Below, piece by piece: positions 1-64,000 of a stretch of DNA of 64,000 bases. The number at the start of each line of letters is the position of its first letter. Position 1 is the first letter of the stretch. The position numbers and the translations under genes are program-made. A model generated the notes under the pieces. It had not been told where the DNA came from and did not search any database. It saw only the letters and a list, made by a program, of their open reading frames with translations. The stretch is from sequence record ON000910.1. The stretch is one strand, 5' to 3'.

Positions 1-146
1 TCGAAAAATGAGTAGCAATCTTCAGTGTATTCTACTTTCAAAATCGTTTCATGACCTGCATGAACATATACTACGGGGTCGCCGAACGCGCTAATATCCG
101 TATAACTCATCTTCGTGTTTTTCAATAATGCAATTGCTTCTCTCAT
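1..146 (-). CDS. Hypothetical protein, partial (runs off the window start)
   Basis: ATG at 144-146 just after the stop of the 150..434 gene; open to position 1 (MREAIALLKNTK...). Confidence 0.6.
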   Translation of the reverse strand, partial: MREAIALLKNTKMSYTDISAFGDPVVYVHAGHETILKVEYTEDCYSFF

Positions 147-149
147 AGA

Positions 150-434
150 TTAACCTATAAAATTGTTTAATGGGCTGCTCAATCTATCAAGTTCTTCTAG
201 TATTACATCACCATGACACGCTTTAGGCTTACAATGACAACCGAGAATCTTTCCTTTTAGTTGCATAAACTGCTTTTTAAATTCGTCGTCTTGTAATTGA
301 ATGCGTAACCACTCGCGATAAAGCTCAATAACTTCGCTTCGAGTGCCGTCAATCCCTGATTTAAATGGGTTCCCAAACGGGGTGCCGCGACCAATGTACA
401 CATCAAAAGAATGATGAGCAATGTTAACTATCAT
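150..434 (-). CDS. DUF4326 domain protein
   Basis: YIGRGTPFGNPF ... LKGKILGCHCKPKACHGDVI signature. Confidence 0.85.
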   Translation of the reverse strand: MIVNIAHHSFDVYIGRGTPFGNPFKSGIDGTRSEVIELYREWLRIQLQDDEFKKQFMQLKGKILGCHCKPKACHGDVILEELDRLSSPLNNFIG

Positions 435-729
435 TATTTAGCACCACTCTAAACCCAACACCGTGAATGACATTAACACAATCAACAAGACTACCGACAA
501 TCGGCACTGCTTTAACTTCAGCACGCTCGTAACCTGCGTATCGTACAAGCTGAAGAACAACCTTTTCATCACAATCTTTGTACATCGTGTAAGAACCGAC
601 TAAGAAGATGTCATTGTCATCGGCTATATTGTTGATGATCTCTCTTCGAGCGTATCTAGCTGCTTGCGTGCGCATATAACGCTCGAAATCACCATTATCG
701 TTTTTCATTCTATTGATTTGTCGTCTCAT
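424..729 (-). CDS. Hypothetical protein
   Basis: ORF track 424..750; better start at ATG 729 with GAGGTT RBS, downstream of the hairpin. Confidence 0.7.
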   Translation of the reverse strand: MRRQINRMKNDNGDFERYMRTQAARYARREIINNIADDNDIFLVGSYTMYKDCDEKVVLQLVRYAGYERAEVKAVPIVGSLVDCVNVIHGVGFRVVLNNDS

Positions 730-739
730 AATAACCTCA

Positions 740-760
740 AAAAGCGCCATAAAGGCGCTT
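740..760 (-). terminator. Rho-independent terminator-like hairpin
   Basis: AAGCGCC-tttat-GGCGCTT followed by a T-run on the minus strand. Confidence 0.6.
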
Positions 761-938
761 ACTGTTCTGAATATCTAACACCTTTGAGAAATGCCTCAAG
801 GCAATATTCATTATACGATTCGTAAACAACTTGACCGTTGTCTTTTATCTGCCATAGTGATTGATTGTGTTCGTCAATTTCTTCGTTCAGAATGAACCCT
901 TGACGTTCAACCATATCTCGTATTTCATGCTTTCTCAT
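759..938 (-). CDS. Small hypothetical protein (59 aa, not in the ORF track)
   Basis: MRKHEIRDMVERQGF... with GAGGTT RBS; fills the gap between neighbours. Confidence 0.65.
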   Translation of the reverse strand: MRKHEIRDMVERQGFILNEEIDEHNQSLWQIKDNGQVVYESYNEYCLEAFLKGVRYSEQ

Positions 939-983
939 AATAACCTCGTTTTAGAGTGGCGACTCAAGCCGCCACTATTTTAA

Positions 984-2360
984 TTAAAGGACTCGACCAC
1001 CACAGTGTTCGCCTTTCTCTAGTTTAGTACGTACATATGGAATACGTTCTTCACTCAGATCTTTCCAGTATTGATCAGTGTTCGGTGTTGTGCTGTGACC
1101 GTAACCGTAGTTGTGACCGATTTCGTGCAAGAATACACGAGTGTTGTGGTCATAGTTTGCAAGATCATACATCTTAGATTCAGTCTTGGTGTTTGCAGCC
1201 CATGCGAAAATCGCAAAGGTTGTGTGCTCGTCGTATGACGGTGCAACGCCGTAGATTGAAGTTACCCCACCTGTATAACCAGGTGAAGGCAAGTAACCTT
1301 CATCACCAGTCATGATCATATTCGCACGACATGACTCAAAGTTGTTATTGAACCCTGCGTATGCTTTCATCGACGCGCTTACTAATGCGTTTTCACGCTG
1401 CATCTTCAAGATCTCAATAGCACGCACTGAACTGTATTCATACAGTGGAATACGACCTTCCAAGTGAGGGAAGTTTCTCAGGTCATCAGTCTGCGGTGAG
1501 TAAGTCTGATATAGACCAGAACTGTTACCAGTCAGAATCGGTTCAATTAAGCCTAGTTTGTAACCAACCTGTACTGAGTTCGAGTTCACTTGTTTTTGCC
1601 ATGTTTCCCACCACTTCGGGTCTGCCATGTGGAAGTATGATAGATTACCATCACCACCCATCCCCGGGATTAATGTCGCGTTCACCATCAAGTACGGACG
1701 GTCAAACGTCTTATTCGCTTGATCAATCGATGTCTTGATGCTTGATAGATCTTCAGTTGTGTGTAACCAGTTCAACGCTTTAATCCAGAAGCCTGCCAGA
1801 TCACCACCGTAGTTCATGTCGTTAACTGTGTAACATACACGTTTACCGAGCTGATAACGACAGCTCTCGCGGCGTAAGTTAGCCCAACCCACATCAAGCG
1901 AGCCGTTTACATCAAACTTGCTTGAGTCTGCATTCATGCGAAGCGTGTATTCAAAGCCGTTATCAAAACATGCGCTACCTGATACAGAACATGCCCACTT
2001 CAATGGTGCCATAGCAAGTGTACTAAGAGCACGCATATCATCACTTGGTGACATTGTACGCATGTCTGTTGAATCTTTCCAGAACCCGTAACCGTTACTG
2101 TCCATCGAAATGTAAGTGCTATTGACGGTCTGACTGATTTCACCGGTTTTCTTATACTCAGCGTCAGCTTCTTGCATCGCGCTGTTTAACCAGGTACGTA
2201 ACACTGAGTTGTGATAACCGTTCGTCATATGAGGGAACGTGAACTCAGTTGTGAAAGGACTCGGTGTTTCGACACCTTCAGCCGGTAGTCCCGTGAATGT
2301 AGCCGCTGTCGTTGACGCAGTAGAACATAACAATGCTAATGAAAGCCAAAGTTTTTTCAT
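984..2360 (-). CDS. Putative secreted zinc metalloprotease (metzincin motif)
   Basis: Signal-peptide-like N-terminus MKKLWLSLALLCSTAS-TTA; C-terminal HEIGHNYGYGH matches HExxHxxGxxH. Confidence 0.7.
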   Translation of the reverse strand: MKKLWLSLALLCSTASTTAATFTGLPAEGVETPSPFTTEFTFPHMTNGYHNSVLRTWLNSAMQEADAEYKKTGEISQTVNSTYISMDSNGYGFWKDSTDMRTMSPSDDMRALSTLAMAPLKWACSVSGSACFDNGFEYTLRMNADSSKFDVNGSLDVGWANLRRESCRYQLGKRVCYTVNDMNYGGDLAGFWIKALNWLHTTEDLSSIKTSIDQANKTFDRPYLMVNATLIPGMGGDGNLSYFHMADPKWWETWQKQVNSNSVQVGYKLGLIEPILTGNSSGLYQTYSPQTDDLRNFPHLEGRIPLYEYSSVRAIEILKMQRENALVSASMKAYAGFNNNFESCRANMIMTGDEGYLPSPGYTGGVTSIYGVAPSYDEHTTFAIFAWAANTKTESKMYDLANYDHNTRVFLHEIGHNYGYGHSTTPNTDQYWKDLSEERIPYVRTKLEKGEHCGGRVL

Positions 2361-2435
2361 TTTATACCTATATTTTTAAGTTTTATTTTTATCTGTACAA
2401 CCTAACCAGACGTGAATTGCAGTACATCGCTGCAA

Positions 2436-2483
2436 TGTGAAACTAGTATAGCATCATGTCGTTGATATTAAACTAGTTTCACA
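2436..2483 (-). promoter_or_regulatory. Promoter flanked by a 12-bp perfect inverted repeat
   Basis: GTTTAA-17-TATACT on the minus strand; TGTGAAACTAGT (2436-2447) / ACTAGTTTCACA (2472-2483). Confidence 0.55.
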
Positions 2484-2489
2484 ATCTTT

Positions 2490-2771
2490 TTAAATTCGTT
2501 TACCCCATTCAGAGAAGTCACGACCAGTCCAAATGAACTCGCGGTTGGTCAACTCTTCGATAGCTTTTTGAGTTGGTTCGAATGTAAATACGTCACCGAT
2601 ATATTCATAGCCGTACTTCGCTTTTGCTGCAATTTCTCGCATTTCAGCACCTTTTTTCAGCACTTCAGCTTCGCTTTTCGCGATGATGTAACCATCTGGT
2701 CGAGTGCCCCAACCATGCTCAACTTCAGTTACAAGTGCACCGTAACAGACAATCTTTGTTTCAAAACTCAT
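2490..2771 (-). CDS. Hypothetical protein
   Basis: ORF tightly packed in the operon (ATGA overlap). Confidence 0.7.
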   Translation of the reverse strand: MSFETKIVCYGALVTEVEHGWGTRPDGYIIAKSEAEVLKKGAEMREIAAKAKYGYEYIGDVFTFEPTQKAIEELTNREFIWTGRDFSEWGKRI

Positions 2772-3103
2772 GATAAACCTCTTACTTTGATGTTTTCATA
2801 CACAGGCGCGACTTTTTCAAACACGACTGATTTAATCGTTGGTTGATTGTTGTCGATGTTAATCGCATTGATGAACGCAACTATACCGTCAATCGTGTTG
2901 AATTCCATTGATTCGAACCCAATCACATAACGACATTTCACTAGACGCCATTTGCCTTGCTTTTCAAGTGCAATGTAGTTCGATTGGCATGCTTTAGACA
3001 ACCCCATACCCGATAGATCATAATCTTCGTCTCTCAACGTAGTATCAGCTACGATTGCAGTGCGTGGGTTTTGATAATCAACATATAATACAATTTGTTG
3101 CAT
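2768..3103 (-). CDS. Hypothetical protein
   Basis: ORF with coupled start/stop. Confidence 0.7.
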   Translation of the reverse strand: MQQIVLYVDYQNPRTAIVADTTLRDEDYDLSGMGLSKACQSNYIALEKQGKWRLVKCRYVIGFESMEFNTIDGIVAFINAINIDNNQPTIKSVVFEKVAPVYENIKVRGLS

Positions 3104-3396
3104 TAAATTTCTCTCATTTTAGAAATGTTTTGCCAGAATTTCGTTTGCTCGATTTTACATATGATAAACAGAATAAACATAACAATTGACACTAGTAGTG
3201 TACCGATAAACCCATATAACATGATCATAATCATGGGTATATTGTATGTTCGTTCGAATATTATATGCAGACCCGTGAAAATTGCGATAATGTTTGAAAT
3301 TACAAACGTGATAATGAACATAAGAAATAAAAATTCGCCCATGAGATTAACCCTCGTACTTGTATGTGTAATCTGGTGTTGGTCGAATAAAGTCAC
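3103..3396 (-). CDS. Hypothetical membrane protein
   Basis: Two hydrophobic segments; the true start may be a downstream Met. Confidence 0.6.
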   Translation of the reverse strand: MTLFDQHQITHTSTRVNLMGEFLFLMFIITFVISNIIAIFTGLHIIFERTYNIPMIMIMLYGFIGTLLVSIVMFILFIICKIEQTKFWQNISKMREI

Positions 3397-3739
3397 GACC
3401 TTGACGTTGACCTACTAACCAAATTTCTTGAGCACAAGACTCGCAGTAATACGCTCTCATTGCAGTGTTGTAAGAGCTTGCACCTGGTTTTTGACACTGA
3501 GTTACGTTACAGTCGCCGCCTTTCTTACCTTTACGATCATTGCGTTTAGCAAGGTCAATCATTGCTTCATGACGCTCACGAGAACCTAGACGTTCAATGC
3601 GCTCACGTTCATGAATGCGATCCATGATTTCTGCTTGCTTCTTGGCAGTTTCTTGCATTCGATTCCACTCTTTATCATAGTCGCGTGGCTTGTTTTTCTT
3701 TACTTTACGCAATTTGCCGTTGATTACTTGATATGCCAT
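3347..3739 (-). CDS. Hypothetical protein with a C-terminal Cys cluster (possible Zn finger)
   Basis: CNVTQC...YYCESC. Confidence 0.65.
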   Translation of the reverse strand: MAYQVINGKLRKVKKNKPRDYDKEWNRMQETAKKQAEIMDRIHERERIERLGSRERHEAMIDLAKRNDRKGKKGGDCNVTQCQKPGASSYNTAMRAYYCESCAQEIWLVGQRQGRDFIRPTPDYTYKYEG

Positions 3740-3741
3740 GA

Positions 3742-4437
3742 TTAAGCTCCGTATGCTTCAATTAGTTGTTGGCGTTTTGCTTGGCGACGTTTCTCTTCTT
3801 TCGCTCGCTTCTTAGCAAGAATATCGTTGATTCGAGAACTCACGAGATTTGAAATTGCACTGCAAAGTGCTTTCTCTTCGTTATTGGTAAACACGTTTGC
3901 AGGCGTTGCGAGACGCCTCAATTCGCCAGTATAGCGAAAATCTTGATACTTCACAACGAATTTCACATCAGTATCACGATCAATTAGCACAATTGAATCA
4001 TTATTCTCACTAACACACATTTCATTGTTGACGTACTTTGCAACGTGAAAACGCTTCGGTTTATTCAGCATCTTGTCGATGATTGCAAGGGTCGGCTCTT
4101 CAACACCATAGTCGTAATCAAGATACGTCTTAGTCACGTAATTTGCGTATTCAGCTTTGCGCTTTATAATTTCTTTCGCTACGCTCGACCAAGTACCTTC
4201 GATTTTGTCACAATCATCACGAACATCATGAGACCAACAAGAACGTCCGTACTCGGATGCATGTCGCTTACTCACGAACATAACAAATCGTAGTTTGCGT
4301 AGATGTGTGTCAGTCAGATAACCGAGAAGTGGTTTACCATTTGAACCTTTGATTTTAAATGCGTCTAGATTCACAGACGGCTTTTGAAGCTCATCATGGA
4401 AGATGTCGTACACATATTTGCGAGCTGCATTAGTCAT
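3742..4437 (-). CDS. Hypothetical early protein
   Basis: First gene after the promoter at 4468-4496; GAGAGAAC leader. Confidence 0.75.
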   Translation of the reverse strand: MTNAARKYVYDIFHDELQKPSVNLDAFKIKGSNGKPLLGYLTDTHLRKLRFVMFVSKRHASEYGRSCWSHDVRDDCDKIEGTWSSVAKEIIKRKAEYANYVTKTYLDYDYGVEEPTLAIIDKMLNKPKRFHVAKYVNNEMCVSENNDSIVLIDRDTDVKFVVKYQDFRYTGELRRLATPANVFTNNEEKALCSAISNLVSSRINDILAKKRAKEEKRRQAKRQQLIEAYGA

Positions 4438-4440
4438 AGT

Positions 4441-4496
4441 GTTCTCTCTTTCGTTTCGATGCGATAGATATTAACCTAAATAAGTAATACAGTCAA
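4441..4496 (-). promoter_or_regulatory. Early sigma70-type promoter with conserved leader
   Basis: TTGACT (4491-4496) -17- TAATAT (4468-4473), then ATCGAAACGA..GAGAGAAC. Confidence 0.75.
4475..4482 (+). promoter_or_regulatory. Late-promoter-like box
   Basis: CCTAAATA, near the T4 TATAAATA consensus, about 33 nt upstream of the + strand gene at 4515. Confidence 0.45.
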
Positions 4497-4514
4497 CCGA
4501 ATTCGAGAAAAAAG

Positions 4515-5570
4515 ATGATTATTTTTGAAAGCGTTCAATCGCAGCGTGCATTAGAGTACGCATCTAAGTTTATCGTCGATAAGCTTGAAACACAATTAGA
4601 AGCTGCTCTGAGTAGCCCACCATTCGACCCGAACAAACTCGCACTTAATACCAAGAATCTGAACATCAAAACTGGTGAAACTGAGTTCGATGCGCTTCTT
4701 GCGCGTGGTATCGTTGCTTATCTTAAACTTGATAACCAAAACCCAACCGAAATGGGTGTTTGGCGCGGTGCTTTACACGACCCAGAAGCAGGTGAAGCAG
4801 GGAACTTGCAAATCACCGTTGATATAACCGGTGTCACTGCGGTGAGTCAGATTATGGCTAAGTTTAGAGTCGAGAAAGAACAGATGTACAGCACTACATT
4901 ACATGAACTTCAACATGCTTATGATAACTGGCGTTCTGGTGATATAGAAGACTTCGAGACACGCGACGAAGAGGGTGTATATCAACACTCAGGGCGTAAT
5001 AGAGCTTATATCGATAAAGAGTTCATTCGACATGCTAAAGCAGGTCACAAAGCGACACACGACGAATATCAGAACTATTCGCACGAGATAAACGCTCGTT
5101 ATGCACAAGCGATTGCAGATACTAAAGCAGATTTTAAAAATTCACCAGCCACTGCTCAAGCATGGATTAATCGATTTAAACACAACTTTGATGGGTGGGA
5201 CAATATACCAGAAGAGTCTAAGAAACGATTGATTTCGCGTGCAGGGGCTGAACACAGTGAGTCGAGACAACCGTTTAAAGGTAAAGAAAGCAGCTTGATG
5301 TATGCATTGAAAGGGTTTGATGTGAGATACACCAGAGATAAGAAGTTTAGTAAGATTGGTTATTGGTTCAGTCAGTTTAAATACGACGGTCGTAATTCTA
5401 GCGAATTGCTAGATAAACTTGAATTACTAGCACATAAAACTGAAGGTGTAGTTGCACTACCACTTGATGATATACGAGCAAACTCAGCATTATTCGCTGA
5501 AATGCGTAATCGTATGAATCTAGGTTCATGGGAACGAATGGGTTCTAATCATATGATCTACCGACCATAA
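4515..5570 (+). CDS. HEXXH zinc metallopeptidase-like protein, candidate internal virion protein
   Basis: TTLHELQHAYD plus downstream HEINARYAQ (gluzincin-like third ligand); MIIFE N-terminus. Confidence 0.6.
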   Translation: MIIFESVQSQRALEYASKFIVDKLETQLEAALSSPPFDPNKLALNTKNLNIKTGETEFDALLARGIVAYLKLDNQNPTEMGVWRGALHDPEAGEAGNLQITVDITGVTAVSQIMAKFRVEKEQMYSTTLHELQHAYDNWRSGDIEDFETRDEEGVYQHSGRNRAYIDKEFIRHAKAGHKATHDEYQNYSHEINARYAQAIADTKADFKNSPATAQAWINRFKHNFDGWDNIPEESKKRLISRAGAEHSESRQPFKGKESSLMYALKGFDVRYTRDKKFSKIGYWFSQFKYDGRNSSELLDKLELLAHKTEGVVALPLDDIRANSALFAEMRNRMNLGSWERMGSNHMIYRP

Positions 5571-5594
5571 AAAGGGGCTTTCGCCCCTTTTTTT
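5571..5594. terminator. Bidirectional terminator
   Basis: A-run AAGGGGC-tttc-GCCCCTT T-run between convergent genes. Confidence 0.85.
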
Positions 5595-6213
5595 ATTCTT
5601 CATCGCAAATTGTATATGCTTCATCTTCGACGACCATGTGATATGTCCATCTGATTTCTCGTTCAGCGTATAGCAAGTTATCCACAAGAAATCCACAGCC
5701 ATGTGATGCACGATGCCAGTCGTTGTATGGTTTGTCAGGTCGAACGTCTTCCCAGTAAGATTCTCGCTTGAATACTAACGAGTCATCTCGAAGATCTTCA
5801 TAACCGAATTTCCAATTGTGGTCGCGAAGCGTATCAAGACCTTCAACTTCCCAATCGCGATGATCCCCGAAGTCCCAACCTTCGCGCTTCACACCGTGTG
5901 ACTCAACACACTTACAGAGTGGGATGTCCCCAGTCTTTTTGTTGACGATAGCAACAACTACGCCACGTTCAAAGCACGATACTACGTTTTTGATGATCAG
6001 AACGTCGTGTTCTTCTTTGTATTTCACATACGCTGGCTCGATTGATACGTATACATCAGCATCACCATACCAGATTTCTTTATTGTACCCGATTTTCAAT
6101 TTCACATGTTCGTAAATTGAAAGAATATTCGGCTTCATTGCTTCATTTACGATGCGAGTGTAAACCTTGTTGTTAATTTGATTCAACTCTCGCAATGTTT
6201 GTTCAACGTTCAT
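5593..6213 (-). CDS. Hypothetical protein
   Basis: 206-aa ORF in the operon. Confidence 0.7.
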   Translation of the reverse strand: MNVEQTLRELNQINNKVYTRIVNEAMKPNILSIYEHVKLKIGYNKEIWYGDADVYVSIEPAYVKYKEEHDVLIIKNVVSCFERGVVVAIVNKKTGDIPLCKCVESHGVKREGWDFGDHRDWEVEGLDTLRDHNWKFGYEDLRDDSLVFKRESYWEDVRPDKPYNDWHRASHGCGFLVDNLLYAEREIRWTYHMVVEDEAYTICDEE

Positions 6214-6225
6214 GTATTCTCTCTA

Positions 6226-6603
6226 TTAGCTATTGTAAAAGAATAGCCCATCTAGTGTTTTAACTGATTCTTCATTGAAGAACCATGCGATTGCGTCTTC
6301 ACGACGCTTAAAGCGTTTCATGTATGATGAATTGTCTGTACCGTAAAGCACAATTAACCACTCATAACCTTTATGGATTCGCTTCTGTTCGCGTTCTTCT
6401 TCATCTGAGCGTGTCGCTTGTTGCTCAGAGTCGAATAAATGGACAGCGCACCAGCGATGGTCACTCTCAGGTACGTACATTCCCCAAGAATCGCTGGGCG
6501 CTGTAATCGGCATGAATCCCAAGAATATCGTACCTTGCACGAATTGAGAACTCATGTAATTAACCATGTTCATAAAACGATTGGTCGAATATTTGTGTAA
6601 CAT
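6226..6603 (-). CDS. Hypothetical protein
   Basis: 125-aa ORF downstream of a GTTTATC-16-TATAAT promoter (6618-6646). Confidence 0.7.
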   Translation of the reverse strand: MLHKYSTNRFMNMVNYMSSQFVQGTIFLGFMPITAPSDSWGMYVPESDHRWCAVHLFDSEQQATRSDEEEREQKRIHKGYEWLIVLYGTDNSSYMKRFKRREDAIAWFFNEESVKTLDGLFFYNS

Positions 6604-6647
6604 AACATGCTTACTCTATTATAAGAAAAACACAGAAAAGATAAACA

Positions 6648-7325
6648 TCATTTGCGAAGTTTTTTAATGATTTTGTCGATTTCGCCGACGTTTTCTTTCC
6701 ACGACAGAACCCCACGAGCGTAGAATTTTTCTGTGTCAGAAGAATCTTCAGTGAGTTCATAAGGTGTCGCATTGACAATGCAATCTCTGAAGTACTCAAG
6801 CTGCTCGATTGTGTCATCGTATTTCGATTTCTCGAAATCATACATCGGGATATAACGACGCGAGCCACCCCATGCATACACCTCAAGTCGTGTTAAATCG
6901 GGTTGAATTTTGTATGCTTCGTCAATGTTGCACAGACGTTCGATTGTTCGCTCGTCTTCTGCCATATGAGATTCTAAACGCTTCTTCAACTTTTCTGTTG
7001 CTTCGGGGTACTCATCACCGATTTCTTTAATCACACGAGCACACCACCCAAGTCTATAATCTGAAGAGTCTTTCACATGTTGAATAATCTCCTCACGCGA
7101 TAAACGTGTAGGCTCTTTGACTTGGCGAGTCTCGAAATCCATGATATAACCATCTTTGAGAGTAATCCCATTACCGTTCGTAGCGAAAAGATGATCTAGT
7201 ACTGAAAATCGAGTCGGGAAAATCGTGTGATATTCTTGCATCACGTGTTTAATGTAGTCAGCTAATAACATCTTAATTCTCTCTAATTTCAAATTCAATT
7301 TCACCAATCTCGTCACCAAACTCAC
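6648..7325 (-). CDS. Hypothetical protein
   Basis: 225-aa ORF; the true start may be the internal Met (MLLADY). Confidence 0.7.
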   Translation of the reverse strand: MSLVTRLVKLNLKLERIKMLLADYIKHVMQEYHTIFPTRFSVLDHLFATNGNGITLKDGYIMDFETRQVKEPTRLSREEIIQHVKDSSDYRLGWCARVIKEIGDEYPEATEKLKKRLESHMAEDERTIERLCNIDEAYKIQPDLTRLEVYAWGGSRRYIPMYDFEKSKYDDTIEQLEYFRDCIVNATPYELTEDSSDTEKFYARGVLSWKENVGEIDKIIKKLRK

Positions 7326-7545
7326 TCTGTAGTTTCTCGATGACGAATTCTTGATACTTTTCTAATTCAAGCGTTTCGTCGTCAAACTTCTCGAAAAAGA
7401 TGCTCACGCCTTGTGTAAAGGGCATAAACACACCGTGTACGTCGTCTCGATCAATAGATGCTTCGATTCGGTCGAGCGTTTCATCAACGTCGTAATTCTC
7501 GTCATGAATGTTGATGAATATTTCTGTCAAGTCATTAATGTTCAT
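7273..7545 (-). CDS. Small, highly acidic early protein
   Basis: About 27 D/E versus 6 K/R in 90 aa; first gene after the promoter. Confidence 0.75.
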   Translation of the reverse strand: MNINDLTEIFINIHDENYDVDETLDRIEASIDRDDVHGVFMPFTQGVSIFFEKFDDETLELEKYQEFVIEKLQSEFGDEIGEIEFEIREN

Positions 7546-7612
7546 ATTGTTCTCTCTTTCGATTTGATATACGTATGATACAAAAAAGGGCTGACATCTG
7601 TCAACCCTTTTT
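7546..7612 (-). promoter_or_regulatory. Terminator/early-promoter cassette
   Basis: AAAAAAGGG-TTGACA-gatgtcagcccTTTTTT then TATCAT; the -35 lies in the hairpin stem. Confidence 0.75.
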
Positions 7613-7617
7613 TAATA

Positions 7618-9069
7618 TTATTCTTCGTCTTCTTCGTCTTTGTATTCAGATACATCAACACCGTTTTCTTCAGCAAGCTCAATAAGTGCTTCATCAAATG
7701 ACGGACCGAAGTTACCGTTGATAGCGTATTCAAACACTTCTTCTTGGTAAGGTTCAGAGTTCATCATCAAGAACTCAGCCGCTTCTCGACCATCCATACC
7801 CATCACTGTGAATACAGCATTAATTGCAGATGAACGTACGTCTTCGTCATGATCTGCTAGAAGTTCATCAACTCGATAACCTTGTTCGGCTACGTATTGG
7901 CGTTCTTCGTAATCATCTGTATCATCGATCATTCTATCCCAGATATCTTCTGCCATATCGCGACCGAATTCACTTTCGTAGCGTTTCGCATATGTGATAC
8001 GTGTGTCTGCATCGTCGTTTGAGAATGACCAATCCCACGCTGTGTCCCGTACATCTTCATCTGAGTCAAGAACAAGATCCCAAATACCAAAACCCATGTC
8101 CGCAGCTTGTTTACGGTGTTGCCAATCGCCAGATGAAGCAAGTTTATCGCCCATTTCGTAATCTGACTCAACTACCGCTGCACGAACGTCTTCGTCATCG
8201 TGGAAAATCAGCTCTTCGTGCATCAGACCCCAACTAGCAATACGAACTAGAGTTTGCCAATCTGCGTGTTCAATGATTTCATCTTCACGACCTTCATTGA
8301 TCCATGCTTCGATTTGATATTGATCTGCTTCATCAACAAAATCTTCAAGAGACGGTCCGCCACCGAATGCTGTATCGTAGCTGCTAGAACGCTCGTTCTC
8401 GTTGGTAAGAGTGAAAGAGACAGAACCACTCATGCTCATCAACGCTTGGTTAACGTCGCTGTCGCTCATTGAAAGAATACTGCGCGTCACGTTCTTACGA
8501 ACAGAGCGGAAATCGTTTGCACCACCTGCTAGACGTGCAAGCCAACGGTCGCTAATCTCAGTCGAATAGCCGTATTCTTTACCAAACGTCAACGATAGAG
8601 CGTAGTAAAGCATCGGACGAGAAATCAAGTCTTTCAATAGCTTTTTCTTGCTTTCTTCATCTAAACGAGTCGCTTCGCGTCGATTGTTAACAAGTGCGTA
8701 GTACTCGTGATTCTTTGGTAGTTCATAAGCTGCGCTGAAGTCATATTCATACGGCTTCATGCCCATTTCTTCTTCATACGTCTCGGTGAATTCACGTAGA
8801 GTCGTCAATACACCAGAGAATACCGCAGCCGCAGAGTGTCCTGCTTTACCTGTCTGAGCATAACCACCTGAGTTTTGGAATGTAATAGTGAAATAACCAG
8901 GGTTGCTTTCTTCAACACCAACTTCAAATCGCTCACCAGCAGCGTCGAATCGCGCTGAAGTCTCGCCCGTCCCGTTCTCATGACCCCAATCCCAATCAAT
9001 GTCGATATTCGCACGATCAGAAATCTCATCAAGGCGAACTTCTTGATAAAATTCGTTAAATTGTTTCAT
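7618..9069 (-). CDS. Acidic protein with DEDVR (HEAT-like) repeats, candidate internal virion protein
   Basis: MKQFNEFYQE N-terminus; DDEDVRAAV / DSDEDVRDTA / DHDEDVRSSA; TCTAAATA at 9098-9105. Confidence 0.7.
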   Translation of the reverse strand: MKQFNEFYQEVRLDEISDRANIDIDWDWGHENGTGETSARFDAAGERFEVGVEESNPGYFTITFQNSGGYAQTGKAGHSAAAVFSGVLTTLREFTETYEEEMGMKPYEYDFSAAYELPKNHEYYALVNNRREATRLDEESKKKLLKDLISRPMLYYALSLTFGKEYGYSTEISDRWLARLAGGANDFRSVRKNVTRSILSMSDSDVNQALMSMSGSVSFTLTNENERSSSYDTAFGGGPSLEDFVDEADQYQIEAWINEGREDEIIEHADWQTLVRIASWGLMHEELIFHDDEDVRAAVVESDYEMGDKLASSGDWQHRKQAADMGFGIWDLVLDSDEDVRDTAWDWSFSNDDADTRITYAKRYESEFGRDMAEDIWDRMIDDTDDYEERQYVAEQGYRVDELLADHDEDVRSSAINAVFTVMGMDGREAAEFLMMNSEPYQEEVFEYAINGNFGPSFDEALIELAEENGVDVSEYKDEEDEE

Positions 9070-9097
9070 TTAATTAACCTTTTAATGTTGTTTCTTC

Positions 9098-9105
9098 TAT
9101 TTAGA
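9098..9105 (-). promoter_or_regulatory. Late-promoter-like box
   Basis: TCTAAATA about 29 nt upstream of the ATG at 9069. Confidence 0.55.
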
Positions 9106-9111
9106 CAAAAC

Positions 9112-9140
9112 AAAAAAATCCCGTCTTAACCGACGGGATT
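9112..9140 (-). terminator. Rho-independent terminator
   Basis: AATCCCGTC-ggttaa-GACGGGATT plus T-run. Confidence 0.8.
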
Positions 9141-9143
9141 TAA

Positions 9144-9542
9144 CTAGATTTGATTGCCAATTTCGAATTCTAATTCATCATCATCGAAGAACTCTCGCGC
9201 TTTTCGCTTGTACCATTCAATAAACTCGTATGTGTGTTGAATGAATGCATCATCAAGCTCGATTGTTAGATTCGCAATGTCTTCTTCAGACATACGCGCT
9301 TCGAAGTGGTGACGTTCTTCAGCTACGTTCAATACTAGTAAGTCGCCGTAGAAGTGACCAACATACGGGTGCTCACGTTCTTGTGTTTCAGCTTCAACGA
9401 TGAAATCAATAAAGTTATCAACGTCGTCGCCAGAAATATTATCACTTACAATTTCAATGACCTGAACACCGAAGTTATGACCAGCGATTTCAGTTGACTT
9501 GATGATATTTGGGTTGAGTAGTACTACATCTAAATCAAGCAT
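9144..9542 (-). CDS. Acidic hypothetical protein
   Basis: ORF track 9144..9578; likely start at the Met at 9542; D/E-rich. Confidence 0.65.
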   Translation of the reverse strand: MLDLDVVLLNPNIIKSTEIAGHNFGVQVIEIVSDNISGDDVDNFIDFIVEAETQEREHPYVGHFYGDLLVLNVAEERHHFEARMSEEDIANLTIELDDAFIQHTYEFIEWYKRKAREFFDDDELEFEIGNQI

Positions 9543-9726
9543 CTGATACCACCTTAATATTTTCAAATCGACGGTCAAACGCAGCTAGACATGCATCAGC
9601 ATAGTTTGTTGCAGTTGATGTTTCTTTACAGTCATTTGCGTTCGCAGTATGACACCATGCTTTCAACCACACGTCGCGTCGTTGCATTTCATGTTCAACT
9701 TCGTGTGCGTAAAGTAATTTAGCCAT
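9535..9726 (-). CDS. Hypothetical protein
   Basis: Likely start MAKLL at 9726 with GGA RBS, within track ORF 9535..9879. Confidence 0.6.
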   Translation of the reverse strand: MAKLLYAHEVEHEMQRRDVWLKAWCHTANANDCKETSTATNYADACLAAFDRRFENIKVVSDA

Positions 9727-9949
9727 TTGTTTTTCCTTTTCCAGAATTTGTGTATAAACCGAATATCGCTGCACCTGCACCGACAATAGTCGATACAAAT
9801 GCAGATTGTGTTGCTGAAGGGTCAGGCAGTGCCATGAACCATATTGCTGTAGTATAAAGCAAGTAGCAATACATTGCAACTAAAATTCGAGGGACAATGC
9901 GCCACGAGTCGAAAGCTTCAGCAAGTTTTTTATTTGTTTCAAAACTCAT
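9719..9949 (-). CDS. Small two-TM membrane protein
   Basis: WRIVPRILVAMY...QSAFVSTIVGAGAAIFGLY. Confidence 0.7.
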   Translation of the reverse strand: MSFETNKKLAEAFDSWRIVPRILVAMYCYLLYTTAIWFMALPDPSATQSAFVSTIVGAGAAIFGLYTNSGKGKTNG

Positions 9950-10116
9950 TTAGGTAATCTCTTTCTAGCTCGTTGCCTTATGATCTTATGACGTAGTTTA
10001 ACACGTTTTGCCTCACTCTTGTCAAGCATTTTCATAATAAAATATACAAATAATGCAACCAATGACAGGATAAGTAATAAAATCAATGCATTAAACGCAA
10101 GTTCTGAAATGAACAT
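9946..10116 (-). CDS. Small membrane-anchored basic protein (56 aa, not in the ORF track)
   Basis: MFISELAFNALILLLILSLVALFVYFIMK + basic tail; ATGA overlap with the next gene. Confidence 0.6.
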   Translation of the reverse strand: MFISELAFNALILLLILSLVALFVYFIMKMLDKSEAKRVKLRHKIIRQRARKRLPK

Positions 10117-10119
10117 AAA

Positions 10120-10632
10120 TCACCAGTCGATTAATGTGTCTTTTTCAAAGTGTACGATGACTACTTCTTTATCACCACTTGCCTTGTCGATGATGTGACG
10201 AATGATTTCCCAGTCACCACCCGCTAGACCTGCACCAATAAGAGGTAAGTAGATTTTATCGTCATTGCCTTCAAGATAGCGAACGATACCACGCACAGAT
10301 TCAGCAATTGCAGAGTATTCAGCGTGTCTCTCTTTCGTACCCATGCTGAACTGTGTGTACATGTTAAACACAACAGCTTGAGGGACAGTTCCGTGGTCAT
10401 CAAACAACGCAACCGAGTATTCACCTAGCTTCAGTGGGTCACCTTCACGACCGAAGTCGATATCAGCTTGGTAAACTTCAGGAAAACGTCGTAATTGACC
10501 TGCAATACCTGCACCTTGTCTGATAAAACAGTTACAACCTTGTCCCATGATAAAAGTGCGTTGATGATTAGGGTTTTCAATCGCGTGAGCGAGAGTGGCG
10601 ACTAAATCGCCACGAATCTCAGATACAATCAT
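10120..10632 (-). CDS. Macrodomain protein (T4 tk.4-like ADP-ribose-processing)
   Basis: GCNCFIRQGAGIA, VFNMYTQF, LPLIGAGLAGGDW macrodomain motifs. Confidence 0.85.
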   Translation of the reverse strand: MIVSEIRGDLVATLAHAIENPNHQRTFIMGQGCNCFIRQGAGIAGQLRRFPEVYQADIDFGREGDPLKLGEYSVALFDDHGTVPQAVVFNMYTQFSMGTKERHAEYSAIAESVRGIVRYLEGNDDKIYLPLIGAGLAGGDWEIIRHIIDKASGDKEVVIVHFEKDTLIDW

Positions 10633-11186
10633 TAGTCAAAGCTCCCACCACCACCAGAACTGCTATCGCTGCTTGAATAGCTTGAACCACTATCACTCGA
10701 ACTTGAGTAGCTTGAGCTGCTATCAGAACTACCACCGAATGAGTAACTACCCGGGCTAGACACGCGCTCTGGTTCGCTGTAACTCGGCTCAGGTGCAGAG
10801 TAGCTTGGTTCCGGGCGTGAGCGTGTTGGCTCGTCTTCAGAATACAGACCTACAGGGTCAGTAATCGGGTTTAGAGGATGCAGCGGATTTGTCACGATGT
10901 CATCATCTTCACGACGCTTACGAGAAGTACGCGACAGTGATTGAGTTTTTGGTACATTATGACGCACTGAATGAGTCACGCGAGATTTTGCATTGCTTGA
11001 TGTACCATTCAACGAACGAAGTTCTTTTGCATCGCGGTCACGCAGACGGTCGAGAATGTCAGGGTTTGCTTGTTCACGCATCGACTTCGCGTTTTCTGCT
11101 TTTTGCTTGTCTGCCGCACGTTTGTACATGTAAATTACAAACAATACAAACAAGATTGCCGCTACTGTTACTGATAATTCAATCAT
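10632..11186 (-). CDS. Membrane-anchored protein with a Ser/Gly-rich tail
   Basis: N-terminal TM (start MIELS at 11186), PEPSYS repeats, SSSD/GGGG tail. Confidence 0.7.
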   Translation of the reverse strand: MIELSVTVAAILFVLFVIYMYKRAADKQKAENAKSMREQANPDILDRLRDRDAKELRSLNGTSSNAKSRVTHSVRHNVPKTQSLSRTSRKRREDDDIVTNPLHPLNPITDPVGLYSEDEPTRSRPEPSYSAPEPSYSEPERVSSPGSYSFGGSSDSSSSYSSSSDSGSSYSSSDSSSGGGGSFD

Positions 11187-11196
11187 ATTTTTACCT

Positions 11197-12114
11197 TTAA
11201 AAGTTACCTGGTTGTACTTGGAACACTTCAACACCTACTTCACGTAGAGTATTGACTACTTGGTCACGATCATCGAACATCACAATAGGACGACGGAAAC
11301 CGCGTTCTGCTAATTCTAGCAGCAATTCTAGTTTGATTACCCAATCCGGGCGAGAATCGCCTTTCTTGCGCATTACCAAATCAAAACCACTTGAGTGTGT
11401 GAATGGCATGTGCTTAGATAACCAACGGCGCGTATGCTCTTCACAAATACCATCACGACCGCTCATGAAGATGATTGGGTAGTGGGCGCTTAGAAGATCT
11501 AGCATTTCGATTACAGTATCACGCGGCGAATCTTCTTCAACACGTAGCCATTCAAATGGGCTACGACGACCTTTGATACCTTTATGCATTTCAGCAACCG
11601 TACCGTCGATGTCTGACAATACACACAAATCAGTACCTGCTTCCCACAGAGGTTCAAGCAGTGATTTGAAATGCGCGATAATCAAATCGCGATTGTGTTT
11701 GTGATAGTTCTGGAACATAGTTGTTAGAACTTTACCACCGACTGACATTTCACGAGCCTTATCGCGTGCAAATGCTTCATCGAAAGAGATATGAAATAAC
11801 TTCTCTTCGTATTCAGCACCTAGCTCTTGTGCGATGTTTCGCCACACTTCGCGACGTTCAGGCACAAGGTTTGTATCAGAGATAACAACACTCTTACCTT
11901 GACGAAGTGCAAGCATAGCTTTGTCTTTGTTGACTTTAGTTACAAGTTCTTCGTTTTGCTTCGTGAATTTGTATTCGCCCCACTTGAAGGGACCGAACAG
12001 TTCTTGACGAGTATCGTCGCGATTGACGTTTACTGCTTTCCCGTTCGCACAGAATTTCTCAGCCCACGTAGTTTTGCCGGACGCAGGCACACCGACTGTT
12101 ACAATCAGTTTCAT
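11197..12114 (-). CDS. pseT: Polynucleotide 5'-kinase/3'-phosphatase
   Basis: GVPASGKTT P-loop, DIDGT HAD motif, FDDR. Confidence 0.95.
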   Translation of the reverse strand: MKLIVTVGVPASGKTTWAEKFCANGKAVNVNRDDTRQELFGPFKWGEYKFTKQNEELVTKVNKDKAMLALRQGKSVVISDTNLVPERREVWRNIAQELGAEYEEKLFHISFDEAFARDKAREMSVGGKVLTTMFQNYHKHNRDLIIAHFKSLLEPLWEAGTDLCVLSDIDGTVAEMHKGIKGRRSPFEWLRVEEDSPRDTVIEMLDLLSAHYPIIFMSGRDGICEEHTRRWLSKHMPFTHSSGFDLVMRKKGDSRPDWVIKLELLLELAERGFRRPIVMFDDRDQVVNTLREVGVEVFQVQPGNF

Positions 12115-12122
12115 ATTTGTCC

Positions 12123-12356
12123 TTATTTCTTGTATCGAGTCACGATAGACTCGGCAATTTCGAGAAGTTGTGTTGTACGAGTTCCAGATAGAGCACTGAA
12201 TGAATCGAGTTCATTGCGTGCTGCTTTAACAAACACGTTACTCGGAACAGAAGATTCAAGCTCTTCGATTAAACTTTCAAGCTGAAATACACTACATACA
12301 CCATATTGGTGAAACTGAGTATTCGCTTCGTTGTATGCATTTTCTAGATGCTTCAT
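12123..12356 (-). CDS. Hypothetical protein
   Basis: ORF in the operon. Confidence 0.65.
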   Translation of the reverse strand: MKHLENAYNEANTQFHQYGVCSVFQLESLIEELESSVPSNVFVKAARNELDSFSALSGTRTTQLLEIAESIVTRYKK

Positions 12357-12357
12357 A

Positions 12358-12654
12358 TTACAGCCCTTTTGTGTTTAAGTAAACGTCATTTACGTATTCA
12401 ATTGCTTCTTTCTTCGTTTTGAAGCCTTCTGCAACTACTAACAATGTAGAGTCGTCTTTCGACGTAGCACGAAGAACCCAACTCTTGCCAAAGCGACCGC
12501 GACGAATACGCAGCTTTTTATGAGTTTCACCAGTTACGTTGTTATAAAAGTTACGCTCATTTAAGTCGTCGCTTTTAAGCGAGTCAATAGAATCATAAAC
12601 CCATATGGAATATTGATTGTCAGAGATAATTTTTCTGCCTTTGAATTGAATCAT
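12358..12654 (-). CDS. Hypothetical early protein
   Basis: First gene after the promoter at 12696-12724. Confidence 0.7.
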   Translation of the reverse strand: MIQFKGRKIISDNQYSIWVYDSIDSLKSDDLNERNFYNNVTGETHKKLRIRRGRFGKSWVLRATSKDDSTLLVVAEGFKTKKEAIEYVNDVYLNTKGL

Positions 12655-12660
12655 AATTTA

Positions 12661-12733
12661 CTCTCTTTGTTAGTCGATGTCGTTTCGATGTAGCTATAAT
12701 ACGCAAAAAGGGTTGCCGAAGCAACCCTTTTCT
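12661..12733 (-). promoter_or_regulatory. Terminator/early-promoter cassette
   Basis: AAAAGGG-TTGCTT-cggcaacccTTTTTgcg-TATTAT-agctacatcgaaacg; 17-bp spacer. Confidence 0.8.
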
Positions 12734-13063
12734 TTAATTATTTTCATCTTTTTTCTGAATATTTGCATCTTGCTCTTTGTACAGTCGAATAACCTCAAGT
12801 AAATCAAAGTTATATGTCTTGTACGAATGCATCCACTTCGCGAAATCTAACCATTCGTCGTATTCAAAACCCACATAAGCTGTATTAGCTTTGATTGTAT
12901 CAGTCGTAATGACCAATATTTTGACACCGGGATTTGGCGGTGGTGTTGGAATATTGGGGTGGACGATTTCATTCTTTTGCGGCTCAGGTACTGGCTCTTT
13001 TGGTGTACCGATACAACCGACCAGCATGAAGCATAGAGCAATTGCTATGATTTTATTGACCAT
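12734..13063 (-). CDS. pseT.2: o-spanin (Rz1-like lipoprotein)
   Basis: Lipobox MLVG-C, Pro-rich linker, overlaps the i-spanin; start at 13063 with GAGGTG RBS. Confidence 0.8.
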   Translation of the reverse strand: MVNKIIAIALCFMLVGCIGTPKEPVPEPQKNEIVHPNIPTPPPNPGVKILVITTDTIKANTAYVGFEYDEWLDFAKWMHSYKTYNFDLLEVIRLYKEQDANIQKKDENN

Positions 13064-13436
13064 TTCGCACCTCGTCGAAGAACTTGTCAAGAGCTTTTTG
13101 CTCTTTTATTTGAACTAGACCAGGTTTTTGAAATACGATATCTTGACGTGATTTGTATGTGTCAATAGTCGCGGTTAACTTGTCCAATTCTGTTTGAAGA
13201 GTTTTGCGATATTGTTCCTGTTCACGGTAAACACTTCGCCATTGATCTATTGTTAAGTTTTTGTTCTTGATAGTTGTTTGCAAACGCTCATTATCACCCG
13301 TTAGTCGCTCAACTTCAGCAGTTTGAGTAACTAAATCTTTCTCAAGACTTACATTCTCATACTTCAAGTAACCAATAGAACCAATGAAAACAGCAGCAAC
13401 CGCCAAGAGCACGTAAATTTTATATTGTGAAAACAC
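13053..13436 (-). CDS. pseT.3: i-spanin (Rz-like)
   Basis: N-terminal TM plus coiled coil; T4-like position; AATAAATA at 13470-13477. Confidence 0.8.
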   Translation of the reverse strand: MFSQYKIYVLLAVAAVFIGSIGYLKYENVSLEKDLVTQTAEVERLTGDNERLQTTIKNKNLTIDQWRSVYREQEQYRKTLQTELDKLTATIDTYKSRQDIVFQKPGLVQIKEQKALDKFFDEVRNGQ

Positions 13437-13478
13437 GATAGGTACTCCCGTATTAGTTGTATACGAGAGTATTTATTA

Positions 13479-13748
13479 TTAAGAATAGAAGACTGGAGCG
13501 AACGTCTGTGTGAAGGGATTTAGATAAAACGTAGATACGACACCATTCTTGTCTGATATTTGAACGTCAAGACCTTGAATAGTATCTGTTTTTGATGGGC
13601 CCACGTAGACGATTTTACCGCCTCGATTTTTTGGGTCTTCTTCGAGTTTCTTCTGCAACGCAGGTAAAAACTCTTCTTGTAACTTTTTAATGAATACATT
13701 CGGGTCACCGACTTGCATCGGCTCCCCGTCTTGAAATACAAAATGCAT
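13479..13748 (-). CDS. Hypothetical protein
   Basis: ORF between rnlA and the spanins. Confidence 0.65.
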   Translation of the reverse strand: MHFVFQDGEPMQVGDPNVFIKKLQEEFLPALQKKLEEDPKNRGGKIVYVGPSKTDTIQGLDVQISDKNGVVSTFYLNPFTQTFAPVFYS

Positions 13749-14894
13749 TTACACCCCGTTTAGATATTTCTCTGGGATTGCTAGTTCTGGTCGCTTCAGA
13801 TATGCAGTAACTAAAGATTCATAGACACCTTCGACTGTCTGCTTCTGATACGCGATCATAGCTACCCCGAATTCCCATGGTTTTAATACTTTCTGACCTG
13901 CAATTGCATAGTCTTTACGCGCTAGATGACGATTACGAGCATAGAACTGACGAACTGCATTGAATGAATTCGTAAGAGTCTTCGTCACGTGAGAATCAAA
14001 TTCACGAATACGCTCAATCGTCGGTTTGTCATCTGCGAATAGCGCATAGAGATCATCGTGATTGCCGTTCAAGATAGTTGTTACCAACTTCTTCGGAACA
14101 TTCACTGAGTCTTTTTGCGAGTGTAAATCAACATACCATTGAGTTTTGATTTTCACAGATTGACCGTTTGCAAGACGCAAGATCATGCCTTCAATACCTT
14201 TCGTATCTCGCAATTTCTCAACGAAATCTGGTTCATGTGCAGTCGCTGGGTCGTACTCGTCAACAAGCCACTGTTTAACACGCATCAACGCAGATTGTGG
14301 AATGTCGTCGAAACTTACATAATCACCTGTTTCGTTGTCACGAATATTCAAGATAACCAGTTTAGCTTCTGGGTACTCAAGAACGATGCGGTTGTTAGGC
14401 GCACACCATTCCATGTTGACAGTCAAACCCGCTTGAGTACAATCGTCACAGAATTCCCACAAGTCACGATTCTCTGGCTTTTTGATGTAGCGATTAGCCG
14501 CAACAGCTTGCTCCGAAAAGATGCTTGTTTTTGACTTCAGCGCGAAGTTCTCACCTGACAAATACGTGCTAATCAATGAACCATCAGCTTTGTCCATTAG
14601 TTGTACAGTGGTCGTCAAGTCAAGTTCCATCGTAAAGGGATTCTCGTTTAGATTGAAGAATTTCTCCATCGGGCGAGATACGATACGAATCATGTCATCA
14701 TTATCATCTAATTGAAACATGATACCACGCGCTTCAAGAGCACCCGGCAAAAGCCAATCAGAATATGAAGCAATATGATAGCTAAACACGCGAAACTTTT
14801 CACCAAGCGGTGAAAGATGATCAGCAAAGAAGAACTTGCCTTCAGCGTCATCAGCTAGAGACATCAAATTTTTGTATAATTCTTGTACGTTCAT
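13749..14894 (-). CDS. rnlA: RNA ligase 1
   Basis: KADGSLI motif I, EGMIL, VKIKTQWY; T4 Rnl1-like N-terminus. Confidence 0.95.
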   Translation of the reverse strand: MNVQELYKNLMSLADDAEGKFFFADHLSPLGEKFRVFSYHIASYSDWLLPGALEARGIMFQLDDNDDMIRIVSRPMEKFFNLNENPFTMELDLTTTVQLMDKADGSLISTYLSGENFALKSKTSIFSEQAVAANRYIKKPENRDLWEFCDDCTQAGLTVNMEWCAPNNRIVLEYPEAKLVILNIRDNETGDYVSFDDIPQSALMRVKQWLVDEYDPATAHEPDFVEKLRDTKGIEGMILRLANGQSVKIKTQWYVDLHSQKDSVNVPKKLVTTILNGNHDDLYALFADDKPTIERIREFDSHVTKTLTNSFNAVRQFYARNRHLARKDYAIAGQKVLKPWEFGVAMIAYQKQTVEGVYESLVTAYLKRPELAIPEKYLNGV

Positions 14895-14922
14895 GTTATT
14901 TTCCTCTCAAAATAGTCTTTTA

Positions 14923-14953
14923 ACAGTGTACATGAGTTCATGCACACTGTCAA
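14923..14953 (-). promoter_or_regulatory. Promoter with internal dyad symmetry
   Basis: TTGACA-17-TACACT; 13-bp inverted repeat with 1 mismatch (14923-14935 / 14938-14950). Confidence 0.65.
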
Positions 14954-14957
14954 CAAC

Positions 14958-15260
14958 TTATTTCAAGATTTCTGTGATGATTTCTTTAACCTTTGATAGG
15001 TTAAGTTCGACTCGGGGCGGAATGACGATGCCATGAATCGACGGCTCTTCGTTTTTAAACGTCAACGATAATACATTATTATCATGATCAACATACCAAG
15101 ATGAAATATCGAGTTGAATGTCACGCTCGTATTTGACGTATCTTATTTCATCAATACCAAGTTCACGAGCAAAATCAGTGCGCATTTCTGCGCTACTGAT
15201 TTCAATTTTATCTACATTAGCCAAAGAAGCTCTCCAATGTGATGGTTTTCTTGTAGTCAA
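14958..15260 (-). CDS. Hypothetical protein
   Basis: ORF downstream of gene 43. Confidence 0.6.
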
Positions 15261-17769
15261 ACTTGATTGCTTCAGAAATCGCAGTCAATGGTTTGATGAA
15301 CTTATCTTCGTACAAACGATTGTAATCTACGTGGTCGATCAAGTATGAGATTGATTCAGGTAGTTTACCACCAGATGGGTAAGCAATACGGTCAATGCCG
15401 TGTTTGTTTCGAGTCAAGAACACAACAGCGATTTTATCACCTTCGTTGATCTTGTCGAACCCATGTTGTGCAGCTAGTTTGTTGTAGTACAACGCACCTT
15501 TTACATGACCTGGACAACCTTTACCTGGGTTACCTTGCTCGTCAGAGTATTTGTTCATGTTGTTCGCGCTAGACACAAACGACACTTCTTGATACGGAGC
15601 TACTTTGAACTCTTTCTCATACTCTTTAACGAATTCTTGAAGCTTCTCTTCGCCTTCTTGCAGAATCAAACGAATTGCTTCTTTAAGACCTTTTTGGCAA
15701 AGTGGTGGTGTTGAACTACGTTGAGTTTCAATACCCATGATTTTCAGCTTCGGTTTACGAATGCCTTCGTTATCTTGTACGTCAAGCGCGTAACGCTTTT
15801 TCGCGATAAAGAAGCCAGTACGTGCTAGAACTTCTCGGTCCATGAACATTTGACGCTCATACGTGTTCATGTACTTGTGCAGTGCTTCGTATGACGGGTT
15901 GATAACTTTCGTTTCAACTGTCTCACAGACTTTAGAGAATTTATCTGTGTATTCATCACCTTCAAGCTTGTTAACGCCAGTAAGCTCAAGAAGCGGATCA
16001 AAGTTAACGTATATTGAGTCGGTATCACCGTAAATCACGTAGTCTTTGTCAGTTGTCTTACAAACTTTGTTCAACCAGATGTTAACGTCACGCGCTACCC
16101 ATTTGATTGCAAGCTGACCGTATGCTGTTACAGCTTCTGCATTACGTAGATCGTAGAAGCGGAAGTATTCGTTACCTAACGCACCATAGAGTGAGTTGAT
16201 CAAGATCTTACGAGCCATTTGCTGTACGTCGTAGATCTTCGCTTCATGTTTCGCGTGCTCGTATGCTTCACGAAGTTCAGGTGTTTCACCTTCTTCGTCC
16301 ATCTTTTTCTTGATGTCGATTGCTTGCTGTTCGTATTCGAACGCTTTCTTCTTATTAGCTTTACGCTGGAAGAAGACTTTCTCAATCTCAATCGGGATTA
16401 CACCACGCACGTCTTTGCGATATTGCATACCGTTCGCGCTGTTTGAAATGTCATCAGCAGGGAACGTAATAGCCATGTCAACAATCTTGTCGATACGATC
16501 TTCAAGTGTACCTTCATAGTCAAGCTGACCAACGATTGTTTCTGGTGAAATGTTACACTCACGAATAATCGACGGGTACAGTGATGTTAAGTCGAAAGAG
16601 CCAATGCCGCGATGATAACCCACTTGAGGTGCTTTTACAAACGCGCCCATGAATCGACCACCTTCGTGCGATGTCATCATTGGTACTACTTTCTTCTCAG
16701 CTTTCAAACTATTGAAGATGATTGCATCCCACGGTTTAATCGTACCAAGTACCGTCTGATAGTTGATACCCGCATAGTACGCTAGAGAAACAGTCAAAAG
16801 CATCAACTGAAGTTTCTCATCAAGTCGTTTAACCAAGTTAACGTCTTGAATCTGATAGTCAATGAAGTTCTGATAATCTTGCTCATAGAACTCTAAGTAG
16901 TTCGCTTGTGTAAACTCAACTTTTTTCTCATCAAGTTCAACTTCACCGATGTAATCAAGACGGTAAGATGGTCGAGTTACGTAAGTGAATTTCTTGTAAA
17001 GCTGAAGATAATCGAGTTCAGATACGCCGACGATATTCACTTTACAGATTTCTTGACCGTAATCGTTAGTCATCGTCGAAATGTGAACTTTACCCCACGG
17101 TGACAAGCTATTCATCACCTTCTCACCAAACAGATTTTTGTATCGATTGACAATGTATGGCATATCGAACGATTCAATGTTCCAACCTGTTACGATTGCT
17201 GGGGTCTTTTCGCGCCAGAATTGCAGATACTTAACAAGTAACTCTTTTTCAGTTGCACAGCGAATATACACTGTTTTTTCTAGAAGTTCTGGCTTAACGA
17301 TGCTGCTTTCACGCGACCATTCTTCATTTGATGGAATACCGTAAACGTAGAATTTATCGTCGATGTTGTCATAGTGACCGATTGAAGTAATAGGCACTGG
17401 AGCGTGCGCTGCTTCAGGGAACTCAACAGACGGGGTTTCGATATCGATATTTGCAATTCGAATACGATTGATGTCGAAATTACGTTCTTTGTAAGTATCA
17501 GAGATATAAGTTACAACGAAGTCGTCCATACCGAGTACTTCATGATGCTGCTTAGTGTCTTTGATGTACTTACTAGCTTCGCCCATTGTGTCAAACATCT
17601 TTGGGCGACAGTTGCGACCGTAGATGTCGTTGTAACCAGTTTCTTCGTTACAGTGAATGAACAGAGTCGGTTCATATTTGACTTTGCGCATATGCTCAAA
17701 CCCGTCATCATCTAAATAACGTTCACAAAGATTAGAGCCGATTCGTTCAATTGATGTATAGATTGCCAT
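15217..17769 (-). CDS. 43: Family B DNA polymerase
   Basis: DIET exo [26 protein letters not shown]; clamp-binding-like tail LESFF. Confidence 0.98.
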
Positions 17770-17803
17770 GATATTCCTTCACAAGTTGTTACGTGTTGTT
17801 ATA

Positions 17804-18415
17804 TTAAAGTGCAATACACTTCTTATAAACATTCTTTATGTATTTTTTCAAATATTCTTTAGTGATTTTCTCATTTGTATACTTTTCAACTGAGCGATTA
17901 ATTGCGTATCTGGCGTCTTTATTAAATCGAACAATTGGCTTGTGTTTAGATAAATCCCATGCAATATGTAAGTTCTCAGGGTTTTTCCCGTGCGTATTGA
18001 ATTCACTAGATGAAATATAGAGATTGGTATAATCAGGTAAATCACTGATAAGATAGATGTCATATGTTGAGCGATCAACGAATAGAAAATAAAACTTTAT
18101 ATTATCTCGACCCTCGTCGTTGACAATATCAATATAGTCATGATATTTGAATTGATCGATATAAAGTATTTTCACACCGTCGATGCTTGGGTGATAAGAT
18201 ACGTATGACTTGACTTTGGCATCAAGCCCGTAAATGATGTCTCCGCCGAAACGATGAGCACCTTCGAAAACAACATCATAATCATAATTGCAACGACCAT
18301 GTTGATCTCGATATTTGTCAGTACGAGCGACAAGAGTACATCCGAGATAGTCAGGTAAGATTGCTTCAGCTAGATATTCACCAACTAAACCAATTTCAAA
18401 TCTTGCGTCTGCCAT
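17804..18415 (-). CDS. Putative PD-(D/E)XK nuclease-like protein
   Basis: GEYLAE...YDYD...LDAKVK pattern; visibly AT-rich; inserted between regA and 43. Confidence 0.4.
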   Translation of the reverse strand: MADARFEIGLVGEYLAEAILPDYLGCTLVARTDKYRDQHGRCNYDYDVVFEGAHRFGGDIIYGLDAKVKSYVSYHPSIDGVKILYIDQFKYHDYIDIVNDEGRDNIKFYFLFVDRSTYDIYLISDLPDYTNLYISSSEFNTHGKNPENLHIAWDLSKHKPIVRFNKDARYAINRSVEKYTNEKITKEYLKKYIKNVYKKCIAL

Positions 18416-18432
18416 AATACATTCCTCAAAAT

Positions 18433-18454
18433 AAAGGGGCTTAATTGCCCCTTA
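18433..18454 (-). terminator. Rho-independent terminator after regA
   Basis: AAGGGGC-aattaa-GCCCCTT. Confidence 0.7.
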
Positions 18455-18486
18455 TTAATTAAAACCAGTCTTCTTCCCGTCTCATA

Positions 18487-18885
18487 TTAACCGCCAATTT
18501 TATATTTGTATCGTAAATTCCAGTTTTTAGAATCACGGAACGAAATAACTCGAAACTTATTATCGCCAGTAAATTCGTGCGACTCAGGGTGCGCGATCTT
18601 ACATAGATTCCAATCTTCAAGTAATTTAGCAATGTTATTACGACGCTCAATATCTTCGTCTGTTATTTCAACGCAACGACCGTCAAGTGCTAAAAGCTCT
18701 TTAAAATGTACGAGGAAATAAACGCCACGTTTCTGAAGAATATGGCACGATTGATATAGAGTATTTGTTTTGTTGTTCGCGATGCCGATTCGCGTTAATG
18801 TCTCGCGAATCTTTAGAAATGCATCGTCGTCTGGTAATTGAATTTCAAGTTTGTTAATAATGTCCATGATTAATCTCAACAGCAT
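18487..18885 (-). CDS. regA: Translational repressor RegA
   Basis: FLKIRETLTRIGIAN, LYQSCHILQKRG. Confidence 0.95.
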   Translation of the reverse strand: MLLRLIMDIINKLEIQLPDDDAFLKIRETLTRIGIANNKTNTLYQSCHILQKRGVYFLVHFKELLALDGRCVEITDEDIERRNNIAKLLEDWNLCKIAHPESHEFTGDNKFRVISFRDSKNWNLRYKYKIGG

Positions 18886-18901
18886 AATAAAAATATATTT
18901 A

Positions 18902-19396
18902 TTAGCGTGTTAAGCCCCCCGTTCGTGAGTCGTACCATTCTTGTAATTGATTCAACTCTTCGGGCGTTAGACGATTTGAAATACTAATTGCATGTGATTT
19001 ATTGACGTTGTATACATCAACAATTAGATCAACATAGTCATATTTCGGTTCTTTTGCCCATGAATTGAATCGCTTACCTTTACGAACTGCATGATACAAA
19101 TAATCATATTGCATTTCATTCGGTAACTTACTACCAACCGAATCCATGATATACGCATGAAGAACTGTATCGATGCCGTTGCTCAATGCGCGATTCACCA
19201 TAAATGGTAGATATTGCTCATCAACAACCGCATCTGGTAAACGTTTCTTCATGTAGATACTGTCAACGAAATCAAACGGTGAATATTTCTCTGCTTTCTT
19301 CGCTTTCTTCAGCTCTTCTTCGTATTCTTTTTCTTCTTCAGCGATTCTCGCTTCAGTTTCTTCGCCTTTCGCTAGGAATTCAAAGATGTCCATCAA
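18902..19396 (-). CDS. 62: Clamp loader small subunit
   Basis: FMVNRALS, QYDYLYHAVRKGKRF; synteny. Confidence 0.9.
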   Translation of the reverse strand: MMDIFEFLAKGEETEARIAEEEKEYEEELKKAKKAEKYSPFDFVDSIYMKKRLPDAVVDEQYLPFMVNRALSNGIDTVLHAYIMDSVGSKLPNEMQYDYLYHAVRKGKRFNSWAKEPKYDYVDLIVDVYNVNKSHAISISNRLTPEELNQLQEWYDSRTGGLTR

Positions 19397-19402
19397 ACCC
19401 CC

Positions 19403-20353
19403 TTATACGAAAGTACACTCAAGCATGATTTGAACAAGCGTGTACGCTAGTAGAATTTCAGTATCGACACAAGTTGTAGCGTTGTTGTTTGCTTCGCCTA
19501 CAATTTGAATGAATGTCGGGATGCTATTACCGTCTAAGTCAGTATATGCCGCTTTGTAAAGATTATGTAGAAACGACGCAAGATCTCCAGAGTATTTCGG
19601 AATCAGACCGCGAATCGTTTTGAAGTCTTTCGATTTCAAAGCCGCAATCATTTCAGAAATATCATCGTTTGCTGTGATCTCTGAAAGAATACCTTCGTCG
19701 ATAACACCTTTACGAGAATAATTCTGCAACGCAACAACAGTTTTACGATTGTCTGGGTAATTGCGTTTTACAAGCTCTTTCAACACCGCTGCATTGGTCA
19801 CAGAAATGCCTTCTTGCTTACAAATACTCATCGAACGCAGAATCATTTGCTTGATACACGATAGTCGCTCGTCTTTGTCGTATACAAACTCGAATGTCTG
19901 TAGACGTGAACGAATCGGTGTTAAGATTTTCTGAGAATAGTTACATGTCAGAATAAAGCGAACGTTTTTGCTGTATTGCTCAATCAAACCACGTAGTGCT
20001 TTCTGAGCATCTGGTGTTAAGTTGTCTGCCTCATCAAGAATGATTGCTTTTGGCTTACCAGAGAATGATACAGTCGAACAGAATGCAGGTAAATCGTTCT
20101 GTACAAGCTTGATGCCGCGACTAGATGATGCGTTAATGAAAAGCACTTCATAACCCATATCTGCAAGCACAGCACGCGCAACAGTCGTTTTACCAGTACC
20201 AGGTGAAGAACTTGCTAACAGCATGTTTGGGATTTCACCCGAATCAATCATCGCTTGAAAGTGTTCACGCACGCGCTCGGGTAATACACAGTCGTTGATT
20301 GTTTGTGGACGGTAGCGTTGTTCCCATAGAAGTTCTTTCGGATCAAAATTCAT
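19403..20353 (-). CDS. 44: Clamp loader large subunit
   Basis: WEQRYRP, SPGTGKTT, ILDEAD. Confidence 0.97.
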   Translation of the reverse strand: MNFDPKELLWEQRYRPQTINDCVLPERVREHFQAMIDSGEIPNMLLASSSPGTGKTTVARAVLADMGYEVLFINASSSRGIKLVQNDLPAFCSTVSFSGKPKAIILDEADNLTPDAQKALRGLIEQYSKNVRFILTCNYSQKILTPIRSRLQTFEFVYDKDERLSCIKQMILRSMSICKQEGISVTNAAVLKELVKRNYPDNRKTVVALQNYSRKGVIDEGILSEITANDDISEMIAALKSKDFKTIRGLIPKYSGDLASFLHNLYKAAYTDLDGNSIPTFIQIVGEANNNATTCVDTEILLAYTLVQIMLECTFV

Positions 20354-20380
20354 TTAGTCGTTTCCCATAATAAAATTTTC

Positions 20381-20404
20381 AAAAAAAGGGGCTTTGCAGC
20401 CCCG
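20381..20404 (-). terminator. Terminator after gene 45
   Basis: GGGGC-tgcaaa-GCCCC plus T7. Confidence 0.8.
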
Positions 20405-20420
20405 ATAACTTACAAATAAC

Positions 20421-21086
20421 TTAAAGTGCTTCGGTTGCAATGAAGTACTCAAGGGATAGACCCAAGAAGCGAGAAATACCCGCTGGGTGAATCGAAACTT
20501 TGTAGTCTTGGTCAACGATGTTCAAACGCTCTGCTTTGAAGAAGAACTTGAATTCAACGTCTGATTCAACTTCACCAACGTTGATTTCAAACGTGTGTTT
20601 GCTTGAACCTTGTGCATCAGTAGCTGATAGCGTGATTGCAGTGCTACCCGCTTCAGTTCGAACACAAATGTCAGAAAGACCTAGTGTCGCAGACGCTTTT
20701 TTAACGCGCTGTAGATCTTCACCTTTGAGATCAAACTCAGCACCGCCGTCTAGTTCAGTAGGGAAGTTTACTTTTTCAGGTGCTTCAGTTACAAACTCAG
20801 CGTTTGCATATTGGAACGTAAGCTTCGTACCACCATCACCAGTAACGACAACGTATTTTTCTTGGAAATCAAGTTCAGCATTGTCAAGCAAGTTCAACGC
20901 GCTTAGAAACTCACCCAGATCGTACACTGCAAACTCTACAGGGAACGAATCTTCGATGTCAGCGTAAGCGATTTGCTTGTTCAAGTTGTCTTGAGTACGT
21001 AGTCGAGAACCTTGATGGATAACCATGCCGTTGTTGATGCCTGCAAAGTTTTTCAGTACTTCGATTGTAGATTTAGATAGTTTCAT
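20421..21086 (-). CDS. 45: Sliding clamp
   Basis: MKLSKSTIEVLKNFAGIN, IYDL-like AVYDLGEFL. Confidence 0.95.
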   Translation of the reverse strand: MKLSKSTIEVLKNFAGINNGMVIHQGSRLRTQDNLNKQIAYADIEDSFPVEFAVYDLGEFLSALNLLDNAELDFQEKYVVVTGDGGTKLTFQYANAEFVTEAPEKVNFPTELDGGAEFDLKGEDLQRVKKASATLGLSDICVRTEAGSTAITLSATDAQGSSKHTFEINVGEVESDVEFKFFFKAERLNIVDQDYKVSIHPAGISRFLGLSLEYFIATEAL

Positions 21087-21120
21087 TCTTTTACCTTCAA
21101 GATTATGATATTTTATTCAA

Positions 21121-21387
21121 TTAAAGTTTAAAGCCACGTTCAGTATATTCAAAGTTATACTCGTAAGCAGTAAAGTAGTCGTCTAGACCAGATGTGATTT
21201 TCAACCAACGCTCTTTACCGAACGCTTCTAGTAGTTGAGCCTCAGGGATGATTTTTTCTTCGCCAGTGAATGCATCAATGATAACCCAATGTTTTATCTC
21301 TGGCATAGATTGATAATTGTCTAAGTTCATTTGCATTTCCTCAATAGCTGCGCTTATATTAGCACGGCTATTTACCGGTCTAAACAC
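21121..21387 (-). CDS. Hypothetical protein (45.2/rpbA position)
   Basis: Synteny only; no RpbA resemblance recognised. Confidence 0.6.
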   Translation of the reverse strand: MFRPVNSRANISAAIEEMQMNLDNYQSMPEIKHWVIIDAFTGEEKIIPEAQLLEAFGKERWLKITSGLDDYFTAYEYNFEYTERGFKL

Positions 21388-21851
21388 TATTGAATGAAGA
21401 AAAACGCAGTTTTCTTGTTAAACTCACGATGCAAAATATGCATCAATTCATCTACTTTCGTAGATACACCGCGAATGCGTTGTTCAGCAAACGAATATGT
21501 GTCAAACAAGATGATGTCTGGCATATTTGCATTGCCACGACCTACGAATGCGTTGTGATAAACCCCATCACGAACGATCTTGTCATAAGTCGTTGCCATG
21601 TCATGATTACAACCACGGCGATTCATCGAACGATTTAATTCGTTGTAATAGACTTCAAGCACATTGAAACCTTCGCGTCGTAGACGCTCTGCGGCTTTTA
21701 CCATCGAAGTTGTATGACCAGTCGCACGACCGAGCATAAAGCGCCCGATCTTCGTTTCTGGACATTCTGTGTGTGTGTCGTTAAGTAAAAGATACTTACA
21801 CATCGTGTAAATATCTTCACTGTAATCGACCGTCATCGGTACGAGTTTCAT
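21387..21851 (-). CDS. Hypothetical protein with degenerate P-loop-like motifs
   Basis: GRATGHTT and IILFD. Confidence 0.55.
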   Translation of the reverse strand: MKLVPMTVDYSEDIYTMCKYLLLNDTHTECPETKIGRFMLGRATGHTTSMVKAAERLRREGFNVLEVYYNELNRSMNRRGCNHDMATTYDKIVRDGVYHNAFVGRGNANMPDIILFDTYSFAEQRIRGVSTKVDELMHILHREFNKKTAFFFIQ

Positions 21852-24085
21852 TTGACCTCTCTTGTGAAATTACCTTTCTTGGCAAATTTAATATGCTTAT
21901 CAAACATGCTTTGTTCATGCTTCTCACTGTGTGAGATGATAAACACGTTATCTTGAATACTGCTCAAGATTTGATTGATAGAATCAACACCATCAGTATC
22001 AGCAGCCGAATCAAATACTTCATCGAGTACTAATAGGTTGGTCATCGAACCTGTACGAGCACTTACTAAGTCACGGAACGCGAATAGCAATGCCAAGTCA
22101 ATACGACAACGTTCACCTTGAGAGAATGACGTGTAACTAAAGTCGTCACGACCACGAGATTTAATCGTCTCGTTGAATTCTTCATCAAGAACAAAGTTGT
22201 AGTTTGCATTCATAGTCTTCAAGTAGTCATTGATATACTTGTTGATCATCGGAATGTACTGGCGAACGATCATCGACTTCACGCCGTCATCTTTCAATAA
22301 TGTACCAACGATGGTACGACAGTGCTTAGTCTGCAAATCATTTTGCAAGCCTGCTTTCACTTCACGAACTTCAGCAGTCAGTTTCTTGATCAGCGCCGAG
22401 CGATCTTCCGTTGCAGCTTTCGCTTTTACGTCTTCAATGTCTGCATTGATAGTCGCAATCTTGGACGTCAAGTTCTGCTCGTTAGTTATTGCTTTCGCTA
22501 ATTCAGCTTTGTCTTTAGCGATGTTATTCGCTAATTCTTCGCGTTCACTCGCACCCTTATCGGTCAATGACGCTTTGATGTCAGCAAACTGCGCAACTGA
22601 TTCTGCACGAGCTTTAGATTGTTCTTCACGTAACAACGTCAGTGTATCGTTGAAAATACTGGTTTTCTTCGACATTTCTTCACGCTGCGCTTCGATTACT
22701 TCAGCACGCTTCTCTGATTGCTTTTTAACAAGCACAGAACGCTCTGTACGCTGTTTCTCATCTAAAGCTGAACGTTCACTCGCACGAGTGCTAATATACT
22801 CACTACGAGCTTTAGACTGCGCTTGAGCAGCACGAATCTTTTCAGCAAGTGCTTTGCTTTCTTCAGTAAGAGTTGCGATCTGCGAATCAGCCATATCAAT
22901 GACACTTTGCGCGAAATCAGACGAAATTGTTTGCTTACACGTCGAACATTCACAGTCACCGTTCTTCTCAAAGAATTCTTTATTCTCTTTGAGCTTCGCG
23001 ATTTCTTTCTTGTTGCTCAACACCGTCGAAGTATCAGCAGCAATAGCATCAGCATCGGGTGCTTCTGGTGTGTTTTTCTCGGTCTCTTTATCGAAATCAA
23101 TCAATTCTTGTGAGTGTTCTTTGTCGAGGTCGAGAACTTCTTGTTCATTCAGCTCGTCGATTACGTTCTGTTCGCTTGTTTGCTTCGCCTTGAGTTCATC
23201 AAGTTCTTCTTTCTGTTTAGATTCGATCTCGTTGATATTGGCACGATGCTCAGAATCTAACGTAGCAAGTTCAGTTTCGTGCTCTTCTTCTGCCGCTGAC
23301 AGCTCAAAATCAAGCTTCTGTTTCAGATCACGTAGAATCTTACTATCGCCGCTGATTTGATTTTCAAGCTCTGCGATTGCAATACCAATAGGTACAAGCT
23401 CTGCTTCAGCTTCTTTCTTACGCGCTTCAAGTTGCGCAAGATCACCATCACGATTATCTTGTTGTTCTTTCTGAAACTGAATGTGGAGTTTAAGCTCACC
23501 CATTCGACGTTCGATTTCAGCTTCGGTATCTTTGATCTTCTCATTGAGTTGTTTCAGCGCAACTTTGTTCAACGCTGCCATATCACTGAAGATACCGATA
23601 TCAAGCAAGTCTTCTACGATTTCACGACGTTTACCCGCAGGTAAAAGCATAAATGGAGTATAACCCGCTGTGCCTAGCACCGCAATCTGTTTAAACGTGC
23701 TTAGACTCATTTTCAAGATGTTCTTTTCGAGCATGTCTTGATAATCAGCAACAGCAGCTTCTTGCGGGATTAGTTCATCGTCTTTGTAGATTTCGAACTT
23801 GTTTGGTTTAATACCGCGAATGATTTTATAAACATGCTTATTGTCTTGAAATGTAATTTCAACCAATAGCTTTTTCTTATTCACGGCGTTGACTATCTGA
23901 GTCTTTTTGATATTACGGAATGGTTTACCGTACAACGCGAAACAAACTGCTTCGATAAACGTCGATTTACCAGCACCGTTTGTACCAGTAATCAATGTCT
24001 TATTAAACTCAGATAAATCTACTGTAATAGGCGTGTTGCCTACTGACATGATATTACTATATGTTACGTCTTTAAACTTAATCAT
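21848..24085 (-). CDS. 46: Recombination endonuclease ATPase subunit (Rad50/SbcC-like)
   Basis: GTNGAGKS, FSQGE, LDEVFD, ISH; Zn-hook CSTC. Confidence 0.97.
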   Translation of the reverse strand: MIKFKDVTYSNIMSVGNTPITVDLSEFNKTLITGTNGAGKSTFIEAVCFALYGKPFRNIKKTQIVNAVNKKKLLVEITFQDNKHVYKIIRGIKPNKFEIYKDDELIPQEAAVADYQDMLEKNILKMSLSTFKQIAVLGTAGYTPFMLLPAGKRREIVEDLLDIGIFSDMAALNKVALKQLNEKIKDTEAEIERRMGELKLHIQFQKEQQDNRDGDLAQLEARKKEAEAELVPIGIAIAELENQISGDSKILRDLKQKLDFELSAAEEEHETELATLDSEHRANINEIESKQKEELDELKAKQTSEQNVIDELNEQEVLDLDKEHSQELIDFDKETEKNTPEAPDADAIAADTSTVLSNKKEIAKLKENKEFFEKNGDCECSTCKQTISSDFAQSVIDMADSQIATLTEESKALAEKIRAAQAQSKARSEYISTRASERSALDEKQRTERSVLVKKQSEKRAEVIEAQREEMSKKTSIFNDTLTLLREEQSKARAESVAQFADIKASLTDKGASEREELANNIAKDKAELAKAITNEQNLTSKIATINADIEDVKAKAATEDRSALIKKLTAEVREVKAGLQNDLQTKHCRTIVGTLLKDDGVKSMIVRQYIPMINKYINDYLKTMNANYNFVLDEEFNETIKSRGRDDFSYTSFSQGERCRIDLALLFAFRDLVSARTGSMTNLLVLDEVFDSAADTDGVDSINQILSSIQDNVFIISHSEKHEQSMFDKHIKFAKKGNFTREVK

Positions 24086-24302
24086 TGGCTATTTCATCCC
24101 ATCGGTCAACTGCTTCTTCTTTAGTAGAACCATAGACGACTAGACTATGCTCAACGAAAGGAGGAGTGCGCTGATCATCATCGTCGTTGTCACATTCAAC
24201 AATCCACGCTGTGAAACTACACCCATTTGCCATTACTGGCGCCTTATGAATAAACGGAAGTTTGCCGCAGATTTTACAAGGACTTACTAATTCACGTTCC
24301 AT
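24078..24302 (-). CDS. Lar-like (restriction alleviation family) small Zn-binding protein
   Basis: PCKICG...WIVEC...STKEEAVDRW pattern. Confidence 0.55.
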   Translation of the reverse strand: MERELVSPCKICGKLPFIHKAPVMANGCSFTAWIVECDNDDDDQRTPPFVEHSLVVYGSTKEEAVDRWDEIAND

Positions 24303-25345
24303 TATGCATTCTCCAAAGCTTCAGCACGAAGCGCCGAGAAGATAGATTTAACTTTCGTCTTAACTTCAGTCGATTCGTCAAGCGTATCTGCATACTCAGC
24401 AACATAGTCGTCAATGTCTTTGATCGATTTGATGTCTTCAGCAACATCTTTCTTGATATCTAATTCATCAAGTGTTTGACACGCATGTGCGATTTGTGCA
24501 ATACGGTCTTCGACGACATCAAACGAGATTTCTCGCTTGTCGCTTGAACGACGTTCAACGATAATCTTGACGTTACGGTTTTCATAGCTCGGGATTGTTT
24601 TCGGGTCAAACGTCTCGGCATCAAAGTAAAGCTTTGTATGCCAACAGTTAGGGTTCTCGATAAACTCCATTTCATGAGTTTCAGTGTCGAACAACCAAAA
24701 ACCACGCTTGTCGTCAGCATCTGCAAGTGTCAATGTATATGGAGTACCAAGATACTTGATATTACCCGCTTCAGACTGAGTATGAAAGTGCCCAGACCAT
24801 ACTTGCTTGTACTTCTTCAAGAAGCCAGCATCAAGACAGCCCGTTGCTTTCTGACCGCGATGAAATTCAAAACCATTTAGTTCGAAGTGACCGACACAGT
24901 ATTCAGATGTCGAATTTTTGATGAATTCATCGATTTCAACCGCATTTTCTTTACAAATCCACGGAATAATGTCGATTTTCACGCCATCAAACTCAACCGT
25001 TGTCGGTTTTTCATAGATAGTCACATCAGGGACAATGCTCAGTACTTCATACGGTGTATTAGGTACAATGCATTCACGCAAGTGCATGTCATGGTTACCC
25101 ACTAGAACGTGAGTGTCATATCCCTTCAGCATGCCATTTAGATACGTTCGCTGAAACATCAATGTTTCTTGAGTCGCACCGCGTCGAACATCAAACCAGT
25201 CGCCTAGCTGAATGATCTGTTTTACACCGCGCTCTTCAAGTTCAGCAAACATAAAATCGAAGAATTCTCGTTGGTAGTTTTGAACCCACAAGTCGTCATC
25301 TTTAATGCCGATATGTAAGTCACCAACCAGTGCTATTTTGCTCAT
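24302..25345 (-). CDS. 47: Recombination endonuclease nuclease subunit (Mre11/SbcD-like)
   Basis: GDLHIG, GDWFD, GNHD, GHFH. Confidence 0.96.
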   Translation of the reverse strand: MSKIALVGDLHIGIKDDDLWVQNYQREFFDFMFAELEERGVKQIIQLGDWFDVRRGATQETLMFQRTYLNGMLKGYDTHVLVGNHDMHLRECIVPNTPYEVLSIVPDVTIYEKPTTVEFDGVKIDIIPWICKENAVEIDEFIKNSTSEYCVGHFELNGFEFHRGQKATGCLDAGFLKKYKQVWSGHFHTQSEAGNIKYLGTPYTLTLADADDKRGFWLFDTETHEMEFIENPNCWHTKLYFDAETFDPKTIPSYENRNVKIIVERRSSDKREISFDVVEDRIAQIAHACQTLDELDIKKDVAEDIKSIKDIDDYVAEYADTLDESTEVKTKVKSIFSALRAEALENA

Positions 25346-25851
25346 TTTTTCTCACTCGTAAGGTAAGTCACAACCGAAGCCCAATCAGGGAATTCGTCTG
25401 TGCCAAAGTGAATGTGTTCGCCCATAAACTCACCTGCACCGTTTTTAGTGCGGTCGTCGATGAGATAATGACCGAAGTTTAACTGCTTATTGTGTGACAA
25501 GATCAGTCGTTTGTAAGCGCCTTTACCTAAGTAACGCTCAACCCACAATCGTTTATCTTGCCATGCACCGGGATTATCCCACGGTGCGGTAGACAGTATA
25601 TAGCAATCGAAGTGTTTGTTCAACATTTCAAATGCAGAAACTGCACCGTTGAGTGGTTTCATGTGAGAGAAAATACCCGGGCATTCATCGTAGCGACCTT
25701 CATATTGATTGCGCTCCCAGATTGAAAGAGCATCAATACCGCTTTTGAAGTCAACAAGCACATTGTCCATGTCAATGTAAACAATCGGCTTTGCTTTCTT
25801 AGCGCGAGTAATCGCACGAATCATCAATTTAACTACGTTCATAAGCTTCAT
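25342..25851 (-). CDS. 5'(3')-deoxyribonucleotidase (HAD family)
   Basis: YIDMDNVLVDF, LIDDR. Confidence 0.85.
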   Translation of the reverse strand: MKLMNVVKLMIRAITRAKKAKPIVYIDMDNVLVDFKSGIDALSIWERNQYEGRYDECPGIFSHMKPLNGAVSAFEMLNKHFDCYILSTAPWDNPGAWQDKRLWVERYLGKGAYKRLILSHNKQLNFGHYLIDDRTKNGAGEFMGEHIHFGTDEFPDWASVVTYLTSEKK

Positions 25852-26296
25852 TCTGCAAATGTTCCCGAATCTCTGTCAATCGGCTACAGAATTCTTGTAC
25901 AGTTAAAACCGTCTCTGCCTGCTTCTTACGCCCGATTGAATGAGTAAGGGTAGCTTTACCAGTAGCAAGCAGTGCCTTTTGAAATTTGACGTTCTGAGCC
26001 AACGCAGCGTACGCATCATCGAGTAACGATTGATAACCAACCGAACCTCTCTGAATCGGCTCACCTTGCCAATAAAGTGTCTGAGTGCGCTGCCAGTTCT
26101 TCTTTGCACCGCGTGCTTTAGCAACTTTACCTACAAGCTTGCAGACTTCACGTTGCATATCAGGGTTTTTAAACTTCAGTGACTGAAGAAACCCTTCCAT
26201 TGAAGCACATTCAACGCCACGCACAGTGAATGCGTGTGGCGCAAAGTTCGACAGCGCACTGGCTGGGTAACCAGCGCCTGATTTGATGTCCATCAC
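25829..26296 (-). CDS. 30.3: NADAR-family protein (T4 gp30.3 homologue)
   Basis: YPASALSNFA, SMEGFLQSLK, TLYWQG, LTHSIG. Confidence 0.85.
   Translation of the reverse strand: MMDIKSGAGYPASALSNFAPHAFTVRGVECASMEGFLQSLKFKNPDMQREVCKLVGKVAKARGAKKNWQRTQTLYWQGEPIQRGSVGYQSLLDDAYAALAQNVKFQKALLATGKATLTHSIGRKKQAETVLTVQEFCSRLTEIREHLQNEAYERS
25903..26124 (-). CDS. Possible nested +1-frame basic ORF (30.3'-like)
   Basis: 73 aa, Arg-rich, TTG start after AGGT, fully inside the 30.3 homologue. Confidence 0.35.
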   Translation of the reverse strand: MLKHAVQRRTGSALRHFIGKVSRFREVRLVINRYSMMRTLRWLRTSNFKRHCLLLVKLPLLIQSGVRSRQRRF

Positions 26297-26643
26297 TGAC
26301 CCGCTTTCGCTTCTGCGAAAGAGCGTACGATAGTCAATACTTGTTCACGACTTGTTTCCCAAAGCGTCTCAAGCACATCGTCACCGACAGTTTGACCAGT
26401 AATAGAACGCAGCTTACGAATTGCGTAGATATAACCCGCTTTGTTCTCTTCAATTAAACACTTTTCAGCGTGCTTACGCAGACGTTTAATCTCACGCGAG
26501 TTCTTTTTGATGCGTCGTTTAGCTTCTTTCTCAATCAAAGCACGGCGTTGAGCGTTAATCTGTTCGAGATATTCTTGTACCTCTTGATCATCGACTACAT
26601 CAACAATTTCGTCGTCTTTAAGTAAATCTGGCTTTTCTTGCAT
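26293..26643 (-). CDS. a-gt.4: Conserved T4-like protein a-gt.4
   Basis: KEAKRRIKKNSREIKRLRKHAE; position between 55 and 47. Confidence 0.75.
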   Translation of the reverse strand: MQEKPDLLKDDEIVDVVDDQEVQEYLEQINAQRRALIEKEAKRRIKKNSREIKRLRKHAEKCLIEENKAGYIYAIRKLRSITGQTVGDDVLETLWETSREQVLTIVRSFAEAKAGQ

Positions 26644-27104
26644 TACTGCTCCTTAGTATCGACCTGAATCTTTAAATGGTCGATGATGAATTGAAATTGT
26701 GTATGTGTTGAAAATGGAAGAATCTTACCATCTTTCTGAGCGTGAAGCTTCAGTTCATGACGATCTTCAGCAATCAATAGTGTATCGCGAGTATGCTCGA
26801 CTTCTTGAAAGTCAGTGTACATTACATCAACGTTTAATTGCTTACCGAGCGTATCAAACCAAGCGCGTTGTTGTTCAGCAATAACCGAAACTTTGCTCAA
26901 AACGGCAATGAATGAAATCTTTTGATTTAAGAGAAAATCAAGGACAGCAGTTGACGGTAGACGCTCATAAAGCTTGACTTCAATTGCTTTATTGAGTACG
27001 TTGTCACGCTCTTTTTTCTCAAGCTGGTCGATTTGAGGCGCACCTGCAATTGCAAACCCAAGAGTGTCATCAGATAGAATGTTGCTCGTTTCAATATAAA
27101 TCAT
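26643..27104 (-). CDS. Hypothetical protein
   Basis: ORF after the promoter GTTTAAC-17-TATAAT (27128-27157). Confidence 0.7.
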   Translation of the reverse strand: MIYIETSNILSDDTLGFAIAGAPQIDQLEKKERDNVLNKAIEVKLYERLPSTAVLDFLLNQKISFIAVLSKVSVIAEQQRAWFDTLGKQLNVDVMYTDFQEVEHTRDTLLIAEDRHELKLHAQKDGKILPFSTHTQFQFIIDHLKIQVDTKEQ

Positions 27105-27151
27105 AATGTTTCCTTCAATGTTTGAGTATTATATCTAACAAATACGAGCAG

Positions 27152-27406
27152 TTAAACTATTCGTTTTGCTCGTTCTGTAAGTGCATCTGAGAATTCCGCT
27201 TCTAATGTTTCTAATGTATCGTCTAATGTTACAGTAACAACACACATAGAGTCAAGAAGAATAAATGTCACTTTTTCTTCGTCTGTCTTGATTGTTAAAT
27301 CTTCGTCAGGCATAATCATGAATTCTCGCGACCAGAATGCGAAAGACGTAGCAGGGCAGTCTAGCATATCACGTACAGTAGTAAGACGAATTGATTCAGT
27401 AATCAT
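27152..27406 (-). CDS. Hypothetical early protein
   Basis: Start at 27406, downstream of the promoter cassette. Confidence 0.7.
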   Translation of the reverse strand: MITESIRLTTVRDMLDCPATSFAFWSREFMIMPDEDLTIKTDEEKVTFILLDSMCVVTVTLDDTLETLEAEFSDALTERAKRIV

Positions 27407-27430
27407 AATGTACTCTTTGTTTTCGTATCT

Positions 27431-27482
27431 CGTTTCGATAGAGCTATAATACGCAAAAAGGGTTGCCGAAGCAACCCTTTTA
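27431..27482 (-). promoter_or_regulatory. Terminator/early-promoter cassette, near-identical to 12681-12731
   Basis: 40 bp identical (27442-27481 vs 12692-12731). Confidence 0.8.
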
Positions 27483-27498
27483 TTCAAATAATTTCAAA

Positions 27499-28146
27499 TT
27501 ATTTTGTCCAAACTACCGAAGCACCTGAACCAGATTTCTTGTAACCGTACTTTGAAAGGTCTGGAATACGTTGAAAGCTGTCTTTCGCTGTAACTACACC
27601 GCGAGTAGCAATTTCTTTAGCCACGTCTCTTGTTGCATTACCTGCTTCAATCTGCATAGACAGATCTGGATATTCTTGAGCAATGAATTGCATCATGATA
27701 TCGTTTTTGCTTTTACCACTGATCACGTTCAACACAGTTTGAGTAATGTCAGTACCGCGAGTGATATGGAAAACTTTACCACGAGCACGAGACTCAACAT
27801 CACGAATAATCTCTGCTTCGACTTCTTCAGGTACAACGTTCAGTACGTAAGAAGTAAACGCCGTATCGAATGATTCCCCATTTGGGATAGTCAGACTGAC
27901 ATCAGTCCAACCATCAGCAGATGTACCATTGAATTTGTCATATGCATACGTTTTGATGCCTTCAGAGCGTAAAAATTCAGCGTTACGACCGTATTTACCA
28001 GCACCATAGTCAAGAGCAGTACCACCCGGTGTAAACATACCTTTTTTGTATAGTTTAACTAGTGCTGCTACTTCTTTACCACGTATCGACGTTGCTGCGG
28101 AACTGTACTTTTGTACTTCAGTTAAAAATTCACCAAATTGCTTCAT
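27499..28146 (-). CDS. Class I SAM-dependent methyltransferase, candidate internal virion protein
   Basis: ALDYGAGKYG motif I, YAYD, YVLNVV; start MKQFGEFLTE at 28146 with AGGTG RBS. Confidence 0.75.
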   Translation of the reverse strand: MKQFGEFLTEVQKYSSAATSIRGKEVAALVKLYKKGMFTPGGTALDYGAGKYGRNAEFLRSEGIKTYAYDKFNGTSADGWTDVSLTIPNGESFDTAFTSYVLNVVPEEVEAEIIRDVESRARGKVFHITRGTDITQTVLNVISGKSKNDIMMQFIAQEYPDLSMQIEAGNATRDVAKEIATRGVVTAKDSFQRIPDLSKYGYKKSGSGASVVWTK

Positions 28147-28153
28147 TGTACAC

Positions 28154-29599
28154 CTACTTAATATCAATATCAATCAGATAGTTCGTTGCGTTAACGCTGA
28201 ACTCAATCAAAGTACCGTCAACCGAAACGTCAACGCCGTTTTCAACGATGTTTTCCATCATCGAGTAAAGTGTTTCTTGATCAAGCATCGCTTCAGAGAA
28301 AGATTGACCAACCTTGAATGAACTGAACTGATCATTTGCAAGAGCACGAATCAGTGAATCAACATCATCAACCATTTCAGTCACTGGACGTAGACTAGAC
28401 ATGATATTCGGGTGGAATACACGATTCGACTCAGCCATTGTTGAAAATGCAGTCACTGTTTGACGCTCAGGGGTAACACAACCATCGAACGATAGCATAG
28501 CTTCAGCAAATGCTTTACAGTCAAAACGTTTCACGCCTTTACGTTCCATCATCGCAATCATATCAAGAAGCGGGTAACCTGCTTCAGATAATTCAACGCG
28601 ATATTCTTCACACACACGACCTGCACGCATAGCATGTTCCGCGTTTGTTAGAACAATACTTGTGTTGTTGTGTTTCAGCTTCCAACCGTTGTCAAAATAC
28701 GCTTCTTTCACATCAACAAGATTTTGCCATGCAGTCGATGTCAGTGGCGCAGTCGCGATTTCTTTCGTGAAAACGTTCTGAGCATGTTCAATCATGGTGA
28801 TGTTCTGTTTCAGATCGTATGCTTTGAAGCCTTCTAGCATCGGCAAGCCAGTATCGTCTTTACGTTCACGAGCGTATGATACGTCTTTCGCTTCTTTTAC
28901 AATGAACAAGTCCATGATTTTACGGTTCAGTGCAGCCAATGTCAGTGCATTTTTACCAGACTTGATTTTCATCTCAGTGATGTCAGACAGTTCAGCTTTT
29001 GAGTCAACCGATTCAACAGTCACATAAACGTCACCAAGCTCGATGTTTTCAGCCATTGACAGTACTTCGGAGGCTGAATTGTCGTCGATTGATAGCGATT
29101 CAATTACAAGCTTATCAGAATCAGCAAGATTAATTTTCATTTCACGCATAGGGAAAACAACGTGAATGTCATTTTTCTTATAACCAAGCTTAGTCGCTTC
29201 AGCAACAACTTGATCTAAGTAACCGCCTTTAATCACGATGCTAGGAAGACGCGCTTCAGTACACATGATCATAGACTTAACTTGCTGTAGCTCATGTGCT
29301 GGCAATGATAAGAATTCGTTTTCCATAAGCAAGTTGATTGTGCTTACGTTCTCGCTCAGATTGATATCGAAGTTTTTCTCATCGACGTTTTTATCTTCAG
29401 CAAGTTTAGTACCCATGATAGATTTAAGCTCATTTGCCTTTTCCATCATGCCGATAGTTGTTTCAACGCCTTTGCCTTTGCTGAACTCAGTAGATGCAGT
29501 GCCTAGCTCAACAATAACTTGACCAAACTTAGGGTAGATTTTACCACCCTGAGTTTGACGGCGATTTTCACTCAGAAATGAGTCAAAGTTACCTAACAT
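28154..29599 (-). CDS. Hypothetical protein with a degenerate P-loop-like N-terminus, candidate internal virion protein
   Basis: MLGNFDSFLSE; YPKFGQVIVELGTASTEFSKGKG. Confidence 0.6.
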   Translation of the reverse strand: MLGNFDSFLSENRRQTQGGKIYPKFGQVIVELGTASTEFSKGKGVETTIGMMEKANELKSIMGTKLAEDKNVDEKNFDINLSENVSTINLLMENEFLSLPAHELQQVKSMIMCTEARLPSIVIKGGYLDQVVAEATKLGYKKNDIHVVFPMREMKINLADSDKLVIESLSIDDNSASEVLSMAENIELGDVYVTVESVDSKAELSDITEMKIKSGKNALTLAALNRKIMDLFIVKEAKDVSYARERKDDTGLPMLEGFKAYDLKQNITMIEHAQNVFTKEIATAPLTSTAWQNLVDVKEAYFDNGWKLKHNNTSIVLTNAEHAMRAGRVCEEYRVELSEAGYPLLDMIAMMERKGVKRFDCKAFAEAMLSFDGCVTPERQTVTAFSTMAESNRVFHPNIMSSLRPVTEMVDDVDSLIRALANDQFSSFKVGQSFSEAMLDQETLYSMMENIVENGVDVSVDGTLIEFSVNATNYLIDIDIK

Positions 29600-29608
29600 G
29601 TTAATTCC

Positions 29609-30121
29609 TTAATCGTAAAATTTCTGTAAGTTAAGTGGTTCTTTCTGTTCATCTGGTTGAGCTTTAGCAGTCTTGCCAGATTCGTAAGAATTGACACGTT
29701 CTAACATCTGTTGAAGAAAATCGAAATCAGTTTCTTCACCATCAATCGAGTAGTTAGACGAATCACATAAGAATACTTTATATTTAATCGCTGTATCTTT
29801 TCTTTCTTTCTTAATACGTTGTACAAACGCATTGAAGCAAATACGAGTGATATAAGCGTGTGGGTTGTTATACTTGTCAGTGTCGAAGTTCTTGATATAG
29901 CGCAAGCAATGTTCGATTGCGTCACCAATCATCTCTTCTTTCCATGTTGCAGTATACCCACTAAAATTGTAACGGCGAGATAAATTCTCGCTAATCTTCA
30001 TGATACTGATTGCTACCACGTCAGGGACGGGAATTGCAGCATCAGGGTGTTTCTTCATTTCGCTTTTCCATTCGCATAAAGATGCGTACAGGGCTTTATT
30101 ATCTACATAATGATTTTTCAT
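29609..30121 (-). CDS. 55: Late-transcription sigma factor
   Basis: HYVDNK, NFSGYT..WKEEMIGD, NPHAYIT. Confidence 0.96.
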   Translation of the reverse strand: MKNHYVDNKALYASLCEWKSEMKKHPDAAIPVPDVVAISIMKISENLSRRYNFSGYTATWKEEMIGDAIEHCLRYIKNFDTDKYNNPHAYITRICFNAFVQRIKKERKDTAIKYKVFLCDSSNYSIDGEETDFDFLQQMLERVNSYESGKTAKAQPDEQKEPLNLQKFYD

Positions 30122-30129
30122 GTCACACC

Positions 30130-31029
30130 TTATACCGTTACTGCGTGAGTGTATGACAGCTTAGAACTGTTCGCAAGAACACCAAGATTATCCCAATCGA
30201 TTTCAACTGCACCCGTTTGATTATCTTCTAATGGTGCAACGGTCAATGCGTATCGAGCAATCACACCGTAAATTGGGTGGAATGATTTTGAGTCTTGTGT
30301 TTTATATTGATATGCAATACCAGCGTCTGTTGCTTTGTCAAAGTTGTATGGGCTGAATACTAAACTTGAGATTTCATAATCACCAAGTTCTTTCTTAACA
30401 CCAATTGTTACGTAGTCAGTCGTTGCATACTTGTCATGAACTAGATATAACCCAGAGTCACATTTATACATGCTAGTATCACCAATCTGTGTAGCCATAC
30501 CAGTGCCCGTCAATAGACCAAATGCTTCACCACCTGCTACGATATATGTACCTGTACAACCCGTTGACTTTTCAATCTCAGCAGCAGATGCATGGACGAA
30601 CGAGTATAATTCTCGACCTTTATCAAAACGGTTAGTAATAGCAGATAGCGTAATTGCACTACCAACAGTTGAAATACTGTTTAGTGCATCGATGATATTA
30701 GTGTTGATGTCATCTGCGATTTGATCAGCAATAGAATCTGTGATAATCGATTCATTGACACCAAGTGCTTGCATGTCTTGAATTGTTTCAAGTGAGATTT
30801 CAGTTTTTAGCTTTGATGATTGAACTTGTGCATACCAGCGATCAAGTCTAAAACCATGTGGCAGCCACCCACTCGCGTCATCAGCTTCAGCTACAGATTT
30901 GAAACCGAACGCAGTCGCAACCGGTTGAGTTGTTGGCTGTTCTGAAACGATTTGCGTAAATATTAACGGGTATAGTCGTTTTTGAACAGAAACAATGTCT
31001 GGTAAACCGTTACTATTAGATACAGTCAT
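30130..31029 (-). CDS. Capsid-protein-family (gp23/gp24-like, vertex-type) protein
   Basis: QPTTQPVATAF, SKLKTEISLETIQD, IADDIN; perfect TATAAATA at 31086-31093. Confidence 0.75.
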   Translation of the reverse strand: MTVSNSNGLPDIVSVQKRLYPLIFTQIVSEQPTTQPVATAFGFKSVAEADDASGWLPHGFRLDRWYAQVQSSKLKTEISLETIQDMQALGVNESIITDSIADQIADDINTNIIDALNSISTVGSAITLSAITNRFDKGRELYSFVHASAAEIEKSTGCTGTYIVAGGEAFGLLTGTGMATQIGDTSMYKCDSGLYLVHDKYATTDYVTIGVKKELGDYEISSLVFSPYNFDKATDAGIAYQYKTQDSKSFHPIYGVIARYALTVAPLEDNQTGAVEIDWDNLGVLANSSKLSYTHAVTV

Positions 31030-31084
31030 TGTATGATTCCTTTAATTTATTGCCGCATTTCAGCGGAGAGAATGTTATTTTCTT

Positions 31085-31324
31085 TTATTTATATGTCTGG
31101 TTATCAACCCATTGCTTGAGTTCTGGAAGATGACCTATGTATGTATCACCATGCATAGCAAGAGGCACGCGAATGTTGCGCACCCCACCAAGTTTCTCAT
31201 GCAATTTATCGATATCAGATTGAGACTGTAACTCTATTACAGTGTACGGGACGTTTTTGAACTTACAGAGGGAAATTGCGTGACGACAGCCGTCACAGTT
31301 GGGAATTGTGTATATCGTTATCAT
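31085..31324 (-). CDS. Glutaredoxin
   Basis: YTIPNCDGC, VP, YIG. Confidence 0.9.
   Translation of the reverse strand: MITIYTIPNCDGCRHAISLCKFKNVPYTVIELQSQSDIDKLHEKLGGVRNIRVPLAMHGDTYIGHLPELKQWVDNQTYK
31086..31093 (-). promoter_or_regulatory. T4 late promoter
   Basis: Exact TATAAATA. Confidence 0.75.
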
Positions 31325-31371
31325 TTCTTCACCTCGACCTATATTATACGTCTGCCAAGGTGGTTATTAAA

Positions 31372-31425
31372 CAAATCTTACTAATACTTCTAATATTACT
31401 AAAAGCACTAATACTACTAAGATGA
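31372..31425. repeat. 9-bp periodic degenerate tandem array (CTAA core)
   Basis: CTAA at 31381, 31390, 31399, 31408, 31417. Confidence 0.75.
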
Positions 31426-31448
31426 GACGGAATTTTTCCGCTCAAACC

Positions 31449-31470
31449 AAAAAAAGCCCCTTTCGGGGCT
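31449..31470 (-). terminator. Rho-independent terminator
   Basis: AGCCCC-gaaa-GGGGCT plus T-run. Confidence 0.85.
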
Positions 31471-31488
31471 ATAAAGAGAACAACAATG

Positions 31489-32316
31489 TTATAAACCGTG
31501 AGATTTTTTGAAAGTGTCTAGACGCTTTTCGATTGTGTGAGCTTCTAGTTCAATAATGATGTACCAATCTTTGTATTTACCACGCTGTTCAAATGACACT
31601 GACTTACAACCTTTGTGAGTAGTATTCATTACGATTTCTGCGATTGCGTCACGAGCAGCTTGACCACGTGCGTTTACTTTCTTAGCAGGCTTAGGCGCTT
31701 CAGCTTTCTTTTCAGCTTTCGGTGCAGGTGCTGCTACAGGTTCAACTGCTTTAGTATTTTCAGCTTTCTTAGCTTCGTGATCTGCTTTGATAGCGTTGAA
31801 TGTTGATGTTGCAACGCAACGAAGTTGACCTTCAGTTTCAGCTTTACGACCTTTCACGTATAGAGACTTGATGTGTACTGGTTGAAAACGCTTAGTCAAA
31901 CGATCTGTTTTCTGAACTACTTCAATTTCACCTTGAGCGTTTTCGAAGAAAACAACGTACTTGCTATCTACAGCATCAGGGTTAGATACAGTTGAGCAAC
32001 GCTTTGCATCGCCACCTAGTTGACGGTGTACACGCTTCCAGATAGCACCGTGACCACGTTCGTTGTAATCAGTGTAAGCAATCGCGTGAGCCATTTCGTG
32101 AGTGATTGTGATGATTTGCTCTTCTTTAGTACGAGCGTTCAAGAATTTTTCAGAAAGACGTAGTGTTTTAGTACGGTAGTTACAATCACCTAGTGCAGCT
32201 TTACGTTTTGAAAATTCGAATGACCAACCTTCTGCAATCAGATCGCGCTTCATCAAGTTGTTACCAGACATAAGGTCGATTGCGATAGCTTTCATTTCTG
32301 CTTTAGTGATTGTCAT
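31489..32316 (-). CDS. SprT-like zinc metalloprotease
   Basis: ALGDCNY..K.LRLS, ITHEMAHA, HGAIWK. Confidence 0.85.
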   Translation of the reverse strand: MTITKAEMKAIAIDLMSGNNLMKRDLIAEGWSFEFSKRKAALGDCNYRTKTLRLSEKFLNARTKEEQIITITHEMAHAIAYTDYNERGHGAIWKRVHRQLGGDAKRCSTVSNPDAVDSKYVVFFENAQGEIEVVQKTDRLTKRFQPVHIKSLYVKGRKAETEGQLRCVATSTFNAIKADHEAKKAENTKAVEPVAAPAPKAEKKAEAPKPAKKVNARGQAARDAIAEIVMNTTHKGCKSVSFEQRGKYKDWYIIIELEAHTIEKRLDTFKKSHGL

Positions 32317-32324
32317 AATGTTCT

Positions 32325-32393
32325 CTCTTTAAGTAGTTCGTATCTCGTCTTGATGTGTTTATTATCGGGGATTGACGTGTTATTGTCAATCCC
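32325..32393 (-). promoter_or_regulatory. Early promoter with the -35 in a hairpin
   Basis: GGGATTGACA-ataacac-GTCAATCCC; TTGACA-17-GATAAT. Confidence 0.75.
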
Positions 32394-32424
32394 TAAAACT
32401 ACTTTTTTCGTGAATTATTTCAAA

Positions 32425-32928
32425 TTATTCACTAATTGACTTCACTTTTTCGATAATTTCAACGATTTCTTTCGCTGAACGATTCGAAAATATGATTGTC
32501 GATTTTTTGCGTCGCTGTACTTCTTTATGCTTTGCTGGGTTTAGATGTCCAAGTTCGCGATCAAGTTCCTTATTTGATAATACACTAGAACGAATCATTA
32601 CGCGATGACTATCAGGCAGTCCAGTAGTCACGTATACATTTAGACCGTGCTCTTCAGAGTCCATACCAGGCTGAGATTCTCGAATCTCCCAAAAATCTGA
32701 AGACTCGCTTTGTAGTTCTGCAAGTAGTTCTTCAGCAGTTGCTTTAGGCTGTGCTTCAGCGCGTACTTTACGTGCTTTCTTCGTCTTAGCAGATTTCATT
32801 GCTTTCTGACGAAGGTCTGTTAAATAATGACGACGACCTTTCTCATCAACAGCTTGAAAACCGTTTGAGTCTACTGTCATGTTGAAGTAAGCAGCAAGTT
32901 GTTCGTTAGTCAGTGATTGTACATTCAT
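32425..32928 (-). CDS. Hypothetical early protein
   Basis: Follows the promoter TTGCAC-17-TAATAT (32968-32996). Confidence 0.75.
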   Translation of the reverse strand: MNVQSLTNEQLAAYFNMTVDSNGFQAVDEKGRRHYLTDLRQKAMKSAKTKKARKVRAEAQPKATAEELLAELQSESSDFWEIRESQPGMDSEEHGLNVYVTTGLPDSHRVMIRSSVLSNKELDRELGHLNPAKHKEVQRRKKSTIIFSNRSAKEIVEIIEKVKSISE

Positions 32929-33086
32929 AATTATTCTCTCTGTTCGTTAATTCGTTTCGATGAAGCTATATTAGGTCTATATTGTTTTTCGTGCAACCTT
33001 TTTCTTACAAAAAGTTTAAAATAATTTCAACGGGTGTTATGAGCAATCATAAATACACATATATTTCTAAAGGGTGAGTCTATAAA

Positions 33087-34715
33087 ATGATTGGATTTCA
33101 ACAATTAAATGAAAACATGAGCGCAACGTACGACTATTATCCGGCTCGCTCGACCAAAGAAAACAAATTCTTTGTGATCGACATGAAAGGCGAAGCCAGA
33201 GACATCGTTGTTTCGTTCACAACTAAAACAAAATCAGATATCGGAAATCGCGGTAAACGTGCGTGGTTCTGTACTGTATCAGCAATGCGCGGCAAAAAAG
33301 GCGGTGTTACTATTCGTGAAATGGGAGATGAACAAAAGCTTCAACAAACTATTGTTAAAGTGGTTCAAGATTTCATGATCAAACGTCGTGCGAATGTCGT
33401 TTCAATGCGTGTGCAGAAACTAGGTACGGGTAAGATGTTCGACTTGCGCGTTAAAACGTTGTTTAAAAAGCTACGTTACGGCTGTGATACAACTAAGATC
33501 ATTGGCGTGGGTGGTGAAGAAATTTCGCAAGATTACAGCTTCTTTATTGTAACCAAACCAGGGTATAATGCCGATAAGCTATTCGAAGCATCTGAAGAAA
33601 CAATTAACGATATTGCGTTAAAAATGTCACTCGAAACTGATATTTCAAGCAAGAAAACGATTATCGTAACTGCCGATGCTGCGTATGACGACTATGAAGA
33701 TGACGTACTAGGTAAATGGGTAGAAGAAAACCCCGCTGCACGTGTTCCAAATGATGTTCTTCAAATGCCTCAATATGAAGCGCGTGTAAGTTCGTCTGTT
33801 CGTTCTCAATTGAATGAAAGCAATGAACATGTTCTTGCTAATGCTGCGAAAGGTTTAATTGATATGAGTTTGAATCTTGAAACTGTGGCAGTTTCATTGA
33901 ATTCATATATCGCCGAATCGAAGAAGCCTCAAAGCGTTCTGAATAGTATCATGGAATCTCGCTCACGTGCTCATGCAAGTCAGTATGAACGTCTTTCTTT
34001 GCAACTTATGCAGGAAGATTCATTTGCGGGTCTATCGTCACTTACACAAGCTGCTATTGCTAGATACTCCGCGACTCGTTTTTCATGGAAGGTGAATGAA
34101 GAGTTATTACACGGAACGGGTGTTGATAAAGAATCACAGATTGTCTCACGCATCGACCAAGCGTTTTCTGAAGCTGGTATGATTGCTGGTGGAATGACGT
34201 TATATCGTGGCTGTGAAATGTCAAGTAAACATGTGCGCTCTATTCTTGAATCTGGCTCGTTTGTTTCGACTGCGTTTATCTCAACGTCAATCGACCCTCT
34301 TGTTGCTTGTAAGTTCGTTGAATCAAGCTCTAAGAACATCATTGATTCAACTGCTAAGAATAGTAAATCAGATATGCGTTCTCTGCTTGAGTCAGATAAG
34401 AAAATGAATGTTGTATTCATCATAGAAGCGAGCGGCTTGCCTGTTTTAGCTTCAGGTAAACACGGTATGAAAGACTCAAAAGAGATTATCATCAACCGTA
34501 ATACGATGTTTGAAGCTGACGTTGTTCAAATGTCTGAATACGACGCTGTAATTCGATTGAAAATCAAAGAAGATACGAAGCAAGGTGTATTGTCTGCTTT
34601 CAAAAAGCAAGAGCGTTTACACGAGCTTTCAGAAGTAGCCAATTTCATGCGTTCTGTTGATGTAGATATCGATGCAGATAGACTAACAAAAGAGCGTAGT
34701 CCTCTAACACCATGA
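33087..34715 (+). CDS. alt: Alt-like NAD-protein ADP-ribosyltransferase
   Basis: TLYRG, FISTSIDP, SKEIIINR (R-STS-E fold); CATAAATA at 33048-33055; near ligase as in T4. Confidence 0.8.
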   Translation: MIGFQQLNENMSATYDYYPARSTKENKFFVIDMKGEARDIVVSFTTKTKSDIGNRGKRAWFCTVSAMRGKKGGVTIREMGDEQKLQQTIVKVVQDFMIKRRANVVSMRVQKLGTGKMFDLRVKTLFKKLRYGCDTTKIIGVGGEEISQDYSFFIVTKPGYNADKLFEASEETINDIALKMSLETDISSKKTIIVTADAAYDDYEDDVLGKWVEENPAARVPNDVLQMPQYEARVSSSVRSQLNESNEHVLANAAKGLIDMSLNLETVAVSLNSYIAESKKPQSVLNSIMESRSRAHASQYERLSLQLMQEDSFAGLSSLTQAAIARYSATRFSWKVNEELLHGTGVDKESQIVSRIDQAFSEAGMIAGGMTLYRGCEMSSKHVRSILESGSFVSTAFISTSIDPLVACKFVESSSKNIIDSTAKNSKSDMRSLLESDKKMNVVFIIEASGLPVLASGKHGMKDSKEIIINRNTMFEADVVQMSEYDAVIRLKIKEDTKQGVLSAFKKQERLHELSEVANFMRSVDVDIDADRLTKERSPLTP

Positions 34716-34718
34716 TCG

Positions 34719-34746
34719 AAAAAGGGAGCAATTTGCTCCCTTTTTT
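34719..34746. terminator. Bidirectional terminator
   Basis: AAAAAGGGAGCAA-t-TTGCTCCCTTTTTT between convergent genes. Confidence 0.85.
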
Positions 34747-35632
34747 ATTCAACTCTAATAAGACTATGACCCCAAACTTCTTCAAAGTCGCTTACCTTTT
34801 CAACCATGTAAAGTGTGTTGTAGTCAAGAATCAGCATTTTACCATCTTCTAGAATCGCGCCCTTCTCTAGTAATTCAGCTTCTCCATCACCACCCCATGC
34901 AGGTTTAGCAATAATAGTACCTAGCAGACTTTCCCATATTTCAACCGTGTCTAAATTATCAAATTTATTACCATTGATTGATGCTTTAATTTGAACTGTT
35001 TTATCATTAACTCGTTTGATTGTAGCGAACCCATTTGTCATACGAATCAATTCAAAATCACCAGGTCGTTCACACTCAAATAGCGTCGCCCATGTGAATG
35101 CGTTCACTCTAGGGAAATCAACATATGTGATCTCATCTTCGACTTTAATACCATCATTTGGTAGTCGTCTAATTTCATTAGATGGGTTGTTGTTTTTTAA
35201 TACAAACATACGCCCGTGCGTTTGTAAAGTATAGTCCATCTGCTTTGCGTATCGTTCAGCCATGCGCTTGTAAAGATTATAGCGTTTCTTTGCATCTCTG
35301 TCGTCATGGTCTGCAAATGCGCTGAATGTAATGTAATCTGGGTTTTCTCGTTTAGCCTTGTCAAACGTAGCTGCAAGCACCGTACTCATTACCATCAATG
35401 AATCTTTCGCGTTGCTCGATTTCTTTAATTCATATGAATACTGACCATCTGGTCTTTTCCACATAAATGAAACGTCAATTATGCGTCCGCGTGCTTCATC
35501 TTTGCTAGTTATGATTGCTTTATACATAGTCCCGCCGATTTCAAAAAACGCTTCGTCGTCGGTCAGCCAGTCATAATTCGCTGCTCTATCAAACGCTTCA
35601 AATAGCGCGTCATATCCCTCGAATATAATCAT
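34745..35632 (-). CDS. Late hypothetical protein, candidate internal virion protein
   Basis: Perfect TATAAATA at 35656-35663; MIIFE N-terminus. Confidence 0.7.
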   Translation of the reverse strand: MIIFEGYDALFEAFDRAANYDWLTDDEAFFEIGGTMYKAIITSKDEARGRIIDVSFMWKRPDGQYSYELKKSSNAKDSLMVMSTVLAATFDKAKRENPDYITFSAFADHDDRDAKKRYNLYKRMAERYAKQMDYTLQTHGRMFVLKNNNPSNEIRRLPNDGIKVEDEITYVDFPRVNAFTWATLFECERPGDFELIRMTNGFATIKRVNDKTVQIKASINGNKFDNLDTVEIWESLLGTIIAKPAWGGDGEAELLEKGAILEDGKMLILDYNTLYMVEKVSDFEEVWGHSLIRVE

Positions 35633-35655
35633 TTTATTGTCTCTCTAAATGAAAG

Positions 35656-35663
35656 TATTTATA
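35656..35663 (-). promoter_or_regulatory. T4 late promoter
   Basis: Exact TATAAATA, directly downstream of the ligase terminator (35675-35698). Confidence 0.75.
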
Positions 35664-35698
35664 CGCACAAACGCAAAAAGGGGCATAAGCCCCCTTTA

Positions 35699-37036
35699 TT
35701 AACCTTTGAACCCGCTCATTTCTTCAAGCGCATTCGCAACATCTTTGTCATCACGGAATTGCACGAAAATAGGCAAGAAACAAGACCATGTTTCTTTATT
35801 ACGTGCGCGTGTGATTGCGTTGTAGTTGATTTCAACAATCATACCGATTACTTCATCACGACGTTCCCAAATTTCAGCACGCTGTTTATCACTGAAGCCA
35901 CTACCGACTTTAGTAATCAACATACCGCAAGCTGAACGAAGAAGAAGAGCACCCATTTTGCCTTTGTTCTTCTTGTCGCCTTCGATTACTTCAATGATCT
36001 CTAAATCACCATCGTGAACTTCTTTGTATTTCACAAGTGATTTGCTTCGCTTGTTTTCCCAGAGTGCATCTGGGTCTTTCAAGATGATACCTTCTAGACC
36101 TTGAGCAACGTACTGATTGTAGATTTCAGATGCTTGTTCTTTTGTAGAAACAGTCTGCCACGGAATCGGTTCGATGATACCACGTGCTTTAATAGCAACA
36201 TCTGCAAGAATCTGTTTACGTTTACTGTACGGCATGTTCAATTCATTCGAGTTACCGAAATAAACGTCTTCAGGGATGATATCCCATACTTGAAATACAA
36301 TGTCAGCCTGTTCTTTCGGTGTGATTGTACCTTTACTTGCTTTGTTGACAATGCCATTACCAGTCGAACGGTCTTCAACCTCATGTAAACCGTTTGGCGC
36401 GTACACAAGCTCACCGTCGATAACAAAGCCGTTTACACCCATTTCAGTCAAGCCTTTCTCAACTTTGACTAGACCTTGATAGCGTTTACCGTTACGCGAT
36501 GTAAGAGTAATGTTACCATCTAAGTCAACATGAGCGAAACAACGAGCACCATCAGCTTTTAATTCAGCGTATGCGATTTTAGTTAGAATCGCGTCGATTA
36601 GTTTGTCGTTCTTCGGGCTTGCAAGCATTTGAGGTTGTTCTGGAATCAGTTTCTTCCAAACTTTGTTTGCAGTACCACCCGTACAACCAGTTCGAAGATC
36701 TTTCAAGATAACACGACGAATCACTTCCGCGTCGTCTTCAGAAACTGAAGCGAGTATACGAGCAACAAAATCTTGTGCAGAATGACCGCGCACTTGATTC
36801 ACAACCAACGCACTAAACACTTGCTCTAGTGCATCTTCTAGTTCGGTATATTCATGCACATATGCTTCACCTGCATTCACTTCAGGCAGTTTCTTCATAT
36901 TAAACTGATACGTAGGTGTGTATGCAAGCTCAAATACACGCTTTAGCAATTCATTGTCTTTTTCAGACTTCAGGATTGCTTCTTTTTCAGTGCGTTTAGT
37001 CGTTGCTGCTAGTTTATTCAGGATTGGTAGAATCAT
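35699..37036 (-). CDS. 30: ATP-dependent DNA ligase
   Basis: ELKADGAR, IDGELV, EGIILK, KYK. Confidence 0.97.
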   Translation of the reverse strand: MILPILNKLAATTKRTEKEAILKSEKDNELLKRVFELAYTPTYQFNMKKLPEVNAGEAYVHEYTELEDALEQVFSALVVNQVRGHSAQDFVARILASVSEDDAEVIRRVILKDLRTGCTGGTANKVWKKLIPEQPQMLASPKNDKLIDAILTKIAYAELKADGARCFAHVDLDGNITLTSRNGKRYQGLVKVEKGLTEMGVNGFVIDGELVYAPNGLHEVEDRSTGNGIVNKASKGTITPKEQADIVFQVWDIIPEDVYFGNSNELNMPYSKRKQILADVAIKARGIIEPIPWQTVSTKEQASEIYNQYVAQGLEGIILKDPDALWENKRSKSLVKYKEVHDGDLEIIEVIEGDKKNKGKMGALLLRSACGMLITKVGSGFSDKQRAEIWERRDEVIGMIVEINYNAITRARNKETWSCFLPIFVQFRDDKDVANALEEMSGFKG

Positions 37037-37226
37037 CTGGACCCTCTATATAAATTTCAGGACGAACACGTGCAACAAAGCACTGTTCGTGTAAATCATT
37101 TTTGTACAACACTTTAAGTGCATCTTGCTCTTTCAGGTACAATGCAGGCATTGTAACATCACCGAGATCAATAATCGCCACTTCTTGGTTGCTTTTCATT
37201 AGTATAGCAAACATCATTTTCCTCAA
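37014..37226 (-). CDS. Hypothetical protein
   Basis: ORF in the operon. Confidence 0.55.
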   Translation of the reverse strand: MRKMMFAILMKSNQEVAIIDLGDVTMPALYLKEQDALKVLYKNDLHEQCFVARVRPEIYIEGPDDSTNPE

Positions 37227-37467
37227 AATATACGTTGCCGTTGTTGATTGTTACTAAGAATGGCTTACCTGCGATATGATCACCGTAAATGTGAACAATA
37301 TAATCACAAGCTTCTTTGTTCCATTCTTGCCAATCGGTTTGCAATTCAGCTTCCCATTCTTCTCGATTCGAAAAGAACGGCTTGCCTTTTGACTCTCGCT
37401 TATCTAACGCAACAGCACGTTTTGCAAGTGCGCTATCAGCATGAATAATATAAGCTCGTTTAATCAT
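37168..37467 (-). CDS. Hypothetical protein
   Basis: Follows the promoter GTTTAAC-17-TATAAT (37500-37529). Confidence 0.65.
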   Translation of the reverse strand: MIKRAYIIHADSALAKRAVALDKRESKGKPFFSNREEWEAELQTDWQEWNKEACDYIVHIYGDHIAGKPFLVTINNGNVYFEENDVCYTNEKQPRSGDY

Positions 37468-37530
37468 AATTAACCCAAAAAAGCCCCGACAGGAGCTTTA
37501 TTATATGATGAATGTAAGACGTGTTAAACT

Positions 37531-38124
37531 TTATTCGTGAATAAAATCTAATAGCTTTGACATATGATGAACGTCTGCTCGTTCGTCATATCGATTGAGG
37601 TGTACCACTTTAAGGTCGTGAAAACACTTCTTGATTTGCTCAGTATTTTCTAACTGATCATCAATGAAACCGATCACGTCGTGATCTGATACTAGCTGAG
37701 AGACATAACCGACTTTGCTCTCATCACCGCGAATAGTAATCAATTCGCTGAAACAACCCGGGAAGAATGTTTCTAAGTTGAACTTGCGCACAAGCCAGTG
37801 ATCAGTTGAATCACCGAATTTAGTCAGCGCAACAAGATTGTATTCTTTCGCGATTTTGTGAACGTTCTCTACCGCATCAGGGAACGCAGTCATGTACTTA
37901 CCGTGCTCAAGATTATACTTCTCAAGTAAGTCAAATGCTATTGAACGCTGCTCGACACCGAATAAATCACGTACGTCAACATGCTCTTTAGCAGTGAAGT
38001 GTTTTAATGCAAGAACGGGGTCGATACCACATCGCTTGCAGAATAGCGGTAGCTGGCTTGCCCAATCAATAAGCACACCATCAACGTCGAAAATTAGAGT
38101 AGGTTTTTGTTTCTTGTCTGTCAT
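37531..38124 (-). CDS. 30.2: HAD-family hydrolase (T4 gp30.2-like)
   Basis: LIFDVDGVLIDW, FIDD; start at 38124. Confidence 0.8.
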   Translation of the reverse strand: MTDKKQKPTLIFDVDGVLIDWASQLPLFCKRCGIDPVLALKHFTAKEHVDVRDLFGVEQRSIAFDLLEKYNLEHGKYMTAFPDAVENVHKIAKEYNLVALTKFGDSTDHWLVRKFNLETFFPGCFSELITIRGDESKVGYVSQLVSDHDVIGFIDDQLENTEQIKKCFHDLKVVHLNRYDERADVHHMSKLLDFIHE

Positions 38125-38137
38125 AATATATTTCTCG

Positions 38138-38359
38138 TTACATATATTCAGCGCCCGTGAAGGCAATGAACATAAAAGTAAAACAAAACACAGCAACAGC
38201 TACTAACAATGCAGTTACACTAGCTATCATTGAATCGAATTCGTCTTCAATAATCTTATTGACTACATATACTAATGGCGTTGCTGATACGAATACTAGA
38301 ATAACACCTAGTGTTGCTAATAAAATTTGAATCATATTGTGCTCCTTTATTTGAAGCAT
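38138..38359 (-). CDS. Small membrane protein
   Basis: Two TM segments; follows the hairpin promoter at 38362-38397. Confidence 0.6.
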   Translation of the reverse strand: MLQIKEHNMIQILLATLGVILVFVSATPLVYVVNKIIEDEFDSMIASVTALLVAVAVFCFTFMFIAFTGAEYM

Positions 38360-38399
38360 CTATGATAATGAAAAGGGCTGCAAATTGCAACCCTTTTGT

Positions 38400-38909
38400 T
38401 TATTTCATCCACTGTTTGCGCTTTTTAGAGCGTTTCCACCCGCGCTGTGGAGATTTGTAAGACGATAGACCATCCCAATCTAGAAGACAGCGAACTGTAT
38501 GAGCACGTTTTTTGCGAACTACTTTACCGTATTCGGCTTCAATCTCGTCTTCACAGAACTTGTTATGATGCATTTCAGACATCAAACCGTTACCGCGTCG
38601 AGCATGAATCCAGTTCTTGTAGCAACCAGTATGTGGCACTGGCGTGTAACGAAACACGTAGTTACCTTTGTAACGTGCTAGACATTCACCATTCCGAATT
38701 AGGTCAATCATACGTCTTGCGCTAGTTGACATGTAAAACCCAACACGTTCTGGGCTCCAGAAGCTCTGATAACGAACGTATGTTCTAGCCCACTCTGGTA
38801 CCCATTCACCATCCCATAATTCGAAAACATGATGAGGTCCCATTTCGCGTGAGTTGTATAGTGGTAGATCTTTTTCTTTTACGCCTTTGTATTTTTTGAC
38901 TTCAGTCAT
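38400..38909 (-). CDS. Hypothetical basic protein
   Basis: C-terminal RGWKRSKKRKQW. Confidence 0.7.
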   Translation of the reverse strand: MTEVKKYKGVKEKDLPLYNSREMGPHHVFELWDGEWVPEWARTYVRYQSFWSPERVGFYMSTSARRMIDLIRNGECLARYKGNYVFRYTPVPHTGCYKNWIHARRGNGLMSEMHHNKFCEDEIEAEYGKVVRKKRAHTVRCLLDWDGLSSYKSPQRGWKRSKKRKQWMK

Positions 38910-38968
38910 CGTTGTTTCTCCAAGTTAAATTACTTAGTGAAACAACTCCTTACGATGAAATTTCTTCA

Positions 38969-39214
38969 TTATTCAATTACCTCATACGCTTCGTTAAGGA
39001 AGTCATCAACATCATCTACGTTGATTTTGTCTTCATCTATTGCTAGTAAATCACATAGCAATTCTAAAATATCATGTTTACGAATTGTCCCATGACTGAA
39101 TACAGTCTGACCAATCCATTCGGCTACCGACCAGTAATAGTCTTCAAAATCACCATCGCATTCGTAATTTGCTAGGTTGTACTGCTCTAGAAGCATATTC
39201 AAATCGTGCGTCAT
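38969..39214 (-). CDS. Small acidic protein
   Basis: D/E-rich, 81 aa. Confidence 0.65.
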   Translation of the reverse strand: MTHDLNMLLEQYNLANYECDGDFEDYYWSVAEWIGQTVFSHGTIRKHDILELLCDLLAIDEDKINVDDVDDFLNEAYEVIE

Positions 39215-39254
39215 TGTATTACCTTTTATTGTTTTATTTGACGCACGTATTTAA

Positions 39255-39443
39255 TCATTTAATTTTGAACAATTTCATCACGATTAGAGCAATCATTAGT
39301 ACTGGCGTGATGACTGTTGATAATAAATTCACCACGCCTTTACTCGCTTGACCACCGTTTTGGCGGTACGTTTCGTGTAATGTATCTTGAATCGCAACTG
39401 TCAAAAGTGCACCAATCAATAAGTAAACAAAAATAAAAGTCAT
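39255..39443 (-). CDS. Small membrane protein
   Basis: Two hydrophobic segments. Confidence 0.6.
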   Translation of the reverse strand: MTFIFVYLLIGALLTVAIQDTLHETYRQNGGQASKGVVNLLSTVITPVLMIALIVMKLFKIK

Positions 39444-40168
39444 ATGTCGAAAATCCTAAGCCCATATTCTGGGTTTTCTGAGCCGTATGCACGTGGGTTA
39501 CACAGTACATTACAGCCATTTACGTGATAGTCAAATTCTTGATGAACATGACCGTGAATTGCAAAACTGAACCCTTCAAGTAAATGGTCAAGGTCAGTGC
39601 AATAAAAACTATTCGTACTTGAATACGCATAGTAAGATGAAATGCTCTTCAGAGAAGGGGCGTGATGTGTGATTAACACTTTCTTACCTTCAATCTCGCG
39701 ACATTTCTCAATAAATTTGACTGATTTACAATGAAGTGCATGTACATCTTCACCGTACAAAGGTCGCCATTGCGGACCGCGAATCTTACGACGGTCATTC
39801 ATGTTGTCTTTCCAACGTTGACCCTCAAACCAGTCATTGACTTCGTGCCACAGCGTAGTTCCGCAGAATGTCACGTCGTCAATCTGAACTGTATTTTCAA
39901 GCAAGACGTGAACATTGTCAACCGAAGTTTCAAATTTATGTCGCTCGTGAATCGCAAGACCCCACCAATCGTGATTTCCCGGCACTGCGATAACAGCGCG
40001 CCAACGGTCGGCTACAGCTTCTAAATCGCGCACTGTGCGCCCTTTGCTGTTAATGTCACCCGCTACTACCAATACAGCGTCTTTGTCGCCTGTAATCGAT
40101 TCTAGCGCGTTCTCTGCGTGATAGTCGTTGTGAATATCACTACAGTAATAAACTTTTAAATTTGCCAT
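39440..40168 (-). CDS. Metallophosphoesterase
   Basis: SDIH, AGDI, PGNHD, THH, HGHVH. Confidence 0.9.
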   Translation of the reverse strand: MANLKVYYCSDIHNDYHAENALESITGDKDAVLVVAGDINSKGRTVRDLEAVADRWRAVIAVPGNHDWWGLAIHERHKFETSVDNVHVLLENTVQIDDVTFCGTTLWHEVNDWFEGQRWKDNMNDRRKIRGPQWRPLYGEDVHALHCKSVKFIEKCREIEGKKVLITHHAPSLKSISSYYAYSSTNSFYCTDLDHLLEGFSFAIHGHVHQEFDYHVNGCNVLCNPRAYGSENPEYGLRIFDI

Positions 40169-40425
40169 CGAATCTCCAAAATGTTATCGACATAAAATGC
40201 GTTGTAGTTGTGTAAACGCAGATATTCAATCAATAGACGTTTCATGCTATGACTTTCAATACCTGGCAATTCGTCTTGCATTCTGATATTAATACCAAAG
40301 CGCATTTCATCAGTTGCTTGTGCAATGCGCTCATCTAGATGTTCTAGATCATCAACGGGAAACTTCTCTTCCATTACTTTGATGCTGCGTGCGCGTGCTT
40401 CTTCTGCTTTCATAATCATGCTCAT
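40156..40425 (-). CDS. Hypothetical protein
   Basis: ORF in the operon. Confidence 0.65.
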   Translation of the reverse strand: MSMIMKAEEARARSIKVMEEKFPVDDLEHLDERIAQATDEMRFGINIRMQDELPGIESHSMKRLLIEYLRLHNYNAFYVDNILEIRWQI

Positions 40426-40814
40426 GACTTTCGCCTCCAGTCAATTATAGTCAATATCATGCGTTCAGAACCGTGTTCCATCAACATACGATTCACATAA
40501 GCAAGTGCTAAACTGTGAGTCTCGTATTGCAAGTAGCCAATTTCTGACGGCTCGTGAGGGTTGATTCGATTTTTAATATCGAATGTATTCTTCACTGCTC
40601 TGATATTGTAACCTAATTTCTCGAACTCTGCAACCGCTGATTCATAAAATTCAGCTTTTATACCGACTTTTATCTCAAGCTCTGTATCAGCTATTTTATC
40701 AATTGATTTCAAAGTGTTATACAGAAAATCTTGAAATTCTTCGATTTTCTTTAACTGACGGTCGGACGGTTGCTTCGGCTTATAGCGTGACCGCATACTA
40801 GCAGCATCAAACAT
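40422..40814 (-). CDS. Hypothetical protein
   Basis: ORF in the operon. Confidence 0.65.
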   Translation of the reverse strand: MFDAASMRSRYKPKQPSDRQLKKIEEFQDFLYNTLKSIDKIADTELEIKVGIKAEFYESAVAEFEKLGYNIRAVKNTFDIKNRINPHEPSEIGYLQYETHSLALAYVNRMLMEHGSERMILTIIDWRRKS

Positions 40815-40825
40815 AATATTTTCTC

Positions 40826-41092
40826 TCAGAAGTAGTCAGCGTACCTATCTAAGATTCGCTTCGGGATTTTTAAGTTTACAAATCTCTTACCTTTCAAACC
40901 ACCATCATATGCGATTTCTGCAATCAGATCTTCGTACATGTCTGGTTCAAGTTCGTCGATAATGTCCTTGTACTCTTGTGGAAGCTGTCTCTTCAGCTTC
41001 TTAACGAGCGCGTGAATCTCATTTATCGTGAGATCACGCAACTCTTGGTATGTCATTTCGTTTAGGGATATTTCAATAAAAGACTTTAGCAT
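40826..41092 (-). CDS. Hypothetical protein with an internal-protein-like N-terminus
   Basis: MLKSFIEISLNE; ATTAAATA at 41111-41118. Confidence 0.6.
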   Translation of the reverse strand: MLKSFIEISLNEMTYQELRDLTINEIHALVKKLKRQLPQEYKDIIDELEPDMYEDLIAEIAYDGGLKGKRFVNLKIPKRILDRYADYF

Positions 41093-41109
41093 AATGCCAC
41101 CTCCGTCTC

Positions 41110-41331
41110 TTATTTAATCCCTAGTAGCTTACCAATTACGGTCATTGGTAGATAAAAAATGACATAAAACAAAATGTAAATCGCAATCTGTACGCCGAAA
41201 CCTAGTGATAGCATAGCGACGTAAAGCTGCACGAGGTAATAATCTACCTCGGCTGTCGCTGCTTCGTTCAGTTCGCCGCGAAACTCGCGACACATATCTT
41301 CTAGAATTCGAATGAAATTGCTCATTACCAC
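41110..41331 (-). CDS. Small membrane protein
   Basis: C-terminal hydrophobic segment. Confidence 0.6.
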   Translation of the reverse strand: MVMSNFIRILEDMCREFRGELNEAATAEVDYYLVQLYVAMLSLGFGVQIAIYILFYVIFYLPMTVIGKLLGIK

Positions 41332-41567
41332 ATCACCTCAAGTTTCTCACCTGTAATGAACGCATCATAGCCGAGACTAATCAAAATACTACGAATAGTA
41401 TCGCGCTCACTTTCAGTCAATTTTTCTGTTTTGAAGTCAACTCGCGACTTCGTGGGAGAAGCGACTTGAATTGCAAAATCTAGCTCTTCAAGTGACTTCT
41501 CAACAGCAGGCGAAAGTTTCTTCCGCTTTGCTCTTGCCTCTTTTGCTGTAATCATTGGGTCATCCAA
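41325..41567 (-). CDS. Hypothetical protein
   Basis: Resembles 40156..40425 (MITAKEAR / MKAEEAR ... GY.A...LEI/VxW). Confidence 0.65.
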   Translation of the reverse strand: MDDPMITAKEARAKRKKLSPAVEKSLEELDFAIQVASPTKSRVDFKTEKLTESERDTIRSILISLGYDAFITGEKLEVMW

Positions 41568-43357
41568 TCCTTACGTTTATCAGTGTCATTACCGAATAAT
41601 AATTCAAAACAATTTGGGTCATCGATTACAATATCATCAAAAACTGGCTCGTTAATAACTTTTTTGTATTCTTTTTCAGTCAGTGAACCCAAACCCTTAA
41701 TGTAACGAATCTTCCACGTTTTACTCAGTTTCGCCTTGCGATACTCTTCAATAGAATAAAACCATTTCGTTTCTTTATTCTTCGATGCAATGACTACTGG
41801 TGTACGAACGAACTTGATTCGCTTCTGCTTGTAAAGCTCTGGCCAGTTGTAGAAAAACGCAAGCAACAACGGGAAAATCGAACCTTTACCATCAACGTCC
41901 GCATCAACTAAGATACCAATGTCTTTATAGTACATGTCTCGAATGTCGTCATTACCGAGCTGAATGTTCAGCACTGACATGATATCGCATAGCTCTTTGT
42001 TTTTCATGATCTCGGCAGGGCGTTTACCCCATGTGCTCAGTACTTTACCGCGCAACGGAATACCACCATGCTTTTTACTGTCACGAACTTTAATCAAGTA
42101 ACCAATCGCGGACTTACCCTCAGTCAAGAACAGCGTACCACCTGGCTGAGAAGCCTTGATATGCTCTGCAACTTTCGCTTGTTGAGCTTTCTTCTGCTTG
42201 CGTGCTAGTTCTCGCGCTTCGGCTGCTTGTTGTTTAGCAAGTAACGCTTCAATAATCGGCATGATGATATCATCTTCTGCCAGAATCTTCTTAGCGATTT
42301 TGTCATATGCTAAGTCTTTCAAGTATGGTGACACTTCACCTTGGGAACTAGTTAGACGTTCTTTTGTCTGACTGTCAAACTTAGGGTCTGTGAAGTTACG
42401 AATGAACAACCCGAGTGTCAAACCATTCTTTAATTGTGGTTTTGGTACATTGATTTTATGCTTGCGCTTAATCATCGGGATTAATTCATCTGAAAGTTTA
42501 TTGATGAAGTAATCTACGTGTGTACCACCATTAGATGTATTTACACCATTGATGAAGCTGTTATGTCTGAATTCATCAGACGGCGCGACAAACAGCGCAA
42601 CGTTGTCAAATTCAAACGCAACTTCTGTGTTAAACATCTTTGCGTATTGCTTCAGCGTAGGGGCGTGTTTCTTCCCGTTGTACTTGAACGTAATCTCAGG
42701 GAATGCGACTGACAACGACGCGAGACGGTCTTTGATGATCTCTTCGTCTTGAGGGGAGATACCAAATACACCAAAGCGGTTAAAATCAGGAATGAATTCA
42801 ACTGAAGTCCCTTTCGTACCGCCTTTCGAAGTTCTAACGAAAATACGATCTGCATTGTTAGAACAGCTTACTGTTACTGTGTTTTTACCGTCACACGTCT
42901 TACCAATGAATTGATGACTGAAGTAGTTGGTCAGTGCAGCGCCAACACCGTTCATACCAACAGTTGTTCGGTCATCTTCGAAGTTACTACCTGCTTTAGT
43001 ACGTGTCCATGCAGCTTCAGGTCGAAGAAGCTCTTTACCATCTGGGTCTAGAACTTTGTCTTGCGGAATACCGCGACCGTTATCTGAGATAGTGATTCGA
43101 TTACCTTCGATTTTCACTTCAATAACATTGGCAAATTTGAACTTAGTTCGAATCGCTTCATCAAGAGAGTTATCAATAACTTCGTTGATAATCTTCACAA
43201 GACCCGGTACGTACTCGATTTTCTTGAAATCACCTAAGACAAAACGCTCATGTTCTTCTCGATCAACTGACCCGATGTACATACCCGGTCGTTTAAGAAC
43301 GTGTTGTTTGTCTGATAAAATTTGAAAGTTGTCTTTTTTAGACATCATGTTCCTCAC
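41552..43357 (-). CDS. 39: DNA topoisomerase II large subunit (unsplit gp39+gp60)
   Basis: RPGMYIGS, NEVIDNS, DNGRGIP, GMNGVG, EGKSA, PLRGK, DADVDG, YIKGLG. Confidence 0.96.
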   Translation of the reverse strand: MRNMMSKKDNFQILSDKQHVLKRPGMYIGSVDREEHERFVLGDFKKIEYVPGLVKIINEVIDNSLDEAIRTKFKFANVIEVKIEGNRITISDNGRGIPQDKVLDPDGKELLRPEAAWTRTKAGSNFEDDRTTVGMNGVGAALTNYFSHQFIGKTCDGKNTVTVSCSNNADRIFVRTSKGGTKGTSVEFIPDFNRFGVFGISPQDEEIIKDRLASLSVAFPEITFKYNGKKHAPTLKQYAKMFNTEVAFEFDNVALFVAPSDEFRHNSFINGVNTSNGGTHVDYFINKLSDELIPMIKRKHKINVPKPQLKNGLTLGLFIRNFTDPKFDSQTKERLTSSQGEVSPYLKDLAYDKIAKKILAEDDIIMPIIEALLAKQQAAEARELARKQKKAQQAKVAEHIKASQPGGTLFLTEGKSAIGYLIKVRDSKKHGGIPLRGKVLSTWGKRPAEIMKNKELCDIMSVLNIQLGNDDIRDMYYKDIGILVDADVDGKGSIFPLLLAFFYNWPELYKQKRIKFVRTPVVIASKNKETKWFYSIEEYRKAKLSKTWKIRYIKGLGSLTEKEYKKVINEPVFDDIVIDDPNCFELLFGNDTDKRKDWMTQ

Positions 43358-43607
43358 TCAATTTCACATAGCAGTACGTTAACAATGCACCTAGTATAGA
43401 CGCACAACCTGCTAAAATATACAACTTATCTAGAATGAGTAAAAAAGCTGCTATGAATGACATAACAGCCCCACTTCCACTAATGATTAACGCTATTCCC
43501 TCGATAGTCAAGTAGACCATTAGGAAAATTGCGTGAAATATGTTCTTCAATGTGCGTATCAATTTCATCGAATGCCTCAGTGGCTGGCTTATTGATGAAT
43601 ACGTCAC
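43338..43607 (-). CDS. Small membrane protein (start uncertain)
   Basis: Hydrophobic; overlaps the end of Sir2. Confidence 0.5.
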   Translation of the reverse strand: MTYSSISQPLRHSMKLIRTLKNIFHAIFLMVYLTIEGIALIISGSGAVMSFIAAFLLILDKLYILAGCASILGALLTYCYVKLSEEHDV

Positions 43608-44241
43608 ACATACGAATCGCTTCGTTTAGTGCAGAATGCTTTTCAGTGTCAATGCCAGTCGGGTTAATAAGAATGAATTTACAGCCCGTCGCAGACAAAT
43701 CCCAATGAATCGGGTTAATCTCAAGCGTCGAACCAACAACAATTGCAATGTCAGTCGGCAATAGAGTGTCAATATCACCCCAGAAGTGAGTGTATAATGG
43801 TGCGCCTTCATTGAAGAACACAACACCCGGTTTATCACGACGACCTGTACGCAACTCGTATTCATTGTACCCGATGTCAATAACTGTACTGTCTTTTGAC
43901 GTGTAATCTTGCACGATCTTTGTCAACTCACCGTGAATATGCTTAACGTCTTTACAACCTGCACGCTCAAGTAAATCTGATACGTTCGCAGTGTAGTTGT
44001 CAACGTCGTATTTTTCACACAGTTCAGCAATTTTGTAGTGTGCTGAATTCGGGTGAACTTCAGCTAATTGTTTACGACGCTCATTGTAGAAACGATGTGT
44101 CACTTCATAATTGTTTGCAAATGTGTTGATGTTACACACTTCCATAATGTCGTGGTTTTCCCACAGACCGTTTGCGTCTCGAAACGTGCTGATACCTGAT
44201 TCTGCATCAAGACCTGCACCGCTAAAAATAAAAATTCTCAA
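43480..44241 (-). CDS. Sir2/CobB-family NAD-dependent deacylase
   Basis: FSGAGLDAESGISTFR, HIHG, PGVVFF, VVGSTL. Confidence 0.92.
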   Translation of the reverse strand: MRIFIFSGAGLDAESGISTFRDANGLWENHDIMEVCNINTFANNYEVTHRFYNERRKQLAEVHPNSAHYKIAELCEKYDVDNYTANVSDLLERAGCKDVKHIHGELTKIVQDYTSKDSTVIDIGYNEYELRTGRRDKPGVVFFNEGAPLYTHFWGDIDTLLPTDIAIVVGSTLEINPIHWDLSATGCKFILINPTGIDTEKHSALNEAIRMCDVFINKPATEAFDEIDTHIEEHISRNFPNGLLDYRGNSVNH

Positions 44242-44672
44242 AATGATTCCTTAATTGTCGCTGAGGGACCTTGTTGCCACTCAGAGTATTGTTGCTTAAC
44301 TAACTCGTCAGGAATATCATAACGCACGAAAAACGTGTTATAAACTTTTCCGTTTACAGTATTTGATTCACCGAACCACGTTTCAACTTCTTGAACTTTA
44401 AACCATTCTTTGGCTTCGGCTAACGTCATGCCAGTATAGCGGCGAATCTCATTATATACACCATACAATGCTTCTTTGATGTATATCGAATCCATTTCGC
44501 CGTCTTCATGAACAGGAATGGCAAAAATATCACAGTGTAATTCAGGGTCATACACGTCTGAACTGCGATATTCATCTGCGAGTCGTTCCATTAAATCATC
44601 ACTCATGAGCATACCTCGATTAAAGTTTCGACTGCTTGTTTCGTTGGGTTTGCAATGGTTGCTAAATGCCAC
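44238..44672 (-). CDS. Hypothetical protein
   Basis: Acidic ORF in the operon. Confidence 0.65.
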   Translation of the reverse strand: MAFSNHCKPNETSSRNFNRGMLMSDDLMERLADEYRSSDVYDPELHCDIFAIPVHEDGEMDSIYIKEALYGVYNEIRRYTGMTLAEAKEWFKVQEVETWFGESNTVNGKVYNTFFVRYDIPDELVKQQYSEWQQGPSATIKESF

Positions 44673-44863
44673 TCTTCACCGTAAAGCTCATAACACGACC
44701 ATGTCTGGTCTTCTTCGTTGAAGTAAGGACGATCAGTCCATCCCGTGACGTAACCGTTCCCGTCAACAGTCACATACTCAGTTTCGTGGTCTACAACTAA
44801 CGGTATACCGCTCACGTTTACGACAGTTGAACAACCTTTGTTCATTGATAGTAAATAGCTCAT
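44603..44863 (-). CDS. Hypothetical protein
   Basis: VTVDGNGYVTGW...W pattern. Confidence 0.65.
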   Translation of the reverse strand: MSYLLSMNKGCSTVVNVSGIPLVVDHETEYVTVDGNGYVTGWTDRPYFNEEDQTWSCYELYGEEWHLATIANPTKQAVETLIEVCS

Positions 44864-44864
44864 G

Positions 44865-45572
44865 TTATGCTCCTATTGTTTTCATCATTGCTCGTTTTTG
44901 AGCGGGTGTCATGTCCAATTCTTCAATTGAAGTCATGATTTCATCGATTTGACGCGAAGTTACTTGAATGTTGTCACACGTAATAGGCTTAGAATCGTCT
45001 ATAACGCGCACTACGCGCTGTTTCATGTTCGGCAGTAGTACTTTACTAACCTGACAGCGTTTACGCGATACAGTACGTTTGAAGTCGCCTATCGTGATTT
45101 CAAAGTGTTTACCTTGGCGCTGTGCTTCAGTCGCGTACTTCACGTATAGCTTAGTGATCTCAAGATCAGTCATCGGTGTTTCAATAACTTCACCTTTGTA
45201 GCGATCAAGATATGACTGAATAATGCTTTTGACTTTCGTCTCATCTGCAAGAAGACGTTGAATCTGCTTCAGTGTATGAGCTTCTTCAGCATTTGCTTTA
45301 CTCACGGGCTGATTCTGCTCGATGTAGTTACACTTTACGTTGTTTGCAAGCTGAGTCACAAGAACACAGTTCTTTGGTTCATACGGCATAGACTCGTCAA
45401 TACGCTCAACAGTCGCACGCATTTTCTTGCTGCTTTGATTAAACGGGTGGTTTGTGTATGCACAACGACCACCGTTCTTCATGCTTTGTAATGTTTTCCA
45501 TTGTTCTTCAGTGAAGTTGAATGCAATACCGCGTTTTTCACACTCTGCTTTCTTTGTGTTGTAGCTGCTCAT
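44865..45572 (-). CDS. srd: Srd-like protein (anti-sigma/decoy; degenerate His-Me fold, two repeats)
   Basis: KRGIAFNF..CAYT..F..TVERID..Y..KNCV; second repeat GKHFEI..CQVS. Confidence 0.6.
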   Translation of the reverse strand: MSSYNTKKAECEKRGIAFNFTEEQWKTLQSMKNGGRCAYTNHPFNQSSKKMRATVERIDESMPYEPKNCVLVTQLANNVKCNYIEQNQPVSKANAEEAHTLKQIQRLLADETKVKSIIQSYLDRYKGEVIETPMTDLEITKLYVKYATEAQRQGKHFEITIGDFKRTVSRKRCQVSKVLLPNMKQRVVRVIDDSKPITCDNIQVTSRQIDEIMTSIEELDMTPAQKRAMMKTIGA

Positions 45573-45575
45573 AAT

Positions 45576-45977
45576 TTATTCCTCAATCATACCTTGGCTT
45601 ACTAGTGAACCTTTGAAACGTTTAAGAACGCCTTCCCATGCTTCGTCTGTGTAAGCATCAATATTGAACACTGCGCGAATCTTGTCAAAAAGTTCTCGAC
45701 GCTGTTCGAGTGGCATTTCTTTGCAGAATATCATGATTGCACCTTGATATTCACGTGCTGTCTCATGCAAACCTTTGTACATAAGATGATGTAGATCTAG
45801 ACCTTTATGGTCAATTTCATGTGAAATCTCGCGTGATAGATGCTCACGCTTCATTTCAGTTTTGAAAATATACTTGCCTTCATCACCAGCAGCAAGTTGA
45901 CCCATGTCGTAGATTTTCTTGTGCATCTCTTCAAGACGCCCGATTTTCTTTTCCCACATTTGATAAAATTCTGACAT
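45576..45977 (-). CDS. Hypothetical protein
   Basis: ORF in the operon. Confidence 0.65.
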   Translation of the reverse strand: MSEFYQMWEKKIGRLEEMHKKIYDMGQLAAGDEGKYIFKTEMKREHLSREISHEIDHKGLDLHHLMYKGLHETAREYQGAIMIFCKEMPLEQRRELFDKIRAVFNIDAYTDEAWEGVLKRFKGSLVSQGMIEE

Positions 45978-45979
45978 GA

Positions 45980-46309
45980 TTAACCCTCAAATGATTCGAT
46001 AAGACGAAAGTTTTCGTAGTCTGCTTCTGAAGCAGCACGCCAATGTTTAAGTGAAACTTTACCCGCTGCTTTGATTTTGTCAATAAGCTGTGCTGACTCA
46101 TAACCTGGCCATGCACATTTCTTTTCAACTGTAGTGCTCCACAGTTTGCGACTTTCACAATATGAACCTTTCGAATCCATGAAAAGCACTTCATGCAGCA
46201 TGATTGTACCATCTTCAAGGCGCATTGCTACTTTTTGGTGTTCTGCACGCATAGAATAAACGACTTTGATTTCAGCAAATTTGATGTCGAATTTAGTTTG
46301 GTCAGTCAT
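45980..46309 (-). CDS. Hypothetical early protein
   Basis: First gene after the promoter at 46354-46383. Confidence 0.7.
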   Translation of the reverse strand: MTDQTKFDIKFAEIKVVYSMRAEHQKVAMRLEDGTIMLHEVLFMDSKGSYCESRKLWSTTVEKKCAWPGYESAQLIDKIKAAGKVSLKHWRAASEADYENFRLIESFEG

Positions 46310-46390
46310 AATGTTCTCTCTTTGTTTTAGGTCAACATCGTGTTGATGTAGCTATAATACACAAAAGGGCTGACCGCAGTCAACCCTTTT
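46310..46390 (-). promoter_or_regulatory. Terminator/early-promoter cassette
   Basis: AAAAGGG-TTGACT-gcggtcagcccTTTT..TATTAT-agctacatc; the upstream stop TGA lies inside the -35. Confidence 0.75.
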
Positions 46391-47141
46391 CTTCAAGAAT
46401 ATTCAAATTATATTTCGGCTTCATGTAATGACTCATGTTTGCACAAATGAAATCACATGCCCAATTCTTAGTAAGCCGTGTAATTGTCTTCTTCAACGCA
46501 TGATTCCACGCATTCAACGGCATCATTCCGTGAACAATGTATCGTTCAATTGCGATTACCGAAATTTCTTCGTGGAATAAATTGATCTTGTCTTCGAACG
46601 ACAATTGTTCGAACTTCTCTTTACTGACTAAAACATCACAGCCGTCTTTGAGAATTTTCTCATACAACGGGCGGTTAGGTGCTGCGACCATTCGATGAAG
46701 CTCATCATGTTCATACACGTATCGAACTTTGTCATTAAAGAAGTCGTCTGCGTCTTTGTTCAAACACAGATAATCTTTATTGCCAAGCTCTTTTCGCCAG
46801 TGATTCGTCAACGCCGCGTATAGCTCAGGCTTGATTTTGCAGAATCGCGATAAAGCAATAACATCACGCTTATGCTTGTCCCACAACGTCGAACCACCAA
46901 ACTGACTATACCCGACTTTATGTTCATCCCAACCAAGATGGCTGCACTTAATCGTATATATTTCATCAGCAGTTGCTATATCACCGTCGAACATCTGCAA
47001 TATCTCGACGGGCATGACAATGAAATCATCCCCGTCGTTAGCCGAGTCGGGAGAGTCTACGAATACATCTAGGTCTTTAATGGTATTACGCAGTCGAATA
47101 CCATTATGATGCAACGCAGTTGACCCGACAACAATACGCAT
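46380..47141 (-). CDS. Nucleotidyltransferase-fold-like phage protein
   Basis: VVGSTA...KDLDV (GS..DxD). Confidence 0.55.
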   Translation of the reverse strand: MRIVVGSTALHHNGIRLRNTIKDLDVFVDSPDSANDGDDFIVMPVEILQMFDGDIATADEIYTIKCSHLGWDEHKVGYSQFGGSTLWDKHKRDVIALSRFCKIKPELYAALTNHWRKELGNKDYLCLNKDADDFFNDKVRYVYEHDELHRMVAAPNRPLYEKILKDGCDVLVSKEKFEQLSFEDKINLFHEEISVIAIERYIVHGMMPLNAWNHALKKTITRLTKNWACDFICANMSHYMKPKYNLNILEEKG

Positions 47142-47143
47142 TA

Positions 47144-47437
47144 CTAAGGAGTGCTCGTGAATTGAGTTATCGTAACTTGCTTTGGGTATACTTCAACGAA
47201 GTGATCCCCGTAGTTATCGTAACCGTGGTAGCTGTAGTAGCTGTATTCAGTCTTGAAATAGCGATCAGCTTTCTTCAAGATAGTGTAACAGTACTCAGAG
47301 CCGCCTTCACCCCCACCATCTTGTTCAACGAACTCGACACCCGGGTATTCACCATCACCGTCTAACAGAAAGTCAAGATAATCCGTATCGTCGTAGTCTT
47401 CACCAAGAATTTCTTCAAATGTATAACGATTTGTCAT
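47144..47437 (-). CDS. Small acidic hypothetical protein
   Basis: DGGGEGGSEYCY motif; D/E/Y-rich. Confidence 0.7.
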   Translation of the reverse strand: MTNRYTFEEILGEDYDDTDYLDFLLDGDGEYPGVEFVEQDGGGEGGSEYCYTILKKADRYFKTEYSYYSYHGYDNYGDHFVEVYPKQVTITQFTSTP

Positions 47438-47758
47438 TTATTTCACCATTTTTTCAGTTTTTGCTTTGTGTTCGTTTTCTTTTCGCTCCCATTTGGCGAG
47501 CTTGTTTCGAACAACGTTCATGATTTCTGCTTCAGTGATGTTCGGGTTATCAACGTAAATCAGATCAACAAGACACAAAATCCCGTCTACTGCTTCACCT
47601 AGAATGCCGTCAACGTCAGCGTTTTTGTACGACGTACCGTACTTGACGCGAACTTCAGTTGCTAGTTCGCCTACTTCTTCAACAACGCTCATGTGAACGT
47701 CTTTTACTGTTCGACCGTTGTCGATTCGCTTACTCGAAGCTAGAATTTCATTGATCAT
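47438..47758 (-). CDS. MazG-like nucleotide pyrophosphohydrolase
   Basis: EEVGELA...GEAVD. Confidence 0.8.
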   Translation of the reverse strand: MINEILASSKRIDNGRTVKDVHMSVVEEVGELATEVRVKYGTSYKNADVDGILGEAVDGILCLVDLIYVDNPNITEAEIMNVVRNKLAKWERKENEHKAKTEKMVK

Positions 47759-48045
47759 AGAGTATTCAACACATCAACAATTTGAATTTTTTCAACAGTG
47801 TGAAATCCGTATTCACAGTAAGGCATCTGTTCAGAAATGAACTGAATATCATCTTCACTGAACTCAGGGTATACTTCTGAGTTCGGACGCTCTTGACATT
47901 CGCCTTCTGTCCAACTCGCCAGAGAATCACCAGAAAGATGTACGAGCGTTTCAAATCGCTCAACTTCTTCACTCGATGCCGGTTTCAAATCGCCAACGTA
48001 ATCACCATCATTGGTGTCAACTTCTACGTAAATATGTAACGCCAT
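47755..48045 (-). CDS. Acidic hypothetical protein
   Basis: Likely start MALHIYVEVDTND at 48045. Confidence 0.65.
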   Translation of the reverse strand: MALHIYVEVDTNDGDYVGDLKPASSEEVERFETLVHLSGDSLASWTEGECQERPNSEVYPEFSEDDIQFISEQMPYCEYGFHTVEKIQIVDVLNTL

Positions 48046-48275
48046 TACAAATTCCTCATTATTGTGCCTATTAAAGCGAAAACAATCGCCGAGATGATCA
48101 ATACAACCCACCCAGCGACTGTATGACCCGAAATGATGAGCCATGCACCGAAGATAAGCCCGCCAACTGACAATCCGAGAATAACCAACATTGCGACGAT
48201 ACCGAACGCAATCAATGTCAACAACCCCGTTACGAACTCACCTAAGTTCATGTTACTCACCAATTTCAAAGTCAA
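48045..48275 (-). CDS. Small membrane protein
   Basis: Almost entirely hydrophobic. Confidence 0.6.
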   Translation of the reverse strand: MTLKLVSNMNLGEFVTGLLTLIAFGIVAMLVILGLSVGGLIFGAWLIISGHTVAGWVVLIISAIVFALIGTIMRNL

Positions 48276-48447
48276 AAAGATAGTGAATCTTGCCGTCAGT
48301 TAGCGAATCGCCGATGAGCGGGTCGTTAGCTGCAACAACTTTGCTGTACGGAAGTTTGATAAGCTCACCGTCGATTGTGTCAATTCGCTCAATTACAATG
48401 ATCGGCGTACCTGTTTTCAGTTCAAAATAATCTGTTTTACTAATCAC
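48253..48447 (-). CDS. Hypothetical protein
   Basis: ORF coupled to td. Confidence 0.55.
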   Translation of the reverse strand: MISKTDYFELKTGTPIIVIERIDTIDGELIKLPYSKVVAANDPLIGDSLTDGKIHYLFDFEIGE

Positions 48448-49346
48448 GACATTTTACCTTTTAGGGTTGGGTATGGGTCATAGTCATATACGCGAAAATC
48501 ACTTGCGCGTTTAGTTAACAACTGTGACAACGTTTCAAATTCAGGAAGTTCAATCTGAGGTAGCGCACGCGGCGTACGTCTCATTTGCTTCATTACTTGT
48601 ATTAGATGATCTTCATAAATGTGAACATCACCACCAGAGAAAATCAATTCACCGACACCTAAGCCAGTCAATCTAGCTAGTATATGCACTAGCAAAGCAT
48701 ACGATGCGATATTGAACGGTAGACCTAAGAATGTGTCAACTGAACGCTGATTCCATTTCAAGCTGATCTTACCATTACGCACGAACACTTGAAAGCCGTA
48801 ATGACATGGCGGTAGAGCTACGTCAACTGAGTTACTTTCAGTATGGAAGTACGGGTCCCATGCTTCAACAAGCATACGACGTTGCGCACTTTGCGTCGGG
48901 TCTTCATTAACCGCTGCAATATCGCACAGCAATTGATGAATCTGGTCAAACTCAACAATTTCTCGCTCTGCATTTACAGATAGACGTTTACGCCACACTT
49001 TGCCATAGACATAACCAAGGTCGTCTTCATTGCGAACAATACCTGCTTCTTTCGCACGCTCGTTCAGCTCGTCGAGATTTTGTTGCCAGATACAGAAATC
49101 TTCGTCTGATAATTCAGTGTATTTTCTCAGTTCAGAAATCGAACCTGAACCGCTCAAGAACCATAGCAACTCACCGAAAATAGCTCTTGTCGCCATTTTC
49201 TTAGTCGTTAGCAACGGGAAACCTTTTTCTAAGTCCCATCGAAGCTCACGCGAAACAACACTAACAGTATTCGTGCCTGTTCTATTCTCAAGAAAATCAC
49301 CATTTTCTAGAATATCTTTACAAAGTTCCAAGTAGTTTTTCATCAA
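48444..49346 (-). CDS. td: Thymidylate synthase (intron-free)
   Basis: RTGT, GFPLLTTK, LPPCH, QRSVD.FLGLPFNIASY. Confidence 0.97.
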   Translation of the reverse strand: MMKNYLELCKDILENGDFLENRTGTNTVSVVSRELRWDLEKGFPLLTTKKMATRAIFGELLWFLSGSGSISELRKYTELSDEDFCIWQQNLDELNERAKEAGIVRNEDDLGYVYGKVWRKRLSVNAEREIVEFDQIHQLLCDIAAVNEDPTQSAQRRMLVEAWDPYFHTESNSVDVALPPCHYGFQVFVRNGKISLKWNQRSVDTFLGLPFNIASYALLVHILARLTGLGVGELIFSGGDVHIYEDHLIQVMKQMRRTPRALPQIELPEFETLSQLLTKRASDFRVYDYDPYPTLKGKMS

Positions 49347-49352
49347 TTACCT

Positions 49353-49556
49353 TTAAAAATCATCGTCCCATACTGCTTGCACGGGAGTACATTGCATCAA
49401 CTGACCGTCAATTTCATAAGTCTCTGATTGCGGTTGAGTACTGTAAGATGTAGGTTGTTCAGCCTCAAACAACGTACCAGCAGCTACCGACGCTAGAATC
49501 CCTAGAATCGCAATCAAAACAATCAATTCGATCAGAGTAAAACCTTTAGATTTCAT
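49353..49556 (-). CDS. Type IV prepilin-like small protein
   Basis: MKSKG/FTLIELIVLIAILGILA: class III signal peptide with Glu at +5. Confidence 0.85.
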   Translation of the reverse strand: MKSKGFTLIELIVLIAILGILASVAAGTLFEAEQPTSYSTQPQSETYEIDGQLMQCTPVQAVWDDDF

Positions 49557-49592
49557 GATATTACACTCACAAAGTTAGTTAATAAACAGTTT

Positions 49593-49823
49593 TTACGGCA
49601 GTTTGCTCGTTTTGCGTGCTTGCTTTGCCGTTTCAGGTAGTTTCACTTCAAAGTGCTCTGCTTGTGAAACGTACAATACGCGCTCTGCAAGTAATTCACC
49701 GTTCTCGTAAACAGTCGTAATGAATTCAGGACCAGAAGAGCTATTTTTAACATCAACACCTGGTTTTGTCATTAGCTCTTCAAAGCGAGTCGCAGTAGTC
49801 AATTTAAGATTTAAGTTATCCAT
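49593..49823 (-). CDS. Hypothetical protein
   Basis: ORF in the operon. Confidence 0.6.
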   Translation of the reverse strand: MDNLNLKLTTATRFEELMTKPGVDVKNSSSGPEFITTVYENGELLAERVLYVSQAEHFEVKLPETAKQARKTSKLP

Positions 49824-50259
49824 GATGAGAATGAAACCCCTCTAAGTATTTTGCAAGTTCATATGTTCGACCGTATTTGTAGAACATATCTGAATCAAAG
49901 TCGCGACGCTTTAGACCTTCGCCGATCTTACGCAGTTCACGCCATTCTTTCATTTCGGCTTGAACTTGCATTAGCGTGTCATCGCCAATGAATGCTACAC
50001 CTGTTAGTGAGTGATGTAAACCTTCTTCTTGAAAAAATGTAATGTCTTCAACAACACCCATTTCACGAATTGTCTCTTCGATTTCTTCAAGATGGTCATG
50101 ACTAGCCGCTGACAGAACACAAATCGTCTCGTGATCATTCAGCCACTTATTGAAAACTGGGTTATCTGCTTTACGCGCAAGACGTAGAAGCGCATGTGCA
50201 CCTTGAATACCAGCTTGAATACCTTTACAATAGCGATTTACAAATACGTAACCTTTCAA
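49816..50259 (-). CDS. Peptidyl-tRNA hydrolase II-like protein
   Basis: GIQAGIQGAHA, W..DHETICVL, F.EEGL..SLTGVA. Confidence 0.55.
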   Translation of the reverse strand: MKGYVFVNRYCKGIQAGIQGAHALLRLARKADNPVFNKWLNDHETICVLSAASHDHLEEIEETIREMGVVEDITFFQEEGLHHSLTGVAFIGDDTLMQVQAEMKEWRELRKIGEGLKRRDFDSDMFYKYGRTYELAKYLEGFHSHHG

Positions 50260-50501
50260 ATCTTTTCCTCACAATACATAAAGCCATGAGCGTTTCTAGT
50301 TAATTCACTCACAACTGTGCCATTAATCATGTCGATGTTCACAGTGTTCAATTGAACTTCATTACCTGCGTCATCAACAAGTCGTAGAAAATCACCACGT
50401 GCCCATAGACACGGTGCAATATCAACCAACTGACCAAAAAAGCTCTCTTGGTCTAGTCTTTCAGTGACCTCGATATAGTCACCAAGTCTAATTTGCTTCA
50501 T
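50256..50501 (-). CDS. Hypothetical protein
   Basis: ORF in the operon. Confidence 0.6.
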   Translation of the reverse strand: MKQIRLGDYIEVTERLDQESFFGQLVDIAPCLWARGDFLRLVDDAGNEVQLNTVNIDMINGTVVSELTRNAHGFMYCEEKI

Positions 50502-50886
50502 TTTGCTTTCTGCTTATATCAATCAAAAAGAATTTATCATGGTTTTGCTTATTTTCATTACGATATATCGTCGTAATCAAAATACAACCTTTAATTCCCT
50601 TCTCAAATATTATGTAAATATCTTCACGCTTGATAGCAAGCTCACGCTTTTCAGCACTGTAATACCAATACAGAACTTCACCTAAGTGCTTGTTTACTGT
50701 ATGATACAGCATTCTACGCAATGTTGAATGTTCAGCAGCACAGAATCGGTCATATACTCGATGTGTGAAGTGTTTCTTCATCACAAAGTCAACAGTCCCG
50801 ACTAAGCCACGCTGCTTCTCAATCGCGTAATTGTTGAATTCAAATGAAAATCTTTTCCATTTGTACATGAACGAATGCAAATTCAT
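50488..50886 (-). CDS. Hypothetical protein
   Basis: HF..RV.DR...LITTIY pattern. Confidence 0.6.
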   Translation of the reverse strand: MNLHSFMYKWKRFSFEFNNYAIEKQRGLVGTVDFVMKKHFTHRVYDRFCAAEHSTLRRMLYHTVNKHLGEVLYWYYSAEKRELAIKREDIYIIFEKGIKGCILITTIYRNENKQNHDKFFLIDISRKQNEAN

Positions 50887-51020
50887 AACGTTTTTTCAAA
50901 CTCATTGATTTGCGAATTAAGCTCTTCGCGAGTACGAGCAACTAAAACAGTACCGTCTTTGTATGTCGCGATGAACTGAGCTTTCTTTTCGATTGTCCAA
51001 TCTAAGCGATTCGTTGTCAT
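50883..51020 (-). CDS. Small early protein (45 aa)
   Basis: Start at 51020, after the promoter leader. Confidence 0.6.
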   Translation of the reverse strand: MTTNRLDWTIEKKAQFIATYKDGTVLVARTREELNSQINEFEKTL

Positions 51021-51036
51021 AATATTGTTCTCTTTT

Positions 51037-51081
51037 CGTTGTCGATGTGAGTATATTACACAAGTCACATCGACAACGCAA
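51037..51081 (-). promoter_or_regulatory. Early promoter with a 14-bp perfect inverted repeat around the -10
   Basis: TTGCGT-17-TAATAT; CGTTGTCGATGTGA (51037-51050) / TCACATCGACAACG (51065-51078). Confidence 0.7.
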
Positions 51082-51088
51082 CCACTTT

Positions 51089-51250
51089 TTACATATTTTC
51101 TGTAATTCTGAAAATATTAATCAGTGGGTATTTGTAAACCATACCGTCTTTCATCATCAAGCAGTAAAGACCGTCTTTGGTGTAAGCGTTCTTTACATTA
51201 TCATGAACAACTGGCTTGGCTTGTGATAGTAAATGTACAGCAATCATCAT
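51089..51250 (-). CDS. Small hypothetical protein (53 aa, not in the ORF track)
   Basis: MMIAVHLLSQAKPV...; ATGA overlap with the dexA stop. Confidence 0.6.
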   Translation of the reverse strand: MMIAVHLLSQAKPVVHDNVKNAYTKDGLYCLMMKDGMVYKYPLINIFRITENM

Positions 51251-51939
51251 AGTAGCCCAAGTTCCTCTTTCTCTTCGTCAGTGAAATCAACCGATACTTC
51301 ATGACATTCCATTTTCTCGGGTAGTTCTTCTAAATCAAGTGCGTAACGCGCTGCCATGATAAGCATCATTGCATCTTTCGCACAGTCGTGTACGCCGTTG
51401 TGGTGAATGAAACCTGGCATTGCGTCACGACGAATTGGCACTTTACACATGTCACGTTGTAACATCAATGCTTCAATACGAGTACGAACATCACGGAATT
51501 TCCAGAATCGTTCGATGACTGCATGACGCAAGCCGCTGTACTTGAAGCAATCTGCCATTAACGGGATATCGTAGTTATTACCGCGACAGTACAAGTGTGA
51601 ACGACCGTCGTAGCGAGTGTTTTCTTCGATCCACTCAATGAACAACTTGTGACCTTCTTCAACCGACACGTCTTCTGCGCTAGGTATTAGAATTTCTTTC
51701 GCTTCTTTTGATTGCTCAGACCACCATTGCACAGTAGCTTTGTTAATGCTTCGCTTACCTTTCTGAGTTTTGATCTCAAACTTGCAACGAAAAGAGTTTT
51801 TCACAAGCTCTTGGTAGTCAGGGACTTTCGTAAAATCGTGCTCGAATTCAACTGCACCTAGTTCAATAACCGCAGCGTCAGGGGTCACGTCGAACCCCTC
51901 ATAGTCAATCAGTATGTCGTAAATGGGTTTATCATTCAT
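51247..51939 (-). CDS. dexA: Exonuclease A
   Basis: LIDYEG, YCRGNNYDIP, WKFRDVRT, HNGVHDCAKD. Confidence 0.88.
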   Translation of the reverse strand: MNDKPIYDILIDYEGFDVTPDAAVIELGAVEFEHDFTKVPDYQELVKNSFRCKFEIKTQKGKRSINKATVQWWSEQSKEAKEILIPSAEDVSVEEGHKLFIEWIEENTRYDGRSHLYCRGNNYDIPLMADCFKYSGLRHAVIERFWKFRDVRTRIEALMLQRDMCKVPIRRDAMPGFIHHNGVHDCAKDAMMLIMAARYALDLEELPEKMECHEVSVDFTDEEKEELGLL

Positions 51940-52178
51940 GATATTTCTCTCTTCACATTTAGTAAATCATGCAGCAATTCAAGCTTGCTTTCGATTTTGT
52001 GTTGTTGATCTTGAATCTGACCAAGAGTCGCTTTACGAGCATTGATCATCTTCTCTTTTTCTTCTTGATCGCGTGCAACATCGAGACGAAGCGCACTTTC
52101 TACGCGCTCGTCTGTCAGAATTATACGCATTGAATTTAGAATGCGGTCAGTATCCAACAAATCATCTTCATTTGACAT
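51936..52178 (-). CDS. Hypothetical coiled-coil protein
   Basis: ORF in the operon. Confidence 0.65.
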   Translation of the reverse strand: MSNEDDLLDTDRILNSMRIILTDERVESALRLDVARDQEEKEKMINARKATLGQIQDQQHKIESKLELLHDLLNVKREIS

Positions 52179-52777
52179 TATTTCACCCCGCTACCGCCAA
52201 ACCCACGAGCACCGCGGTCAGTTTTTTTGTCAAAAGTATCAACTTCTTCAAACTGCACGTTTTTCACGTAAGTATGGAAAATCAATTGACAGATACGATC
52301 ACCGCGCTCAATATGCAGCACATCGTCGCCTTCGTTGCGAATCTTGATCATGATTTCGCCTTGATAGTTCGCGTCGATAATCCCGATTGTGTTTGCTAGA
52401 CGCAAGAAGTGCTTGAACCCAAGACCACTGCGCGGTGCAATCGCGCCGTATACACCAATCTCATCAGCATAATGAGGAAATCCAAACGAGTTTTTATGTG
52501 CGAAATAACGCATAATACGTCGAAATGCTTCAAATGTATTGCTCAAATTCACATTATTTTGATGAATCGAGTGAGAACCAATATGAATCTTGACACCAGA
52601 CGGGATAACGACTGAATCACCCGGTTGTAGCTCGATTGACTCTTCAATTGCAGCACGCAGATCAATACCCGCGTCATCTGGGTCTTTCACACCAATTGGC
52701 TCAATTGCTTTTAGACCAAGTTCTTTGTTTTCTTTGTAGTGAGGCAGGTAAATAATCTTCATTAAATTTTCTTCCAT
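52178..52777 (-). CDS. dut: Trimeric dUTPase
   Basis: DAGIDLRA, PRSGLG, GIIDANYQGE, GDRICQL, RGARGFGGSG. Confidence 0.93.
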   Translation of the reverse strand: MEENLMKIIYLPHYKENKELGLKAIEPIGVKDPDDAGIDLRAAIEESIELQPGDSVVIPSGVKIHIGSHSIHQNNVNLSNTFEAFRRIMRYFAHKNSFGFPHYADEIGVYGAIAPRSGLGFKHFLRLANTIGIIDANYQGEIMIKIRNEGDDVLHIERGDRICQLIFHTYVKNVQFEEVDTFDKKTDRGARGFGGSGVK

Positions 52778-53820
52778 CTGTTAAGTCGATTTGTAGCCAT
52801 TAGACCGCTAACGGCATTTTCATAAATGTATTGCTGAATGAACTCAGCAGATACACCAGCTTTGACAAAATCATTGATGTCTTTCTTATCAATAATTTGA
52901 GGTGGGAGCTTATCCCAAATAACAACACGCTCACCCGCTCTGATTAGAACTTGAAGACGCTTTACAACGTCTGGGTGGCGAGGCTCATTATCAAGCGCCC
53001 AAATGCGATTCCCCGCATAGGGTGCATTTTGTGGACTGACTTGTCCACCTACTATAGCACAGCAATTGTAGAGGAATAAACTATCAATCGGGCCCTCAAC
53101 GAAAATAACAGGGTCATCTTCATTGATACGCTCTGTGCCGTATATCTTGTTGAAATCGTCGTCAATTTTAATGGTCATGTATCGTTGAGCATGTTTGTTT
53201 GTCAACGCACGACCTTGAACAGCAATCAAACCTTCTTTGTTATAGATAGGTATTACCAATCGAGGGTGGTCATTTCTAATCTCACCTTCGTACAAATCTG
53301 GGCGAAGCGTCTTAGCCATTTGAGACCAGCCACGAGTAAACCCAAGCAAATGCCACTTGTCTTTAGGGATTTTTCTAGATTCGAGGTATTTGTGCATCAC
53401 ATGACCATCTTTAAGGGCAGTGATATTATAGAAAAGTTGCTCTTCTTGTTCTTTCTCAACGACAGTCGCTTCTTTCTTTTCAACGACTGGTTCAGGTTCG
53501 CGTTCTTTACGCTCACGAGAATTGCGCTCTTTGAATAACTCGACGCGATACTGAGAAAACAACGATGGTTCGTGATCTTTCAAAAAAGTATACAGCGATT
53601 CGTTATAGTCACAGTTCCAGCAACTACAACGTAAATGAATCTCACCAGAACGTGTCTTAACTTCATTAATCCAGAAACGTGTCTTGTACTTGTTCTTTTT
53701 CGAGTCACCACAAATCGGGCATCTTGCATTGATTTTGAATGGACGATGACTATGCACCGTAGGGAGTAGTAATCGATGCTGAAGCATCTTGGCGTATTGT
53801 ATATCAATCAATATTTGCAT
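52762..53820 (-). CDS. 61: DNA primase
   Basis: RCPICGDSKK, CWNC, VEGPIDSLF, KDINDF. Confidence 0.96.
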   Translation of the reverse strand: MQILIDIQYAKMLQHRLLLPTVHSHRPFKINARCPICGDSKKNKYKTRFWINEVKTRSGEIHLRCSCWNCDYNESLYTFLKDHEPSLFSQYRVELFKERNSRERKEREPEPVVEKKEATVVEKEQEEQLFYNITALKDGHVMHKYLESRKIPKDKWHLLGFTRGWSQMAKTLRPDLYEGEIRNDHPRLVIPIYNKEGLIAVQGRALTNKHAQRYMTIKIDDDFNKIYGTERINEDDPVIFVEGPIDSLFLYNCCAIVGGQVSPQNAPYAGNRIWALDNEPRHPDVVKRLQVLIRAGERVVIWDKLPPQIIDKKDINDFVKAGVSAEFIQQYIYENAVSGLMATNRLNRWKKI

Positions 53821-53871
53821 AATTCAACCTCCGTGTAGTGATTATACACGGCATCACGATACGATAAACAT

Positions 53872-53897
53872 AAAAAAGCCCCGTTTCCGAGGCGTTT
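53872..53897 (-). terminator. Terminator
   Basis: GCCTCG-gaaa-CGGGGC plus T-run; followed by a GTTTATC-16-TATAAT promoter (53841-53869). Confidence 0.7.
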
Positions 53898-53899
53898 TA

Positions 53900-54379
53900 T
53901 TATTCGAAATGTCTGAACTTCTTCAGCTTTTTCTTTTTCTTTTTCTTACCGATAGTTTCAGGACCTGCATTAGTTACAGCACCAGTCGTTTCACCAGAAG
54001 CAATCGACTCTGGTGAGCTACTACCGTCACCCGCATCACCTGCAACAACAGCTTCTTCGACTCGAATACACTCTTTCGCGAAATCTTCAGATAACCCGTA
54101 TTCTTTTGCAAGCTCAATCAGCAACAAATAAGACGCGCCATAATCAAGTGCTGTTTTACCACCTGGTAATGCACCAACCATGCGCTTGATATTTCTCACA
54201 GTAACATGAAACATCGTCCAGTTACTTTTCTCTTGTGCAGTTACAGGGTCACGCAACTTCTTACCATCTGCGTCGATGATACCCATTCGATATGCTTCCC
54301 AACGTTCAAAACGAAGATGAAGCAAACGAGACAGACGAAGAGCATAAAAACCATCTGCACCACGTTTAGCTACACTCAT
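53900..54379 (-). CDS. 61.1: Conserved T4-like protein 61.1
   Basis: AYRMGIIDADGK.L..P...EK..WT.FH; position next to 61. Confidence 0.75.
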   Translation of the reverse strand: MSVAKRGADGFYALRLSRLLHLRFERWEAYRMGIIDADGKKLRDPVTAQEKSNWTMFHVTVRNIKRMVGALPGGKTALDYGASYLLLIELAKEYGLSEDFAKECIRVEEAVVAGDAGDGSSSPESIASGETTGAVTNAGPETIGKKKKKKKLKKFRHFE

Positions 54380-55203
54380 TATGCCCCCAAGATTTGCTCA
54401 AGTTGACGATCAAAGATCTTCTCTGCTTCATCAAGTGGTAATGGTACGCTGCGCATGAATTCGTGCAGATTATCTTCGCGAATCAGATTTTCAATAGTAC
54501 TAGATGGTACTTTGTTCTTGACTTCAACGATCTCGAATCGTGTTCCACCTACACGTAGGAAGTGACGACCTAGACGGCGATACTCAGCTACTTTGTTCGC
54601 TTCTACAAATGCAAACACGCGAGTGATACCTTTTTGAATCATAGTCTCTACTTCAGCAAACATCACGCCTTTCGGTGCAACATCGACATCAGAGAACGAT
54701 TCAAATAATTCAACGCGCTCTTGAAGTGATAAAACCTTGTTCTGAGCTTCAGGTACAAACACTTTACCAACAGCACCAACGTGTTCACACGCTTCAGATA
54801 ATGTTTTAGTCAATTCTTTATGACCAACTGAAGGAATGCTTGAATCCACGTCCATGATACACGCAGCGTCAATCGCACACTCATTCACAACGGTTTCATG
54901 TTCGAAGAAATCTTTTTCCGAAACGACAAATAGACCCTCATCAAGTTTAGCTGCAATTGCTTCAGCTTCTTGTTGTTGTTTCTTCATCGTTGCTTCTTCT
55001 TTTTCAGCAGCAGATTCTTTGTCAAACATGGTGATTTTGCCGCGAATTGCGTCTCGAACACGAATGTCCATCATCGGTGTGATGTTCGCCCCGAGTTCTT
55101 TTTTCTTTTGCGTATATAGTTTCTCGATTTCAACTACACCGTCTTTGGTAGTACATTGGTGAACCGACGCAATAAGTTCTTCCAATTTATCTTTGATAGC
55201 CAT
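54379..55203 (-). CDS. Degenerate cytidylyltransferase-like protein
   Basis: PSVGHKEL (P-T-x-G-H-like) and PSSTIENLI (S-A-S/T-K-like). Confidence 0.5.
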   Translation of the reverse strand: MAIKDKLEELIASVHQCTTKDGVVEIEKLYTQKKKELGANITPMMDIRVRDAIRGKITMFDKESAAEKEEATMKKQQQEAEAIAAKLDEGLFVVSEKDFFEHETVVNECAIDAACIMDVDSSIPSVGHKELTKTLSEACEHVGAVGKVFVPEAQNKVLSLQERVELFESFSDVDVAPKGVMFAEVETMIQKGITRVFAFVEANKVAEYRRLGRHFLRVGGTRFEIVEVKNKVPSSTIENLIREDNLHEFMRSVPLPLDEAEKIFDRQLEQILGA

Positions 55204-55206
55204 TAG

Positions 55207-56052
55207 CTACTCCTCGTAAACAATCGTATTTTTAGTAATTCTTGATTCGAATACAACTTCAACACGTACACCATAAGGCAATGCCTTAGAACGGCGACAT
55301 GCATCATTTCTAATCAACATATACGGGTGATATACAGTATCTTTAATATCTTTCGCGTTCAACAAAACATCACCGTTAATATGCAAGGTACCGCGTTTGA
55401 ATACAAAATCATCTAGTGTAAAGCTATTGACTACAACAAGACCGTTATTGAGAATGTCTGAACCAAATACAACATGATTTATTTCGTCGTCTCGTAGTCT
55501 GCGTGCGATTGGCTGGCTAAGTCTCTTCACTTTACCATCGTCAGAATAGTCCGATAATGTAACCATTTTCTTGACTATCATTTGTGATAAAAGCTTACGA
55601 GCTTCAGTGCCGTGAATAACGTCAGTACTAGCCCAACGCTCGGCATTTGATTTTTTAATCGAAATCGGAAAATCGCCGCTTACGGTCTTCAATACCATAT
55701 CGGCTTTTTTGTTGTTTTTTGTGTCGTGACCAGTCATTTCAATCGACTGAACACCTTTTATTACTCGTCGACCAATTTTAATCCGAGTACAGCCAGAATC
55801 AATGTGTTGCTTTACAATATTATAGAAATTGCGTTCATTCTCGATGCCCGGATTAGATGTTGGTTTGACGTATACTCTGCATTTTTCCATCTGTATACAA
55901 CCAATTGAACTGCCTGGGTCGCACTTCTTGTACGTCCCGTCAAGCTCTTTCGCAAGTTTAACAATTAGACCAAGTCGATTTTCATCTGTGTAGATAACGA
56001 TCTTTCGGCTATTGATAATTCTCGCGTCATATCTTAACAAAACATCTATCAT
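55207..56052 (-). CDS. Putative PD-(D/E)XK nuclease-like late protein
   Basis: KKADMVL...ISIKK; TCTAAATA at 56086-56093. Confidence 0.5.
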   Translation of the reverse strand: MIDVLLRYDARIINSRKIVIYTDENRLGLIVKLAKELDGTYKKCDPGSSIGCIQMEKCRVYVKPTSNPGIENERNFYNIVKQHIDSGCTRIKIGRRVIKGVQSIEMTGHDTKNNKKADMVLKTVSGDFPISIKKSNAERWASTDVIHGTEARKLLSQMIVKKMVTLSDYSDDGKVKRLSQPIARRLRDDEINHVVFGSDILNNGLVVVNSFTLDDFVFKRGTLHINGDVLLNAKDIKDTVYHPYMLIRNDACRRSKALPYGVRVEVVFESRITKNTIVYEE

Positions 56053-56116
56053 AGTGCATGAACACCATCTTTAATACCATACCAGTATTTAGATGTTCAT
56101 GCAGATAGACTACCAC

Positions 56117-56641
56117 TTAGAAGTCGTAACTTACCTCTTTGGACTCACGACGTTTGTCAAGAAGTTGTCGCAGATCAGTTAAACGAATCATCGGCTGACC
56201 GATGTTACGCTGCAAGTTATCACAACAAACGTTCACGTAACGATAGTCATCAATCGTTGCGTAATGCACGTGCCCGTGAATGCTGAAATGACCACGCAGT
56301 TCATCGGGGTGTAATGGAAAATGACTCAACCAACCCAACTTTTTGTACTTTTCACAACCGCGAATCACGTCAAACGCACGCATGTAGCTTGAAACAGGAA
56401 GATCGTCATGATTCCCGCCATATTGTACTTTACGACCCGGCAAACCAGCAAGAATTCCAACAGCTTCTTCAGTAAATGCAGTATCACCAAGCATAATCAC
56501 AGTGTCACGCTTGCGAACGTTCTTCAACCAGAAGTCAACAATCCAGTCGGTGTTCGCTTGAGTGTCTTCAATGTCATCTCGAAACTTACCAATATTTTTG
56601 TGACCTAAATGCAGATCACTTGTAATCCAAACACAACTCAT
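56117..56641 (-). CDS. Metallophosphoesterase
   Basis: TSDLHLGH, LGD, GNHD, SHFP, HGHVH. Confidence 0.9.
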   Translation of the reverse strand: MSCVWITSDLHLGHKNIGKFRDDIEDTQANTDWIVDFWLKNVRKRDTVIMLGDTAFTEEAVGILAGLPGRKVQYGGNHDDLPVSSYMRAFDVIRGCEKYKKLGWLSHFPLHPDELRGHFSIHGHVHYATIDDYRYVNVCCDNLQRNIGQPMIRLTDLRQLLDKRRESKEVSYDF

Positions 56642-57117
56642 TAATTTCTCTCTTTATCAATAACCATTTCATCATTTACCCGAACGTACAAGATTTGATT
56701 ATCAGAGCCGCGCCACGCTTTCTGCGTTGGTTGATGTCTCTTGTACCGACCATCAATGAAAACATCAATATAATTCATTATCTCTAAATGATAAACATGA
56801 GATAATTTGTAACCGCTCCACAACCAAATATCTTTATCGGGATATCGCTCTTTCACTGATTTACAAATACGCAATATTTCGTCGCGATTGCTCGGGTGCA
56901 ACGGGTCACCTCCCGAAAGACTCAGCCCATCGTGCTGCTCTAAGCTCGTCAAAACGTCTCTAAGCGTTTCTTCAGTGAAATCGATACCATCGTTCGAGTC
57001 CCACGTAGATTCGTTGTAGCAGCCCTTACAGCGATGCTCACAACCAGAAACGAAGATGCTCAATCGAACACCTTCGCCGTTTGCAAAATCAAATTCGTTA
57101 ATCTTCTGATACTTCAC
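56641..57117 (-). CDS. nrdG: Anaerobic ribonucleotide reductase activase
   Basis: GCEHRCKGCYN radical-SAM motif, GGDPL, DGRY, GSDNQ. Confidence 0.96.
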   Translation of the reverse strand: MKYQKINEFDFANGEGVRLSIFVSGCEHRCKGCYNESTWDSNDGIDFTEETLRDVLTSLEQHDGLSLSGGDPLHPSNRDEILRICKSVKERYPDKDIWLWSGYKLSHVYHLEIMNYIDVFIDGRYKRHQPTQKAWRGSDNQILYVRVNDEMVIDKERN

Positions 57118-57700
57118 TTACCTGCCATCCCGCAAAAACATCAATATTGAGCCGACAAGATTTTTTGATACCATCATTCGATACATGAACAATATTTTTG
57201 TTCATAGCTTCGCGTCGAGAAAATGTAAACGGTACATCATCTGCAACAACTGTGATGAAATCATCATTACAAAACACAACTGTTGCTTCTTCTTGTCTCG
57301 GCTCGAATTGACAGTTCAAGTATACGTCAATCGTGTCACCTTCGTTGATACGAACATATTCCATCTTCGTTTCAATCGTTTCTTTATTGTATGACAGCAC
57401 ACCGTCGTGATTAAACAATTCTTGAAACGTTTCTCGTTCTTCAAAACGTGAAATGATACCAAAGCTAGAATTATCGCTGACTCGACTGCCTTGAACAATA
57501 AACGTCAAAGAACTCATATAATCATACAAAACACAGTCGCCAGTTTCGTCTTGATATATAAATCGAGCATCTATAGTATCACTCGCACTTAAACTCAAGC
57601 TGCTACTACTCATAGGTTCGACGTATACTCTAACATCTTTACCAATTTCTAAAGCTGTCGGCGTGTATGTAGGTATTCTTCGTTCTTTTTGCGTAAACAT
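57098..57700 (-). CDS. Hypothetical protein
   Basis: ORF in the operon. Confidence 0.65.
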   Translation of the reverse strand: MFTQKERRIPTYTPTALEIGKDVRVYVEPMSSSSLSLSASDTIDARFIYQDETGDCVLYDYMSSLTFIVQGSRVSDNSSFGIISRFEERETFQELFNHDGVLSYNKETIETKMEYVRINEGDTIDVYLNCQFEPRQEEATVVFCNDDFITVVADDVPFTFSRREAMNKNIVHVSNDGIKKSCRLNIDVFAGWQVSEVSED

Positions 57701-57701
57701 T

Positions 57702-58118
57702 TTAAAACTCCCAATTTATTTTAGACGTGTGACCATGTACTAACGTCCAACAGCCGCCCCGAACCCATTGACCAGACAACTTACGGCGATAGTATTTGCC
57801 ACCCGTTGATGTCGTGATCATCTTCATTGTTTTTGAAATCTTCGTGATTACACCGTCGGGATGACTGTCACCATTGAAACAATAGCTAACTGCATCACCT
57901 ACACGTGGCTTTTTGATAATATCAAAGCGCGGCAAGCAACCTGAACCTGCGTCCACAACCATGTATAGATCTTGGTCGAGCATGTTGCAGACTTCAGTAA
58001 CTCGCTCTAATGTTTTCCAATCTCGTCGAGATTCAACAGTGTGACCCTCTTGGCGGCACTTTTTAGCTACTGAGTGTTCGTCGATAACGCTGCAAGTTGT
58101 CAAGTTGATGTATAGCAT
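57702..58118 (-). CDS. Hypothetical early protein
   Basis: Start at 58118, after the promoter TTGCAA-17-TAATAT (58162-58190). Confidence 0.7.
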   Translation of the reverse strand: MLYINLTTCSVIDEHSVAKKCRQEGHTVESRRDWKTLERVTEVCNMLDQDLYMVVDAGSGCLPRFDIIKKPRVGDAVSYCFNGDSHPDGVITKISKTMKMITTSTGGKYYRRKLSGQWVRGGCWTLVHGHTSKINWEF

Positions 58119-58210
58119 AATTTTTCTCTCTCTGTTAGTCGATGTCGTCTCGATGAAGTTAATATTACGCACTTATGATTCGTGTTGCAACCTTTTTCTT
58201 CGTCAAAAAC

Positions 58211-58235
58211 AAAAAAAAGCGCCCGAAGGCGCTTT
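58211..58235 (-). terminator. Terminator after nrdD
   Basis: AAAGCGCC-ttcg-GGCGCTTT plus T-run. Confidence 0.85.
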
Positions 58236-58236
58236 C

Positions 58237-60072
58237 TCAACAGTGTTTAACTCGATTTTGCATTTCTACAGTCTTGCCGTGATTCCAACCACGAGCACCC
58301 GGGTTACCGAGATAGCCGCAGACACGTCTCGTTACATTGAGCTTTTCAGGGTCGCGTTCACCACAAACAGGACAAGAATAACCCAGTGAATCACCATGAG
58401 CTTCACCAGACCAACCACACGTACACTGATCAATCGGTGTATTCGTACCGAAGTAAGCTACTTTAGTGTAAGCATAATCCCATACGCGCTCTAGACCTTT
58501 GATGTTGTCTCGCATATTCGGGAACTCAGCATAACAGATGAAACCACCGTTTGCATGAATTGGGTATGCAGCTTCAAAATCAATTTTCTCAAATGGGTTC
58601 ACTTTCTTGAACACGTCTAAGTGAAACGAGTTTGTGTAATAGTCTTTGTCATTGATACCTGTAATAACACCGTATTTCTCTTGGTCGAGACGACAGAAAC
58701 GATCACATAGCGATTCACTCGGTGTACTGTACAGACTGAAACCGTAGCCCGTCAGTTCTTTCCATGCATCGGTGTACGCTCTAAGAGTTTCCACAATCTT
58801 TTCAGCGAGGAATTGTTTGTGTTGTGACTCAAACGTATGCATGTCTTTATCTGGCGAAAGCAACGTTACTGCTTCGTGTAACCCGATATAACCAAGCGAG
58901 ATACTTGAACGACCGTGTTTGAAAACTTCACTGACTTTATCAGTTGGCTTCAAGCGTACGCCCATTGCACCTTCACAGTATAGAATTGGAGCAACTGATG
59001 CAGTTACATCATCAAAACGCTTAATACGCAACATCAATGCTTCGTAAGCTAGTTTACAACGCTCGTGTAAGATCTCGAAGAAGCGTTCAGTATCACCCGA
59101 TGCTTCAATAGCAATACGCGGGATATTGATTGAGACGACGCCTAAGTTATTACGACCATCGAATACCGTTTCACCATCTTCGTTCTTCCAGTCACCCAAG
59201 AATGAGCGACAGCCCATTGGAGACTTAAACCCACCAGTCGTTTCAACTAGTTTGTCATAGTTCAAAATGTCTGGGTACATACGCTTACTTGCACATTCAA
59301 GAGCTAACTTTTTGATGCCGTAGCACGGGTCGCCTTCTTTCAGATTCACGCCGTCTCTCAATGTGAAAACAAGCTTAGGGAAAATAGCAGTTTTCTTAGT
59401 CTTACCTAGACCTGCAATACGATTCTGAAGAATACTTTTCTGAATAAGTTTTTCTTCCCACGACGTACCTAACCCGAAGTTGATTGTCGTGAATGGTGTC
59501 TGACCGTTTGAAGTCTGCATCGTATTGACTTGATATTCAAACGTCTGGAATGCATCGAACGTTTCCTTTTCAACACGCTTTCGTGCAAAGATAGCAGCTT
59601 TAGAATCAGAGTCGGGATGTTCTTCTCGACCTACTTCGAGCCATTTATAATATGACTTACGAACATAAGGTGCTAGGACTTCGTCGATTCTATTGATCGT
59701 GTTACCGCCGTAGATATGGCTACTTACTTGCTGAATAATCTGAGTTACAACAGTGGCAGCAGTGCTAATACTGTTTGGTTCTTCGATTTCAGCATTACCC
59801 ATTTTGAAGCCGCCTTCAAACATGCCTTTGATATCAATAAGCATACAGTTGAATTGCGGGAATAATGGACTGTAGTCAAGGTCATGAAAATGAATATCGC
59901 CGTCGATATGTGCATCTGCAATATGCTTCGGTAGATAGTCTTCAAGTGCGTAATGTTTCGACACTGTGCCAGCTACTAAGTCACGCATTGTAGGGATTAC
60001 TTTCGAATCTTTATTTGCATTCTCTTTGTTGTTACCCGAACCGCTAACAATGTCTAAAATGTCGTGTTTCAT
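58237..60072 (-). CDS. nrdD: Anaerobic ribonucleoside-triphosphate reductase (intron-free)
   Basis: NKENANKD, MGCRSFL, RRVCGYLG. Confidence 0.97.
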   Translation of the reverse strand: MKHDILDIVSGSGNNKENANKDSKVIPTMRDLVAGTVSKHYALEDYLPKHIADAHIDGDIHFHDLDYSPLFPQFNCMLIDIKGMFEGGFKMGNAEIEEPNSISTAATVVTQIIQQVSSHIYGGNTINRIDEVLAPYVRKSYYKWLEVGREEHPDSDSKAAIFARKRVEKETFDAFQTFEYQVNTMQTSNGQTPFTTINFGLGTSWEEKLIQKSILQNRIAGLGKTKKTAIFPKLVFTLRDGVNLKEGDPCYGIKKLALECASKRMYPDILNYDKLVETTGGFKSPMGCRSFLGDWKNEDGETVFDGRNNLGVVSINIPRIAIEASGDTERFFEILHERCKLAYEALMLRIKRFDDVTASVAPILYCEGAMGVRLKPTDKVSEVFKHGRSSISLGYIGLHEAVTLLSPDKDMHTFESQHKQFLAEKIVETLRAYTDAWKELTGYGFSLYSTPSESLCDRFCRLDQEKYGVITGINDKDYYTNSFHLDVFKKVNPFEKIDFEAAYPIHANGGFICYAEFPNMRDNIKGLERVWDYAYTKVAYFGTNTPIDQCTCGWSGEAHGDSLGYSCPVCGERDPEKLNVTRRVCGYLGNPGARGWNHGKTVEMQNRVKHC

Positions 60073-60318
60073 TCATTCCTCTTCTAACAATTTGTCGATG
60101 CGAGATAAGACGCTCACACCCTCGCCTAGACATTCGCCATTGTAAAACGCTATTGGGTGGGCAATATAACCATCATCTTCAGCGATTTTCTGAAGCTCTT
60201 TATAGCGTTCACTAGGAACAAATGCGTCATAAAAAATATGTTTAATGTTTCTATCATTTAGCGAGTCGCACAACTTGCGACAAGCTAAACAATATTTTGA
60301 CCCGATAATCTCTACCAA
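60073..60318 (-). CDS. Glutaredoxin-like protein
   Basis: GSKYCLAC, HP-AFYNG. Confidence 0.75.
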   Translation of the reverse strand: MVEIIGSKYCLACRKLCDSLNDRNIKHIFYDAFVPSERYKELQKIAEDDGYIAHPIAFYNGECLGEGVSVLSRIDKLLEEE

Positions 60319-61712
60319 TTTACCGCCTCTGCTTTCTGCGTCTGTTCTTTCTTCTGCGCGAAAGGAGTCGCCGATTGCGTTTGAGATTGAGCAGGCGCCG
60401 TATAACTCGCAGTACCATCTACATCACCCCAACGTTGTTTACCTTTGTTAACAGCAATCATAAATGTCTGGTCTTGGTTACGGTCAGCATAACGAGACTT
60501 AATCTGTTTCACTCGTTGTTGCCCGAGCGCGACAGTTTCTTCAGTTTCCATAATACCGAGAATCAAGTCAGCAGTATGAGCAAGACCAGCCGATTCAGCA
60601 ATATCACCCATTCCCATGTCACTTGCATCCCATGCGTTACGTGTAGTCTGAGCAGCAGACCAAACAGCAACGTTATGTTCAACAGCAAAACCACGAATTT
60701 CTTCAGCAATAGCTTTAACGTGAACGTATGTATTTTCTGAACTTGCAACACGTGAACTTGCACAGATACCAAGATAATCGACAATCACAATGTCTGGGAT
60801 TACGTCTTTCTTGGTGCGAAGCTCATTCATCAACGTATTGAAGTGAGTTACATTCGCGCCCGCAGTCGGGAACTGTTTAATGAATAATTTACCTTGAGTT
60901 TTCTTCTCAAGATTCTGAATCTTAGTGCCGTATGTTTTTTCAGTAATAGTATCGAAATCGTCCATACTGATGTCCATTAAGTTGGCATCAATACGCTTCG
61001 ACACTGCCGCTTCACTCATTTCCATACTGATGTATAGAACGTTGTAGCCTTGTAGAAGATACTCAGTTGCTAAATGACACAACGCAAGTGATTTACCCAC
61101 GTTAGAACCCGCTAGAAGTAGGTTCAGAGTACTTCTTTCAACACCACCTTGAGTGATCTTGTTTAAAATGTTCATTTTGAATGGGATTTTTGCTGCTTTC
61201 TCGATATACGATTTGTATCGAGGTTCCCAATCTGCAAAATAATCATGACCAACTGATGTGTCAAAACAAACGTTCAATGCATCACGCATCAAATCGGGAA
61301 TCGCACCAAGCGTTTTCATTCGTTTGTTTTGTTGATCAAGTGGTTTAGCTGCATTCTCTTGAATAGCAAGTGATTCACTAAGCGCGTTAAAAACGCTCTG
61401 TTCGATACAGAACTGTTCAGTCGTGTCAATCAACCATCTCAGGTCGTGACTCGGGTGAGGTTCTAGTTCATTTATTGTTTGTTGTATCTCTGCATAGTCG
61501 TATTCACTAATCCCTGTCAATGACTCAAGACATACTTTCAAAACTTCAGGTGTCGCACGACGTTTGTACTCGTCTGCGTGGTTCTTAATCATCATAAAGA
61601 TATGCTGATGAGCAGTTGACTGAAAGTATTCTTTTTTCAAGTGAGGGATTACGGTAGCAAAGTACTCTTGATTTTCGATAAGATTTGAGAAAATCGACTT
61701 CTCGATTTGCAT
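60312..61712 (-). CDS. 41: Replicative DNA helicase
   Basis: AGSNVGKS, ISMEM, VDYLGI, AAQTTR. Confidence 0.97.
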   Translation of the reverse strand: MQIEKSIFSNLIENQEYFATVIPHLKKEYFQSTAHQHIFMMIKNHADEYKRRATPEVLKVCLESLTGISEYDYAEIQQTINELEPHPSHDLRWLIDTTEQFCIEQSVFNALSESLAIQENAAKPLDQQNKRMKTLGAIPDLMRDALNVCFDTSVGHDYFADWEPRYKSYIEKAAKIPFKMNILNKITQGGVERSTLNLLLAGSNVGKSLALCHLATEYLLQGYNVLYISMEMSEAAVSKRIDANLMDISMDDFDTITEKTYGTKIQNLEKKTQGKLFIKQFPTAGANVTHFNTLMNELRTKKDVIPDIVIVDYLGICASSRVASSENTYVHVKAIAEEIRGFAVEHNVAVWSAAQTTRNAWDASDMGMGDIAESAGLAHTADLILGIMETEETVALGQQRVKQIKSRYADRNQDQTFMIAVNKGKQRWGDVDGTASYTAPAQSQTQSATPFAQKKEQTQKAEAVNW

Positions 61713-61987
61713 TGTTCTTTTACCCCATTCTTGTTCTGTTCTTCACGAATAAGTTTCATAATACAAGCCTCAACATGCGGACGAATTTGTTCTTCTTTGT
61801 CTGGATGTTGAGTTACAAATTCAATTTTGAGTCTGCCGCTATTATCTACTAGAATGTCAGTAATATAAACTTCAATATCGTCAATCATTATACTAAATTT
61901 CACGCGCTCTTGAAGCTCGGTTAGCATTTCTGTTACTTGGTTCGGAGTCATACGATTCGTCCCGTCTAAGGTGAAAAAGACCCGCAA
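61649..61987 (-). CDS. 40: Head vertex assembly chaperone
   Basis: Synteny between uvsX and 41; PHVEACI; the start may be the Met at 61951. Confidence 0.75.
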   Translation of the reverse strand: MRVFFTLDGTNRMTPNQVTEMLTELQERVKFSIMIDDIEVYITDILVDNSGRLKIEFVTQHPDKEEQIRPHVEACIMKLIREEQNKNGVKEQCKSRSRFSQILSKIKSTLLP

Positions 61988-62005
61988 TTAAGCGGGCCAG
62001 TATCG

Positions 62006-63106
62006 TTAATCGAATAAGCTATCGATTTCATCATTCAATTCAGACTCGTCTAACTGACCTAAGCAGTAAAGTCGTTTCACGCCTTCTTTGAAAGTCGGTG
62101 AATTGATGATGTCTTTCCAGAAAGAAAGCGTTTGTGTTTCTTTCGCTCGATATTTCTTTTCTTCGACGATCATTTCGCCAGTTTCTTCATCAACAGTTGC
62201 ACGTTGATACCAACCATTAGATGGTTTAACAACATGACCGGTTTGAAGTGCAATATCAAGTAGACCAGAGAACATATCGATACCGTTTTCGTATGTAACC
62301 GTCAACGGAACTTTCATCTTCTCTTTCACGAAACGTGATTTCTCGATATTCATAATGAAGTGATAGCCGACAATCTCTTTGCCGTCTTTTTCTTGCTGTT
62401 TACCAAGAATGATTACCGTATCAGCAGAGTACATGATACCCGTACCGCCAGACATGACAGTTTTAGAGTACATTTCTTGAGTTTGATACGTGTGGTTGAT
62501 CGCGATACAAGGAATATCGAGCATTGTGAAATATGGTGTGATGATACGGAACAATGATTTCAATTGTTTCGCACGAGACATATCAGCAACTGACTTTTCG
62601 TTTTGCGCGTCATCGATTTCTTTTGCAGAAGCAACGTTACCTACCGAGTCAATAAAGAAAATTACGCGGTCTGGTTCGTCACCCGCTTTCTTAGCTCGCT
62701 TACGTTCTGCAAGGTCTTTAAGCTGATTCGCCATTTCGAATTTCATACGCTCAACGCTCTCACATTGTATATGAAGAACACGGTCTGGGTCAACACCTTG
62801 TGAGCGCAAATAAGACGGTGTGATACCGAATTCTGTATCAATGAATACACAAATTGCCTCAGGGTATTTCTTCAAGTAAGCAGCTACGCCAACTAGACCC
62901 AAGTTCGATTTAAAGTGCTTTGACGGTCCCGCTAGTACTGTCAACCCAGAAGTTAAACCACCATCTACTTCACCACTAAAAGCAATGTTAATCGCAGGCA
63001 CGTAAGTACGTGTATGATCTTTTTCGAACATAAACTGACTTTCTGATAACACTTGTGCGTAACCAGATGTGCTTGATTTTTTCAACGATTTCATTAAATC
63101 TGACAT
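62006..63106 (-). CDS. uvsX: RecA-like recombinase
   Basis: AGPSKHFKS, DSVGN, SGGTG. Confidence 0.97.
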   Translation of the reverse strand: MSDLMKSLKKSSTSGYAQVLSESQFMFEKDHTRTYVPAINIAFSGEVDGGLTSGLTVLAGPSKHFKSNLGLVGVAAYLKKYPEAICVFIDTEFGITPSYLRSQGVDPDRVLHIQCESVERMKFEMANQLKDLAERKRAKKAGDEPDRVIFFIDSVGNVASAKEIDDAQNEKSVADMSRAKQLKSLFRIITPYFTMLDIPCIAINHTYQTQEMYSKTVMSGGTGIMYSADTVIILGKQQEKDGKEIVGYHFIMNIEKSRFVKEKMKVPLTVTYENGIDMFSGLLDIALQTGHVVKPSNGWYQRATVDEETGEMIVEEKKYRAKETQTLSFWKDIINSPTFKEGVKRLYCLGQLDESELNDEIDSLFD

Positions 63107-63172
63107 TATTTTACCTTCTAACTAAGAAAGGAGCAGCAAAATGCTACCCCTTAAATTACAACTGAGATTAAA

Positions 63173-63889
63173 TTAAGCTTTCTTTGCAGCACGCTTGCGT
63201 TTTGGCTTTGCGGGCTCATCTTCAACTTCTTCATCTTCAGGGTCGACCTTTAGTTTGCGAAGCTCTTCAGCTACGCGCTCTTGAATCTGCTCTTCAAGTT
63301 GAGATTCGATATCACCTGCAAGTTGAGCTTCAGCTTCTTTCATTTCATCTTCGAACTTCTTCGACATTTCTTGAAGACGTTCTGTAACCTCTTCTGGAGT
63401 CAGCCACAAGTCTTGGTTATGGTTGATGATTTCGTCGATCTCGTCAGCATCAAAGAACGGTTCATAAAGAAGACCACATACGCGGTTTAAATGCTCTTCG
63501 TGAGATTTAGCTTGTTTCAACGTGTCTGGCATTTTACCGATTTGACCGCCGCTCGATGTATGGAACATGAACGTTGCAAATGGGGATACGTGCCAACCAT
63601 TACAAGCTAAGAAAATCATTGTACCTGCGCTGCACACTTCACCCTCTGCGCACGCGATGACTGCACCTGCTTTAGATTGCATAATTGCATCACAGATTTG
63701 ACATGCAGCATAGAAGTTACCACCAGGTGTATTCAAGTGCAAGTAAATCACGTCTGTTTCGGACGCCGTATGCAGAATTTGAAGCATTTCTTCATAATCA
63801 TTCGGCTCTTCAATCGCACCGTTGATGTAGAAATCATGACGTACAGAACCAGCCCCTGCGTACCATCCAATGTTATTTTTAAAAATCAT
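63173..63889 (-). CDS. ClpP-like serine protease
   Basis: LHLNTPGG, VCSAGT (Ser), FMFH (His), QDLWL (Asp). Confidence 0.85.
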   Translation of the reverse strand: MIFKNNIGWYAGAGSVRHDFYINGAIEEPNDYEEMLQILHTASETDVIYLHLNTPGGNFYAACQICDAIMQSKAGAVIACAEGEVCSAGTMIFLACNGWHVSPFATFMFHTSSGGQIGKMPDTLKQAKSHEEHLNRVCGLLYEPFFDADEIDEIINHNQDLWLTPEEVTERLQEMSKKFEDEMKEAEAQLAGDIESQLEEQIQERVAEELRKLKVDPEDEEVEDEPAKPKRKRAAKKA

Positions 63890-64000
63890 AAGTCACCCTT
63901 TGTTAACTTTTCGATGAAAATCGTAGAGCCGTTCTGGCATTCGACGATCTCTGATTCCCCGTTGTGTGGGAAATACCAGAAAATTTTAGTTAAATCAATC
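63886..64000 (-). CDS. 3' end of an upstream gene (partial, identity not determinable)
   Basis: Open frame ...IDLTKIFWYF...KGDL* with ATGA overlap. Confidence 0.5.
   Translation of the reverse strand, partial: IDLTKIFWYFPHNGESEIVECQNGSTIFIEKLTKGDL

Follow-up and report, generated by a model that had tools for sequence, protein, structure and literature searches.

Do seven genes scattered through a replication region of Vibrio phage XZ1 (ON000910.1), a KVP40-like Schizotequatrovirus, encode proteins that are packaged in the phage head and injected into the host, as the initial annotation of this DNA proposed? The precedent is phage T4, in which IPI, IPII, IPIII, and Alt carry a capsid targeting sequence (CTS) (Mullaney and Black, 1996; reviewed in PMC9026906, PMC5694885) of 10 residues with key positions 4, 7, 8, and 10 (PMC9026906). 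The window analyzed is the final 64 kb of the XZ1 genome; all seven candidate genes are intact, none being broken, and each of the seven quoted N-termini proved exact at its coordinates when the translations were checked:

4515..5570, plus strand: ORF158 protein (ValKK3 ORF158), 351 aa, phrog_15811, N-terminus MIIFE
7618..9069, minus strand: ORF163, putative acidic helical-repeat protein, 483 aa, phrog_13195, with a strict CTS-like decapeptide
27499..28146, minus strand: ORF195, predicted class I SAM-methyltransferase-fold protein, 215 aa, phrog_14016, with a strict CTS-like decapeptide
28154..29599, minus strand: ORF196 protein, 481 aa, phrog_14490, with a CTS-like N-terminus; the weakest member of the set
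33087..34715, plus strand: Alt-like ADP-ribosyltransferase, 542 aa, whose 9-residue peptide at the N-terminus has LNE as its end
34745..35632, minus strand: hypervariable ORF203 protein, 295 aa, phrog_6387, with MIIFE, a spacer ending in LFE, and a DUF6934-like domain
40826..41092, minus strand: ORF215 protein, 88 aa, phrog_14461, with a 12-residue N-terminal peptide ending in LNE

The two members said to lie on the opposite strand, genes 4515 and 33087, are both on the plus strand, which carries few genes in the window (5 of the 107 called heuristically, the background for all window counts). The label "family" misleads, as the cargo proteins are unrelated and the type of N-terminal tag is their only common feature.

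How far the tag itself, expected in this class to be a propeptide of about 6–20 residues with hydrophobic targeting positions and an [L/I]-x-E site for processing, identifies packaged proteins depends on how it is defined. A strict T4-like pattern (hydrophobic residues at 4, 7, and 8 and Glu at 10, with a shift of up to 2 allowed) is matched by 3 of the 107 window genes, 7618, 27499, and 28154, all of them candidates, while 4515, 33087, 34745, and 40826 fit more loosely; all seven N-termini end in [LIFY]-x-E within 5–12 residues. A general pattern, a hydrophobic pair followed by x-E, is present in 21 of the 107 genes (∼20%), 15 of which are non-candidates (∼15% of unrelated genes), so that the motif is confined to the candidates in its strict form and not in its general one. 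Because the general pattern fits these 15 genes, the members beginning with MIIFE, MIGFQQLNE, or MLKSF... are not recognizable by motif alone; the loose motif was rejected as a diagnostic on account of its 20% background, and the motif alone is weak evidence for packaging. Dismissal of MIIFE as noise was likewise rejected, given that Glu5 is invariant in 21 homologues of the ORF158 family with identity down to 20%, and that distant members have longer tags with the same xFE end. None of the seven is connected by a PHROG or Pfam match to a protein annotated as internal to the head, the full set yielded nothing of use when scanned against NCBIfam and PADLOC, and sequence searches of the PDB brought no significant match for the ORF158 profile, Alt, 7618, 27499, 28154, or 34745.

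The boundary behind the tag was compared in four lineages, KVP40, 6E35.1a, and 1.081.O among them, in which the propeptides differ but each ends in hydrophobic-x-E directly ahead of a conserved block. Across KVP40, 6E35.1a, and 1.081.O, both the length and the sequence of the propeptide change while the x-E boundary and the residues following it are kept, as in ...FLTE/VQKYSS (the slash marking the boundary), which stands behind three different propeptides. Matching sites occur in the phage's own core proteins (gp22 ...LLE/A, gp21 ...LIE, and gp23 ...LNE/A near residue 61), and a T4-type prohead protease and scaffold are encoded, as judged from ValKK3 (Peptidase_S77, E = 1.9e-98; T4_CASP, 4.6e-71; Gp23, 4.8e-120), which is 99.7% identical to the window across 27000–35000. 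T4 Alt is cut at ITE-6 (PMC5694885), and by analogy the candidates may be cut exactly at the predicted Glu.

A second line of evidence concerns expression. The five TAAATA boxes previously placed upstream of candidates are real and on the correct strands, although the two plus-strand positions had been given 2 nt off. The hexamer is depleted in the window (26 observed vs. 47.3 ± 7.0 in shuffles); a box lies 12–50 nt upstream of 10 of the 107 genes, and five of these ten are candidates (hypergeometric p = 4.6e-5), with the 3′ end of TAAATA 18–32 nt ahead of the ATG. The candidate boxes have the forms seen ahead of gp23, gp22, and further late genes, late boxes are kept in the diverged relatives, and terminator hairpins stand directly upstream of two of the candidate boxes (genes 7618 and 34745). 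The elements concerned are as follows:

4477..4482, plus strand: late-promoter-like box CCTAAATAA of gene 4515, 32 nt upstream of its ATG; kept in KVP40, 6E35.1a, and 1.081.O
9098..9141, minus strand: hairpin (9141-9116) followed by the late box TCTAAATA (9105-9098), upstream of gene 7618
30130..31093, minus strand: vertex gene gp24, whose TATAAATA box (31093-31086) is a probable late-transcript start
33050..33055, plus strand: late box CATAAATAC, 31 nt ahead of the Alt ATG; kept in KVP40, 6E35.1a, and 1.081.O
35656..35697, minus strand: hairpin (35697-35677) followed by a perfect TATAAATA (35663-35656), upstream of gene 34745
41111..41116, minus strand: late-like box ATTAAATAA of gene 40826, 18 nt upstream of its ATG; kept in KVP40, 6E35.1a, and 1.081.O

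On this sequence basis, late expression is predicted for the five of seven candidates with conserved late-type boxes. Neither 27499 nor 28154 is preceded at the usual position by its own late box, and gene spacing points to a probable late transcript, gp24-gp55-28154-27499, from the gp24 box. The literature searched yielded no time course of expression for these phages.

Presence in the particle can be judged from a relative, 6E35.1a, which is 45–80% identical to this phage and for whose particles, rather than those of XZ1 itself, spectral counts have been published (PMC12028318, Table S4). Orthologues of six of the seven candidates were detected (p = 4.7e-4), five of them clearly and with counts on par with minor structural proteins, namely those of 4515 (VP6E351A_0140, 18/25 counts), 7618 (VP6E351A_0134, 58/109), 27499 (VP6E351A_0103, 31/79), 33087 (VP6E351A_0095, 122/233), and 34745 (VP6E351A_0094, 16/61). 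The proposed packaging in the head accordingly gains support for these five and not for 28154, whose orthologue VP6E351A_0102 is absent from the 6E35.1a particle proteome, or for 40826, whose orthologue VP6E351A_0082 is marginal at 3/0 counts only. Over the whole genome, particles contained 11 of the 12 orthologues predicted to bear a tag (p = 2.5e-7). Two head-gene neighbors in 6E35.1a with [IV]-x-E near the N-terminus went undetected, which counts against the specificity of the loose motif. The same publication, from 2025, lists these proteins in particles, and a search of its text showed that the terms "capsid targeting," "injected," and "internal protein" are never used.

The 6E35.1a particles were PEG-precipitated only, with no gradient purification, and the preparation also holds dUTPase, GTP cyclohydrolase, NAMPT, and spanins, with some metabolic enzymes at low counts; the gene 4515 orthologue, at ∼0.5 counts per kDa, is near the dUTPase level. 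These properties, like the general motif in 15 non-candidate genes, would suit ordinary late cytoplasmic proteins whose N-terminal likeness arises by chance or from translation-initiation bias (Lys/Ile codons after the ATG) and whose detection reflects lysate carry-over. Such an origin is nevertheless very improbable, as the five orthologues outcount every recognizable contaminant of the same genome region: in the syntenic replication-gene region (_0079 to _0163), a mean of at least 20 counts is reached only by gp24, the five candidates, and one 34745 paralogue. Carry-over would also leave unexplained an x-E boundary that is kept while propeptides diverge, the invariance of Glu5 in the ORF158 family, and the occurrence of a tag-like N-terminus in 59% of 112 homologues of the 27499 methyltransferase from uncultured phages vs. 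19% of window genes.

We consider it likely that no fewer than five of the candidates (4515, 7618, 27499, 33087, and 34745), with 40826 as a possible sixth, are genes for internal head proteins like Alt and the IPs of T4; the class to which the candidates belong, that of the T4 CTS and internal proteins, is a known one, and they are new members of it. They would be transcribed late, each from its own gp55-type promoter, with 27499 probably expressed by read-through from gp24. The N-terminal propeptide, which on the T4 analogy would do the targeting, would bring them into the prohead core, where the Peptidase_S77 prohead protease would cut after hydrophobic-x-Glu and leave them in the DNA-filled head. 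The predicted cargo is mixed and partly enzyme-like, comprising an ADP-ribosyltransferase, a SAM methyltransferase, a zincin-like protein with HEXXH, a helical-repeat protein, and a protein like DUF6934. The phage probably carries a small enzyme kit alongside its DNA.

Two of the cargo labels assigned earlier, ADP-ribosyltransferase and methyltransferase, agree with the present results, and of a third, the putative HEXXH peptidase, the motif is confirmed. The Alt-like protein (33087) scores 24.2 bits against Pfam PF03496, where the cut-off is 23.4, and matches phrog_802 at 1.4e-88; tblastn recovers, at E = 3e-6 to 1e-3, genes named alt in phages of Acinetobacter, Aeromonas, and Escherichia. 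By these sequence matches its ART domain is homologous to that of Alt of T4-like phages. The 27499 protein is, by fold and motif criteria, a class I SAM-dependent methyltransferase: its AF2 model (pLDDT 90.6) leaves residues 1–20 outside the fold at pLDDT ∼50, all 50 of the 50 Foldseek PDB matches listed are methyltransferases or have the methyltransferase fold (probability 0.99–1.0, TM up to 0.59), D46, G48, A49, G50, and D70 are invariant in the family, and PF13489 is found in many relatives. Relatives of the 27499 protein number 233; most belong to marine phages that are uncultured, and T4-like genes share the contig with some of them. The gene 4515 protein has invariant HELQH (130) and HEINAR (190) motifs, the former invariant in 21 homologues, with only sub-threshold Peptidase_M76 and SprT-like matches. 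An ART-PolyVal gene was observed near one distant homologue of gene 4515.

The other labels fared less evenly. The repeat-protein designation of the very acidic 7618 product (pI 4.2) has HEAT matches behind it, but at sub-threshold level only (18.5 bits, below the 23.5 cut-off); its 1.081.O homologue is armadillo-like according to the depositors' annotation. Gene 34745 is hypervariable among near-identical genomes, and its DUF6934-like domain is common to five paralogues. Its MIIFE is invariant and, in the ORF203 family, stands directly, or 6–7 residues, ahead of a conserved AF[DS]R block. A weak match of the ORF203-family profile to a ribosomal-interface protein in the PDB (E = 0.0045) was disregarded.

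Gene 28154, described as P-loop-like, is indeed a distant relative of Zeta-toxin/AAA_33 kinases but lacks Walker A: there is a gap at this site in the protein and its close kin, while distant relatives are canonical, glycine-rich, and match PF06414. Chances appear even that its product is an unpackaged cytoplasmic protein, kinase-like but catalytically dead, perhaps the partner of the adjacent methyltransferase, with a merely tag-like N-terminus. Its non-detection in particles despite a mass of 54 kDa fits this, as do the loss of Walker A, the replacement of the P1 Glu by Ala in 1.081.O, and the missing box, whereas the N-terminal pattern is retained in homologues of 38–45% identity and L-x-E stands directly ahead of the conserved block in distant Zeta-like relatives too.

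Presence in particles does not imply ejection, and the candidates could be head-associated assembly or structural accessories (core or scaffold helpers, or DNA-condensing proteins) that are never delivered to a host. The T4 core contains gp67 and gp68, which are tag-bearing and processed and are not ejected (PMC5694885); the acidic 7618 and 28154 (pI 4.8) proteins resemble scaffold proteins, and 28154, with nine [LI]-x-E sites and missing from mature particles, would fit a degraded core protein. We nonetheless regard an accessory role as unlikely, since T4 Alt is a known ejected enzyme and the hypervariability of 34745 is an arms-race pattern, unlike that of assembly parts. SAM methyltransferases and ADP-ribosyltransferases, moreover, need cytoplasmic cofactors, and action inside the capsid is therefore unlikely. 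As internal head proteins of the T4 type, the candidates would exit along with the DNA to act in the following host, where likeness to T4 Alt and IPI suggests that they may serve in counter-defence or takeover.

The resemblance to the T4 IP/Alt system extends to the short hydrophobic propeptide and [L/I]-x-E site, the Peptidase_S77 protease and T4-type scaffold, late boxes of the TATAAATA type, an Alt homologue in the set, and mutually unrelated cargo with one hypervariable locus. As proposed earlier, the set outnumbers the internal proteins that the cited literature describes for T4 and includes more members that resemble enzymes: most cargo is large (24–60 kDa) and enzyme-like or repeat, whereas T4's is small and basic. 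Some tags are 5–9 or 12–14 residues rather than 10, and the genes are scattered singly inside replication-gene blocks, accompanied by terminator and late-promoter cassettes of their own. The Dar proteins of P1 (DarB and partners), several of which also reside in the head and are believed to enter the cell with DNA, are packaged by means of a sufficient N-terminal signal and protect from host restriction (PMC9024508). P1 is not T4-like, however; no consensus is shared by the DarB signal, which is contained in 30 residues, and packaging proceeds in steps that require other Dar proteins (PMC9024508). The sequences are unrelated to those described here. The ejection proteins of phiKZ and SPN3US are similar in being many and head-internal, in forming paralogue families, and in being processed by a T4-related prohead protease, but differ in having propeptides mostly >100 residues long, an A/S/G-x-E cleavage motif, and virion RNA polymerase cargo (PMC5694885). 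If the tag reading holds, a T4-like injected proteome would be predictable by sequence alone (tag, late box, and x-E boundary), that of KVP40-like phages would number about a dozen proteins, and the enzymes included could rewire or disarm the host ahead of phage gene expression. The 34745 family and the tagged methyltransferase are candidate early-acting counter-defence factors of marine vibriophages.

A comparable repertoire of ADP-ribosyltransferase, methyltransferase, and zincin-like peptidase domains is found in the polyvalent proteins that phages and conjugative elements encode, which Iyer, Burroughs, Anand, de Souza and Aravind reportedly proposed in 2017 to be delivered with incoming DNA; their domains are said to be fused in one giant protein, whereas here they are separate tagged genes. 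It is tentatively suggested, as a possibility rather than an expectation, that 27499-type methyltransferases are widespread capsid-packaged, DNA-delivered enzymes and that Schizotequatroviruses carry a disaggregated "polyvalent protein" toolkit. If true, this toolkit would consist of two ADP-ribosyltransferase-like proteins, a methyltransferase, a HEXXH protein, and a diversifying DUF6934-like family, and the injected proteome would be defined by tag instead of cargo, in a natural system. The KVP40 reference record labels all of these genes "hypothetical," the Alt homologue included.

At least five of the seven candidate genes, named here by their start coordinates (window position = ON000910.1 record position minus 185,513), probably encode head-internal proteins that are targeted by a short N-terminal tag and processed. 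They follow the established T4 mechanism with new and larger cargo, and are therefore new members of an already known class. The window matches the final 64 kb of Vibrio phage XZ1 exactly. The initial annotation had quoted an N-terminus for each of the seven, all of which proved correct in position. In ValKK3, a KVP40-like Schizotequatrovirus with 99.7% identity to window 27000-35000, only Alt (ORF202) is named and the six other candidates are hypothetical, while the KVP40 reference record gives 'hypothetical protein' for 7/7 candidates, the Alt homologue included. A literature search of sources other than the original KVP40 genome paper found no description of this seven-protein set.

Virion proteomics are available for the relative 6E35.1a through a 2025 study of Schizotequatroviruses, in which mass spectrometry of PEG-precipitated particles detected 94 proteins (PMC12028318). 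Window genes were assigned their 6E35.1a orthologues from shared PHROGs, synteny, and alignment.

Candidate genes, with ValKK3 name, 6E35.1a orthologue, and particle spectral counts (replicate 1 / replicate 2)
4515: ORF158; _0140; 18 / 25
7618: ORF163; _0134; 58 / 109
27499: ORF195; _0103; 31 / 79
28154: ORF196; _0102; not detected in particles
33087 (Alt): ORF202; _0095; 122 / 233
34745: ORF203; _0094; 16 / 61
40826: ORF215; _0082; 3 / 0

Candidate orthologues are thereby represented in 6E35.1a particles at 6/7 against a background of 94/442 (p = 4.7e-4), and the place of 28154 in the packaged set is doubtful. Within the syntenic region (Table S4 _0079 to _0163), mean counts of at least 20 are reached only by gp24, by five of the candidates, and by _0154, which is paralogous to 34745 and located just outside the window. 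The preparation was made without gradient purification, and some metabolic enzymes occur in it at low counts, a level that the 4515 orthologue exceeds only slightly. A tag scan of the whole of ValKK3 returned additional tag-bearing genes (ORF145-147, 272, 275, 276, 327, and 358); every existing 6E35.1a orthologue of these was detected in particles, and their motif-less neighbours were not.

In the T4 tag, which is about 10 residues long, positions 4 and 7 serve targeting and positions 8 and 10 serve processing (PMC9026906); T4 Alt loses six residues only, through a cut at ITE (PMC5694885). A strict pattern derived from the T4 definition in PMC9026906 matches 3/107 window genes, each a candidate, and, applied without shift to ValKK3 (~390 genes), four annotated starts against about 0.64 expected. 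A relaxed pattern, widened to MIIFE-like starts, matches 21/107 window genes. Recurrence of the motif in non-virion ORFs, which the initial annotation named as a ground for refutation, thus tells in part against the looser-tagged members, whose case has to rest on other evidence.

The propeptide boundary was compared in orthologues from KVP40, 6E35.1a, and 1.081.O, which share 38-95% mutual identity over the first 20 residues beyond the predicted cleavage point. Cleavage is predicted just before residue 6 in 4515, 10 in Alt, 11 in 7618 and 27499, and 13 in 34745. The propeptides vary in sequence and length, each closing with hydrophobic-x-Glu right before the conserved block, and orthologues of the 27499 methyltransferase have an identical mature start behind three different propeptides. 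In the ORF203 family (34745), MIIFE is invariant although the remaining protein is 45-50% identical, and is joined either straight to an AF[DS]R block or via a 6-7-residue spacer that also ends in x-E. Glu5 is invariant in 21 homologues of the ORF158 family (4515), the remote members of which have longer tags with the same xFE ending. The exception is the 1.081.O orthologue of 28154, in which Glu is replaced by Ala.

All five TAAATA late boxes claimed upstream of candidates were confirmed, at 18-32 nt from the start codon, as was the opposite-strand placement of 4515 and 33087, which are among just 5 plus-strand genes of 107 called. TAAATA is strongly depleted across the whole window (26 seen vs 47.3 +/- 7.0 expected from dinucleotide-preserving shuffles), a depletion compatible with selection against stray late promoters, and a promoter-positioned box occurs at 10 genes, 5 of them candidates (p = 4.6e-5). 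In the same phage, the box forms TATAAATA and TCTAAATA found at candidates also precede further late genes, including gp23 and gp22, and the position of the candidates' boxes is kept in KVP40, 6E35.1a, and 1.081.O. Terminator-like hairpins lie directly 5' of the late boxes of 34745 and 7618, so that these genes look like insulated late cassettes set in replication-gene blocks. Neither 27499 nor 28154 has its own late box in the usual position; both lie downstream of gp55 and of gp24, the latter with a TATAAATA box.

The cargo is diverse. Alt (33087) carries a significant ART domain, and its search matches include named alt genes from other T4-like phages. The 27499 protein has 233 relatives, many with PF13489, and a confident AF2 model (pLDDT 90.6) in which residues 1-20 are disordered and outside the fold; among the PDB matches listed, all are methyltransferases or MTase-fold proteins. 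A tag-like start is present in 59% of 112 homologues of 27499 (mostly from uncultured phages, some on contigs with T4-like genes) vs 19% of window genes, and among cultured phages the family is limited to Schizotequatrovirus-like vibriophages. The 34745 protein and its four paralogues have in common a DUF6934-like domain (about 135 residues), preceded by different short tags; in ORF276, which starts MSIIFE, the domain is C-terminal.

Loci of DUF6934-like paralogues
ValKK3 64064-66314: just before the window start
L005:36812-37732
Window 34745-35632: candidate 34745

Phages with 99%-identical flanks carry a different allele at the 34745 locus. DNA homology to Va3, VH7D, R10Z, and PVA23 (98-99% over the aligned part) ends at window 34744, and the protein that these phages encode at the locus shares just 47% identity, which marks the locus as an allele-replacement hotspot.

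The 4515 protein contains HELQH and HEINAR motifs, both invariant, and gives weak profile signals for Peptidase_M76 and SprT-like. There are hints that this type of HEXXH protein is linked to polyvalent-protein-type delivered effectors; on a metagenomic contig (L015), a distant HEXXH homologue is found within 10 kb of both an ART-PolyVal protein and a Mom-like gene. The 7618 protein is acidic with sub-threshold HEAT matches, and 40826 has no recognisable domain. A distant relative of Zeta-toxin/AAA_33 kinases, 28154 is probably a pseudo-kinase: its Walker A segment is missing in the whole Schizotequatrovirus clade and present in distant relatives. We infer that the candidates may be ejected into the host and may have a counter-defence role there.

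The gp24 vertex protein (window 30130-31029) lacks an [LI]-x-E close to its N-terminus, in contrast to T4 gp24, for which a short N-terminal propeptide has been described; the KVP40 record remarks on a possible internal deletion in gp24.

Further genes
Window 38969-39214: 81 aa; ATTAAATAC box 39 nt upstream; N-terminus ending LLE; 6E35.1a orthologue (by gene order) not among detected particle proteins
Window 39255-39443: small protein; orthologue probably _0086 (gene order), particle counts 5/5
Window 41110-41325: small protein; N-terminal peptide ending ILE; orthologue _0081 (by gene order), particle counts 7/6
Window 53900-54379: 159 aa; gp23-like domain per ValKK3 annotation; counterpart, from size and gene order, 18-kDa _0055, particle counts 11/24
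Window 55207-56052: 281 aa, adjoining uvsW; TCTAAATAC box 39 nt upstream; no tag-like N-terminus; may be another isolated late gene
ValKK3 ORF358 (L007:23655-24764, outside the window): second ADP-ribosyltransferase-like protein (PARP domain, E = 1.4e-5); strict tag and CATAAATA box; orthologue in 6E35.1a particles at 18/4 counts

Follow-up and report, generated by a model that had tools for sequence, protein, structure and literature searches.

Adjacent genes with leaders resembling the T4 capsid-targeting sequence in Vibrio phage XZ1 encode a predicted methyltransferase and a degenerate kinase relative that are probably injected with the phage DNA

Introduction

The internal proteins of phage T4 and the T4 ADP-ribosyltransferase Alt are classic examples of phage proteins that are injected into the host together with the DNA. 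To our knowledge, the injected cargo known from T4 is limited to one ADP-ribosyltransferase and several small, basic proteins, among them a restriction inhibitor. The DarB protein of phage P1 contains a methyltransferase domain and confers protection from type I restriction. In the capsid-targeting sequence (CTS) of T4, residues 4 and 7 function in targeting and residues 8 and 10 in processing (PMC9026906). The enzyme Alt is loaded into the head, processed by the prohead protease gp21 and injected, after which it modifies host targets at once (PMC9026906). [quoted passage not shown] In view of DarB, the remark in the first-pass annotation of the DNA analyzed here that it knew of no characterized injected methyltransferase of this kind needs correction.

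The DNA analyzed here, referred to as the window, comprises the final 64 kb of Vibrio phage XZ1, a T4 relative of the KVP40 type. Two adjacent genes in the window encode proteins of 481 and 215 amino acids whose leaders of 10-11 residues resemble those of T4 IPI, IPII and IPIII in the types of residue at positions 4, 7, 8, and 10, with a shift of one position in the 481-residue protein. XZ1 also encodes an orthologue of gp21, and the two leader genes of XZ1 stand side by side, as ipII and ipIII adjoin each other in T4. The T4 internal proteins have pI values of 8.9-9.7 and the mature XZ1 methyltransferase would have a pI of 8.9. Beyond the leader, there is no sequence similarity between the T4 internal proteins and the XZ1 pair. 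The T4 internal-protein cargo is small and basic, whereas the cargo of XZ1, whose packaging is predicted from the genes, would comprise a folded enzyme together with an acidic, multidomain protein of 52 kDa. Alt is a precedent for an injected enzyme, and both KVP40 (KVP40.0290) and a metagenomic contig of T4-like character encode PARP-like proteins with the leader of the methyltransferase. Alt itself catalyzes ADP-ribosylation from NAD, whereas the XZ1 enzyme would transfer a methyl group from SAM, and the two are not homologous. DarB differs from the XZ1 pair in that it comes from an unrelated phage, has a multidomain structure of 250 kDa and requires other Dar proteins for incorporation; similarity to DarB did not appear in any of the searches made here.

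Gene order and transcription signals

Gene 24, gene 55, the 481-residue protein gene and the 215-residue protein gene follow each other in this order on the minus strand with gaps of 7-9 nt (Table 1). The pair thus lies downstream of head gene 24 and gene 55 in one unit, and a strong hairpin terminator closes this unit. This terminator was found by folding (-16.3 kcal/mol, z-score of -3.9 relative to shuffled sequences) and was missed by a consensus terminator scan. Early transcription of the unit from the sigma-70-like candidate upstream of nrdH is a weak possibility suggested by the sequence. The T4-type late-promoter consensus occurred twice in the window (2.59 expected), which is no excess over chance; only the location upstream of gene 24, and not the count, is suggestive of late transcription. 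Gene 55 must be expressed before the late genes, so the timing of expression of the whole unit is ambiguous.

Table 1. Features of the leader gene pair and the surrounding transcription unit in the window.
Feature	Position	Strand	Evidence or remarks
Terminator-like hairpin, upstream edge of the transcription unit	31455..31470	-	Stem of 6 bp, 5 of them GC; T-run behind it
Sigma-70-like promoter candidate upstream of nrdH	31343..31370	-	10/12 consensus positions; 17 found in the region, 13.5 expected (shuffled)
nrdH, glutaredoxin gene	31085..31324	-	Orthologue of KVP40.0062
T4-type late-promoter consensus TATAAATA	31086..31093	-	57-64 nt before the start of gene 24
Gene 24, head vertex protein	30130..31029	-	Pfam Gp23, E 2.7e-43; PHROG major head protein; gp24 in KVP40
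Gene 55, late sigma factor	29609..30121	-	PHROG 234, E 1.7e-58; gp55 in KVP40
Gene of the 481-residue protein: CTS-like leader, degenerate zeta-toxin/AAA_33-like kinase domain, C-terminal domains without an assigned fold	28154..29599	-	
CTS-like leader of the 481-residue protein gene (codons 1-11), ending L-S-E	29567..29599	-	
Walker A P-loop remnant, residues 26-44	29468..29524	-	Alignment with relatives
Gene of the 215-residue protein: CTS-like leader and predicted class I SAM-dependent methyltransferase	27499..28146	-	ATG at 28146
CTS-like leader of the 215-residue protein gene (codons 1-10), ending F-L-T-E	28117..28146	-	
LDYGAGKYG, methyltransferase motif I, glycine-rich SAM-binding loop, residues 45-53	27988..28014	-	Asp46, Gly48, Ala49, and Gly50 invariant in 60 homologues
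YAYD, end of strand beta-2, residues 67-70	27937..27948	-	Asp70 invariant in 60 homologues; model strand 65-69
YVLNV, in and just past strand beta-4, residues 100-104	27835..27849	-	Leu102, Asn103, and Val104 invariant in 60 homologues
Intrinsic terminator hairpin, UUCG loop and U-run	27456..27481	-	18 nt past the stop codon of the 215-residue protein gene

The methyltransferase gene had been placed at the locus where T4 keeps its DNA glucosyltransferase gene, a-gt. The corresponding genes of T4 are ordered 55, a-gt.5, a-gt.4, a-gt.3, a-gt.2, mobB, a-gt, 47.1, 47. The XZ1 pair lies between gene 55 and an a-gt.4 homologue, and T4 a-gt lies on the opposite side of a-gt.4. The 55-47 interval is therefore shared, but the pair and a-gt are not positionally equivalent. 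The neighbors of the pair are the phage genes 24, 55, the a-gt.4 homologue and 47, with no phosphorothioation genes adjoining.

The 215-residue protein

The open reading frame that starts at the ATG begins with MKQFGEFLTE, and the three motifs from which a class I SAM methyltransferase had been proposed were confirmed in its translation (Table 1). The acidic residue that ends strand beta-2 in class I methyltransferases usually binds the ribose of SAM. Structure prediction supported the proposed identity. The model had a mean pLDDT of 90.4, and its 50 best PDB fold matches were all SAM methyltransferases or close class I SAM-binding proteins (E about 1e-5, probability of 0.99-1.0, TM-score of 0.35-0.57); a search of a viral structure library agreed with the methyltransferase fold. 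Fifty-three of 60 relatives matched the Pfam family Methyltransf_23 at E values up to 0.01 (best 1.8e-9), and the 215-residue protein itself scored 15.5 bits, under the Pfam threshold of 27. When the 215- and 481-residue proteins were used as queries, searches of Pfam, NCBIfam, PADLOC and PDB sequences returned no significant match, and the family signal came via alignments, structure prediction and profile searches rather than direct searches. The model thus assigns the 215-residue protein with confidence to the class I SAM methyltransferases. Among cultured phages, all 49 records in which tblastn detected the methyltransferase were of KVP40-like Vibrio phages.

The 215-residue protein could be a DNA-modification methyltransferase that acts during replication and counters restriction or a phosphorothioate-dependent defense, with the leader irrelevant to its function. 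Such a role would suit an interval in which T4 houses a DNA-modifying enzyme, and it would suit the recurrent though weak likeness of the family to TIGR04096, a putative methyltransferase family whose genes lie beside dnd. TIGR04096 is the nearest named family and was matched by 34 of the 60 family members at E values up to 0.01 (best 6.6e-8). The matched stretch takes in the N-terminal half of the Rossmann fold, and with it the YVLNV segment (residues 100-104), and in the relatives it covers only positions 14-87 of the 478-position model; the genes of the 215-residue protein family are in phage genomes, unlike the dnd-adjacent TIGR04096 genes. Scores were low, with 11.1 bits for the window protein and 20-27 bits for the individually examined relatives against a cut-off of 150. 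The link to phosphorothioation-associated methyltransferases that the first-pass annotation had drawn is therefore real but weak. A literature search on TIGR04096 found nothing that describes what the family does, and none of the PADLOC anti-phage defense models was matched.

The remaining evidence argues against DNA as the substrate. The fold resembles those of small-molecule, protein and RNA methyltransferases, unlike those of DNA methyltransferases. Wherever a substrate is named for one of the 50 best fold matches, it is a small molecule, RNA or protein, and DNA methyltransferases were not among these 50. Neither the 215-residue protein nor its relatives matched DNA methyltransferase families in Pfam and NCBIfam, and the 215-residue translation contained no (D/N/S)PP(Y/F) or PC motif and no DNA target-recognition domain. 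KVP40, moreover, has a separately annotated DNA methyltransferase, KVP40.0137. We consider a role in DNA modification very improbable, and nothing points to phage DNA as a methylation target, which had been one of the two targets proposed. The substrates of the fold relatives make a host protein, RNA or small molecule likelier than DNA.

The 481-residue protein

The upstream gene product starts with MLGNFDSFLSE, as reported earlier, and had been described as a degenerate P-loop partner of the methyltransferase. Full-length relatives are restricted to KVP40-like Vibrio phages (13 clusters). The window protein had no match in Pfam, and a fold search with it returned nothing significant, the best match having an E value of 0.04 (zeta/PezT and adenylate kinase). 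Homology was established by profile search only, which detected 48 relatives outside the KVP40-like Vibrio-phage clade with E values of 1e-3 to 5e-14 over residues ~12-230. The relatives have an intact P-loop, and nine of 10 tested reached the Pfam Zeta_toxin threshold. The N-terminal ~200 residues of the 481-residue protein are thus homologous to zeta-toxin/AAA_33 kinases, and the weak fold matches agree with this assignment.

The kinases keep Walker A, whereas the 481-residue protein has lost it. Where the relatives have AGGAGSGKGF, the clade of the 481-residue protein has LGTAST, a two-residue gap, and EFSKGK; the GxxxxGK[ST] signature is absent from this clade, with both the glycine-rich loop and its lysine gone. 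The conserved downstream motifs of the kinase relatives are likewise lost. The earlier description of a degenerate P-loop protein is upheld by these comparisons, and the 481-residue protein is, as judged from the alignments, a zeta-toxin/AAA_33-like kinase relative without an ATP-binding P-loop. The loss of the ATP-binding loop makes the protein most likely non-enzymatic. About 250 additional C-terminal residues had no recognizable fold, and no antitoxin-like partner was apparent next to the gene within the window.

The kinase family is much more widely distributed than the full-length protein. With one member as the query, tblastn found the family in 216 cultured phage records, including RB43 and phages of Klebsiella, Aeromonas, and Cronobacter. 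One Klebsiella phage record labels its family member as a 'head morphogenesis protein'. This label, the absence of the catalytic loop and the position of the genes beside head gene 24 would be consistent with proteins that are directed to the prohead and have no role beyond it, serving in assembly, scaffolding or DNA condensation, and that are then degraded or retained rather than injected. The 481-residue protein also has eight further internal [LI]-x-E sites, as in the scaffold proteins degraded by gp21, so it could be fragmented instead of matured. On balance, we regard confinement to the prohead as improbable. The 481-residue protein is acidic (pI of 4.8) and is ill-suited to DNA condensation. 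The leader site is the only [LI]-x-E site of the methyltransferase. The invariance of the SAM-binding residues in 60 diverged homologues is hard to reconcile with a structural role, the head being assumed to be free of SAM.

N-terminal leaders and the prohead protease

The N-termini of T4 ipII and ipIII (read from NC_000866) have an aromatic residue at position 4, Phe7, Ile8, and Glu10. The leader of the 215-residue protein has Phe4, Phe7, Leu8, and Glu10 in the same register, and that of the 481-residue protein has the same spacing shifted by one residue. The proposed likeness to the CTS therefore extends to all four functionally mapped T4 positions. Chance expectations were calculated for a pattern made of these four positions only, with a one-residue register shift allowed. 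The expected number of matches was 0.065 among 386 KVP40 gene starts (386 being an assumed gene number) and 0.37 among the 2192 KVP40 ATG starts that are followed by 50 or more codons. KVP40 has three matches: the two adjacent orthologues of the pair, both at gene starts, and one internal ATG. A stricter pattern, defined post hoc, was matched only by these two genes among 591 candidate starts in the window. The genome-wide rarity of the pattern indicates that the leaders do not reflect a general N-terminal bias of KVP40.

The leaders are conserved at the positions that matter for CTS function in T4. In the Vibrio-phage clade, the methyltransferase leader keeps positions 1, 2, 4, 7, 8, and 10 (F/L at 4, F/Y at 7, Leu8, and Glu10), and positions 3, 5, 6, and 9 are variable. 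In the orthologues of the 481-residue protein, Phe5 and Leu9 are invariant and Phe8 (Tyr in one orthologue) and Glu11 are each present in 10 of 11; the orthologue P0129 has Ala in place of the leader Glu. The leader had a pLDDT of about 50 in the 215-residue model, residues 1-23 of the 481-residue model were below 40, and neither leader packs onto the fold in the predicted structures. A signal peptide or membrane anchor was ruled out by inspection, the leader being 10 residues long with charged residues. KVP40 encodes ClpP, and a function of the leader as a ClpP degradation tag was considered and set aside.

The proteins of the T4 prohead pathway are encoded by KVP40, with genes 67, 68, 21, and 22 (prohead core and protease), all of which lie outside the window. 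The gp21 proteins of KVP40 and T4 are 49% identical and those of XZ1 and KVP40 are 94.8% identical; the XZ1 gene is at record position 24432-25070, outside the window. Residues 62-65 of T4 gp23 are FLTE, identical to the end of the 215-residue protein leader, and T4 gp23 is cleaved after residue 65. The aligned site in KVP40 gp23 retains Leu-x-Glu. Mature methyltransferases have 0-1 internal [LI]-x-E sites per orthologue compared to about 1.25 expected. This difference is not significant, and the family as a whole showed no depletion, so avoidance of protease sites lends no support to packaging.

Leaders on other phage proteins

A looser scan of the KVP40 genome found one more sizeable protein with such a leader, the 372-residue KVP40.0290 gene product, which has a match to a PARP-type ADP-ribosyltransferase (E of 1.3e-4) with a score of 22 bits, below the cut-off of 26.7. 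Relatives of the methyltransferase with about 38% identity, encoded on T4-like contigs at another locus (dexA, rnh, and rnlB nearby), have the same type of leader. On one such metagenomic contig, the sole other leader-bearing protein is a 1149-residue PARP-domain protein. The strict T4 pattern was also present in 11 of 36 representatives of the kinase family. The leader thus recurs on unrelated enzymes of T4-like phages (methyltransferase, kinase, and PARP-like). About five members of the methyltransferase family begin at the catalytic core, without a leader. This distribution, with the leader present on distant relatives and absent from some, indicates that the leader is a separable module.

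The distribution of the leader also bears on whether the pair is packaged at all. Many family members come from viruses that are not obviously T4-like and have a looser leader, M-K-L-x-E-L-F-E, so the leader could serve another purpose. The two gene products could then be ordinary cytoplasmic enzymes, never packaged, with an N-terminus that forms a short amphipathic helix for oligomerization, translation efficiency or partner binding and that resembles the CTS by convergence. The timing of expression may be read in the same way: the unit includes gene 55, and on other T4-like contigs the methyltransferase gene is found among early-type genes with no late-promoter consensus upstream. We judge a purely cytoplasmic role rather unlikely, given the features of the leader itself. 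The CTS pattern is very rare among KVP40 gene starts, the leader ends in the protease motif Leu-x-Glu, it is free of the fold in both models, it is absent from some family members, and it is found on three unrelated enzyme folds, one of which is of the Alt-like class that T4 packages.

Probable packaging and injection

Both proteins start with a T4-type head-loading peptide, and the phage therefore probably injects them with its DNA. We estimate a probability of roughly 0.55 that both genes encode internal head proteins, of the functional class of the T4 internal proteins and Alt. As judged from the leaders, the methyltransferase and the pseudokinase are then probably injected together with the phage DNA. 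A literature search for KVP40-like phages found no virion proteome, N-terminal sequence, transcript data or mention of these genes.

Packaging of the pair may proceed as follows. Hydrophobic or aromatic side chains in the leader of 10-11 residues (4 and 7 of the 215-residue protein, 5 and 8 of the 481-residue protein) would dock each protein onto the scaffolding core of the assembling prohead. The prohead protease gp21 would then cleave after the Leu-x-Glu that ends the leader, leaving in the head a methyltransferase of 205 residues (22.4 kDa, pI of 8.9) and an acidic pseudokinase of 52 kDa. Both proteins would exit with the DNA upon infection, and the methyltransferase could draw on host SAM ahead of any phage gene expression. 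Its target, as suggested by the fold relatives, would most likely be a host protein, RNA or small molecule and not DNA. The 481-residue protein would most likely be a binding or scaffolding protein rather than an enzyme. Docking, cleavage, packaging, injection, catalysis, the substrate and cooperation of the two proteins are all steps that we infer.

Implications for T4-like phages

If the leader works as a CTS, the proteins injected by KVP40-like phages would include a methyltransferase, and methyl transfer is not known among the injected proteins of T4-type phages. The zeta-toxin-like kinase family, given its presence in the 216 cultured T4-like phage records, would likewise become candidate injected cargo, and phage genomes could be screened with the 10-residue motif for proteins that may be injected effectors.

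We tentatively propose, as a possibility somewhat short of an even chance, that the CTS is a general address tag of T4-like and perhaps other large phages, by which a varying set of enzymes, namely methyltransferases, zeta-toxin-like kinases and ADP-ribosyltransferases, is loaded into the head and injected as a first strike. In KVP40-like phages, the methyltransferase may then methylate a host protein, RNA or signaling molecule in the first seconds of infection, perhaps under the guidance of the pseudokinase, and so disarm a defense or reprogram the cell. If the leader is such an address tag, injected effectors could be sought in genomes and metagenomes by this simple sequence feature. A functional leader would bear on how phages counter host defenses before their own genes are expressed, and such leaders may be of use for phage-borne protein delivery.

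Leaders resembling the T4 capsid targeting sequence

The first-pass annotation read a 215-aa protein as a capsid-targeted methyltransferase, and its statements about the sequence were all accurate when the window sequence and translations were checked. The N-termini of T4 ipII and ipIII (NC_000866), which carry the capsid targeting sequence (CTS), have an aromatic residue at position 4, Phe at 7, Ile at 8 and Glu at 10. For packaging of IPIII, its first 10 residues are enough, positions 4 and 7 serving targeting and 8 and 10 processing (review, PMC9026906). The 215-aa protein has Phe4, Phe7, Leu8 and Glu10, and its 481-aa neighbor has Phe5, Phe8, Leu9 and Glu11.

The KVP40 genome was put together from five annotated stretches, and all ATG starts with at least 50 codons downstream were scanned with a pattern comprising just the four mapped T4 positions, a one-residue register shift being permitted. 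Chance expectation was 0.065 matches in 386 KVP40 genes (the gene number being a script input) and 0.37 among 2192 starts; three were observed, two at the orthologues of the adjacent pair and the other at an internal ATG. That the N-terminus of both proteins serves an unrelated role is a possible but rather doubtful reading of these matches.

A looser pattern gave one further sizeable protein, KVP40.0290 (372 aa, leader end F-M-E-E), which matched PARP-type ADP-ribosyltransferases with an E of 1.3e-4 (22 bits vs. a cut-off of 26.7). T4 packages and injects an ADP-ribosyltransferase of the PARP-type class, Alt; KVP40.0290 may correspond to Alt in KVP40-like phages and is probably also an internal head protein. 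It lies outside the window (KVP40 record 156073-157191, L006:6073-7191) and has a pI of 4.7.

KVP40 encodes genes 67, 68, 21 and 22. Its prohead protease, gp21, is 49% identical to T4 gp21, and the XZ1 copy is 94.8% identical to that of KVP40. The 215-aa leader ends in FLTE, which is also residues 62-65 of T4 gp23, a protein cleaved after residue 65; KVP40 gp23 retains Leu-x-Glu at the aligned position. The sole [LI]-x-E site of the 215-aa protein is within the leader, and the predicted cut would leave 205 residues (22.4 kDa, pI 8.9).

We put the probability that both proteins are packaged in the head and injected at slightly better than even (about 0.55). The leaders would direct both proteins, and probably KVP40.0290, to the prohead core, gp21 would trim them, and they would be released together with the phage DNA. 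That both are internal to the head and are not injected is unlikely.

Gene order and transcription signals

Positions 27000-30200 are 100% identical to Vibrio phage XZ1, 99% identical to ValKK3, phi-ST2 and Va3, and 78-85% identical to KVP40, nt-1 and other Schizotequatrovirus phages (nucleotide alignment). By the XZ1 coordinates of this alignment, the window makes up the final 64 kb of the XZ1 record. The short gaps, the terminator and gene 24 upstream place the pair in a compact unit behind a head gene.

Features of the locus surrounding the 481-aa and 215-aa genes
Feature	Coordinates	Strand	Remarks
Second hairpin	31455-31470		upstream of nrdH
nrdH	31085-31324	minus	55 nt gap to gene 24
Gene 24 (vertex protein)	30130-31029	minus	8 nt gap to gene 55
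Gene 55 (late sigma factor)	29609-30121	minus	9 nt gap to 481-aa gene
481-aa gene (KVP40.0065 orthologue)	28154-29599	minus	7 nt gap to 215-aa gene
215-aa gene (KVP40.0066 orthologue)	27499-28146	minus	terminator next
Terminator hairpin	27456-27481		UUCG loop and U-run; -16.3 kcal/mol, z-score -3.9

The terminator hairpin was missed by a consensus terminator scan. Its flanks hold a U-run in the minus-strand transcript and a T-run on the plus strand, so the hairpin could act as a bidirectional terminator. Beyond it are two small unknown genes, homologues of a-gt.4 (DUF2654) and gp30.3, an NT5C-type nucleotidase gene and gene 47. A weak sigma-70-like site lies upstream of nrdH, and the late-promoter consensus TATAAATA occurs 57-64 nt upstream of gene 24, its count in the window being not above chance.

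The T4 order is nrdH, 55.x genes, 55, a-gt.5, a-gt.4, a-gt.3, a-gt.2, mobB, a-gt, 47.1 and 47. The Vibrio phages retain the order nrdH, 55, a-gt.4, 47, with gene 24 inserted ahead of 55, and the pair, between 55 and a-gt.4, takes the place of T4 a-gt.5. The earlier placement of the pair where T4 keeps a-gt was thus right as to the variable interval but not as to the position within it.

Gene 24 itself adjoins gene 55 instead of standing after gene 23. Its product is only 299 aa long (427 aa in T4) and is without residues aligning to the first 12 of T4 gp24. Upstream of nrdH, a 275-aa gene (31489-32316, KVP40.0061 orthologue) encodes a protein with a lysine/alanine-rich linker and an HEMAH motif resembling that of zinc metalloproteases.

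The predicted 215-aa methyltransferase

The search for homologues of the 215-aa protein found 233. Its AlphaFold model (alignment of 60) had a mean pLDDT of 90.4, only residues 1-20 being uncertain (~50), and bore out the proposed methyltransferase fold: the best 50 PDB matches were SAM methyltransferases or close class I SAM-binding relatives (E ~1e-5, TM-score 0.35-0.57), and a viral structure library agreed. In the 60-sequence alignment, Asp46, Gly48, Ala49 and Gly50 of motif I and Asp70 at the end of strand beta-2 were invariant, as were Phe93, Leu102, Asn103, Val104, His127, Arg130, Gln192 and Pro195. The enzyme looks catalytically competent.

The protein itself fell below the Pfam threshold; 53 of 60 relatives matched Methyltransf_23. 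The likeness to methyltransferases of phosphorothioation loci, pointed out in the first-pass annotation, is real but distant: 34/60 relatives matched TIGR04096, a putative methyltransferase beside dnd genes, but those examined scored 20-27 bits (cut-off 150) and covered only positions 14-87 of 478, which falls short of membership. The 215-aa protein showed no family match or motif of DNA methyltransferases, and wherever one of the top 50 PDB matches had a named substrate, this was a small molecule, RNA or protein. The enzyme resembles methyltransferases of small molecules, proteins or RNA more closely than those of DNA, and a role in DNA modification, toward which the TIGR04096 likeness would point, is highly improbable.

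One relative, on a 72 kb metagenomic contig (L016), is encoded by one of three consecutive methyltransferase genes. The contig also carries chitin synthase, GH19, GH16 and polysaccharide deacetylase genes, and it resembles the genome of a eukaryotic giant virus more than that of a phage.

The 481-aa protein and its kinase relatives

Full-length homologues of the 481-aa protein were confined to KVP40-like Vibrio phages (13 clusters), and its gene adjoined the methyltransferase gene wherever gene tags were available, a constant adjacency that suggests a common role. The structural model was of moderate quality (pLDDT 73.5, residues 1-23 disordered), and a fold search with it gave no significant match. 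Searched with a profile, 1.84 billion representative proteins yielded 48 relatives outside the clade, aligned at residues ~12-230; nine of ten tested reached the Pfam Zeta_toxin threshold, and three had AAA_33 similarity, one above threshold.

Alignment upheld the description of this protein as a degenerate P-loop partner. Behind a shared GGKAYPKFG block, the relatives have an intact canonical P-loop, AGGAGSGKGF, which the Vibrio clade replaces with LGTAST, a two-residue gap and EFSKGK; the relatives' downstream conserved motifs are also gone. With these losses, the 481-aa protein, which has ~250 extra C-terminal residues, is a predicted pseudokinase, no longer a kinase.

Judged by sequence alone, several intact kinase relatives (P0143, P0162, P0176, P0174 and P0180) seem to carry an intein within the P-loop, the Walker A sequence breaking after GGAGC and resuming at HNSGKGF. 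Because inteins are usually located at functionally important sites, the P-loop of the intact relatives probably matters. With one family member as the query, tblastn detected relatives in 216 cultured T4-like phage records, those of RB43 and of Klebsiella, Aeromonas and Cronobacter phages among them. RB43 ORF241c (L018:3001-3834) is close to hoc and inh and has a 7/8 late-promoter match upstream, and one Klebsiella phage record labels the gene "head morphogenesis protein."

Recurrence of the leader

In the Vibrio clade of the methyltransferase, leader positions 1, 2, 4, 7, 8 and 10 were conserved and 3, 5, 6 and 9 variable. Relatives ~38% identical, on T4-like metagenomic contigs at another locus (beside dexA, rnh and rnlB), had the same leader type; on one such contig the sole other leader-bearing protein was a 1149-aa PARP-domain protein. 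On a different large-phage contig (L015), both the methyltransferase relative and its upstream neighbor carried a leader. The leader is no part of the catalytic fold: about five family members begin right at the conserved core. A loose leader pattern matched 40/114 methyltransferase family members vs. 3.3% of KVP40 ATG starts. In the kinase family, 21/36 representatives had the 4/7 hydrophobic pair and 11/36 the strict T4 pattern. On this evidence the leader is a module that is both separable and recurrent.

In the L015 pair (9242-9889 and 10001-10648), the upstream neighbor is 215 aa long and unrelated to the methyltransferase relative, and both start with a leader of the type M-K-L-R-D-L-L-V-E; T4-type RNA ligase 1, Thg1 and Ro-like (TROVE) genes are on the same contig.

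Implications

KVP40 genes annotated as folE, QueC-like, QueE-like and radical SAM (record ~70.6-75 kb, 133.5-137 kb and 153.7-154.6 kb; L004, L005 and L006) suggest a 7-deazaguanine pathway, and KVP40 DNA is possibly modified. If so, this bears on which host defences the phage meets.

Variable CTS-bearing internal proteins are established in T-even phages (PMC3012670, PMC9026906). Packaged enzymes have precedents in T4 Alt and P1 DarB. Our literature search found no paper tying the CTS to a methyltransferase or mentioning the two genes. What is new here is thus the putative enzymatic cargo in a new phage group, and the by-product with wider reach is the candidate CTS-tagged, zeta-like kinase family.

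Follow-up and report, generated by a model that had tools for sequence, protein, structure and literature searches.

A headless prepilin encoded beside thymidylate synthase in KVP40-like Vibrio phages and its possible action on host type IV filament machines

What use might a lytic phage have for a pilin that apparently lacks a head and is encoded without any neighbouring pilus genes? The question is raised by a 67-codon open reading frame in the 64,000-nucleotide stretch of record ON000910.1 analysed here (the window). Over the 5 kb surrounding this gene, identity is 100% with Vibrio phage XZ1, 99.4% with ValKK3 and approximately 87% with KVP40, and by its sequence the window is that of a KVP40-like T4-type Vibrio myophage (Schizotequatrovirus). 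The gene, hereafter the mini-pilin gene, and the N-terminal parts of its product are as follows.

49353..49556, minus strand: coding sequence of the 67-residue headless prepilin (mini-pilin), ortholog of KVP40.0030 and of ValKK3 ORF231, PHROG 13280
49542..49556, minus strand: leader peptide MKSKG, residues 1-5, charge +2, whose final Gly precedes the predicted prepilin-peptidase cleavage site
49476..49541, minus strand: alpha1-N hydrophobic helix, residues 6-27 of the precursor, with F+1, E+5, G14 and G22, covered by the N_methyl and TIGR02532 matches

The N-terminus of the product reads MKSKG/FTLIE (the slash marking the predicted cleavage), which gives it a short basic leader ending in Gly, Phe at +1, Glu at +5 and a hydrophobic stretch of about 20 residues, with a mean Kyte-Doolittle hydropathy for the helix of 2.46 over 22 residues. 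The first-pass annotation had described a canonical class III signal followed by a hydrophobic helix, and this was borne out by the family models, as Pfam PF07963 (N_methyl) matches at 30.4 bits against a cut-off of 21.2 and TIGR02532 at 26.7 bits against 16.3. Judged on its sequence, the protein is thus a genuine prepilin-type protein. A Gly at -1 and a Phe at +1 behind a short basic leader lead to cleavage and methylation by peptidases of the PilD type, and the docking of subunits in the membrane and the filament relies on Glu at +5, the hydrophobic helix and the amine of the N-terminus.

The models do not point to a particular kind of pilin. The GspG major pseudopilin model TIGR01710 gives 27.3 bits, over residues 4-36 only, against an equivalog cut-off of 88.85, and the protein lies far under the cut-offs of every specific pilin or pseudopilin equivalog. 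An attempt to name the target machine (MSHA pilus, competence pilus or T2SS) from the alpha1-N similarity was rejected, as the GspG, GspH and generic pilin models score alike at about 27 bits each. The best match in Photobacterium is an orphan 182-aa pilin adjoining ppk/ppx. A full-length match (residues 1-67 of 67, E-value 1.9e-46) was found with PHROG 13280, a family of unknown function, and no model of PADLOC-DB for defence or exclusion matches the protein at E<=0.1.

The gene has previously been annotated as pilin-like. The record of KVP40.0030 already carries a pilin Pfam match and ORF231 of ValKK3 is labelled "PulG"; a 2026 paper on ValKK3 mentions weak similarity to PilE, without a functional test, and the published genome analysis flagged the gene as a possible virulence-type match (PMC13142089). 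The literature search returned nothing specific on KVP40 transcriptomics or on pilin-like proteins of phages.

The claim that the window holds no other pilus genes also stood. A regular-expression search of all six frames for G-[F..]-[TS]-L-x-E found a single site in the window, that of the mini-pilin itself. The nearest whole genome available for comparison (G001; 246,964 bp, with 86% of the words of the window) has one TIGR02532 match in its entirety and no prepilin peptidase, T2SSF platform or secretin, its sole T2SSE signal being a sub-threshold P-loop match. As a near-identical genome is without peptidase, ATPase, platform and secretin, any processing or assembly of the mini-pilin must make use of the machinery of the host.

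The mini-pilin gene occupies a fixed position on the phage chromosome, between a small ORF and the gene for thymidylate synthase.

48444..49346, minus strand: thymidylate synthase (td), 6 nt downstream of the mini-pilin gene, in conserved synteny
49593..49823, minus strand: 76-aa ORF, phrog_14360, upstream, without a transmembrane segment, cytoplasmic and with no Pfam match
49557..49592, minus strand: 36-nt conserved spacer with the ribosome-binding region, near-invariant in seven phages
49587-49583 and 49563-49558, minus strand: promoter-like element GTTTA, 19 nt, TAATAT, separated from the mini-pilin ATG by 1 nt

By tblastn the mini-pilin was found in 28 phage records, all of Vibrio phages and including nt-1 of the separate genus Mylasvirus. 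Its site just upstream of td is the same in these 28 named phages and in four more distant metagenomic lineages, and at every locus inspected it lies between an ORF of 75-77 aa and thymidylate synthase. The upstream ORF always adjoins it and in some distant relatives overlaps it. Among seven orthologs, residues 1-11 and YEIDGQLMQCTPV are invariant. Pairwise Nei-Gojobori estimates give a dN/dS of 0.06-0.26 for the gene overall, with dS up to saturation, and by part about 0.05-0.12 for the helix, about 0-0.07 for the C-terminal motif and 0.26-0.69 for the linker between them. From these substitution patterns the mini-pilin is a protein under purifying selection and not a chance ORF.

Conservation at such a site could also be ascribed to DNA or RNA signals serving td, such as a promoter or ribosome-binding site, with the ORF itself dispensable or barely expressed. 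The signals are there: the ribosome-binding site of td overlaps the stop codon of the mini-pilin gene, and the GTTTA-N19-TAATAT element, at 49558-49587, has the same architecture as the GTTTA-N18/19-TATAAT sites enriched in the window. This element may act as a promoter for td or else as an operator of translation; a transcript from it would start inside the mini-pilin ORF and would serve td. Distant relatives in which the upstream ORF runs up to or into the mini-pilin gene lack the spacer with its element, however, and phages without this spacer still show the protein motif, at 42-53% identity. With the substitutions following a coding pattern at the ratios given above, we regard conservation for the sake of nucleic-acid signals as very improbable.

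As for the time of expression, the overlap of the td ribosome-binding site with the mini-pilin stop codon suggests that the two genes are probably co-transcribed. Nearly all genes in the window are on the minus strand. A pattern search for GTTTA-N17-20-TAWAAT, the architecture of T4 early promoters, found six occurrences in the window against 0.56 expected from shuffling, with five of the six on the minus strand; these five, listed below, are probably early promoters of the phage.

6618-6646, minus strand: GTTTA-N18/19-TATAAT site
27128-27157, minus strand: GTTTA-N18/19-TATAAT site
31343-31372, minus strand: GTTTA-N18/19-TATAAT site
37500-37529, minus strand: GTTTA-N18/19-TATAAT site
53841-53869, minus strand: GTTTA-N18/19-TATAAT site

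The last of these (GTTTA-N18-TATAAT) is the nearest early-type site upstream of the mini-pilin gene, lying before the primase gene in the same orientation. Only two copies of the T4 late motif TATAAATA are present in the window, both at least 13 kb from the mini-pilin gene. Given the adjacency to td with the overlapping ribosome-binding site, the orientation of the early-type promoters and the lack of a late promoter nearby, we take the mini-pilin gene as belonging to the early or middle class and as probably expressed with the genes of DNA metabolism.

A number of other features were observed in this neighbourhood. Two genes downstream of td, at 48045-48275 on the minus strand, there is a very hydrophobic 76-aa ORF of unknown function (phrog_17378), another small membrane protein of the early block. 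Two genes upstream of the mini-pilin gene, at 49816-50259 on the minus strand, a 147-aa "hydrolase" was recognised as a relative of PTH2-type peptidyl-tRNA hydrolases (PF01981, 26.1 bits against a cut-off of 23; phrog_3668). In ValKK3 (L002, 4340-4990) a plus-strand homing endonuclease gene adjoins the gene for the PTH2-like hydrolase, and no ORF corresponding to it is present in the window at about 50260. In a distant relative (L094, 6222-8099) td is split by an ORF for an I-TevI-like GIY-YIG endonuclease, resembling the arrangement of the T4 td intron.

Behind the helix, the protein continues for a further 40 residues, which can be divided into three parts.

49425..49475, minus strand: variable linker rich in Ser, Thr, Gln and Pro, residues 28-44, of low pLDDT in both AlphaFold2 models and with a dN/dS at the upper end of the range within the gene
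49386..49424, minus strand: residues 45-57, TYEID-GQ-LMQCT, predicted to form a beta-hairpin in which Gly51 and Cys56-Thr57 are invariant, its strands being present in both AlphaFold2 models
49356..49385, minus strand: C-terminal tail PVQAVWDDDF, residues 58-67, with the acidic DDDF end varying by clade

It had been proposed from the bare sequence that the tail is very short and acidic. An acidic end does exist, but the tail as a whole is not so short, as a Ser/Thr/Gln-rich linker is followed by a predicted hairpin with a single invariant Cys before the acidic WDDDF is reached. The DDDF end is found in the KVP40 and ValKK3 clades and in the distant members P0005 and P0009, and is missing from VS1, QD01, nt-1, P0006 and P0033; recurring in distant members and lacking in several near ones, it appears to be accessory. 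The hairpin motif YEIDGQLMQCT, on the other hand, is invariant across the group of schizoT4 phages, and its Gly, Cys and Thr are invariant in the wider family.

Two AlphaFold2 runs, from alignments of three and nine sequences (mean pLDDT 66.5 and 69.0), agree on a helix from residue 8 to 29 or 31 with a core pLDDT of about 90, a linker of low confidence and strands at 45-49 and 52-56. The mature protein of 62 aa does not, in these models, form the globular alpha-beta head of the lollipop fold, for which the tail is too small. A Foldseek search of the model against the PDB gave no match at E<=0.001, as would be expected for a single helix with a hairpin.

The conserved Cys was considered as a lipoprotein site and rejected on inspection, as LMQC does not conform to a lipobox and its distance from the N-terminus is 50 residues. 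A copy of a segment of a host protein was also considered for the hairpin and dropped, since a search of 201 Vibrionaceae genomes with a degenerate DNA pattern for EIDGQLMQCTP, allowing up to three mismatches, gave no match. When 1.84 billion representative proteins were searched with a profile, there were 15,591 matches, nearly all confined to the signal and helix, and no tail with the hairpin and Cys outside phage contigs. Likewise, bacterial matches among the genomes of 185,579 species are N-terminal only (signal and helix), with no cellular homolog of the tail, and apparent full-length matches in CPR bacteria turned out to be ordinary pilins of 176-189 aa. The conserved hairpin with its Cys implies a specific periplasmic partner, beyond what a simple jamming helix would need.

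The mini-pilin shares with the type IV pilins and T2SS pseudopilins (MshA, PilA, GspG) the basic leader, the G at -1 and F at +1, E+5, G14 and a helix with G or P at position 22. It differs from these in lacking the alpha-beta head, in having a tail of only 40 residues with one Cys in place of a disulfide-bonded D-region, and in being encoded by a lytic phage away from other pilus genes. In a profile search of the PDB, the pilin matches cover alpha1-N only, with the best of them being the 61-69-aa geopilins (9egp, 7tgg, 2m7g), followed by Vibrio-type PilA (9laa), MshA (9lab) and GspG (5wda). The short pilins of the Geobacter type (Geopilin domain 1/PilA-N) are similar to the mini-pilin in size and in having little beyond alpha1. 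However, the match to them is that of the N-terminal helix alone, the mini-pilin has neither the PF14245 domain nor a partner resembling PilA-C, and where the helix continues in the Geobacter-type proteins the mini-pilin has a linker and hairpin.

These short pilins bring up the question of whether the mini-pilin is itself a working pilin, which the host assembles into its filaments or on their tip, with a change in adhesion, aggregation or receptor properties as the outcome. That functional pilins of about 60 residues exist, and that the ESM Atlas holds clusters of small N_methyl proteins of 62-75 aa, is in keeping with such a role. There is also a viral precedent in the haloarchaeal provirus SNJ2, whose pilins are, like the mini-pilin, encoded without viral machinery and depend on that of the host for secretion and assembly, which they hijack to form the dominant surface filaments (PMC12426801). 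The SNJ2 pilins differ from the mini-pilin in being full-size, filament-building and the product of a temperate archaeal virus; the phage here is lytic, with a short cycle. No gene for a head-domain partner is present, the neighbours being td and the cytoplasmic 76-aa ORF, Pilin_PilA (PF14245) returned nothing for the protein at E<=1, and the predicted tail is a disordered linker with a single hairpin. A working pilin is therefore regarded as a quite improbable reading of the gene.

With the docking features kept and the head missing, the most likely role for the mini-pilin is the perturbation of the type IV filament machines of the host, namely the MSHA pilus, the competence pilus and/or the T2SS pseudopilus, a role to which we would give about an even chance. 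The steps, as we infer them, would be these. The headless prepilin would be made together with the early or middle genes of DNA metabolism, and its basic leader and hydrophobic helix would insert it into the inner membrane of the host with the N-terminus inside and the C-terminus outside. The host prepilin peptidase (PilD/VcpD) would cut after Gly5 and methylate the Phe, and the 62-aa mature protein would enter the pool of pilins in the inner membrane. As it retains F1, E5, G14 and G22, the docking features of alpha1-N, but not the globular head by which a filament is held together, it could compete with the real subunits or cap them; alternatively, it could give the sensors of the membrane pilin pool the false impression that this pool is full. 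The periplasmic hairpin with its lone Cys probably adds a specific contact to a periplasmic component.

The decoy or poison part of this scheme, a dominant-negative decoy having been inferred in the first-pass annotation, is plausible by analogy. In Caulobacter, a synthetic 17-residue PilA helix, which acts through the sensor PleC, reduced susceptibility to phage ΦCbK by 77% and lowered attachment by 71% (PMC7196804). This peptide, CIP, the transmembrane helix of PilA, demonstrates that a headless pilin helix on its own can reduce pilus function, attachment and susceptibility to pilus-dependent phage, which makes it the closest functional analogue of the mini-pilin. The likeness drawn here is one of function. 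CIP comes from a pilin of the type IVc (Tad) class, works on PleC in an alphaproteobacterium and is not a natural phage product. [quoted passage not shown]

Whether the prepilin signal mainly serves to insert and anchor a periplasmic peptide with a target unrelated to pili has also to be weighed, the possible roles being those of an antiholin resembling RI of T4 or of a superinfection immunity protein resembling Imm or Sp of T4. The strongest constraint outside the signal falls on the periplasmic hairpin and its Cys, for which no pilus-related counterpart is known, so that the target could indeed lie outside the pilus systems. Small membrane proteins of similar size are placed by T4-like phages in their early regions, and the role of RI appears to be unfilled, as no RI homolog could be detected in G001 with either the T4 RI protein or phrog_1246. 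Nevertheless, a plain anchor would not need the invariant G-1, F+1, T+2, L+3, E+5 and G14, and the PHROG matches of the mini-pilin include neither the RI antiholin family phrog_1246 nor any lysis family. Cleavage by PilD leaves a protein in the membrane, unlike the releasable signal-anchor of RI. Moreover, the conservation of a charged residue, E5, within a membrane helix of such low dN/dS and with dS near saturation suggests pilin-type contacts and not a generic membrane anchor. We therefore consider a target unrelated to pili unlikely, and retain the perturbation of host filament machines as the preferred reading.

There are points which weigh against that reading as well. The receptor of KVP40 is OmpK and not a pilus (PMC13609209), leaving it unclear what the phage would gain from the removal of pili; any exclusion based on pili would be aimed at other phages, or else the benefit would lie elsewhere, in secretion, attachment or signalling. 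A decoy would in addition have to compete with the abundant pilins of the host within a short lytic cycle.

A word-based protein search for the mini-pilin returned three phage clusters only. The profile search of representative proteins recovered small full-length homologs, 61-73 aa long, whose tails are built in the same way (P0005, P0006, P0009, P0033 and P0030). The first four sit in the same position before td, on more distant contigs that share the T4-like order of genes, and the contigs with P0005 reach approximately 250 kb. P0030 is a 73-aa mini-prepilin with two Cys which lies between genes for RNA polymerase subunits (phrog_2166 and phrog_2051) on a contig of an N4-like phage (L093, 2114-4891); its match to PHROG 13280 spans the entire protein (E-value 8.6e-11), and neither it by tblastn nor L093 by blastn matched any named phage. 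A tail-only hhalign comparison of the KVP40 family with P0029/P0030 gave an E-value of 0.0013, a modest figure from a single comparison. On this evidence the gene would be one that unrelated lytic phages, T4-like and N4-like, have kept in their early regions.

In nine members of the family K-G-F-T-L-x-E, the mature G14, the hairpin Gly and the Cys-Thr are invariant; the leaders all carry a charge of +2 or +3, G or P stands at position 22 in all but one, and the tails are all net acidic. Down to about 42% identity, 9-12 members preserve K-G/F-T-L-x-E, G14 and G/P22, and G-1, F+1 and E+5 are invariant across relatives that are about 40-100% identical.

In IMG/VR, 144 viral stretches with prepilin-type N-termini were found, and among the best 80 of these, 19 are ORFs of at most 95 aa. 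They include a second family of viral mini-prepilins (L105, L110 and L130, with ORF starts at 3001, 2998 and 2998, respectively), of 76-82 aa with two Cys and a tail of the form ...EVRCI(D/E)GYKFV..., on contigs of 57-168 kb. Its relation to the KVP40 family is unsupported by tail-only hhalign (E-value 0.74). More than one family of headless prepilins thus seems to occur on phage DNA.

Small phage proteins which switch off the type IV pili of the host are known, namely Tip of D3112, Aqs1 and PfsE of Pf4; these bind PilB or PilC, are not pilin-like and come from temperate or filamentous phages of Pseudomonas. PfsE is, according to a passage in PMC12378983 which cites it, a small inner-membrane protein directed against host type IV pili. 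It can be suggested, tentatively and with somewhat less than even confidence, that headless prepilins are a general and so far unrecognised class of effector for the takeover of the host by phage, with unrelated lytic families (T4-like, N4-like and others) feeding a PilD-processed helix into the pilin pool and so shutting down pili and the T2SS or falsifying their signalling. Should such a class exist, it would be the first anti-pilus mechanism to operate by mimicry of the subunit and not by binding to the motor or platform.

The mini-pilin gene occurs in phages considered for therapy in aquaculture, and that its product is a headless, phage-specific prepilin and not an adhesin matters for safety annotation. 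If the mimicry is true, the pili of Vibrio, and possibly its type II secretion, would be disabled or mis-signalled by a natural peptide of 62 residues; attachment to surfaces, the uptake of DNA, secretion and infection by many other phages all depend on these systems. Such mimicry would then represent a new means by which phages control the host envelope and compete with one another, as well as a compact tool for probing the sensing of the pilin pool.
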